DNA from: Bugula neritina
Lineage: Eukaryota > Animalia > Bryozoa
Assembly: GCA_964035545.1 (NCBI GenBank)
Contig: OZ037767.1
Location: 31,140,628 to 31,204,627, forward strand
Reading direction: 5' to 3'
DNA length: 64,000 nucleotides
The translations under genes and the position numbers were made by a program. Of the stretch, positions 1 through 64,000 are shown piece after piece. Positions within the stretch are counted from its first letter, which is position 1; every line of letters begins with the position of its first letter. Under the pieces are notes generated by a model, which saw only the letters and a program-made list of their open reading frames with translations, was not told where the DNA came from and searched no databases.

Positions 1-138
1 AGGCTGTGGATGTAGCATTATTTATTATTATATTGATTATTTGTTACTTACTGCAACTGTCAGATGGATCATTGTGCCTATATACAGTCAATTACGCGTG
101 TGGCTCAAAACTTGTACTAAACTCAAAGGCAGTCTGTG

Positions 139-183
<45 letters not shown>

Positions 184-769
184 TCAATAATTAGGCCATC
201 TGTAGTTTCTCATCTCATTATCATAATATTATCAGGAAAGATGTGCGTACAACTTTTATACATGATTAAATGCTGTGCATGTATACCATTCATTGACCAG
301 TGTAGAGATTATATCAGTTTACATAAACATAAGTGCTGGAGGAGACAAATCTAAATAAATCACACAGATAAAAATATATACTAGCACACTCTCTCAGTAG
401 CAACTCCTTAAAGAATTTAGAAATTATCTGTAACAATTTATATTTATTCTAAAAAATAACCAGTATGCTTTATGGACTCCTGTATCGAATACACAGTAAA
501 CTCCAAATGTTAATCATCAAAGGGAAACTGATGTGTATCAGGTTAGGCTGGGTACATTATCATAATCAAATATAGATTGCAGTTTTATTCCACTAGCAGT
601 TTCTTTTTGACTTCTCTAAGTGATTGCATTGTCCTAACATGAAAAGACATGCCTACATCACTAGTGAATCAGTTTATACTCTATAATCTCTATTATTAGT
701 TACATCAGCGTGATACTAGCAGTTAGCGGTTGGTATCTTTTTCTTCTCTCAGTTTTGGGAGAACCTACA

Positions 770-2188
770 ATGGCGACTAGTCAGGTATCGTTCACTCACC
801 TGGCTGATGTCATACAAAATGATATGGGGTACCAGCTTTGTGTAGAATGCTTTCAAGAGCAGAAGTTACACCAGCTTCCCTGTAACCATCTCCTGTGCTC
901 TGATTGTATTGGTAAGTGATGTCACCATTTTCTGTATTCAGATTGTATATTAGTAAATGATGTCATCATATTTTGTGCTCTGATTGGTGAGTTGATAGCA
1001 GGTCTACTGAAATGCTGATTGCTTTTCTTAGCTCCTCCCTCTACAAGTATGGAGTAGAAAGCTGCTGCTAGCTTTTGCCTGCTGCCAGTTATATAAGTCT
1101 AGTACGCTTTGGAAAATATTCAGATAAATAATTCATATAACTTTTTGCTTACTAATTCTATAAACATTTTGTTTTGCCATATAATAAGTTTTGACAAAGT
1201 TTTCCGCTCCAGATAAACTGTCACTGGACGATGGGTTGTATTGCCCAAAACCTGAATGTAAGAGACTGTGCTCTGGGACAGCCTCCTTGCATCCTAAGGC
1301 TATTGCTGCAATGGCCACCAACCAAACTCTTGGCGATCAAAAAGGTAACGCAACTCCTTTTATCTTATTTTTGTTATAATACAATATATCTTGATATTAT
1401 AGTATTATATATTGTGATACAGTATGCTATATTGTAATATAGTATGAGACATTGCGATATATAGTATGATATGATATTGTGATATGTAATATGATATATT
1501 GTGATGCAGTATTATATTGCGATACAATATATGGTATATTGTAATATAATATGGCATGATGTATTGTGATATTATATGATATATAGTAATATACTATAGT
1601 ATCATATATATACCTATATAACATATAGGTAGAATATATAGTATAATATTATTCTACTTATAAATAATGTCACCACATATTCTGGTTAGATGATGACGAG
1701 GAAGGTTATGCTGATAGCAAAGAGGCTATGTTAGCCTTAGAGAGTGGGTTCAAGGATCTCATTAGACAACATGCTAGGAGAGCTATGAAGATCACGGTGA
1801 GAGATTCTTAGTATGTTGCCATGGTTACTGTGTATGTCATTGGCAGCAGTGTGGGCACACCAACTTTTCTGAAGAGAGTGACAACTCCTGAGCCAAATAT
1901 CTAAATTTTTATCCAAAATAACTTTGACTATATTTCTGTAAATTGCAGGATAAAGCTCAAAGGGAAATTACTTTGCAGCAAACTAATAGATTTCAGGAAC
2001 AGGTGAGTGCAATTCTCGAAAAAATTTGGACTGCCATCAAAGCAGCGGCGAAATGGGTGTGGAACGGAATAAAAGCTGTTGGAAGCTGGATTAAAGGCTT
2101 GTGGGGAAAGTTTTGTGAAGCTGCGAAGCAGGTTGGCAGCGTAGCTAAAGATATCGCCAGTCAGTTTACCTCTTTGACCTTGAAATGA
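770..2188 (+). CDS. RING + amphipathic-helix family, copy 1 (intact, 206 aa)
   Basis: Exons 770-911, 1213-1344, 1690-1796, 1949-2188; all GT-AG, phases 1,1,0, total 621 nt. RING: CVEC-x10-CNHLLCSDC|..CPKPEC. Exon 3 GYADSKEA...HARRAMKIT. Exon 4 EKIWTAIKAAAKWVWNGIKAVGSWIKGLWGKF. Confidence 0.85.
1400..1650. repeat. Degenerate 5-mer AT-rich microsatellite (GATAT/ATATT type) in intron 2 of copy 1
   Basis: Periodic gatat/attgt/aatat units visible directly. Confidence 0.7.
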
Positions 2189-4205
2189 GTTTCCTGCGTG
2201 CAGCTTTCTTCTAATGTATCCGAGTTTTAAATTTAATTTAATTCTTGCGAAACATTTTATGAATGTTCTACTTTATTATAAGTATAAACTGCAAGTCGGT
2301 AGACTGATTACTTGAACAATGTTTAATCATGTGCAATCACGTATATAACTAAGTCATGCCTTTTCTTTAGTAATGACCAAAGCGTCTTCTATTTTGCTCT
2401 ACGTTTCATCTTGCTTTTTGAGCTCTTTTATCAAGTTTGCAGTTGCTTCAACTTTTACTAAAAATATTGTGTTATGTTATTTGAATTCCAGTAAAAGAAA
2501 TGTCATTTGATAAATATTCAAAATAAAGTGTAGGAACGTGTGTTGGTATTCAAGTATAGCACTTAATTGTCCAGTAATGTTGCTTATACACAACTTTACC
2601 AATTTTGTTCTTTCTACTATTTCTATTAGTTTCCTTTCAATGATTTCTTTACTACTAAAATCATTTTAAAACTGTAACACATTATAGCCAAGAGATTTGG
2701 TTGCAGCTATGTTGGCTTTTTGGTAATGTTTAAAGCTACAGGGCAATATTTTAGTAAATGCTCAATAAATGCGTTACAAACTGAATAATTTTTATGTAAT
2801 TTAAAAGGCTATAACTATAACTGCATTATGAGTCATTGCTGCTAATTATAACTGCATTATGAGTCATTGCTGCTAATTATATATGATGTATTGTGGTAAT
2901 ATAAGCAGTGAGTTTATATTGAATGTCTCAATATTCACTTAACCAGCAGATGAAAAACAGTAAACCGCTGATAGGCAGAGTATAGATTGCAATATTCATG
3001 TCAGTTTAGTTTTATAATAATATAGCTCAGCTGAATGCCAGAAAAGAAGTTTTCTTTCCCAGTGCAATAAACCCACACGTTGCTAAATCAACATTGTTGT
3101 ACAATTGTATATACTGTCAAAACTTTATGGCATGTAAACAAAAAGCTCACACATGCCATAAAGCTAAGTGTGCTATTAGACAGTTGATAAACACATATGG
3201 TTGATATGTAAGGCTAAACTTGGTGATCAAAGATTACTTAGAGAAAAGTTTACATAAGGGCTACACCAGGAAAGCCACAATCTGCTTACCTTTGGTGGCG
3301 CTGTCCATGTCTACTAGGCTGCAAGGCCATTTACCATATAAAATGAGTGAGATTAGTTCTTCAAACAATGCATTTTGCTATAAACAAATCCTATATATGT
3401 CCTGCAGGCCTACAAATAAGAGCTAAGAACTTTATAGTACTATAACCTCAGCACTCCTATTGTTGGTATAAAACAGTCTTAGCTACAGCTATTATTAGAA
3501 TGCTCACGTATAGTAAGAAAATAAAAGAAAATGTATACAGCAGGGGTGGTCAATATCCACCCAAAGGGAATTATTACCTGCTGTTCAGGTCTCTAATTTT
3601 CTAAAAAGTTCCACATGCATGTGTATTTTGATGTCCAGTTTTAAAAATATGGTAAATGCTTTGTTTATTTTCTGATATTTAGAAAACCCACTCTGAAAAC
3701 TGGGTCACATTTTTTCAATCTTTAACTTAAAACTTTCAAAAGTAGCAACCTTTAACCAAAAATTATAAATATTATTTTGCAATTCTAGAAGAAAGGAAAG
3801 GTTTTAGCCAATTCTTGTATCACAAAAGTTGTCTTCTCATGAGAGAACAACCTTTCTCTAGATTGAAGCTATAAACTAAAATGTAAAATTCCGCACATGC
3901 AGAGAGTGAGTGAGGGCCAGAAGTTCTCAGCTATCAGCATAAGTATAGTTTGGAATTTGCTTTAAACCACCTGGTACGCTACTTGCACGTCCTTCAACTG
4001 TACACCGAGGTTCAGTAAGTTAAAGTGATCATTGAAAGAGAAATATGCAGCCTGTTTAGGTATATGTGATAGAGAGAGAAAATATGCCAACTACACTTGG
4101 AAACGGACTAAGTAACCACTTATAGGAAAGAATGACGAAACTGTGTGTAGCTAATGAGTGACTGACTTATTTCCTCCTTCTACTTTGACTGCTCCAGCTA
4201 GTACA

Positions 4206-6398
<2,193 letters not shown>

Positions 6399-6756
6399 CT
6401 TTACCCCAGGACAGAAGCCTTTTCAAAGGTTTATGTCCTGATTACCAATCTTTACTTTACACTGATTATACTGGTGTTTGGCTGATATAATTGAAAAAAA
6501 TTCAAAACAGCTTTAAAATGAAAATATTTGATATTTGATTCAGCAGATTTAGCTTTGACATGCTCTAGTTTAAACTGAACTATAATAATAATAACCTTCA
6601 ATTATTTGAATAAACGTTATGATTTTTATCACATAGTTTTTGATCTTCAAAATCCTAAACAGTAATTATAGACAAGATGTGTACTAGCTAACAACTGCAT
6701 GCATTTCATATTTGATTAAATAAACATTTTAACACCTAAATCTATGAACTCCTCTA

Positions 6757-6845
6757 TTCATAACATAACATAACGTAGCATAACGTAACATAACATAACA
6801 TAACGTAACGTAACGTAACATAACATAAGATAACATAACGTATTA
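6757..6845. repeat. (CATAA/CGTAA)n pentanucleotide microsatellite
   Basis: Direct observation. Confidence 0.9.
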
Positions 6846-6894
6846 ACATCTTATGTGCTATAGCCTGCAATTTCAGCCTGTATACCTGCAGGGT

Positions 6895-7040
6895 TTCCTG
6901 TTGCACACTGCCCAAGAGCTTTGTAGGGGAGGGAAGGGGGAGATAGGGGCAAATCTTTGAGTCTAGATAGATTCGAAGGTCCCACAATTACTCTCTCCGA
7001 GAGGTCTTGAGAGTTAACTCAATCAAGATCAAGATCAATG
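6895..7040 (+). mobile_element. 3' end of a non-LTR retroelement with (ATCAAG)n tail; same family as 50320-50700
   Basis: cctgttgcacactg...ggtcccacaa.tactctctccgaga...aatcaagatcaagatcaa is shared with 50575-50700, where it follows RT C-terminal coding sequence. Confidence 0.7.
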
Positions 7041-9149
7041 CTATTCAATTCTTTGACAGACAATATTTTGCATGTTTCTTTACTCAACTAGTCAGTCACA
7101 TTTTGAAAGTTTTAAACAATTTTCGAATTGTCGCTTTTTTCTTATAACTTTATAGAGTTTATTTAAAATATTGTGTGACGCTAAACAAAAAGTTTTAGCT
7201 AATGATAACTCATAGAAAAACCTAAAAATTAAACTCATTGCTTTATTAACTGAATTAGTTGGCATCGTAAGCACAAGCTTTGTGGACAGAATTCATCACA
7301 AAACTCGAAAGGTTCACTTCTTATCTTTTCCAAAAAGTTGGGAAAAGAAACTGCCTATACCTGTGTTGAGCAGGATTTAAAGATTATCATAACGGATCTG
7401 ACTACTTGGAATAAATTTTAACAGCAGAGTTACGGCAAAAGCAACTATCACAAAGTAAGACCTACAAATACAGAACCATGCTTGAGTTGATTCGGTACAA
7501 AGTATAATGCGTTTTCATAATTGTATTTTCTTTTTTAAATTTGCTTACTTTTGTTCATTTTTGGCATGCATAATAATAGTTATTTCAGCTATATATAATA
7601 GTGAGAAAAATTCTAATTGAGCTTTCTTTAAGGTCATATAATCTTTATTTTGGCAGGGTTATCGATGTCTGTAATTGGGACCTTCGAGAAAATAAAAGTT
7701 TGTATAGATCGAGCTATTGGTGAATGAATTAAAAAATAGGAAAACTGACCGAGCGAGCAAGCATATGCAATCAGGTTTAGAGCAGTGTAAAGAGAAAGGC
7801 TTCCTTTGTTCAGCAGTTTGTTCAGATTAGCATTTGCTACTTGTAGCATATCTTTAACATTTTATTTCCTGTTTTGTTTTGATTTTACTTAAATGATTAG
7901 GCTTTTCAAATTTCAATTTACTGAACTACTAAACAAAATGATTGAAAGAATATAATAATTTCTAGTCTTAATGCTGCACCAGTTGTCTATTATAATTATC
8001 TCTTTGTTGTTTCTATCTCTTTCAGAACCTTCAGAAAAATAAAATTTTCATGACGAAAAAATTGGCCCATTATGCCCGGTTTCGGGGTACAGTATATGGG
8101 CCACTGGGTGGGACACAAAAATAATATATTGAAACTTTGCTAATTTGATTGCATCTGATCTTTATATTTATTCAATATACACTCTCTCAGTTCTACAGCA
8201 AAAATCATGTCTTAGCTGTACAGTTTGTGCCACCACAGATAACAAGGGGAGACAAAATCAAACACACATCACTCAAATACATGTATATTCCCTCAATGAT
8301 ATAATGTATATATATGTGTTTTGCATGTGTTTTACAACAAAGCTATATAACCTCACCAGATGTATATTAGGGCAGCTTCTCCTTGTAGTTTGGTAGTCTT
8401 ATAACCATGATGTCTTTGATATTTTACAAAATTTACAAGTCAGTTATGGCTAAATCTACAGATTTTACCAACATTTCAACTAATTTTTGGGCAAACAAAC
8501 TAATAACAGTGAAAGTGGCCAAGTTGAAAACAAATGTGGCTCAAGGAAAATTTATTTCAGAAATTGCTATTATACTAGTTGAGCAATGCAGAGACAAGCA
8601 ATGGCAACAGTATCACCTTTGAGGCTAAAACGCTATAAAGTTTTGATGACATCTTGAAGAATTTTCAAAAGGTAGACATAAAAACAGATTTGGACTTCCC
8701 TCTTCAACATGCATATTATGTTCAACAAGTGCTGAAAATACAATGGCTGAATAATTATGTCATTGCTTTTTTATTATTGAAAAAAACAATCACAATTCTA
8801 AGTCAATTTAAGTTCTCTCACAACTTGACCAACTTTTTTTGCCCCTATATGACTGTTGTGTCATGGTTACCCCTACTGTTACTATATACCTCCCCAAACT
8901 GTTCATTCAGTTTTTGCACTAAATTGCAGCATGAAACGCTGATCATAAGTTAATGCAACCACAACCACAAATCCATCCATATGAGCATCAATTCAGATAT
9001 AAGGAAAGCTTAGTGTATTAGTAAAGTAAAGTTGGCTATAACTTGCAACAATTACTGCATATATTATACACATTTATATTTTAAGTTTCAAACTGAAGTT
9101 TGCATATATATTGGCTTATTGCTTTCCAATTACCGTCTATGTAAACGAA

Positions 9150-9760
9150 AAATTCATTACATAATGCAGTTTACAAAAAACAACTACCCACCATGTGTAG
9201 TGCTTTCATGTGTTTGTAGAGTAAAAATATTACATAGTTGAAAGCAGAGCACTGTCTTTTTGATTCAATATTGCACAAGAAGAAAATTTTGACTGGATCT
9301 GACAGTATGCATAATATAACACATATTAATTATTGTTATGATATAATATAATAATAATACTTTATGCAATGCAACTCGTATATAAAAGCTATAGTTTAAG
9401 TTACACTGTGACTACAATATGAATATGAATAGAACTAATACTTAGGCTTACGCTAAACATAAAAATGTCAATACCATTTTTTCTATGAAGTCGGGAACTG
9501 AAAAAGGTGGACTGTAACCATTCAAGACAAAGAATAGGAAAATGTCTGCATGTTTACATACAGGAAAGTAAATAACATATTATTTCCACACCTCAGCTGC
9601 AAGCATGAAAAACTTTCAAAACTTTCTTTTTGTGCAATATTGAATCAAAAAGACAGTGCTCTGCTTTTATCTCTATAATATTTTTACTCTACATACACAC
9701 ATGAAAGCACTACATGGCATGGGTAGTTTCTTTTTGTAAACTCCATTATGTAATGAATTT
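9150..9760. repeat. Inverted repeat (~140-bp arms at 9150-9292 and ~9616-9760), MITE/foldback-like
   Basis: aaagcagagcactgtctttttgattcaatattgcacaa is the reverse complement of ttgtgcaatattgaatcaaaaagacagtgctctgcttt; similarity extends to aattcattac/taatgaatt. Confidence 0.85.
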
Positions 9761-10009
9761 CTTAAAATGAAACTGTTTTGGAATTTGATTGCACAGATTT
9801 GTTCCTGGATGACTTTTGTAATTTGAACTTATCTATGTTTTCATTAAGGCTCTTCACAGTTACTGTGTTTCTCTTACGATTTAATTGTTTATATTCTGGT
9901 GGAATTCGTGTAACATCCAAAAAATTAATGGAAAATAACTTTTTAGTCATCTAGGGTGAAGTTTGGCATATAAAAGCATGTTAAGTACCAACTGGTCCTG
10001 TCAGTAGTT

Positions 10010-12025
10010 ATTATTTTAAGAATTTGCGTAGATCCAAGACTTCATATTTTGAATCTTTTTTTGAAAATACTTCAGATTCTAGTAAATGTTGGAAAGTCAT
10101 AAACGAACATCTAGGAAAAAATCGATCAAAGGGATTAAATGCTCCTAAAACTTTAACATCTGAAAATATTACACTAACTGAAGATAAGGGCATAGCAAAC
10201 AGTTTTAATAAATACTTTACTTCCATAGGAACAACGTTATCAAAGAAATTCACTGACGACAATTTTGATTTTACAGCTCAGAAGTCAGATAAAAAACTTG
10301 ATGAACAGTTTAGCTTTACAAATATTGAAAGCACAGTCATTGAAAGCTTACTTAAAGATGTAAACCCAGCCAAAGCTGCAGGATTAGATTTAGCTCCCAC
10401 CAACCTAATAAAAATATCTGCATCTCATCTTTCAAAGCCTTTAGCTTACATTATAAACACAATTATCAATGATGGCGCTTTTCCAAATGAACTAAAAAAA
10501 GCTAAAGTTGTTCCTCTACACAAAAAAGGCATAGCTACTGATGTAAGTAATTACCGCCCAATCTCTATATTACCTGCTTTCAGTAAGATAGCTGAAAAGA
10601 TTTTAAATAAGCAAATAGTAGATTTTCTAGAAAGCAAAAATTATTTAACTGATAAGCAGTACGGCTTTAGACGAAATAGAAACACAAATATTGCCTTAAT
10701 TAATCTAACAAATAAGGTTTTAAATGCCATGAACAATGGTAATTCTGTAGCCGGAATTTTCCTCGATTTTAGTAAGGCCTTTGACACAATAAATCATGAA
10801 ATCTTATTAGCTAAATTAAAATTGCTCCACTTTTCAAGTCACAGTGTGAAGCTAATTAAAAATTATCTGTCCAATCGACAACAGTCTACTATTATTAACA
10901 ACACATATTCTGACTTTATTCATATCACATGTGGAGTACCACAAGGATCCATACTTGGTCCCACACTATTCCTAATTTATATAAATGATCTTCCAGATGT
11001 AACTATGCATTTAGACCCTATATTATTTGCCGACGATACGAACCTCTTCTTTGAATCAAAAAATCTATTAAACAATATGGACATCATAAACTGTGAATTA
11101 AAGAAAATTGAAACTTGGTGCAATAAAAATAAATTAACTGTAAACATGAGTAAAACAAACTATATGATAATCAAAACAGCGCAAAATAAACAAGATTTAA
11201 ATGGCTTTGCCTTAGAAATGTTCAACAAAAAATTAGTGGAGGTAAAATTAACTACCTTCCTAGGTATTATAATAGATTCACATCTTTCTTGGCTACAACA
11301 TTGCAGTAAGCTTTGTCAAAACCTAAGGCCCTTAGTAGGCTTGATAAGTAAATGTTCCCATCACCTACCTAGAAAAATTCTAATACAAATATATAACTCT
11401 TTTGTAAATTCTAAGATAACATATTGCCTAGAATCGTGGGGTAATGCAGCAAACATTTATCTTGAACCATTACATTTACTACAAAAAAAAATACTGAGAA
11501 TTATCTATAAAAAGCATCACCTTTCCCCATCTAAACCACTGTTTCTTAGTTCTTCAATCATGCCTATTCACACTCTACACAAATTCAAACTAATACTGCT
11601 CTCACATAAACTTTACTATTCTCAACTAACACATCTCACACATAACTATCCCACAAGATTTTCAGAGTTCAGCCTACAAACTCCTCCATCATCAACTGCT
11701 GCAGGTCAACGAAGAGTGGAATTCCAATGTTCGTCGCTATGGAATAAATTGCCTAGTTCTATTCGTGCTGTGGGGAGGGAGGCTGGTTTCAAACTTGCCC
11801 TGAGAGACCACCTAATGGCAAATTTCCAGATAAAAAAATAAAACTCTTTGAGTTGCTAAAACTTCCAAAAACCTAAACAAAAATCTTATATAACTGTCAA
11901 CCATTCATGGCTCGGCGCCTCGACTAGCTACAGTGCTATTGCGCCATAGGCCCTGTCATTTTGTTTATTTTTTCTCAATTAATTTTTTTCTCCAACTACG
12001 ACAAAATAAAACAAACAAACAAACA
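10010..12025 (+). mobile_element. 5'-truncated LINE of the CR1/L2 group (Crack-like) with open reverse transcriptase ORF 10024-11841
   Basis: RT motifs NYRPISIL, QYGFR, FLDFSKAFDTINH, GVPQGSILGPTLFLIYINDL, FADDT. No endonuclease N-terminus. 3' stem-loop at 11909-11952, then AATAAA and an (AAAC)n tail at ~12004-12025. Confidence 0.92.
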
Positions 12026-12329
12026 ATATTATCAGTTGGCATATATAGAGCTATAAATAGGAAAGTGGAAGGCAGGCCAATGATGTAACAGCTAGGAGCT
12101 TTCTTTCGAAAACTAATATGGACTTGCAAAAGATGCTGAGCTATAAGGTACATGTCTTAACTTGGTTGACTTCAATTTTAAGTAACCAGGCACATTTGAG
12201 CTAATTATACAAGTTTATGCTGACAAATTATTTTCAGATTGATTCACAACTGTTCTATTATGTACCATTACTAGTTGTTAGTATGATACACATGCACACA
12301 CTCACACACACAAACACACACATATATAT

Positions 12330-12486
12330 AGTAGTAGTAGTAGTAGTAGTAGTAGCAGTAGTAGTAGTAGTAGTAGCAGTAGTAGTAGTAGTAGTAGCAG
12401 TAGTAGTAGTAGTAGTAATAGTAGTAATAGTAGTAGTAGTATTAATAGTAGTAGTAGTAATAGTAGTAGTAGTAGTAGTAGTAGTA
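12330..12486. repeat. (GTA)n microsatellite
   Basis: Direct observation. Confidence 0.95.
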
Positions 12487-13916
12487 CGCACGCACTTTAC
12501 ATGCATGATCACATATTAGGATCTCAATAACCCCCACATAGTAATAAGTTTCACAAAATCACAACAATGGTACACGCTATAATGCATGGGATAATAATAG
12601 TGTTTGCCGAGAATAATATTGCGGATTTTAGTACTTCACGAGGAGAAAAGTTTGACACAGCATGTTTGACAGGCTATAGGCAGCTAGGATGTGATTTTTC
12701 TTATATTGCAATCTGAGTAGCATACATTATAGTATCGTAAATCAACCATTACTGCTGTTAGTTTTAATAAACTAGTTTGAAATGAGAAATCTGCCAGTCT
12801 AAAATAAAAGTAACAGTTTGCATGTATGTATGTAAGATTTTACTCACTATTTATCTCAGAAGAGATATATCACAGCAATGTTGAAAAATCACATAATTAC
12901 AAAGAAAATGGTTTTTTTACGGAATAAGAAGGGGAGACAATAAAACTTCACGTTGCTAGATGAAAAAGTTAATGTGCTGGAGGGGCTATCAGCTTTATAT
13001 GGTGAAGAATTAAAGAGTTTTCTTTGTCGGTTTGGAATGGAACTCTTATGATGTTCAGAGCTACTCAGTATTGGCTTGCTGGATGCTTTACCTTTTAATG
13101 TTTTAAATGAAGATCAAAACTCTTATTAACCTATAGCTAAAGTGTTTATCCAAGTTGAAAAGTAGAGTACTTTATTTCCAGCAAAATTATAGCACAATAA
13201 TTTTAGTTTGTTAACATGTGGCATTTGATTTTTACTTTGTGTGTTTACAAATATAAGCAGATTATTACTGTTATATATTTCATGCATTACTTTTTATGTC
13301 TTTACTGATGGCAGCATTTTTACTGCTGCCTTTTAGTGAAAAAATTGCTTTGAAAAACTACCGTTATAAAAATATAACCTGATTTTAATAATCTTACAAG
13401 CAGCTTAGTGTAAAACATTATACAGAGCCTAGTAGATTAGATTTACGGCATCTATTTATTAGCTATTGTAAGACTAAAGTTAGCTTGCAAATAGAAGCAC
13501 TTTATCAGAATAATTATTATCAACATATCAAACTCGCTCAACTGCATGAAGAGTGGTAGAGATCAATAAATAAATAAAATTGAATGCAACTTACACAGCA
13601 TCTTTTATACATGTTTATATTATTAAGCTTCTAATGGTAGTTGTTGTCACATATATTGGTCTGCCTTCCATTTACCTGTTTATGGCTCTATGGATGCCAA
13701 ATGACAACCCTATGTAAAAAATAGCTACTGCCAGAAACTGCAGCAGCAGTACTTGTCATAGGTGCTACATGTCAGACTTTACTTTACGACTTTGACTTTA
13801 TATAGCCCAAAAAATTTTCTCCAAGAAAAGTACATTAATTATGGAAAGATACAGCAATAATACGCCCTTAGAAATTTGGAGTTGTCTATGTAACAAGGTG
13901 GTGTACTTATTATTGA

Positions 13917-14150
13917 TGTTTCCCCTAATCAGAGAGCACAACTTCTATAGGCTATAACTGTTTGCCCATTATTATAAAATACTATAAATAAAGATGCATT
14001 CAAAAAAGATAATATTATTATATAATAATTTAATAAACCAGATATTTTGTGCGCGTGCGTGGAGAGTTGATGCTGTTGTTTCAAACCCAGCAGATATAAA
14101 AATAGCGGCATTAGCCATCACTTCTTTTCTTGTTAAACCTACATTTTTAG

Positions 14151-14230
<80 letters not shown>

Positions 14231-14700
14231 GTGTGCGTGTGCGTGTGTGTGCGTGTGTGTGCGTGTGTGTGCGTGTGTGTGCGTGTGTGTGCGCGCGTGT
14301 GTGCGCGTGTGTGCGCGCGTGTGTGCGCGTGTGTGTGCGTGTGTGTGTGTGTTTATATAGAATGCAATCGCCTTAAAAGTAATGATACTTTGTAGACGAC
14401 ATATATTTCTATATATACTTGTTACTGCTATTCAATCTTCAATTTCTCTGTGGCTATACATGATGTGTAAGTGCAGCAGAACTGGTATATGCCATGCAAA
14501 TATTTGCTATATTAATATTATGATAATCGTTCAATCAATAGGAATTTCACAGGTGATGCAATTGTGGAGTTGTTTCCCCTAACACAGAGAGCACAACTTC
14601 TATAGACTAATTGTTTGCCTATTATTATAGGATATAATGATTATAAGATACGATCCAATAAATTAATATTATCAAATGATGGTTTAATAAACCAGAAATC
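13917..14700. repeat. Diverged ~130-bp direct repeat (13917-14045 and 14570-14700) flanking a (GT)n tract at 14154-14352
   Basis: Both copies begin tgtttcccctaa..cagagagcacaacttctata and end tttaataaaccaga. Confidence 0.75.
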
Positions 14701-16142
14701 TGGAACTTATAAAAGCAGCTATATAGGATGCATATATTTAAGTTTCTACCCAGTATTTGTCAATGACAGTCACGTTAAAAGGGAAACTGCTCATATATAA
14801 AATTTTATTTAATTTCATCTGCGTATTAGTGCATAGACTGTAATTTAAACAAATTTACTGCTGCTTTCAATTTCAATATCCAATTTACATTCAAACATAA
14901 CAATTAGATCATAGCTGATAGGGCAGTTATTTGAAGAGTCGATAAACAGATGTTTTTAAAGGAAACTTGTATTTTGTGGATAAGGCTCGAAGGGGTAGTT
15001 TAGCTACCAGCGTAGGCATACAAATGTTTCATTCACTATCTGTAAAGTGAAATTGTTCATGCCGTGTATAATTAAGGATAGAGTTTACAAATCTTCAGCT
15101 GATGCATTAGCATGAACAGCTTTACCTGGCGCTTCCAATTTTCCTAAACTTATTATGCAATGTTACACGTGATCCTGAGAAGTAAGAACATTTGTTAACA
15201 ATTTCTTATCCCAAATATTTTTATTGTTGCTTGTTCAATTTGAAACACAGCTATAATCTTGAATCTAAACCTGCAGTAATTAGTTGGTTAAAATTCCAAA
15301 AAATATTTTATAACTTATAAGTAATGCGCTGTTACTTTTATTTTTCTCAATAGTATATTGAACTAAATGTTTCTATAAAAACGCTGAACGCTGAAGCCAC
15401 ACTGAAAATCATCTTTGCTGATGCCTTTCAAAGAGAAATTTAAACTAATTCTGTCCAAGTGAAGAAAATTTAAAAATTTGAATATCCAGTGAAATATATT
15501 AGAAACATCTTACACATCTGAACATAAAACAAACTACTTCTATGATTATAAATCTAAATTGTTGAGTGTGTAAACTTTCACCAAACACACAAACGTTTAC
15601 TTTATTTTAGAAAGCTCACAGCAAGCACATCTGGTTTGAAAATTTTACTTTAGATAAGCTAAAGTCCTACGACAAAATAATATTATTTTCTAGATAAATA
15701 TTTATTTGCTTATTATGTTAAAAATATAAAAACAATAAGAACATGCGTTAATTTAGATTTAAATGTTGCATACAAATAGTATTTTAGGACCTTATTCCAG
15801 CAAAAATTATAAAGATAGTAAATCATTTAGTGTTTTGAATTTTTACAGCATGCAATAGAGTTGTTTGTTATTTATTACTGCATGAATTAGATGATGTTTG
15901 GCAACTGTATGATGTCATGTTCTGTATATATATGAGATGAAGATTTACAAATAAAGATATAGTTTTAGCCCTCAACCAAGTGTAGTCTCTACAGCATAAA
16001 TATAAGACCTGCAACTAACACAACATAAAAGGTTTTGTTCTTGAAAATTTTAGAGTTTTATTCTATTGAGCATAAACTACAGTACACCACAGCAAACTAC
16101 ATTACACTAAAGAACACTTCAGTACACTACAACCGGCTAGTG

Positions 16143-20605
<4,463 letters not shown>

Positions 20606-21559
20606 TTTTTTTCAAATCAGCCTATCATGCCTCAATAGCATGAAAGCAATTCACTGTCTGCTGCGTATAAATCGCAATGTGCAGTTTAATATTTCAAAAT
20701 AACTGTAAAGCTTTACTGATTGGCTGATTTATTTAGCAGCAGTAAACACCATCTTGCGCAACAACAGTATCACACATAGGTTCACAGGTCACATGATATG
20801 ACATATCATTATAAGTTTCTATTTGCTCAGGTTAACTTATAGCTGATCTTAGACATCTTTATAATATTATACTAGCATAAGCAGATCAAATATTCTAAAA
20901 TTCAGCATTGCATTATATTATAGCAGTCAGAAGTTTAGAGTTAAATTTCAAGTTACAGTTTTACAATATGTGTCAATAAGTTGCATGTTATTGAAGTTAT
21001 AGTATTTATATATAGTCAATAATAAAGTAAATGAAATATTCTGAGTCATTATCTACATGGCAACTAGAAGTTTAGTCTTAAGTTATACTTGCTATTGAGA
21101 AGTTAAAGTTATGTTCTACAGATGATATTGCAACAATTCCAAAAGAAACTTCTTGTCCTATAATAGCTGCTCTAAAAAATCTGATTTAAATTTTCACAAG
21201 TAATAACTAGGTCATTACTACTTATAAATGTAATAAATAGTATATTATATTAGTACTTTATTATAGATTACTTTTATTATAATATATAGCCATATAGCAC
21301 ACATAAATGAGCTTACTCAATATTGAAGGCTTTTTTTCATTTGTTATATATATAAGGAAGTAGGAGAGATTATACTAACAACTATAAGTAATATAATATG
21401 TATAAAATGTTTGAATCAATAATAATAGTAATAATAATACATCGGAATAAATTTGCATAAAACTCAAAATGTGCTTTTTTGTTTAAAATCAAAATCAGTC
21501 ATATTGTGACTTGCACCACATCTTCTATTTACAGGTTTATATATATTTTCTAAAGGATG

Positions 21560-21750
21560 TTTACTATCACATACTATGTTGGCCTGCCTTAACCATATTT
21601 TATCTATATTTATCTATCTTTGCCATGCAACTGGTAATGCTATATGTAAACAATAGCTATACTGATAGGACCAGTTGGTATTCAAAATTTTTTGCATTTC
21701 AGACTTTACCCTATCACTAAAAAGTTATTTTCCATAAATCTTTCGAGTTT
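21560..21750. repeat. Dispersed repeat; related copies flank the LINE (9920-10010 and 12026-12085) and lie at 13645-13730
   Basis: Shared actga.aggaccagttggta...ctaaaaagttattttccat and aaggcaggccaa blocks (opposite orientation to the LINE-flanking copy). Confidence 0.6.
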
Positions 21751-22059
21751 GACCAAAACTCTATTACATTACAAACAAGTGCACATGCACTGTCAAAATT
21801 GCAGCAGCCTTTTAACATACCTTAAATATTAAACTGAACCCCCCCTTTAACGGAAATCAAACATTTTGGAAAACTGATATGAGTTCTGTTAAACTATAAA
21901 TAGATCATGGTTTGAGTTACAAACTGTGTAAAAATTAAAACTTACAATAGTGACATTCTATACACACAATTGTGTCCAATCAAATTGTAAAGCAGTTTTA
22001 TTTTATAACACTTATTATAATATAGTAAATTATTAAATGCAACTAACTACTAACAGTAA

Positions 22060-22380
<321 letters not shown>

Positions 22381-22828
22381 AAATTGTGACAGCCGATAAT
22401 GGTTACTGTATCAGTTAATAATTGTTGCTGCGTCAGCACGGGTGCTGTTTGGCACGGATGCCTATGTATTGTGATTCACTTAATGAAGGGTGAATGGATG
22501 GAGGACACAGAAGCAGGCCACAACTCTATTTTTTGTCTATTGCCAACAGTATATTTTTTAAGTTAGACTTAGACTTGAGCTCACATTCATACTTAGACTC
22601 ATACTCATACTGTAACCTATAACCATAGAAATTACAAACATCTTGTTAACTCAACATTAATTACACAGCTGACAAAACATTTAGTTACTGAAGTTCAAAA
22701 CAAAAGATCATATAATACTTGATACTTACAATTATTTTGACAATTAAGAATAGATTGCCTGCATCTTTAGCAGAAAGAAAATTGAGCTACACTGACTAAT
22801 TAAACAAAAACTGTCAGTAATATATATA

Positions 22829-22897
<69 letters not shown>

Positions 22898-24711
22898 TTA
22901 TATATATACATATTTATATATATATATATATACACCAAACAGTAAAAGTTGTTCTTTGATTGTTTCATTTTTCTACGTTAGTACACGTCTCTATATTAAG
23001 CATTAAATATATTGTATATTCCCTTGTACAATGCAGCTGTTTTATAGTGCTAACTGTATTTGTACAATTTACAACAGAATGTGTGGCAGAATGACTTCCA
23101 TGTAGTGCTTTTTATAGCAAGTCAGCTTACATTGGACATGAATAAACAGTTATTGTTAAAACAAGTCTTTTGAAAATTCATACTTATAATTGGCCATGCA
23201 ACAATTCGAATTAAGAAATTAGCAGTAGCGCATTTCATTATAATATTTATGTTGAAGCCTAAAATTTCTGCATCCACTTTTCACTTTAGTAGTAAACAAC
23301 TCAATAGTTACACATGGTAATGAGTTAGAGCTGGTAAACTTAATTCTATGAACTTTGCTAAGTGTGTCCTCAAGGTCATGTGAATGGTTGTCTAGTTGAA
23401 ACCTCTTTGTGATGTAGAAATTTGTGTGTCAGTTCACAAGTATATAAAATAATACTTCATATTAACAACATGTTCACAACTAATCTCTTAAGCTATTGCT
23501 GTTATCAAATTTTACTAGCTGATATGATTTTTGTAATTTCTAAAACAGCAAAATGAAACTGATTTCATATTTAATGCAGTTGAATAAAAACTGATACACT
23601 AAACTAGTAGTCATGTCATGTAGTCATTTTTGTATATTCCCACCATAGATATACAATCTTGAGCTTTAGAATTACAATCTCTGTAAGAACCTGCATGGAA
23701 TGAGTTTTAAGGCTATGTAATTTAAACTAAAAGCCATGCTGGCAACATAGCCTGAGGGCTTTAAACTAGCTCAGAAATTATCATGAGACCTTGGTGAGAT
23801 TTCACTCACTAGCTTATAACCATGTTAGGCACTATTCTTTTCTCTTATTCACCAAATAAATGTATGTCTTGATTATCCAAAGTTTGTATAACAGCCAATA
23901 TAGCAATATTATTTTATTGTGTGCTGTACAATACAGATCTGCAGATACTGTTGATAGCCTCAGCGCAGAAGAGTGGATCAGATTTGGGCTAGTATTATCT
24001 ATTGTAGAAGAATCACAGGTGGAAAATTGGCTCTATTTCTTGTCCAGCTCTAATCTGTTAGCAAATACTGGCTGAGATAAAGATGTCAAAAATGGAAGTT
24101 ATCAGTTTTATTTATCAAATTTTAGTTATCAGTTTAGTAGAAAACTCTGATAAAATAATATTTGTGATTCTAAAATGGCATTTTATGAAGCTAACCATGT
24201 GCTAAAAGTCTAGATTATGTAATCACATGATTTGATATTATATAATTATATAGTATAATATTATATAATATTATATAATATAATATAATATTATACCATC
24301 AAGATTATTGATCCCCTTTTAACTATTCAACAAACATCACCTAAGTTTTAATGCTGAAAATACTATTAAAATGTTAATTCTACAAACATTATTGTTAAGC
24401 ATGTTGATTTTAGATAAACTGCAATTTTGCTCATATGACGGCGTTGTCGCATTTTACTGCTGCATGACCCTCTTCTAGCTTTTTTTGCATTACATATTCG
24501 AAATCAGCAAATAAAGTTACCCTATATAGCAGATTTTCATGAATTTTGAACAAACTTTAGTTTTTGGTCATATATTAATGCTAATGTATACTAAATGAAA
24601 TAAAGTTACCCATATAGTATAATATTACATAAGCAATTTTCTCATACATTTTATTGCTTGAATCGAGAATTTAAACTATCATATGACTGTAATATTGTAT
24701 TCAATTATGTA

Positions 24712-24806
<95 letters not shown>

Positions 24807-24935
24807 CACACAATAAAAGCTGTTCTTTAATTGTTTATGTGGTTGTATTATATATAGGCCTATTGAAGTTTAGACAGCAGATAATTTAATGGATGTTCCT
24901 CTATAGTATATAGTAAATGCAGTGTTTATATCTCA

Positions 24936-25140
24936 TCAGGTATGTGAGGGGTCTTCAACTATAACTCTCTCCTTTCTAAACAGCCCACTGACCCACTTAA
25001 AGAAACTGATAAGTCGCCGTCCAATATTTCTGAAAGTCGCTGCAAGTGATTCCCAAATTTTTTGAAAAACACACTTAATTTCTTTCCAAAATGTTTTACT
25101 TTCAGCTCTTGCTTCTTCTCGTTCCTGCGGATTCTGAATA

Positions 25141-25227
<87 letters not shown>

Positions 25228-25267
25228 CATATATATATATACATATATATATATACATATATATATG

Positions 25268-25359
<92 letters not shown>

Positions 25360-26182
25360 GCGTATTGCATGGCAGAATAGATAATATTTAATCTAACTCC
25401 AACCTATTCTCACCTCCATATTGTTTACTCCCTCCATGTGGAGATTAAAGCAGCGCTGAATAAAAGTCCAGACATTAAGAGTGCCACGCCTCGCCTCTGC
25501 TTCAGACTGGTACTGTGGTGGTACACCAGTGTGAAGAAACTCTGGCTCACTTGGTGGATCACTTGTTTCAGTTGACCCATTCTCAGTTACAGATTCATTG
25601 TCATTAGCAACAGCAGCTTCAACTAGCAAAACATTCCATTGTAAACCTAATGATATCATAAAAACCAGTTTTAAGAGAAACAAATTAAATATAACATTCC
25701 TGCTGATATATTTAGTATATTCTAGACCTATACATACAACAGACAGCTACATCTCAGGTTGTTATAAAATTATGCACCTACCAGAGAAATCTGCATCCAG
25801 TCTTTCATATGCAGCTCGGTTGGCAGCTAAAATCTCATCAGCTAGAGGAAACTCATCAGCACTTTCTGCAGGGCACTCTTTTCGACATTGTGAGCAGAAC
25901 AATACCTCTCCACTTGATCGAGCAAATTGTATTCTATTACCTTTATATAGATAGATCATAGGATATTCTATTACCTTGATAAACAAACAGAAATATATTT
26001 TATAACTTTTATCTTATTTATAACTTATATAGTAGTAAGCTAAACAACTTACCGATACAGCTATGGCACTCTGCATGACCACATGGTAATCTTCGCAGGG
26101 TCTGTTCATTCACGAGACAAATCGGACAAACTGTTATGTTTTCTTGGAGAAAAATTTCTTCAGAAAAAGATCTTTCTGCCAT
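24936..26182 (-). CDS. RING + amphipathic-helix family, copy 4 (intact, 231 aa)
   Basis: Exons 26182-26053, 25940-25782, 25622-25414, 25133-24936; GT-AG, phases 1,1,0, total 696 nt. CPIC...[15 protein letters not shown]|G...[18 protein letters not shown]; exon 3 QYQSEAEA...HMEGVNNME; exon 4 [38 protein letters not shown]. Confidence 0.9.
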
Positions 26183-27397
26183 TTCAGATTATATCAACTA
26201 TAATTTGCAGTAAGTTATCTTTAAGCTGGCTGATCAAAATGAAACTGATGATCAGGGAAATAAGTTTTCCCAGGTTTTGTGTTATCAAAATAAAAATGAT
26301 AATTATAATTCGCGGCAGTAGCCATTGATAAGATTTTATGACATAAATTTTATCAATTGTTTAGTTGAGCTGACTAAATCTGGAGTATATAGCACAAATA
26401 TTCCTGTATTTTATTCTTCATATGAATTAAAATAATATTATATCAAATTTGTTGAAATGCTATTAGGCTGTGATGTTTTAATTCCAAGATTTCTGGTTCA
26501 TTACTTGATAATATAAATAATATATTGGCTACTTTGAATGATGTTTCGCTAGTATTTTAATCTTTATACTGACTAGTTCAAGGTGAACTGATGTTAAGAC
26601 AAGATAAGGATACAACAAACTAGTAAATCAGAGTTTACAATTGCCAAAGCAATGTCTATATAGCAGTTTAAAACTAAGCGTAACATTATGCCTATTTAGG
26701 ACTAATTTCAACTAGAAAAATAATTGAACTTCCGTATGACTATAAAAATAAAATAAACCTTTCAGTTGCTCAATACAAGTATTTTGTCTGGTTTCTTCAT
26801 GTGGTGTATGAATCAAATAAGGATTATTTTTACCTCACTATCACTTTTATACTCAATACTCGCAAATTAAAAAATAAGATTTCGATCTGATATAATAGAT
26901 CAATCAACTGTAGTTACTTACATCTTATATTCTTTCCAATCCAATGCAATTAAACACAAAACTGTGCATCTAACAATGCAGAAGTGAAGCTTTAATCTAA
27001 GGAATATTGGAAAACTATGTGCCATAACAAAACAACATGTTAATGTACAAAACCGAATCAATATCAAGACATGTATGCTTTAAGTCATATAATAGTATTT
27101 ATCTTGGTTTATTATTTCGAATTTTTATTAAACTGATCAATTATAGTTTACAATTAAATTTTTAAGTTTTTCGATTTAATGGTGTTGCAGCTTGCTATAC
27201 AATCTAGTAGATTATAGAAACCTATGACATGTCACGTATTTTAACATAGACAAGCTACTCAAACTGGTTAGAAATCAAAAAAATATAATTCAGTGAGATA
27301 GATATTTTATTATATACTGAATATATGTATCAATATTATACTAAACAACGTTTTATCTTGTATTCACTACCTATATAATATAAATGCAGTTAGCTCA

Positions 27398-28199
27398 TTA
27401 TGCTTGAACTGCTTCTGCAGCTGCCAGAGATTTTTTGCTAGTAAAAACACTAGCTATCCATTGGCCAAATATGCAAAGTATATATATTTTTAACTGATTT
27501 TAATATTCCATCAAGGAAACGCATCAATCTGTCAAAAACTCCCAACACTTCTTTTTTTAACAATTTTACTTTCTTCCAGAGCTTCCTTGCATTCTTCTTG
27601 GTCCTACAACAATACTATTTTGTTTATTTATTTTATTTTAAAGGTACCTATATATAGTTAAAATATTTGCCCTTTCATTCAACTGTAATTAGATGATTTT
27701 AGAATGGTTTAAGGTGCTTTAAAGGTTACAACCGATTTCACACATTTTAACAAAAATATCTTCTAAAGTAGCATAATGTAAGAAGAACCCTTAAATCTAT
27801 TTGAACTATAAGATGGTTAATTTTCCATTTTTGATATATACATGCATATAGTATAGCAAAAAATATCAGCCTTTTCAAATTTTATTGCCTATAAGCCACT
27901 ACTTATACACTTTTCAATTTCCTTTGTGCCTGCATCAGTTGCGCTTTTATAGACCCAGAGTTAGCATTGCATGATATATTTTTTCTAAGCATTTAGATGA
28001 AAGATGCATACCTCTATTCCTTCAGCTGCTTCATCGTGGAAACAAAACCACTTCAGAACAGATTTTCTCATTTTTTCTAAGCCTTTTGTTGCCTCTTCCT
28101 TGTTCTTGTATTTTCTAGGTCTACCAGATATAAGCAAATTTGGTCCAGCTTCTAAATCGGGTGATTGGTAACTCTCATCAAAGCCAGAGTCATTTTCAC
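27398..28199 (-). pseudogene. RING + amphipathic-helix family, copy 5 (pseudogene)
   Basis: Exon 3 28199-28012 is open (KYKNKEEATKGL...HDEAAEGIE|gtatg). Exon 4 27603-27398 needs two frameshifts to read DQEECKEALEE/..KKEVLGVFDRLMRFLDGILKSV/..LCIFGQWIASVF. Possible decayed exon 2 near 29590-29692 (YTECQSSH after an in-frame stop). Confidence 0.75.
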
Positions 28200-28478
28200 C
28201 TTAACACAAAGTGTCATTTTAAAACAATATACCCAGAAGCACTTTAGCCAAGTTAAGTATAATATAATAGTTTCTAAAAGTCGTTTACAGAAGATATGCA
28301 TGGTGCTACTTTAAACAGTTCACTTTAAAAATTAAATTATGTGTTTTCTAAATATTATAACAGCTAGATAGTGGTACTGGCTGTGAGCACACGCAGATGG
28401 CTTGTAATTATTGCAATTTAAATGCAACTACTGAGCCACTCTCTTTCTTATAAGGGCATCTAGTAGCAGTGCTCATAT

Positions 28479-28642
<164 letters not shown>

Positions 28643-29751
28643 CAATATATATACAGCAATATACATCAACAATTTATATATTTGATTTTAATTCAACACA
28701 TATTAGGTTCAAACTGGCTGTTTCTTTGGTCAGCAAATAAATGAAAACAACTTTGTTGTTGCTGTCGAATTTCTATCTCTGTAAAAAAAATTTCCCACAC
28801 TGAGAGTAAAACCCGAAATATTTGATTAGCAATTGCGCAGCCACTCTACCATATTATTATACAAGTACCACTGCAGGAGCCACCTATAAGATATACTCAA
28901 CACTCAACACATTAAATTTTCAGATAAGCGTGCAAATAAGTAAATATAGTTAACTTTCTTTTGTAATAAATTGGAGCAGCAAAGATTGTCTTATACTTTT
29001 GTGGCTTTCAGTAAAAATTTTAAGCATTCAACTATTTCTCACGTTGTTTGAGCATAAGTTGATTAGCTTTCCATGCGTAGGTAAATTTTATCTTCTTAAA
29101 TAGATATTCACAAGTGAGTCACACACAACCTTATATTTGACACTAGATTAGTTAAAGATAAGATAACTATGTTATAATCCGAAGAGTATTATCAGAAATA
29201 TTTCATTGTATCTAGTTATTGCATCATATGACCTTTAGCTTTTCTAAGTAGACATGTTTTTCAGACTTTGTAACTGATTAGAACTTAAGTATATATATTT
29301 CATAATTCTATTTATGATAGATAAGAGAATGTCATACAGTGAACTTTCATTTCTTACTTATCAGCAACTTTAAGATATATGCATATCAAGTTAATCTTAT
29401 TGCTATCAAATAAAAATATTGCAGTATATTCTTTTATGACAGTATGTATTATTATGAGTGAAGGCATATTTTATATATTATTGTATGTATATATATAAAA
29501 TTATATATTACCTAGAATGCAATTATCCTAAAAGTAATATCTTCATTGCATATTTCAGAACAAATTAAATAGTTTTCGATGAAAAATTTAATTATGGTGT
29601 CATTAAACTTGTTGCCAATGTATGCATTCGCATTCTATGAGAGCTTTGGCATTCAGTGTATATGTGTTAGAACAAACGGTATTTCAGTCTGTCTAAAAAT
29701 ATACAGCTGCATAAGGCTTGATCACCATGTGTAGTGTTAAGTTTTCCAGTG

Positions 29752-29822
29752 GCTCCCATGGTGTAATGGTAGCACTTTTGCTTGCAAGTTAGAGGACTCT
29801 GGTTCGATTCCCAGTGGGTGCA
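29752..29822 (+). other. tRNA-like element (tRNA pseudogene or tRNA-derived SINE head)
   Basis: A box TGGTGTAATGG, B box GGTTCGATTCC, acceptor-like stem gctccca/tgggtgc, D stem gtgt/gcac, followed by a T run. The anticodon stem does not pair, so I do not call it a functional tRNA. Confidence 0.7.
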
Positions 29823-31126
29823 ATTTTTTCCGCCATGCACAAGTAAAAATTATATTTTGCATTCTAGATGCTCTGCTGCTGTATATGAAGAAAATACGAC
29901 ATCAGTCATTGAAATCTCTCTATGCCCTTCTATGTGAAGAAAAGTGCTTAACAAATATATGTTCCCTTACTACAACTCCGCATACTTCCCTTGTTATTAT
30001 GATCAGCTTAGCTTTTTACCTATTTGAGCAATGTATTCGTAAGTTTCAACTCATCACCTAGTTTAACTGGGGTTTTGCATCTATTGCAGCTTACAGAGAT
30101 AACTGCTACAATCTACAGCACAATATTATTAAGAAATACTATGAATGTAACACAAAGAGCCAAATGCTGAGACTATAAATAGAATATAGTTGTCAAGTTT
30201 TTAATTAAATTATTTAGATGTGTTTATTTGAGGACAATTGTTACAACTGTTATTAAAATGTAGTCTGTTAGCAAATTAATTACTATTTCGAAATTTACAT
30301 GTTTTTACTAGTATCTAAATATTTTCATTGACTTGCAGGCATGCCATGTAAACATATGCTTTTAAACCATATATTTACTGTTTTTGAAAATTTTAGATCA
30401 GATATTGTTTGATATTACAAAATAGTTCATCTATTTTAATACATATCTTTATATTTGTAATAATGTTTTTGGTAAAAATATTAGATAGTTGGGTGGCCTA
30501 TAATTTATGTTTAAAAAATCTAGAACTGCTAATATATGCCAAAATATTTATCTGAGAAAAAAAGAAACTCATGCTAGCAATATTCTTTAAAAAACCTTAA
30601 ATTTCTACTGATTTTATGTGCCTTGTCTCCATCATGGCAATTCCAGCGTGCACTTGGTGAGAGAAGACAACTTCAAATTAAAAATGCCCCAAAGAGCACA
30701 TGTGAAAAAGGTTTATTCTGTCCAAGTGAAGAAGATTTAAAGATTCAAATGTTCAGTGAGATAGATTAGAACTATTGAGCGCATCTGAACATAAAACAAA
30801 ATAATTCTATGATTATGAGTTTAAGTTTTGGATTAACTTAATTCAATAAACACACATACAGTTGATTGCATTTTGCATTTTATTTTAGAAAGCTCACTAC
30901 AAACAAAACTGTTTTGACAACTTCACCTTTAATAAGTTTAAGTTTGAAATATTACTATCTATATGAAAAGTTATTTGTTCTTTAAATAAAAAAAAGTAAA
31001 AATGTAATTTGGAACAGACATTAATTTTAATTTTTAATTGTGCAAATTTTGTTGTAACATTTTGCAGCAATAAAGTTAAGTTTTGCTTTTGAAAGTTTTA
31101 GAGTTTTACATTCTATAATGAGCATA

Positions 31127-31500
31127 CTACAGTACATTACAGTACGATACAGTACACCACAGTATACCACAGTACACTACAGTACACAGTACACCACAGT
31201 ACACCACAGTACACCACAGTACACCACAGTACACCACAGTACACCACAGTACACCACAATATACTACAGTATACCACATTACACCACAGTACACTACAGT
31301 ATACCACAGTACACCACAGTACACCACAGTACACCACAGTACACTACAGTATATATACCACAGTACACCGCAGTACACCGCAGTACACTGCAGTACACCG
31401 CAGTACACCGCAGTACACCGCAGTACACCGCAGTACACCGCAGTACACCGCAGTACACCGCAGTACACCGCAGTACACCGCAGTACACTACAGTACATTA
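31127..31500. repeat. 10-bp minisatellite (CAGTACACCA/CAGTACACCG)n downstream of copy 6
   Basis: Direct observation; the unit switches from ...CCA to ...CCG along the array. Confidence 0.95.
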
Positions 31501-31635
31501 TATACACAGTGCATTACAGTATGCAACATGCAGTATACTGCAGCTATAACATATGCTATATTTCACTACAATTATAGGCCACTACATACATACGTACACT
31601 ACACTGCGGCAGGCAGGCTGATTGTAGAAAGTATT

Positions 31636-34371
31636 TTAAACAGTTAATTGTGCAACAGGCTGCTCTTTACTCCTTCCAAAAAATTCAGCTACTCTTTTAC
31701 AGAAATTTGCAAGCATTTTTCCAAAAGCCGAGTTTTTGATGTTTTCCAGTAGCTCCTTAAACTTTCTTTTAATTTTTCCCCGCCAATTTTCACATTCATC
31801 TTCTGCTTTCCTTCGTTCTTCTGGATTCTGGATGAATAAAATGAGCTTGTTTTAAAATGAATGTCATAAATTAGTAAAACAAAGTATTTTACATCCTATA
31901 AGCTAACAAAAACTTTCATAGAACGATGTGTTGTGAAAAGGTTGCGTCTAAAAGGTTTTGATTAAACATTTCCTGTAAAGGTTACAAAAATTTTTGATAA
32001 ATGTTAGAAATCAACATTTTAGCAGAAAATTAAACAAATGTTAAGAAAAATTGTTCTATAAATGTATGTTATAATGTTTTATAAATGTTTGGCCCAACTG
32101 CTGTAATAAAACTGCAGCCATTAGATTTAGCGGTATACATAATATAACGTAAGTATTTTTGTTATGCTTGCATAGTGAAGCTAACAATGCATGCGTCTTT
32201 CTTTTTATGAACATTCACTGATTTGCAAAAATTTGTAAATATTATTTCATATGCTAATAATTATATAATGACATTCTTGATTGTCAGAAAAGTTAGCAGA
32301 TGGAGTTCCTAAAATAATTCATTATAAGTTCAAAATGGCAAGGAATTAAAAGTTTACTTTGTGGATTTTAATGTAAATTTTTATAATTGATAATTCCTGC
32401 TCAAAATTGGCATGCAGAATGCTTGCAGTGAAAGCAAGCAAAATTTGTAGTGTTCCCAAACGTCACCTTAAAAATTGTCAGTGCGACATCAGTTATAAGT
32501 CATAAAATATAAAACTACATCCAGTATAATAATACAGACAATATCCCACAATAACTGCTGCAAAACTATAGCATGTCGGCTACAGCTTTATACTTTTTAT
32601 TTCGACATCAACTTATATCAAAAGAACAGATGATTCTTATATTACATTTCAATTTTCTGGAATGTTTCTTTATATTTTCTTGGAGAAACTAAACTTTTTT
32701 TGAAAAGAATGCTTATTGTTTAATCTTAATAACTGCAAAATTATGACACCATTAGTTTTTATGGCCTAACAGCTAACGCATGCAAGCATTTTGGAAACAC
32801 ACACACACACACACGAGCACACACGCACACACATCTGTGCGTGTGTTTGTATGCGTGTGTGTGTAGACATGTGTGTAGATGTGTGTATGTGTGTATGTGT
32901 ATATGAGTATATGTGTATATATGTGTATATGAGTATATGTGCATATATGTGCATAATTTACAAGTTATTAACTTTAGTCATGCATGTTGTCAAAGCAGGT
33001 ATTTTCTAAAAGTGGGAAACATTTGATGCTATAAAACGGATGACTGCTAAGAATTTTAACGTTTACCAAAAAGTAAATATATAAAAAACTCAATTCTACT
33101 AGCATACATTATACATAGAAATATAATATGTAATACCTTGATTTTTTGAACACCTTTTTCGTGACACCCAAAAAGACATCCAAGGAAGTACCAAATATTA
33201 TTCAAACCTCGCTCTGCATCTTCAGCAGATTCATAAACTGGTGCTTCTCCAGTAAGAAGAAAGTTTGGTTCAGCTGACAAACCATAGTTGAATGACGGAC
33301 CAGAATTTTGTTGATTTATTTGGTCAAGTCCTGAACTAGCACTACCTGGAGTTTTTAAAGACAGGTTGTCTTATTGTGATACATATGTTCATATACAACA
33401 TTGGCTACTTTTAATGTTTGAGTCACTACAGACACATCAAATTCTAATGAAACTATATTTTATGTCTTAAAAATGTTAAAACCCGTAAAATTTACAAGTT
33501 ACTATATAAGAAAAACAGTTATTTTTAAGTTTGAAGCTGCCATTGTTTGGAAATTGTACAGCAATCGATTCAGATTTGCACTTGGCCATGCAGGATCTTC
33601 ATTATTTATAATAATAAAACATGTCATATGTTTCTTTTATTTTTTGTTGTTGATGACTTTCTACTATAAAACTATTTTGTTGCTTGCTTCACATTTTGAT
33701 GGCAGTCACCTATGCATACTTAAGATTACAGATAACATGTTATACAGTAGATGTAGTGCATATTATTGTAGTTGCTGCTGTAATTATTATAATAAGTAAC
33801 TTAGAAAATAAACATGCAACACATGTATGCACAAAATTTAATTTAAATTCAACATTCTTGGGCATATAATGCCCTATAGTTGTATTTAGCTTACATATAG
33901 TCAAGATACATATATAAATCATCTAATAATAGTATATAACATCGCAAAGATTTTTATAGTGTTTCTTACATAAAATTGTATACTGTAGATTTTAACTATT
34001 TAGACTTACTTAAGTGCGTACTGAAGAAATATTTTAAAGTTGTCAAACTATATATAACTATACAAAATATACCTCCAATTTCATTTTTTTAATTGAGACA
34101 AACCCAGCTAATTATAAAAAATTACCATTTCAACTTCAACATGTAGATAAATTATATTAGTGTGATGTTGATGGCAGGAGTAGACAATCCTTTAAGCTGT
34201 AAAAATTTTGACTTTGAAAATGGTTAAGAGTTGTCTTACAACTCGAATCTTTTGAGGCAGCTCTATTTATTGCATTTACAGACTTTGCTTCTGGAAAGTC
34301 TTCAATACTCTTAGCTAAGTGACACTCTTGGCAGCTGCCACATGTGACATGTTCAGGAGGTTGTAAAGCAG
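31636..34371 (-). pseudogene. RING + amphipathic-helix family, copy 6 (exons 2-4 open; exon-2 acceptor mutated; exon 1 not confidently found)
   Basis: Exon 2 34371-34240 (VTCGSCQECHLAKSIEDFPEAKSVNAINRAAS) is preceded by ttttaaa where copy 3 has ttttaag. Exon 3 33345-33137 (VYESAEDA...HEKGVQKIK). Exon 4 31827-31636 (NPEERRKA...WRGKIKRKFKELL...LANFCKRVAEFF). Confidence 0.78.
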
Positions 34372-35387
34372 TTTAAAAAAATACTTTAGTAAATAATATT
34401 TTCATCATGAATCTGTGGCAAAATTGTATAAAAAGCTTAACAAATTGCCTGTAAGTTAGGTCATGCCTTTGCCAACAGGCTTGTAACTCTGATATGGTTT
34501 ATAGCAACTGGCTGCAGCTTCATTTTTAATAGAGGATATATAATATGCAGAACCTCACCGATTTTAAAATGCACTGATAATTTTATTTATAGCGATCAAA
34601 TACATCAATCTATGATCAGTTAGATTTACTATATAACAAATACAAATAAGTAGCTATATTACGTAATTAATAAGTCTATAAGTCATCATATATTTATGAC
34701 TCATAGTTTTTCAAGGAATAAAAACAAAGTTAGGGTTTGAAGCATCCAATTTTTTGTGGAATTGCATATAGAAACACTTGATAAAAATATTCCTTGTGCT
34801 GCTTTCTAATTTATCTTCTGCTGCTGTTGCATTCAGTCTGAATTTTACACCAGGTCAAGCCGACTCATTATTTACCATCTAACACAATTTGGCATCAATT
34901 TAAATCTAAATAGTACATGAATGTGAATAAACATATTATATTTAGGCGGTCAACAAGCCTGAAACTGAGATGTACTATGATACGTGTAGGCTAGCTATGA
35001 ATTAATGCAGTGCATGTGAATTCAGTACACCTGGGCATTTCACACATCCTTTCCAAATTATACATAGCATGTGCACAGAAGCTCCTGAGTTTCCACACTT
35101 TGTTAAAAGACCTAAAAGTATCTCTGCATAAAGCAGACAACTCCAATGAATTTAAAGATTTCGTGTAAATAAACCAGCAGGGTGACTGTGAGAGCGTAAT
35201 ATATCTAACACTCCATAGCATTATATAAATACCTATTAGTTTTTATTACGCTGCAGTGAGATATAATTGGTTGGTTGTAGTTTTTATATGAGTTAGCTAT
35301 CTCTGATGATATGTTACTAGTTGTTATACAAATACTTGCCGACCAGTCAAGCGGAATGACTACATGGGCATCAGTTCTACTTAAACC

Positions 35388-37796
<2,409 letters not shown>

Positions 37797-39082
37797 TTAG
37801 TCTAAAAAATAATTAGTCTACCTTTGTGTAAAATAAGAATTATTCTACATTTTTATAACTCGCAAGTCTGCATTGCCCCTTGCTAGTATAGCAGTATATT
37901 TGTTTTACTATTGGCGAGTTTACACTTGCTGCATAAGCATATGTGTGGTAGTTTACTAGATCCTTAAGACTATGTGACTATATGTTGTATAGTTACTAGT
38001 ATATATCCTCTTGTTATCTCAGATGTAAGCACACCATTATATGAGTTAACACCATTGTAAATATATTATAGTGAGTATTCTTTTAATGGCAACAATCAAT
38101 AAACTTACTTGCTATTTAATTGTCTTTCATTTCTTATGCCATTGAGCTTTATTGTCAGCCCCAATTGTATTCTCTAATTATTCCTCTCATTATAATCATA
38201 AACAAGTTGCTGCAATAGAAATAAACAAGTCAGCTGATTCTGCTACTGCTAGTTGATTAGCAATAACTGTACAAGTTCAGTTTAGACTATCTGCTTCTAC
38301 TTTAAGCTCTTTGTAATATCTAAAATTTAAATATATCTCCATGCTTTACATTATGCTGATGAATTTTTCATTCAACGCATGCAAACATATTATAGTGATT
38401 GACTAAAATCTGCAATGCACAAGTTGAATAAAATTATCGTAAGACAATGGCAGGAAATTTTGCCATAATTTAAATTTTATTGTATATAAACTGCTTATAC
38501 TATCAAATCTGAGAAGTTAACTGCATACCTTTTATTGGTCTTAAAATTATATTATAAAACAGAAAACGTAATACCAACTGTGCAATTTAAATACTAATGC
38601 TACATTAAAAACACAACTATATATGCGTAGAATTTTAAGAAAAAGTTAGAAAATTAAAAAGAAAGTTTGGTTGTTTATAAAGCTCATACAAATGTGAATT
38701 GCATAGCAAGATGTGACGGATCAAATTAACTGTTGAACAATCTGCAGTTATATCCAATTGATCAGACTATGCAGTACTGGTTTTATTTACAGCCAGAATC
38801 TATGACTATCTGTTGACACACTAGATGATGCTGTGAATAATAAGTAGAGTCGCCAGAGCGGAATGTTATCTTACACTAAATAATGTTATATATATAGTTT
38901 AAAGTATTAGATTAGAGACTGCAAACAGTAAATAAATAAATGAGTACACAATGCTCATGCTAGAGATGATATAAGAAATGACTCATCAGATTAAGTATTT
39001 CTGTTTGGTTGAGTAAATATTGATGAAAGAGGGAATGGCATTAACAGGCTAATAGCATGTGGCCTAGTTTAAAATGTTTCAT

Positions 39083-40253
39083 TTAGTAGTACACTAAAAA
39101 GAGAAAAGGAATGACATAGACTACACATGAAGCAACTATGTTCCTCCGAGCAGAGTTACAATCATCAGAAACTGTATCTCCATCAGCACATGTATTTGTG
39201 TCGTCTTTAGAGTCATCTTCACCTGTTGTGCTATTGCTTGGCTTTGCGGTACTGATTGGCTCAGCTGTACTGATTGGACAATTCTTGTAGCAAACTGCTT
39301 TGCAGTATGCTCCAAGAAATCCTATAATAACAACCATAAATTATAATCTAAATCTATGGCTAGAAAAATATTCTGTAATTGTGCAATGCAACAAGTTTTT
39401 CAAAATGAGAGACCAAATGGCTGTTGATTCCAAAAGGTTAATTGAAATTTTCTCTTCACTAGAGCTTTACTTTGCTTCTTTTGCATCCCTTACTTGCTTT
39501 CATATATTTTATTATATTTTTTCTATGATGCATTTTCTGGTGTATAGAGCTATAAAACATAAAATGCCATTTGAAAATTTGTATGAACTGTAAGCTAGAA
39601 TTGGATTCAAGTGTGGATATAATATGCTTCATAGTTGAGGGTGACACTTCACTTACGTTGGATCGAGCTGAAAAAATATCTGTCTATTTAGTTATCTGTA
39701 CCAGACTTTCAACAAAAGAACCCAACTTATGAAATTATATAATAAAACAACGTATCTTTTATATACGGTAAGCATGTTGCAGTGATACTATATACTGGAA
39801 GCATACCTAGACAAAGCTGTTCCCCCTTTTGGTTAGTTTCAAATGACACTTTACTACCATTTAGTAGTACCCCGCAGGATTTGTACAGCTTAAAACCTTC
39901 AACAAAGTAACATCCAGGTTCTTTTGGCCCATTATCTTCACAGAAAGCGTCTGTATAACTAGCTACCTCTCCGGTACACTCATATATTCTACAACACAGT
40001 GCATTAGTCATGACTCTTTATATAACTAAATATTTTCTCTTATACCATATCAAGTATTTCACTGCAGTACAGAAACTTCAAATTAATAAATATTGCTCAT
40101 AAACAAATCATTATAACCATACTCTTCAATCTGTGGAAGGCTGGCAGTTGGCGTTGGTGTAGGTGTAGTAGAGTTATCTTCCCCATTAGCTAACCCTTGG
40201 AATACTAAGAGTAAAAGGGCTGAAGTAACCAAGAGATGTAACTTCAATGTCAT
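39083..40253 (-). CDS. Secreted-pathway Cys-rich protein, predicted GPI-anchored (183 aa)
   Basis: Exons 40253-40123, 39988-39807, 39321-39083; GT-AG, phases 2,1, total 552 nt. Signal peptide MTLKLHLLVTSALLLLVFQGLANG, T/P stretch, 8-Cys domain ending CKAVCYKNCP, S/T/D-rich linker, then CNSARR and a hydrophobic C-terminus IVASCVVYVIPFLFLVYY with no cytoplasmic tail. Confidence 0.8.
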
Positions 40254-40737
40254 TGTTGTTTCTATGGACACTGTAAATAATACAATAGTAAAGTTAGACA
40301 ACAAGCAATATAATATATAATATTAGGAATATATGTTTATTCAAGTTGATAAAAATAATATTTTTAGTAATCTTTACAAAGCCATTGGCATTGTGCTCAA
40401 ATAAAAGTAGCTTCCACAGAACATATATAATTTGCACTGCCTTAGTATTCAAAATCTCACACAGTTACTAGTGCAGCTTCATTCCTTGCTGCTGCTAAGT
40501 TTTAAGATTTCTAGCACAATATAGCTATGATGACATATCTCAGTAAATTGATTTTTACCCATTGATTTTAATTGTTTATATAGTCTATTGAGTATTGATT
40601 CATTTTTTCATTGTAATAACACAATTGTAATCAGTGTTAAACAACTCTTGATTCAACCTAATCCAAAGTAAATGCAATCTGTATAAAAAGATTTGATAGC
40701 TAAGAGAACACAAATAGTCTTGCATGGTACTAAACAC

Positions 40738-41309
40738 TTGTTGATAGTAAAAAGTAAATAAATAGTTTTTTAACAGGTTGCAATATTTTCGCTTTCTAGC
40801 AAGTGTCTAATGACATTATTTGAAAAGATTTTATTATTAAAAAAATGAGTTTGTAAAGTTGAAAAATGCTGATTCACTGCTGTGATGATTTGGGATTTAC
40901 CGGAATAACCCATCTATTTCCTCATGGATTTATACTTTCAATATCAACCATGTATTTCAAGATTTATAAAATGGTGATTTATAGAACATATAATTTTGTA
41001 AAAGTAACTAGTCTATAAACATTTATTGTATAAATTTTTATAAATGTTAATGTTCTATAAATCACCATTTTATAAATCTTGAAATACATGGTTGATATTG
41101 AAAGTATAAATCCATGAGGAAATAGATGGGTTATTCCAGTAAATCCCAAATCATCACAGCAGTGAATCAGCATTTTTCAACTTTACAAACTCATTAATTT
41201 TGTTTAATAATAAAAGCTTTTCAAATAATGTCATTAGACACTTGCTAAACCGAAAAAAATATTGCAACCTGTTAAAAGACTATTTATTCCCGTTTTACTA
41301 TATCAACAA
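40738..41309. repeat. Long palindrome/foldback (~250-bp arms, ~60-bp spacer)
   Basis: 40738-40989 is the reverse complement of 41050-41309; the inner ~140 bp are almost perfectly matched. Confidence 0.95.
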
Positions 41310-41449
41310 AAATGTAGGCAGACATCATACTCTACTTAGAGGGGTAGCAAAGAGAGAGATACAATAAAATATTAATAGCATAAACCTTTTCTTTTTACCC
41401 GATCGTAAAATTACAGTATGCATCGCGGCTTTCCAACTCTTCTAGGCAT

Positions 41450-41532
41450 CAATAATAGCAGTATAATAGCAGTATAATAGCAGTATAATAGCAGTATAAT
41501 AGCAGTATATTAGCAGTATATTAGCAGTATAA
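41450..41532. repeat. 11-bp tandem repeat (AGCAGTATAAT)n
   Basis: Direct observation. Confidence 0.9.
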
Positions 41533-43289
41533 TTAGGACAAAATTGAAACGCTTTAATTTTTTCTTAAACCTTTTCAACTATAAAAGACATTCTCTTTAA
41601 GCTATGAATATGATTATAGGGGGCTACCCCTCTCTACCTCTACTACTTCTTAATAAGAGAATCCAATAGAAATGTAGAACTTAATGCTATTTTTCATAGC
41701 TGTTGGTAATTCTAATCAAAGAAAAGAAACATTATAAATATATGTTTATTTCATCAACAGTTATTTATTGAAAATATAGCTCTAGAAAAAGTGCATTCCT
41801 ACATGTTGCATGGTACAACTGCGAATGCTCTGTTTTAATGGTCACGAGTTGGAGGTAGCGAGCTCCAATGAGTGTTTCACAGCATTATTAGTTTGAAGAG
41901 GCAGTTTTAAAAAATAGAATATAAATAAAACCACAAATCCTAAAAAAACTTCAATATATTCATATATATTACATGAACCCATACTGTTAACATGACTTCA
42001 ACACCTCAAAGCTCAAGTCGTTGACTAAACTTCCCTCCCCCCATGTATTGGCCCCAAACCACGAACTTGATAAAGTTTCTATCATGTTCAAGGTTACAAT
42101 GTATTGAAATAGCGCTTTCAAGTTGTTATTCTACTTACCTCGCTTTCTGCTAGTATAGACTTTAGTACTGTTTTCTGCTAGTATAAACTTTAGTGGCTGA
42201 GCACCAGTTGGCTTGCGCTACTTTTTCCTGCTAAAGCAGTGCCAACAATGAATTGGGGGGTTCAAACAATGATGTAACGGAGTTAACAAAAGAAGCATTG
42301 AATGGTTAGCTGATAAGGAAGCTTAGCTAAAAACAAGTCAAATATTATAAAGCTATTCGTCATACCCTTTTAGTGTGCCCAAGCCTGATTATAGTTTATA
42401 TCTATATATTATTATAGTGTACATATCTACAGCATATAATATCATTATAGTGTATATCTATATATTATTATAGTGTTTATTTATATATTACTATAGTGTA
42501 TATCTATATATTATCATTATTATTTAAAAAGATTTTTATTTACTGAACTCACTTAGTGTGGAGATAAGAGAGTGATAAGGACATGATATGGTAAGATAAA
42601 TTTATATACTGGGGATGAGGAGGGGGTGAGGGGTAAGGATGGGGTAAAGGGGGTAAGGAGGGATAGGAAGAGATGAGGGGGTCCTGGAGAAAAAAGAATT
42701 TTCTACAAGCAGTAGTATGAAATCATTACCCACGTCTCAACTGTTAGATATTAAATATTCATAAATTTAGCAAAAGCAGATAATTTAATTTGATCAGATA
42801 TGACTCACCTGTTTGGCGCACATTTATAATTTTCTAGAACTTTTACAAAAGTGAAATAGACTTTTCAGGCAGTTTGCTGCAAATTGTTGTTTAAAGTCAC
42901 ACATTAAGTTATAAGTGGCTACAGATTTAAGATATAACTGCTGTGATGAACTTGAGTAACATAGCTTTGTGCTTACATTATCATATATAAACTTGGGTAT
43001 CGCATTACCACAGAAAACCAGCTTAGGATACGAGTTTTTTACTTGGAGTATAAGCAGTTTTCATCTCAAGCTGCAACAATTTGATTGTAATAAAAGCGTA
43101 ACCAGATTTTTTGTGACCTAATTTTTGAGGTAGGGTGGGTTTGAACTTGTCCCAGAATAATTTATTATAACAAACTGCTGCCCTGACGACTATAAACCCA
43201 ATACTGTTTTGTTATATTTCTAGTGATAACCTGCTGGGTGTTTCTCCGGAACCAACTGTTGTCCACAATTCAACTAGCATCTGGCAATG

Positions 43290-43685
43290 AGCTATAACTA
43301 GCAACTATAAACTAAGGACTAGCAATTGGTAACTAGCAACTAGGAACTAGCAATTAGAAACTAGCAACTAGGAACTAGCAATTAGAAACTAGCAATTAGA
43401 AACTAGAAACTGGCAACTAGCAAATACTCTGAGAGGCTATACAAGCCAGTTAATTTCAAATAAAGTTTTAGTGACAGACTTAATTTGCATAATTGAAGTA
43501 AATATTTCAGTCTATAAACAACAAGCTGGAACTGTTACAGAGAAATACCTATCAATAACGAGAAATACTGATCAATAAGGAGAAATACAGATTTATAAGG
43601 AGAAATACAAATCAATAAAGAGAAATACTGATCAATAAAGAGAAATACAGATCAATAAAGATAAATACTGATCAATAAACAGAAA
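43290..43685. repeat. Two minisatellites: AACTAGC-based (43290-43405) and 20-bp AGAAATACTGATCAATAAGG-type (43540-43685)
   Basis: Direct observation. Confidence 0.85.
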
Positions 43686-44079
43686 CATTGACTCATTAAC
43701 TGTAAAGCCCAGCACAGAGCTGACATACATGTAATATATCATATCAGTTAATAAAGTCATATATTCTATAAACTTGTCAAGTCATATAGTTGATCTGGTC
43801 TGAAATACAGGGAAACTTATTTCTCCATTCTGTGCAGGCCATTATTATTTCAGGAAAAATCCTTTGTCGGCAACAAATATTATGTATAAAGTCTCTACAT
43901 GCTTATAATTGAAGGTTAATTATATAATAAAGTATAAGACAAAAATGTATGATATGGTTTGTTGTATAGAATGCCAGGGTAATTTTCATTGTCGTTGGAC
44001 TGCAAACTATACTGTAGTATTTAGCACTAACATAACTGTTAGGGTTTATATAATACACACAGACAATACACCACATCCC

Positions 44080-45040
44080 ATTTTATCCTCCATATTGTTT
44101 ACTTTCTCCATGTGAAGGTTAAAGCCATGTCTAGGTATCATTCTTAACTTGTCTTTGTTTTGCCTCCTCTGAAGTTTAGAGCTGTGGAAGTGACCAATCA
44201 TATGCTTTGGCTGACTTTTCCTCAGCAATAAGAGCATATCTTAGCTTTAGTTATTAAAAATAGTTACTATAATTTATTGTAATTCAAGAAAGCTACCTCA
44301 AACAGAAACAACGAAACATAATAAAGTGTCCCCCAGGTGTGCTTATTATATACTAAGCATACAGCAAAACAGCTACATCTCAGGTTTTTATAAAGTTACA
44401 CCTGTTGTATCTGGATTTATAAGTATTATAAGTATGTGTAGTTGTCATCTTTTATTGTTGCATGTGTGTGGGGTGCACAACTCTAAGTTTGACATTATTA
44501 TTGCATATAGCGTGGGTGTGGCTTGTGTGAGTGTTGTAGCTATATAACCTAGTGCAAATGGGAGAATTGAGAGACTTTAGACTGATTGAAGAACGATTGA
44601 GGATATTTGTATGTAATGTATGCGACCCAATTAGAATGTGTTAGAGTACATCAGTGAGTGCTAGCCTAGGACCATAGACTGAGGAGCACCACCAGCCAAC
44701 TACTCTAACCCGGAGTCTCGACTTCACCCCTAACGGACGGACAGAAGCTGGAGTTACCTTGTAGCCAAGCCATTAACCCGCAACTGCACACCAACCCTGA
44801 GCTCACCCCAAGGCTACAATATATATATATATATATTACTTGGTGAGTTTGAGATACTCAAAATCAGTAAAACCCACCGGAACACACCTACCAGAGATAT
44901 CTATACCCACTCTTGCATATGCAGCTTCGCTGGCAGCTAATACTTCGTCAGCTATAGGAAACGCATCAGCACTTTCTGCAGGGCATTCTCTCCGACAAAT
45001 TGTGAGCAGAAAAATATCTCTCCACTTGGTCGAGCAATTG
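44080..45040 (-). pseudogene. RING + amphipathic-helix family, copy 8 (pseudogene closest to copy 4)
   Basis: 45040-44892 reads [34 protein letters not shown] with a 2-nt insertion (copy 4: [34 protein letters not shown]). 44130-44085 reads FNLHMEKVNNME with the donor lost. Intron motif cagctacatctcaggtt is shared with 25745. Confidence 0.82.
44403..44884. mobile_element. Solo LTR (482 bp) inserted in intron 2 of copy 8
   Basis: Termini TGTT...AACA, flanked by a CACC duplication (44399-44402 and 44885-44888). The homologous intron of copy 4 (25765-25782) is the empty site. Confidence 0.8.
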
Positions 45041-46878
45041 ATACATTAGATAGGTTAGATTAAATGAAACTGGTTAATAGTTTATGTTTAAGGAGAGTTC
45101 AATGCACTGGCAAAGTAGGATATATAGAAAGTTAAAAAGTAGATAAAATTTCATTTAAACATGTTATTATTTTCCATTCAACAATCATCAGATAAAACGT
45201 TATATCAAAGGTGTGCGCCTTAGAAGTATAAATAAAGCATAAAATAGCTATATGGATACTGAAAGATGGTATAGCTAGAAGATTAGAATATTGTGCAGTA
45301 ATGCACAAAACTTATTTATTATATGTGAAATTTGTTGGAAATAAATCTTGGTAGTAGAATGACAATCCTTTCGGTTCATGATGAACATTATAAGCTATGC
45401 TTACCCAATTTTATGTTAACTTACTTCAGTACATGCATGGTTACGTATCAGATCACAAATTACTCACTCTAACACTGTTTCAGTTAGTATCCTTTGGGAA
45501 GATAACTCCAGACATTTCTACTCTGAACATACACAGTAAGTTATGTAGGAATTGTGTCTCCTTGTCAAATAAATGGCTTAAACATGGTGAGCTGACAAGG
45601 TGATTCAAGCCATGGTGCACTCACTTAGATAGCTTTTACTATGCTTTGTGTTTGCGTTGGAATAAAATCTCAATAAAAACCAAAGTTCAAACCCACAAAC
45701 AAACATAATTGTTGAGAATCTATAATCTATATACTTTAGTCATGTATTGATTTTAGATGCAGGAGTACTAGGGGCAGCTTTCTGTAGTACTAGCCTTCTT
45801 ATTCGAATAATGTTCTTTCTTTTATATAATTCAGGGAATATGTGCTGCATGTATTATAGCCAACTACTTATATAGATTAAAAGCGTTACAATTATATAAC
45901 TATAGTCTTGTGTATTACGTTGGTAGACCAGGAAATCCTGGCCGCATGCTAACTTTCATTAAAAATACCTGATGTTCTGTAGTTGATAAAATTTTCTTTC
46001 CGGAATAGTCTTAGCAGCATTACTAGGCACTCTATGACTATGCCTGCCATTATGGCGCACAGTAAAAGCTATTAGACTAAACCTTCGCACATATCTTTAT
46101 AGCTAATTAAGAGCTGCTAACTTTTGACAACGATTTTCTAATTTTGATTTTAAATATTGCTTTTAATCACATAGTGTTAGGTTTGGGGTAAATTATAACC
46201 ATAGTTTTGGTTTTTGCGTTGCATATAAAAATTTTAATAGTATTTACAGAGTGTGACAATTCCCAACTGATAATCACTCTTTGCCTTTCAACATCCAGTG
46301 GTGAGGTGGACCAGGAGAGGGGGTCCAGCATAGGATAGACTGCTAGTGAGTGATGTAGTGAAGGGATTCAAGTCTACGAAGCTTGACGCTAGCTGTTAGT
46401 ATATGGCGGGTATAAATTGTCTTTAGGTAGAGTTATAAAGAACCATTTATTCGAATGATATAGAACATAGTGATATAAATTTTTCATACCAATATAAATA
46501 AATATTGTAATCATTGGAAATATAATGGTTGCAGCGTAGAACAGTAGTGCATAGCTGAAAGTTGAAATTGAAAATAACAGTTAAACCATAGAACTATAAT
46601 TTATAAGCCTAAGAAAATTTTAGGTCTTTGAGTTAAACATTAAATAATCTCATTTTTACTAGTTCTAGCTGCAACACTGCATCAAGTAAACAGCCATGGG
46701 CTCATACAAAAGTTACAAAATAGAAAAACCTGAAAGAGATTTCCTCCATACCATTGCTAGGTTAGCATAGATGAGAGACTGCACTGAACAATCATGAGCA
46801 GGCAGAATAACTGGTATCAACTGGCCAAAACAGATTTAGAGGAGCAAAAAGTCAGGTTATGAATTATATCACAAGAGT

Positions 46879-48948
46879 TCAAAGGTTGCAGTCTCCGGTT
46901 GTCGGCACATCTGAAGCGTTCTGAACCGGCTCAGGTCTAATTTCTGGTTCAACAGTTTGTACTTGAGTGGTCTCGAACTCGGCCTGGATTGCCGAGACAT
47001 GTTTGGGCTTTTTTCTTAGGGTATCTAAAAGCAATCATCAGCTGTGAAAGATATGTGATGACTGTCAGCAAACACAGAAAATAATACATCCTAATGTAAT
47101 GTAACTTTGGAGCCATTTTCCTGTTGCTAGTATTTAGAGGAACTTACAATGTCTCAACTCACCGCATGTTATACAATGCCTCAACTCACCGCATGTTATA
47201 CAATATCTCAACTCACCGCATCTTATAAGATGTAGACATCTACAGAACGTGCATGTTGGGTTTGGGCTGCCAAAGCTGTAACTCGAGGAACATTTACAGC
47301 ACCTTTTCCAGCAGAGACACAGCACGATGGCGAGGATGATGGCGATGGCGACAATCACTGCGGATATGCTCAACAGTGGAATTGCATAGGGAGGTAGGCT
47401 TGAATCTGCAGGTAGTACGTCAGGTAAAGGGTTATCTGATGAGGGAGTCGTACTCCGACTAGGGAAGGAGCAATAGACACCTCGGTAATCTGTAGTAAAA
47501 TAAGAAAAATAATCTATCAAGCTTGGGGAGATTACTCCAAATTAATCCTAAATAATCCAGTAGCTCATACAATTTTGACTGTCTAGGAGTATCAGTATAG
47601 AAACAAAGAGGGGAGAAGGGGGAGATAGGAAAAGGGTCACTAAGTAAAAGCATTAAGATTCTAAACAAATGACAGCTAAACTTTTTTCTCTAAAAGTAAA
47701 AAGTTTAGTATCTCGGCTTTTCAGTAGTTATTGCCACATTGCTTGCAGGAAATGAAAACTAGCAATAGCCAACAGCTCAATAAGTAATAATTGTTTATGT
47801 TTAAAATCACTAGTCAACAATGAAATAGAAGATATGCAGCTAAGATTAATAATACATGGCATTGCTAGAAAATGGTAAACTAGTGCAAAATGTTTAAAAA
47901 ATAAAACAGGAATTGAAAGTAATCAACTAATTAGAATTGGGGATGGTTTGGAGTTGTCACACTGATAGGAGGGTTTATTTCCACACCATACATTATAAAA
48001 CTAGAAGACTGCCGCGAGATAATAGGCCAGCTCCTAGCTCACTACTAAAGTTGCGTTTGTACCTCAGCTGAAAAAAGTACCGAGTTTAGGTTAATAACGC
48101 TTTTCCGGGTACCCCTTTATAGTCAAACTTAAACTCGTTGAAATCATATTGATGCGGTTGCTCACTTTCTGAAATTGAAATTTGACTCGCATAATAGCTA
48201 TTTGATGCCCTTTGTAAATGTCGTGAATTAGTGAAGCGGAAAGCATAAAAGCGATAATTGAGAAAGCGTAGGCTATATAATTAAGTACGTTGTCTAATCG
48301 CTAAAGTAATAACTAAATAACGATGTTTACAAGGAGTTATTACTCTTATTCCAAAATTGGCCGATTAAGTTATCACAGTACAAAAATTTCAACGAGTGGC
48401 TTTTACAATGCAATGCAACTCGGAGAAATTTCAACCCGGCCAAATTGAAATTTTAACCGAAAATAGTGAAGGTATAAACGCAACTTATCAGAAACGAAGG
48501 ACGAAGTGAAAGCAGCAAAGTACTCTACCTGAAATACCGTATAGACACTAACCTGGACAGGACGTATTGCACACATCTAGCACACTCTCATCTCCTGGGT
48601 CAGAAGGCAAATCATTGCAGATATCAAAACACGGGAGAGTATTTTCATATCCGTCATTATAGCACTTGTCGCCAATCAGAGTAATATTTTGTTCACACTG
48701 CGAGACAGTAAACTTGGGGCAGAGTAGATGGGTGCTAGAAAGAAGAATTCACACATCAATGTATGACAGTTTATTTAAACTTTTTTATGTGAATAAAGTA
48801 AGACATGAGAACTCGGCGACATTTAATAAGAGTCCATGTACTTAGGTCAGACAACTTCTGAGAACTATGAGAAAATACTGAATCAACCCACCTGGTAGTC
48901 ATAGTGACACAGATATAAGTGTAGAGTAGAACTAGGAATAGATTTTGT
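46879..48948 (-). CDS. Single-pass membrane receptor with a small Cys-rich ectodomain (Grindelwald/TNFR-like pattern); start codon not located
   Basis: Exons ~48948-48892 (LFLVLLYTYICVTMTT, signal-like), 48734-48553 (CPKFTVSQC...KCY...PCFDICND...VCNTSCP), 47489-47217 or an alternative donor (DY.., S/P stalk, TM YAIPLLSISAVIVAIAIILAIVLCLCW, KRCCKC), 47024-46879 (short cytoplasmic tail); phases consistent (2,1,1). Confidence 0.75.
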
Positions 48949-50319
48949 CCTCAAATCTATAAATAAAACTCAATAAATTAGATATAAAATGTATATTTCA
49001 CAGCGGTATTGTAATGATCTATTGTGACAAATTTAGCAATCACCATCACTTAAAATATAAAGAAGAATTCATTATTTTATGAACACCTCAAGGCCAGTAC
49101 TGACAGACGATAAAATATACAAGTACAAGAAACAGTTCTCCTTAAAATCTAAGATTTACGGCAAAAACTTTAGAAACGGCTTCTATTTACAACATATCAA
49201 TAACTTGTATAACTATAGTATAATTGCTAATAATGAGTGATTACATATACTACATTGCTTATGATTCAACAATAATTTAGTAGCAGATATTTATATTGAG
49301 TTGGGTAATTAATTCACAGTACCATCACAATCACTTGATCTACCACACCTAGTAGCCTTGTAATGATTAATATTGTGGTTGCAAGGGCTAGTAGATCTGA
49401 GTAAACTCTATAGAGTAGCAGCTAAAGAAATTCTACTTATAATCTTAATTTATTCTCAGTTTGAACTGAAAGTATAATAACTAATTGGGTGCATGGGTTT
49501 TACTTTTCAGAGTTGTCTTCTCTCGACCACACTTCATAAACAATTAGGTTTTTATTGAGCTACATTCGTATGGCTATTATTATTAACTTTAGTACAGCTA
49601 TAGAATCAGCAAGTCTCAGCAACTTAAGTAATATTACATGTTTTGTTTTCTTAATTATGGTTAAGAATTATGATATACCATTACACCACTTCACTCTGCT
49701 AGTAGTTTAGATGATTTTACACAATACTGATAAGTCCCTCTTTATATCTTACTACTACTAGTAGCATAGGTCTAGGTTTCTAGGAGCTTAAGGAAATACA
49801 AGACAAAAACATTTTTGTGTGAGTGTAGCTCAGTGTAGTTTGACGTTATGTTCATTGTTCAAGTTGAGTAAGTGAAGGTGGGCCAGAGATTTTTAATTTA
49901 GCAAGTGGATGAGTCAACAAGAATCATATTTTAAATCATGCCGACTATTGACTGTAGCACTACTACTTGTAGTACCAATACTTATAGACTATAGCTGAGC
50001 CTATAAGTATAATAATAATTACAGTCACATTCAGACTGATAGTGATGCTTGTACTCATTGTACTAGGCATGATAATATAAACGTAGTAGTACACTTATTT
50101 CACAATTGACACCGATCAATAGTGAAGGTTTCACTACAGCTTTGAAAGTTGAAGATGTAACAGTTGGGAAATATTATACTAAATGAGTAAATCTAATAGT
50201 AATACATAATTATAATTAAATAGTCCTGACAACTGATGAGTTATGACTGGCCGGTGTCAGTAGCACCATCAGTATTACTTCATTAGTATTATTATAAATA
50301 TAAGTCCCATACCCAAACA

Positions 50320-50700
50320 AGACTCAAAACAGGGCTGTACACTCCATTAAAAATTTAAAGGGTAGAGAAGTATCAGTAACAGATGCCAAATTTGACCCAG
50401 GCCTAGAAACATTAAGAATGTGCAGACAGTCACAGATAACTTCTTTGTTGTGTTGTATTACTGCTAATGAGGATTTATATCCAACCCTAAATAATACCCT
50501 TAAATCTATGAAATCCTCCACCCACAACACGAATACCCATATTAACACCTTCAATGCTATCGCCTGTGATTCGAGCCTGTTGCACACTGTAAGGGGAGGG
50601 GGGATAGTGGCAAACTTCTGAGTCTGGATAGATCTGAGGGTCCCACAACTACTCTCTCCGAGAAGTTTTGGGACTTAACCCAATCAAGATCAAGATCAAG
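50320..50700 (+). mobile_element. LINE 3' fragment (RT C-terminus, 3' UTR, (ATCAAG)n tail)
   Basis: QNRAVHSIKNLKGREVSVT...GLETL resembles CR1-group ORF2 C-termini; the 3' end matches 6895-7040. Confidence 0.7.
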
Positions 50701-51449
50701 GACAGCACGAGGATAGGGAAGGACAGGTGAGGATTTTTACAACTATAAGTATAAGTTGACATAATAGTAACTATAAGGCTAACCAGAAACTAAGTCCAAG
50801 TAGTAAGACTGATGAGTAATAGTTAACTATAAGTTACATGAATTCTAAATTCAATTTATATTATTAAAACTAACCATATTACCTTAAAATAATCAACTAG
50901 TATAAATGTAATTGCACCTGTAACTGTTGGTGTAAGTGTATGAAGTCAGTTTCACTAGTACTACTACTAGCGTTGGACCAGCAGTTAACTATGATGCCAA
51001 CACTAGCACAGAGGTCATACACTTGCACAGACAGTAACAAGTGCAACTACATTTATAGATGTTCATAATTATAATTATGAATTAGAACATCAAATTCATT
51101 TTCAGTGACTGCTATGATATATCATATAATTATTTGAGTAATAAAATCAATGACAATAGTAATTCAGTAATTGTTATACTTAAAGTCATAGTAATACTAA
51201 GTCTAATAGTAATAGTAATACTAATACTAATTGAGTGATTCAAACATTCAATTTCAATGTCAATTAGCACGAAAATTTTCAATCACAAACTCATACTATT
51301 GGTCAGACTTATTGTGATCCCGATAATCTAAACTCTAAGTCATAATCACAATGGGCATGGCACTAAGCCTAAGCCGCCTAGAGTTATGACTTGAAGTTGA
51401 AGTATGGCTATGACCATGACAGCTACTGTTACTATTAGTGTTAGTGTTA

Positions 51450-51840
51450 GTATCACTAGCACTGCGGTTTATATTGAGTTCAAAAAGTAATTCAAAATAT
51501 GGCCAAGGCTCGAGAACAGCTAAATATAAAAACATTGGAATCACATAGAAAATTAAGCCGTATAAAGTTACTACTTCAATTTCTAGCTAATGGTAATAGT
51601 AATGAAAATGTCTGTGGTGAAATTATTAATAACTTTAATGGACTAACTAAATATCCACCTATCCTAACACGTAACATGTTCAGACATATTCCTCGTTCAT
51701 TACTAGCAAATTCTAACGCACACTTTAATAGTTTCCTTCCCAGGACAATCACTATCAGAGACCTTAGAATCTCTGAAGTTACGCTTCCATAACACTCCTC
51801 CGTGAAGGTCTCCTCTTCCCTCTCGAGGGTTGAGAGACTC
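51450..51840 (+). mobile_element. LINE 3' fragment (ORF2 C-terminus)
   Basis: LNIKTLESHRKLSRIKLL...FNSFLPRTI.IRDL matches the characteristic SFFPRTIRD end of CR1-group ORF2. Confidence 0.7.
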
Positions 51841-53613
51841 GACACAGATAATCATAATGATACAGATAGTCACTGTCATACAGATCACTATTAATTTTAA
51901 AGTCACTTATTCAGAATGTTCGAGTCTGCCGCTTGGGGGGGGGGGGGGGTGATGGTGTTACACTAACACTTACTGACTTAGTCTTACAGTTAGTGAGTTG
52001 CTGTTAGAGTAAGCTAGTGTTACAAGCTAGGTAATGTGATAACTGAAAATTGAATATAAAATACTAAATACTAAATAGTAAATAGCAATATCGTTAAATT
52101 TAATACCTATTGATTTCAAATATATTAATAATACTAATTCTAATAGTAATGGACATAGTAATAGTAATACTTATAATTATACTAATACTAATAGTAATAC
52201 TAATATTGAATATATTATATAATCATAATCATAATGATAATGATAAGCAATACCATTAAATTTAATATTATCATTATGATTATATTGATAGGTATTTTCA
52301 TATATTTATAAGTTATGTATGTTAAATTAGATCAATAGACGCCAAATTTTATGTAACAAATTAACTACTAACTTAACAGTAAACTAGTCTTCTAAGCGCA
52401 AGAATAAATGAATGACAGTATGGTCACACCGGGGCGCGACCATTAACACGCGTGCATTGCTTAGAAGAAAGTGAGAAATTCGGTGCGATTTATTCATATA
52501 ATTATTATAATTATACACCACTCTGGTCCTATCACAAGTTCTAATAAATAGTCACGCCTCTCCAATAGACGGGAAGTTATAACTATAACCCTGTAGTTGT
52601 AGTTTCATTTCAGTGGACTAAACGACAATTATCTCGCCATAGTTCATTCAACAATGACGAGATAATAAAACGCAAAAGAAGGGTTTTCCTATTACATTTG
52701 ACTGCGCAGTGTTATAAAAAATTATTTTAGCCAAATTACTGTGAATGTCATTACAATCTTCAATCTTTCACCGATTTTTCATATTTAGAAAATAAGAATT
52801 TCAGCAATCATACTAATGCTTACTGCTTGTATAAGTTGACATTTTTATTTGGATATATATTCTACATATTATTGTTTGTATATAATTGATATACACACAA
52901 ATGCCACCTTGTATTTTTATGTATCTAATTATAATTAAAACATTCTTTGATTTTATTTTTTCATTTTTCATACTGATATGCTAAAAACCAGTAGTACAAT
53001 CTGCATTCATGTTGAACATGTTTAGGCATGTTCATGTAGACCTGTCTATTCTAACAGAAGTTCATTTGAATAACTCAAGCTCTCACAAGCAATGAAAGAG
53101 GACGAGGTTATATTACCAAAATGCAACAATGTGCTGCTACTATGCCAGATCTACATGAAATGTACAAAAATATATGACTAGACAAAGTGAATTAAAAAAA
53201 CAATTAAAAATGAAAAAGTAAACTTAAAACTGCAGTTGCTCTTAAAATTCCATTCATAGAGAAAATAACACACGAGTCACTGTGTGAAGAGTTGCTATCT
53301 GCTACAAGTCAGGTCATGTAGAGTAGTAGAAGTTGAGTAAGCTAGTCCTCAAGGGGCCCAAACCCTTCTACTACAAGCTATTGCTTCATCATTCAACATG
53401 AGGATAAAAATACGATGAAGATTATTTCAACAAACAGGTTGTGTAGTGTTAACTCATCATAACACAGTTATACACAAGTAGGGATGGCCAGCCCCCAGCC
53501 CGTGTGACAGCATGGTTAGATTATAGGCTATGTAGTTGTGCGATTATGAATCAATTTCATCAAGTCTTAGGTAAGCTACACAAGTTGCCATCAAGTCTTT
53601 TCAAGTTAAAACC

Positions 53614-56600
53614 CTACGCTATGTCACTAAAGTACTTATTCATGATTTCCGGGTGGTGTTTGTGAAACCCCTTTATGTGTTTCTGCTTCTCCTTCAGAGG
53701 CAAAGTCGTGTCTTCAATAACGTTTTTTACGAGGGAGATGATTGCCGTTTCTGTAGTGGCAGCTTGCTGTGTCTCGTACTCTTGTGGTGTGAGGTTGTCG
53801 CAGAACAGAGTGCCTGGGAGAGAGAGACAGTAGTGAGCAATGGTGAAAGCATGAATAAACTTATTTGATTAATTTAAACACATTTCACCGTGAAACTTTC
53901 CTCTACCACAAACTCCAAGTTAGCATCCTTTACCATAAGCTACATGCAGTGAGATATGCTCTATGATGAACACAATAACAATGGCTTCCCATGTATTCCT
54001 TCAGCTATACATTATCAATCAGGGCTAAGCAGCTCATGCATTAAAGAGGTAGGAAAAGAAGGTTACTACGAGAATAACATGCTACTAGTAAAATATAAAG
54101 TAGAACTATCAATATTTGTGTCAGGTGATCTAAACTCCATACTAATATATGCAGCTAACGGCAATATATTGTAACACTGTACATGATTAATGTCCAATGT
54201 TACATAAGCTGCTGAAACATAAAACATCTAGTAGCTAATTTAACATAAGAGCTTACTTTCATTCAATGCATTTCCAACAAACTATTTCATACAGCAATGT
54301 GAACGCGGCACTCATGAGGTACATAATATGACATGGAGTTAGGCTGATCAGTAACAATGTATAAACCAAATAACGTGATGCACTACTAGAGGAACAGCTA
54401 GTGATGCTAAGTGATGGTAATGAAAAATATACACTGCAAGTGCCTGTATATTATATGACAGGCATCTGGATCTTGAAAGCTGAGGACAAGTGAGAGATTG
54501 ATGCTGCTCCTACTATCAGGGGTAGCAACTTACTAGAAGGGGTAGTAACTTTCTAGAAGGGGTAGTAACTTACTAGGAGTAGGTGTATCATCTCCACTTT
54601 TGACACTTTCCAGGGTCCTTTCTAGAGTCAGTTGAACTGAGCAGGGAACAGATGCTAAGCTGCCAGAGTAGTGCAGCAGCAGCAGCAACAGCACGCGTCT
54701 CTGATTCAACGACAGCAACTTACAGCCTATATAGAATATTCCGGAGAAATCATTGAGAACGCAGTCATTGTTGCTCTGGAAAGAAACACAAATTCCTTAT
54801 AAGATAACAGACTGAAAAGTGTGTGACAATGATTTGCATAGATTATTAATTGATGAGAATTCAAGTGGTAAAGGAAATGAATTTTTCTAGAATACAAGGT
54901 TAATAAACATTAAATAGCGTTAGGTTAACTAGAGCAGAGTTAGTGTATGCTGACAGTGCTAGTGTATGCTGACAGCTAGCTAGTGTATACTGACAGTGCT
55001 AGTGTATACTGACAGTGCTAGTGTATACTGACAGTGCTAGTGTATGCTGACAGTGCTAGTGTATGCTGACAGTGCTAGTGTATACTGACAGTGCTAGTGT
55101 ACGCTGACAGTGCTAGTGTACACTGACAGTGCTAGTGTATGCTGACAGTGCTAGTGTACGCTGACAGCTAGCTAGTGTATACTGACAGTGCTAGTGTACG
55201 CTGACAGTGCTAGTGTATACTGACAGTGCTAGTGTATACTGACAGTGCTAGTGTATACTGACAGTGCTAGTGTACGCTGACAGTGCTAGTGTATACTGAC
55301 AGTGCTAGTGTATACTGACAGTGCTAGTGTACGCTGACAGCTAGCTAGTGTATGCTGACAGTGAGCTACTCACTTGATTGGCTCTAATCTTGGGTTCCGC
55401 TGATTTGCTGACGACATGAAGGAACTGCAGGAGAGTGGAGAGCTCAGCCACCAAGTAGCAAGGCAGCAGCATGGCTGCCAGTCGCATCACAAACATGGCT
55501 CTCTCTTCCTGTGCGGACAGGATGAGACCGAGGACGGCCAGGTGGATCTGCTCGTGACACACAGGAAACAGCGGCTCAGTGCGGGCACGGTAACTCTTTC
55601 GGATTGATCTAAAGTGAAATCGGCTTGAGTACTACCTGAGTATCATGCAGAGTATTACTTGAGTATCATACAGAGTACTGCTTGAGTATAATACAAAGTA
55701 TTACTTGAGTATAATACAGAGTATTACTTGAGTATCATACAGAGTACTACTTCAGTATCATACAGAGTACTACTTGAGAATCATACATGCTAACACTAAG
55801 GTGGAGGGTATACAAAGTTGTCAATTTTCACTCTTCTAATAATCCAATACTGACACATCAATATAAACAGTAGTTTAATCACCCTGATTTCAACATCACT
55901 ACTGCATGTCGTAAGCCGTAAGGTTTAGGCTAAACAAACAAAGTGCCTAGTTGAATGAGTAATCCTTAATTGCATAACTTTGCTTACAAGTAGATTATTT
56001 ATAGTAACACATCACACACCGGAACAACCAAGACACTTGAGGAGTCAACATTGAGTTTGAGATGTTACATTGAAGTAAAAAGGTGCACTACCCTGTGTTG
56101 CTAGAGAAAAGAAAACTTGGCTGTCACACAGAAAACTGAGTAAACACTCAAGTAATTATATTTGTGTTTGATTTTACTGCCAGCAATAAATTAGTCTAGT
56201 TTGAAGTTAAGTCATCCATTTCACTAAGTTGAATTACATGCAATTGGTATAACTAAACTGAAAAGTAAAAAACTGCCCCCTAATTATACAGGTCAAAGGT
56301 CATCATGCCAGTATACATTCTCACAGCACAGCGTGTACACCCCTGTATGTGACAGTGTGTACACCCCTGAATGTGACAGTGTGTACACCCCTGAATGTGA
56401 CAGTGTGTACACCCCTGAATGTGACAGTGTGTACACCCCTGAATGTGGTAGCGTGTAAACCCCTGAATGTGGTAGAGGGCCTCCCAATCAAGGCAGCACT
56501 TCACAAAGTGAGTAAAGGGGATAACTGTGCTAAAAGACTGTGCTCACAGAGCAAAGGGTTGAGTGTCTACAGCACAGCCCTTCCTTCAACTCATCACAAT

Positions 56601-59600
56601 GACCTCTAGTGACTCTGCTAACCACCAGCTAGACCTCTAGACTAGCAACTCATTCAACTGACTATCATATTACTGTAGAGGTACCTGGAGAGTGTCAGTG
56701 GGTACAGCATCAGCTAATACACTCCTAGTTTATATCCAAACTGTTGGACATTATTGACATTGCATCAGCAGGTTCTATTCAATGTTTCAGTTATTTATTG
56801 ACACATTACCTGCAGTTGAGGTAATACATTGCTAACCGGTCAAAGTACATCCTAGAGAGCTAGAAATGAGCAGAATGAACCACCAGCAACTGGTACTGTG
56901 TTACACTCACTTATATAATGCCAACTTGTAGTCTAATTGATTCAGTCCAACTTGATAATCAAATGTTGTCTTGTGTCCGTTTGGCATAAAGTCAAAAACT
57001 TGAATAGCTGTTTGCACCCACATGTCAGCGGCATTCTTTCTACAACATACAGGATGTGCTGAGATAAGATGAGGGTTGCGAGGGTACAGTTGTGAAATGG
57101 AAAGAGTAAAGCAATAAGGAGATGGAATGTCGAGAGCTGACACGAAATCAGAGATTAGGAACATAATTTTCTCCGAGCAACAGCTCATACTCTTTAGTAT
57201 TCACATTACATATATTTTATTTTCCATCATTTCTTTTCAATTTGCTTATAATCGCATGTATAATATAAATGAATGAACAACTGTTAAAGATTACCCACTG
57301 TGATGGTGTTAGTTTAAATTTCTATTAAATTATGGAAAATAGCATAAAACAGCCAAGTTGATACACTTGGTTAGTTGGAGAGTTGAAAGGGTTTTATCAT
57401 CATATAGCTATAGTCTACTTATCTTAGTATCTGGTCAGATATTAATAAACCCAATAAACAAGTCAACACTTGATTATGTTAATCACATTATACAATGTAT
57501 TTCTCTCTCTCTAGCCAACCTATATTCAAGTGTTAGACATTTAATGGAAAGTAGAGCAAAACCATCAACTTTTAGGAATTTTAGAATGGGAGGAGCCACA
57601 CCCACCCCGTCATGTGCTGGGGAGTGTCAAAGAACACAGAGTTGTCATAGCCTGGGCTCTCTTTGCTCTGATTGGAGGAGCAGACTAACCCCTCGAGGAA
57701 GGGCAGGTCTAGGAGCTGAGAGAGTTGGGAGAGGGCTATCTCCTGCTTCATCTCCGATATGGCTGAAACAGTTCAGTTATACAGGTCAATTCTACAGGTC
57801 ACTCAACAGGTCAGTTCTACAGGTCACTCAACAGGTCAGTTCTACAGGCCAATTCTACATATAATAAGCTCTACAGTTTATATTCTACACATCAGTAGGG
57901 GCTAGTAGGGCCAGAGCAAAGCTATGAGCATAGAGCCAGTGTTTACAAACAGGAAATATATTATATTACAGTAGGTGATGCAATACAGGAATTACCAAAC
58001 CTGATGCAACCTGGCTGTCTTGGAGCTAGACTGAAAGTTGAATGTATGTAGATATGTAGGTCAGCAGGGAGATCTCTACTACAGACTAAATACAGTTTTA
58101 AGGTTCATATCCCAACAGAAATGGAGTTTATAGTACAGCCTGAGGCTGGTGAGTTGATAGTGTCAAGTCATGTTGAGTGCACACAATACTAGTTACTATA
58201 CTGAGCTGTATGTACACACAATACTAGTTACAATACTGAGCTGTATGCACACACAAGCCGGAAACTGTGTTTAGCTGATAACTGTCACGACACACACCTG
58301 CAGGGGAGAAGATAACTTCCCCCGTCAACTGAGATAATTTGTGGACAGATTTACTGCTGTGGGAGACATCGTCTACCTGGTGAGCACTTCCAGCTCTCTC
58401 CTTGTTTGACTCGGCACTGAAATATGGTACAGGTGAGGTGTGACTGAGATATGGTACAGGTGAGTGTGACTGAGATATGATACAGGTGAGTGTGACTGAA
58501 ACATTGTACAGGTAAGGTGTGACTGAGATATGATACACTAGAAGTGAGTAAACAATATCCAGTAAGATGTTAGAAATGCAGGTATTGAAAGAAATAGATT
58601 AGTGTAAGCATTAGAGTGGAAACAAAGACAACTTCAGTACAAATGGCTGTATGAAAACAATTACTCAGCAAAATTGGACAAGGTGCCAGACAACTTCCTG
58701 AAGTTTGACCCAGTTTTTACCCAATGTTATATAATATTTAAACAATTATATAATAATTGAATTACTATATAATAATTAAATTATAACATGGTAATTGAGC
58801 ATCTTCACTCAGGAAATTAAGTTACTGCACAATTAATTAATTGGTAGTTGTGATTAATGTTGATATAATACATTTCCACGGTGACTATATTTCTCATCAT
58901 TCAACAGCTTATAAGTTTATACTTAAAGTAAATGTTGTGTAGTGTGTTGGGACATTCACACTGGAGTAACAAAGAGAACCTTAGAGAGAGTTGAACTGGG
59001 AAGTATTACTAATATTGTGTATGCAGAAGATATAACTATAGCAGTCTGCATGGCTGTAGCTAGGCATAGCACATGACTATATCATACGTGTGCAGCGGGC
59101 CGTAGCATAAACCTTTCCAGACTAACAAAGAACATACCATTTCAGAAATTCCAAAAGGTATGGTGTGACACTATTGACCAATAAAGTAAAATGATTGAAC
59201 TAAACTCTGTACCTTATATTTAAATTAATTTTGCCGACAAACTATAATATGATATATCCTGAAAATCTCACGTGCCCAACTTCTATTGCGTATAGGAATA
59301 AGACTTACTGGCTATCACCATGAGCTAACTTGCAGCAGTTCCTTCCAGTCTCAAACTCTGCACCACCTGAATAGAAACATATGATATACCAATGCAGCAT
59401 ATCACAGCAACTATTATGTAATACAGTAAACATTAGAATAATACACAGCATGGGGTACATTGTAGAGAGTAGAGACATGGAATAAGGATGCTCAAGTAAC
59501 ACAATTATCGGACATAAATGTGTAAACATTGTTTCGTAAAACATAATTTAATTTCACTTAAAAAGTTGCTAATTTATGATTGAATATTTAATGAGGAAAA

Positions 59601-62413
59601 CACAAGGTCTTGGAAATCAATAGTCAATGTGATAGCAATGCAACTCAACCCGGCTCAACCGGGTGACTGGCTGAAAGTTTCTCATTCTAGAACTAAGTCT
59701 ACAATTACACATCAGTGAGAGGGAACTAAGTCTACAGGTTCATGTAGGCTAGAGGCACTGGTAAAATGGTAATAATAGCACGATTGGAAAAGTGAGTAAA
59801 AGAGGCACATTTTCAATATTGGGGTGGTTGTTGGGGGTTTGGGGTTTAATGGTTGGGGTTTGGGAGAATTTAACATCATTGTGCCATTTTTACCTAATTT
59901 TCCATTTGCAACATCATTACCTGTGTCATTTTTACAGTGCCACTTTTGCCTGTACCATTTTTACCTAAAATCAGGCTAGAGAGTAACTTAGTGTACACTG
60001 AGTTAATTTCCAAACTTAAACAGTGACTCAAGTAAACAGTACGAGTTGCAGTCTTCCAATAGTTTATTAACTAGATACCTGACAACAATACACAGTAAGT
60101 ACAGTACACAGTAGTGATCCAACATCACGTGAAGTCACAGCCTAGTGCCAACAGACGCAACAGGTGATCCAATCATTTAATGTTGACCTACATAGCAAGT
60201 GCACACATTCCTATCATACACATGTGGTGTAATAAAAATAGTTTAGCCTTACTTCCTGTTTGCTGTGCCCAGGTTCCTCGTAACCGAAGTGACCTTCTAA
60301 GAGTAGGAGTTCGGAGGCCCCAACCAGTTTCAGCACATTGTGACTGTCTACCAAGACTTGATGCAGAACCCTTTCTCGTGTAAACTCCAGGAGTGCCTGC
60401 AATCACATTCAGAAAGATACTGCTCTTTGGTATAGAAGGTAGAAAGATTAGCACCTGGTTACACCACTTCCATTACCTTATCTCTCTCCCCTATTGGCAA
60501 AACACACATTTTTACTGCCTCATTTCAATGTTTACGTGTTACTGCCACACTTGAACATTTTCAGTATTACTACTTTAGCAAATTCATGTCAGAGATGGAG
60601 TTGATTTACTCCTTTACCAATTATGGGACAGACAGGCTACAGTTGAAAGTGAACTGTGAATACATAGCCTCAACACTATACATGTCCTTATTTTTGCAGT
60701 ACACATCACCAACGCTGAACGCATACCCCCTATGCCTTATTATAGCACTGGAATCCAAGTTTATATCATCTGATCAATGAATTTGTAATTGGTAATTTAC
60801 AAAAAATTCTCACTTATTGCGTGATGGAAAATCAAGTCGCTGGAGCGTATCGATGAGTTGCAACGTGTAATAAATCCGTTCATTCTTTAGAGATACTAAC
60901 CAGTTCCGGCTGATATTTTTCTAGTCATGATGCCGGTAAGAAATGCTGACTCACAGTTCAATGAACACGTCTTTTTAGTTAGCACACACTCGTTATAAAC
61001 TTTCTTCACCACAGATGTTGTCCTACTGTGTCTAAAATAGAAGCTACTAGATTGTCAACAGTTAAACTGAAAACTAAGAAGGATTGAAACTGAACTGAAT
61101 GTTCATTCTACTAAGAGATCAAAAGGCCACATTTTCCAGCTCAAAAGGCCGCCAAAAGTCAAAAGGCCGACAAAAGTCAAAAGGCCGCCAAAAGTCAAAA
61201 GGCGCAGGTTGAGCATGGCTGGGCCGCCCTAGCGGTAGTTGACATTAAATCTTGTACTTCTTGCCAAAAAGGTCGCTAGACATTGTTTACTAGTTGAGAT
61301 TAACATTCCTGTGTGGACAATAATTTCATCATTTTATATTTAGCAACAATAAAAAGAAATGATTCCAACAGTTCCTGACACTAATGAGTTGGCCAGCCAA
61401 CTAACTGCTACCAGCTGATTGTAAGATAATTCAAGCAAATCAGGACAACTCACTGAAATATTTCGCAACTACAAGCTGTGCAATTGTTAAAAATTTGTGA
61501 AAACCCCAGTCTATTAGGCAGGTGTCAATGTAAAATGATTGCATGGTCTGATTACCGAGGGTTGGTCTACTAGTCTAGCAGAGTACTGTGCAACTCCATC
61601 TCTAGACTTGACTTACTCCAGACTTACTTGAGACTTACACTAAAAGGTTAACAAACTCTATTACTGACCCCAACACACCTGAGAATTACTTAGGTTAAAG
61701 CACTAAACTCTGATTCAATAAGATTAAGTACTAGAATAAAGTTGAGACTTGAAACTCATTGTACTAGAGAAGGCAACTCTCACATTGACAAGTATTTCAA
61801 CTTCTCAAACAGAACTTTAGAGGAATCACATTTCTTATAGAAATGAAATGGATACCTGCAGACTTACACTAGTTTATATAATTATACAGAAGGGCTAAAG
61901 CCCCCCTCCCACCCCCCTATGGCATATATGATAGTGACGACATACATAAAGTGATGAAATACAACCTGTCCTTGCCATTGGTGTCCCTCAGCACAGTGCT
62001 GCTGCCAGATTTGTCTGTCTGTGCAGAGTCAGCGATACCCAGCAAGTCTTGGATGGTATGGCCAGCTAAGCCGAGACTGTTCACGGGATTGCACACTACA
62101 ACCTCTCCTGAACTCTTGGATGGTAGACTGGGCCGGCGCTCCTTTACACTGTGAAATAATCATACAAGCTCTAATTAGGGAGGACAGACAACTCCGGATA
62201 GCTCAAGAATAATTACGTGACTTGCAGCAGAAAAAACCACATGCTTTATGTCTCAGCAACAAGAAATGTTAATAAATTTCTGAACTGGAATTACAGTGAA
62301 AATGTGATAAGCTGACAAATGATTGCGGCTTGCTGATGAAAATCTTACCCGCCTATCTCTCCGCCGGCTACACTGGAAGAGCGACTTTTTGTTGAGGAGT
62401 TTCTGCCCCATTT
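53614..62413 (-). CDS. DEPDC7: DEP domain-containing protein 7-like (DEPDC1/4/7 family), 3' part; 5' exons and DEP domain not located
   Basis: Phase-consistent exons 62413-62349, 62148-61966, 61031-60955, 60396-60253, 59366-59309, 58416-58298, 57762-57606, 57039-56911, 55608-55374, 54775-54574, 53813-53614. LSQLLDLPFLEGL, DMWVQTAIQVFDFMP, EPLF...ELSTLLQFL and IEDTTLPLKEKQKHIKGFHKHHPEIMNKYF match my recollection of the DEPDC7 C-terminal half. The six low-complexity 5'-most exons are less certain. Confidence 0.8.
54940..55365. repeat. 19-bp minisatellite (CTGACAGTGCTAGTGTATA)n in a DEPDC7-like intron
   Basis: Direct observation; roughly 20 copies. Confidence 0.95.
55625..55790. repeat. 23-bp minisatellite (GAGTATCATACAGAGTATTACTT)n
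   Basis: Direct observation. Confidence 0.9.
56330..56475. repeat. 24-bp minisatellite (GTGTACACCCCTGAATGTGACAGT)n
   Basis: Direct observation. Confidence 0.9.
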
Positions 62414-62947
62414 CTGAAAGAACACGGCATAAGTTGACACCATGTTTGCCCTTTGGCTGATTCATAATGCAAAGCACAACAAATACTTCATCTTACAAGA
62501 GTGGGTTTACTAAGCATGTAGAGACAAATCCGAGAAATAATTAGAACCGATAACTCTGAGAATTAATTAGAAAAGACAACTCTAACAAACCATGATGATG
62601 GAGTGAGTTATTGGCAATGTTATATAACTTTGCCGGCTCAAAAACAAGCTATCATCAAATTACTAGAACAGAGTAGTAATACAGAAAGAGAATTTACATG
62701 CGGGTTATGTAACTGCAGATGCCGAGAAATTATTGTACAGTAGGACTGAAATTCTGTCTTTTCAAATAATTTTTCAAGATATTTGATTGAAGAAAGCAGC
62801 AATGCATTGCATGCAATAAACGTAGCATCCAGACATTAATTGCAAAATCATAATGAGAAAAAATTCAAAAAAAGGAATTACTCAAGCTTTTCTACTATCA
62901 AAATAATTTGAGTGAACTCAACAGATGTTAGTTGATACAAGTACTTT

Positions 62948-63145
62948 ATCTGCAGATGATATTAAAAGTATTGCATCTGCAGGTGATATTAAAAGTATTG
63001 AATCTGCAGATGATATTAAAAGTATTGCATCTGCAGATGATATTAAAAGTATTGCATCTGCAGATGATATTAAAAGTATTGCATCTGCAGATGATATTAA
63101 AAGTATTGCATCTGGAGATGATGCTAAAAGTATTGCATCCGCAGA
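62948..63145. repeat. 27-bp minisatellite (TCTGCAGATGATATTAAAAGTATTGCA)n
   Basis: About 7 copies; it produces the SADDIKSIA repeat ORF. Confidence 0.92.
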
Positions 63146-64000
63146 ATTGGAGTCAAGTAAGCTGTTTGTATTACTGGACTAATGTTAACCAAATATTATG
63201 CTAGAAGTAGCTATTACTGAGTATTAGTATTAATAGAAGCAGCAGTAGTGTTGAAGCAATACTAATTGTAGACTTTGTTACTGACAATGTTTATGCTGGA
63301 AGAAGGTATTTAATGGGTAATAAGTGAAGTGAATAAGCAAAGTGAAAAAGAATAAAATATTATAATTATTATTTGTGGCTCAATGTTTCAATATGAATAT
63401 ATTACATACATTACATATATTAATATATATAATTGTACATTGTTTAGGAAATCATTATATCAATAACATATAGATTACTATTTCATTCAAAGTATTGGAT
63501 ATACTACTTATGAAGAGTGAGCTTTTATAGTGATTGTATTTGTTATTCCCATATTCACATTGACTACTGCATTTTCTACCAAAGTCAATATGAATATGAA
63601 TATAGACTCTCAATCTCAATCTGCATTTTGATATGGCACTCAGATTATAAGTTTTAAATTCCAGATAATTTACAACTAGAAATGAAAACTTACTAAAGTA
63701 TTTTAATAATCTTTTAATGCAACATAAACAAAACATAAATTACTATTAGTATTCACTACTAGTAGCCAACTACAGATTAAGTAGGTAACATCCTTGTTGG
63801 CAATCAAGTGTTTCCTGGCTGCTGATTGGTTGATGATAAATCATGAGAACTAATGTAGCAAATATCAAACAGAGTTTTACTGGGCTCACTAATTTTTTTT
63901 AATTCATCATTGAGAACACAACTCTTGAATGCTAAGCTTTTCATACATACTGCAGTAAAGATAGGAAACCTGTACACAGTAATTGAATTGAAAACAACCA

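Follow-up and report, generated by a model that had tools for sequence, protein, structure and literature searches.

Membrane-anchored RING ubiquitin ligases include RNF5/RNF185, RNF144, MARCH and MUL1, and the RING1 of the RBR ligases often ends in C-x4-C. In the TRIM (RBCC) proteins one or two B-boxes follow the RING (PMC3503706), and helices flanking the RING dimerise it, a four-helix bundle being required for activity (PMC11992055). RNF213 is known as a droplet-associated protein (PMC13314531). The genes described here lie in a 64,000-nucleotide stretch of the Bugula neritina genome (contig OZ037767.1, positions 31,140,628 to 31,204,627), hereafter the window. They are best explained as a lineage-restricted family encoding small cytosolic proteins of about 180-240 aa, kin to the genome's own TRIM-like genes. 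With the TRIM/RBCC proteins (TRIM2/3, TRIM56-type RING) and the RING/B-box genes of this genome (L015, L018, L022 and L023) they share an N-terminal C3HC4 RING with flanking helices, the same phase-1 intron, an aromatic-Pro motif, an exon 2 ending in phase 1 and the habit of clustering and expansion. Unlike these, the family lacks a B-box, a recognisable TRIM coiled coil and any C-terminal SPRY, NHL or filamin domain, and it has an amphipathic tail and degenerate E2-contact residues. As the B-box is missing, the family does not belong to the TRIMs.

The likeness to other systems is partial as well. The membrane RING ligases and RNF213 also hold a cytosolic RING at a membrane, but rely for this on transmembrane helices or on large domains, whereas the predicted device here is an amphipathic helix lying on the surface (transmembrane-like in G7 only), and no sequence link to them was found. 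Four copies have a RING ending in C-x4-C, as the RING1 of RBR ligases often does; the latter, however, have an IBR and a RING2, and here there is no further Cys/His cluster and no Pfam match. Perilipins, apolipoproteins, the IL-32 C-terminus, PEX11, cathelicidin and phage tape-measure repeats resemble the tail in having a long helix, bulky on its hydrophobic side and basic at its flanks, but none of them carries a RING, there is no significant homology and the likeness is compositional. The proteins would work most like membrane-targeted RING ligases; the family is kin to the TRIMs and matches no named family. The arrangement of a RING with an amphipathic tail looks undescribed, and no paper on this family was found in the literature.

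An earlier note, made from the letters of the window, had proposed a tandem cluster of about eight such genes on both strands, all on a plan of four exons, with three intact and five damaged copies. All eight loci were recovered in place (Table 1). The models of G1, G3 and G4 splice into open frames through GT-AG introns in phases 1, 1 and 0, bearing out the proposed phases. The exons are homologous, but all four are found in only four of the eight loci, since exon 1 of G5, G6 and G8 is absent from the window, as is exon 2 of G5. Three copies are intact as claimed; among the supposedly damaged five, four are broken (G2, G5, G6 and G8) and the fifth, G7, reads as an intact derived gene with canonical splice sites, no stop and no exon 2. 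The G7 exon 1 encodes four Cys and no His, so that the RING is lost and the zinc finger degenerate. In G2, exon 2 has an in-frame TGA at codon 86, the seventh zinc ligand is changed from Cys to Ser, and exon 4 is the longest amphipathic one (98 aa). Two frameshifting indels interrupt exon 4 of G5, and exon 2 of G6 has no AG acceptor. G6 is a paralogue of G3, and G8 of G4.

Table 1. Loci of the RING and amphipathic-tail family in the window (positions within the window; exons in transcript order).
Locus	Span	Strand	Exons	State
G1	770..2188	+	770-911, 1213-1344, 1690-1796, 1949-2188	intact, 206 aa
G2	4206..6398	+	4206-4344, 5504-5626, 5863-5975, 6102-6398	broken
G3	16143..20605	-	20605-20512, 18801-18646, 17097-16898, 16358-16143	intact, 221 aa (splice model)
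G4	24936..26182	-	26182-26053, 25940-25782, 25646-25414, 25133-24936	intact, 239 aa
G5	27398..28199	-	exon 3 28199-28012, exon 4 27603-27398 only	broken
G6	31636..34372	-	exon 2 about 34372-34240, exon 3 33345-33137, exon 4 31827-31636; no exon 1	broken
G7	35388..37796	+	35388-35502, 36721-36836, 37485-37796	intact three-exon variant, 180 aa
G8	44088..45045	-	exon 2 about 45045-44892 (frameshifted), exon 3 about 44240-44088 (decayed)	relic

The count of eight holds for the window; the cluster itself runs 5 kb further to the left, where more copies were detected, and the family has more clusters. When the 216.0-Mb assembly (321 contigs) was searched with exon profiles, four copies were found at C3:22.08-22.10 Mb (C3 being the contig of the window) and two at C6:7.69 Mb, in addition to candidates that consist of exon 1 alone, on C298 and at C3:18.5 Mb. 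This brings the total to about 15 firm loci, or up to 19 with the possible ones, spread over 3-5 places of the genome. What is known of the copies beyond the window comes from 3-kb loci and match coordinates alone; one of these copies, L016, has the complete four-exon plan in phases 1, 1 and 0. The exon 4 profile recovered two copies absent from its training set, in the correct place and on the correct strand.

RNA-derived contigs from four runs of two studies, the type of these runs being a guess, skip 301, 345 and 152 bases that correspond exactly to the G1 introns, and skips of such precision show spliced G1 RNA; in the RNA check that had been suggested for the junctions, all three of this gene thus came out exact. 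In leave-one-out profile comparisons, exons 1, 2 and 4 each scored higher than 500 shuffles, with one exception at most (G7 passes marginally for exon 4); exon 3 is weaker, with most copies passing and L016 and L025 failing. These scores imply that the common exon plan reflects homology and not chance. An artefact or chance origin of the genes is ruled out by the G1 RNA junctions, the leave-one-out scores and purifying selection.

The RING was identified correctly in the earlier note: eight zinc ligands of the C3HC4 type occur in order and spacing across exons 1 and 2. In the alignment all eight are present in G1, G3, G4 and eight other copies, the exceptions being G7, which lacks the pattern, and G2, in which one ligand is lost. 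Exon 1 alone matches the Pfam families zf-C3HC4/zf-RING_2 with E values from 1e-4 to 7e-3, narrowly missing the cut-offs as half a domain. Judging by the sequence of exons 1 and 2, helices flank the RING on both sides. The phase-1 intron behind the sixth zinc ligand recurs in at least ten further RING genes of the genome, whose exon 2 also shares the final Cys pair, the aromatic-Pro motif and the helix. The TRIM-like character ascribed to the N-terminus is supported. Exon 3 of these sister genes encodes a B-box in the four that were read far enough (L015, L018, L022 and L023), with weak Pfam zf-B_box matches. In the family, no B-box was found in exons 2-4 by Pfam and sequence searches, nor did Pfam searches of the exons detect an SPRY, NHL or IBR domain after the RING, in agreement with the earlier claim.

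Common ancestry of exons 1-2 with the TRIM-like genes is well supported. The shared RING intron and exon 2 motif, together with the B-box in exon 3 of the sisters, point to a C-terminal half swapped on TRIM-like stock, and this is probably how the family arose. We infer that it lost a B-box, as opposed to never having had one. In a RING tree of 93 columns, for which the two exon blocks were aligned separately and set side by side, the TRIM-like sisters form a supported clade (95/92), and the tail-bearing family falls at the base, resolved neither as one clade nor inside the TRIM-like group, the alignment being too short to place it.

Our best reading of these sequences is that the genes, whose turnover resembles that of host-conflict genes, encode RING ligases or pseudoligases targeted to a lipid surface. 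The helices on both sides of the C3HC4 RING of exons 1-2 would dimerise it, as they do in TRIMs, exon 3 would provide a charged spacer helix, and the amphipathic helix of exon 4 would most likely lie on a lipid surface, be it an organelle, a lipid droplet or the membrane around a microbe. Once crowded there, the proteins would need no TRIM coiled coil to gather the RINGs, which could then ubiquitylate neighbouring membrane proteins or themselves; copies with degenerate E2-contact residues may be weak ligases or serve as heterodimer partners only. To this scheme we assign a probability of about one half. The G1 transcript, purifying selection, the zinc ligands, the hydrophobic moment of exon 4 and the transmembrane-like tail of G7 support it. 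The few linchpins, two copies outside the window that are not significantly amphipathic and the unresolved RING tree count against it, as does the capacity of amphipathic helices to build protein bundles as well; further, the excess of amino-acid changes is clear in one exon of one copy, which is broken here.

Exon 3 encodes a charged helix with few aromatic residues, and exon 4 about 50-90 residues which, by moment and model, make a Trp/Phe- and Lys-rich amphipathic helix. The amphipathic character attributed to exon 4 was upheld in five copies of the window, which have a high moment, a bulky apolar face and basic flanks: over 18 residues the hydrophobic moment is 0.60-0.81 in G1-G4 and G6 (shuffle P 0.001-0.035), with 4-15 Trp/Phe and a net charge of +4 to +9. 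Two copies outside the window have moments of 0.52-0.54, not significant (P 0.10 and 0.22); two TRIM coiled coils, used as a control, gave 0.46-0.48, also not significant. In the AlphaFold model, exon 4 of G2 forms two long helices and no compact fold (pTM 0.36), and the model of G7 exon 4 is alike. The G7 exon 4 contains two hydrophobic stretches with hydropathy peaks of 2.1 and 2.5, transmembrane-like and tail-anchor-like. No transmembrane segment is present in the RING-bearing copies (19-residue hydropathy <=1.3), and no signal peptide was seen. Bulky hydrophobic residues raise the binding of helices to droplets and bilayers alike (PMC5889406), and so the target membrane cannot be named. 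Alternatively, the proteins could be soluble mini-TRIM-like ligases in which exons 3-4 form a protein-protein helical bundle, acting as a replacement coiled coil or substrate adaptor with no membrane role. The composition of exon 3 would suit such a bundle, as would weak matches of exon 4 to helical bundles and tape-measure proteins, one look-alike being labelled a coiled coil in Pfam 38. However, the abundance of Trp/Phe and the positive net charge set the tail apart from those TRIM coiled coils that were tested, no profile match was obtained to the one TRIM coiled coil of the same genome that was compared (hhalign probability 0.4), and the G7 tail is transmembrane-like; we therefore regard a soluble bundle as rather unlikely.

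The E2-contact surface bears on whether the RINGs are active. According to counts read off one alignment, a basic linchpin (K/R after the last Cys) is found in 3 of 12 RINGs and a loop-1 Ile/Val in 5 of 12, compared with 6/7 and 7/7, respectively, in the TRIM-like sister genes. Ligase activity is uncertain because so few of the RINGs have the basic linchpin. This degeneracy, next to conserved zinc ligands and flanking helices, is what would be expected if the proteins were mostly pseudoligases whose RING heterodimerises with TRIM-like sister ligases and tunes or relocates them; TRIM49/TRIM51 offer a precedent (PMC11992055), and G7 has kept its frame without a RING. On the other hand, G4 alone combines Ile in loop 1 with an Arg linchpin, Pro and Lys are retained in G1, and active TRIMs with other linchpin residues are known (PMC11992055), which makes a family made up mostly of pseudoligases unlikely.

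To find relatives elsewhere, the spliced models were searched exon by exon. Against 1.84 billion proteins, the exon 2 profile gave five matches, all of them exon-sized fragments of the same genes on JGI metagenome contigs, and the exon 4 profile gave three, likewise same-gene fragments; with these two profiles no relative outside the Bugula neritina species complex was found. Restriction to the complex is provisional, since other bryozoans may be poorly covered. A metagenome scan with exon 2, from which close genomes may be missing, had no match. In word-index searches, which covered limited lengths, the exon 4 frame of G4 returned one self-like fragment and the exon 1 frame of L013 no match. 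When exons 2-4 were compared with Pfam, PDB sequences, Foldseek and the Atlas, all likenesses were sub-threshold or compositional, and a Foldseek search of the PDB with exon 4 had no match. The claim that the genes belong to no named family stands, as none was matched by Pfam and protein-profile searches of the individual exons. Among the weak look-alikes of exon 4 (tape-measure proteins, IL-32, PEX11 and cathelicidin), long amphipathic helices prevail, and several bind membranes. The Atlas score of 0.76 between exon 4 and IL-32 is a lead only: kinship with IL-32 (PF15225) was not supported, as no exon 4 matches the Pfam profile, and the IL-32 profile drew a blank in the genome, though the control also gave no match. 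A tape-measure or viral origin was rejected, the likeness being compositional and the genes being spliced host genes.

The same likenesses would allow the tail itself to act as effector: a cationic helix of the antimicrobial-peptide type, able to disturb the membranes of microbes or organelles and kept low or switched by its own RING. The helices are indeed cationic and amphipathic, they weakly match cathelicidin CAP18 (E 0.03), a scorpion antimicrobial peptide family and PEX11 in Pfam and related searches, and copies come and go. We nevertheless consider this quite improbable: every match is sub-threshold and compositional, the tails of two copies are neutral, there is no signal peptide for export, and exon 4 of G4 is nearly invariant between lineages (pN 0.007).

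The sibling species that make up the B. neritina complex differ by 8-11% in COI (PMC4183541). A second lineage is represented by JGI and Logan contigs with 86-89% non-coding identity to this genome, which fits the sibling-species divergence in COI. Between the two, pN/pS is 0.31 for G1 and G4 together (34.5/1035 vs 31.5/288 sites, Fisher P 8e-7), 0.29 for exons 1-2 of G2 and 0.20 for L025. In the helix of G5 exon 3, a region picked after inspection, 29/104 non-synonymous vs 2/28 synonymous sites differ (P 0.02); for the entire exon the amino-acid excess has P 0.06. In the dN/dS check proposed in the earlier note, most orthologue pairs came out under purifying selection, and the excess of amino-acid changes is clear in this one exon of one copy. 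Gene conversion was rejected as its cause, both versions being 43-52% like the sampled paralogues, with an unsampled donor possible. Positive selection on L013 was rejected as well (ratio about 1.8, P 0.21, near the intron rate).

Orthologues of G1 are intact in L042, L043 and L049 and that of G4 in L044, and the sibling lineage also has an intact G2 exon 2 (L043) and an intact G5 exon 4. On L050, G2 breaks off where exon 3 ends, and exon 4 of G3 stands without exon 3 upstream. L046 and L050 carry copies whose best matches in this genome reach 57% and 49% (few candidates were scored), and L053 has one further exon 2. Exon 4 of G7 evolves at about the neutral rate with frame and length kept, and exons 3 and 4 of this gene are open and of equal length in L053-L055. 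The suggested birth-and-death turnover is borne out, since cluster content differs between the lineages; the turnover is on a purifying background. Gains, losses and the local amino-acid excess would point, more weakly, to a role in immunity or host conflict, a suggestion drawn from the turnover and that one exon. That the turnover of these real genes is neutral churn in a repeat-rich region and serves no conflict role, with LINE and other repeats between the copies and L013 and G7 exon 4 evolving near the intron rate, is very improbable, given that G5 exon 3 differs at 29/104 non-synonymous helix sites vs 11/169 adjacent intron sites (P 2e-6), distributed 9/16/6 over codon positions 1/2/3, with no conversion from sampled paralogues.

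To our knowledge, almost nothing is known about intracellular immunity in bryozoans, and Bugula neritina carries a defensive bacterial symbiont. The membrane-targeted ligases favoured above might represent an undescribed class of invertebrate cell-autonomous defence, in which TRIM-derived mini-ligases would sense a lipid surface itself (a droplet, an organelle that is damaged or the vacuole enclosing a symbiont or pathogen) through a variable amphipathic tail and be activated by crowding on it, with paralogues tuned to different membranes; this is unlikely enough to be taken as speculation. The family probably offers a clean natural example of exon replacement fitting a TRIM-like RING with a new C-terminal half, and one cluster contains a graded series from a full RING with an amphipathic tail through degenerate RINGs to a copy that has lost the RING and whose tail is transmembrane-like. 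Their small size would allow the proteins to be reconstituted with E2 and liposomes, which could test whether a lipid surface replaces the coiled coil in activating the RING dimer. Should the tails be plain protein bundles, the family would be one more lineage-specific RING expansion.

Two minor observations concern the window itself: its GC percentage is 28-40%, and exon 3 of G4 has an alternative acceptor 24 bases downstream.

The RING and amphipathic-tail genes G1-G8 are interspersed with other genes, gene fragments and repeats, and these features are listed below together with two from elsewhere.

Features in and outside the gene cluster (window coordinates unless a locus or contig is named).
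Feature	Position	Strand	Remark
Tandem repeat, end of G1 exon 1 and donor, into intron 1	881-986	+	
LINE-type reverse transcriptase frame, 618 aa	9985-11838	+	RVT_1, E 3e-35
Cytochrome P450 I-helix fragment, apparently isolated	14035-14154	-	p450, E 8e-4
Small three-exon gene	40260-39086	-	inside the RING-gene cluster
Self-complementary inverted repeat, 570 bp	40738-41309		89% identity
Exons: Cys-rich piece; transmembrane segment, then Cys cluster	48750-46900	-	
Reverse transcriptase and GIY-YIG-like element	L014:1823-3122	-	
G4 exon 2, second partial copy	L044:3677-3823		just upstream of exon 4

The repeated unit in the intact gene G1 comprises the final 41 bases of exon 1 together with the donor, its copy number differs in two contigs of the sibling lineage (L042 and L043), and in RNA the first of the repeated donors is used. 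The broken locus G6 (exons 2-3-4) lies directly upstream of G5, which has exons 3-4 only (34372-27398, minus strand), and G6 may use these two exons as alternative terminal exons. The second G4 exon 2 in the sibling lineage is either a duplication or an assembly artefact.

The product of the small three-exon gene consists of a signal-peptide-like start, a Thr/Pro linker, a Cys-rich body and a hydrophobic, GPI-anchor-like C-terminus. A Pfam search with this gene gave no real match; its frame is open and conserved in the sibling contig L053, with pN/pS of about 0.5-0.6. The exons with a transmembrane segment probably encode a single-pass membrane protein.

Elsewhere in the genome, TRIM-like RING genes form an expanded group (L015, L017-L020, L022, L023, L026, L027 and L031) with a common RING intron, and a B-box was observed in four of them.

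Of the mobile and repetitive elements, the LINE-type frame is placed between G2 and G3, and fragments of similar elements occur near 17459-18050 and 36100. The inverted repeat is likely a foldback or MITE-type element. The L014 element directly follows exon 1 of a family-like gene at C3:18.5 Mb. A TG repeat adjoins the cytochrome P450 fragment in the window.
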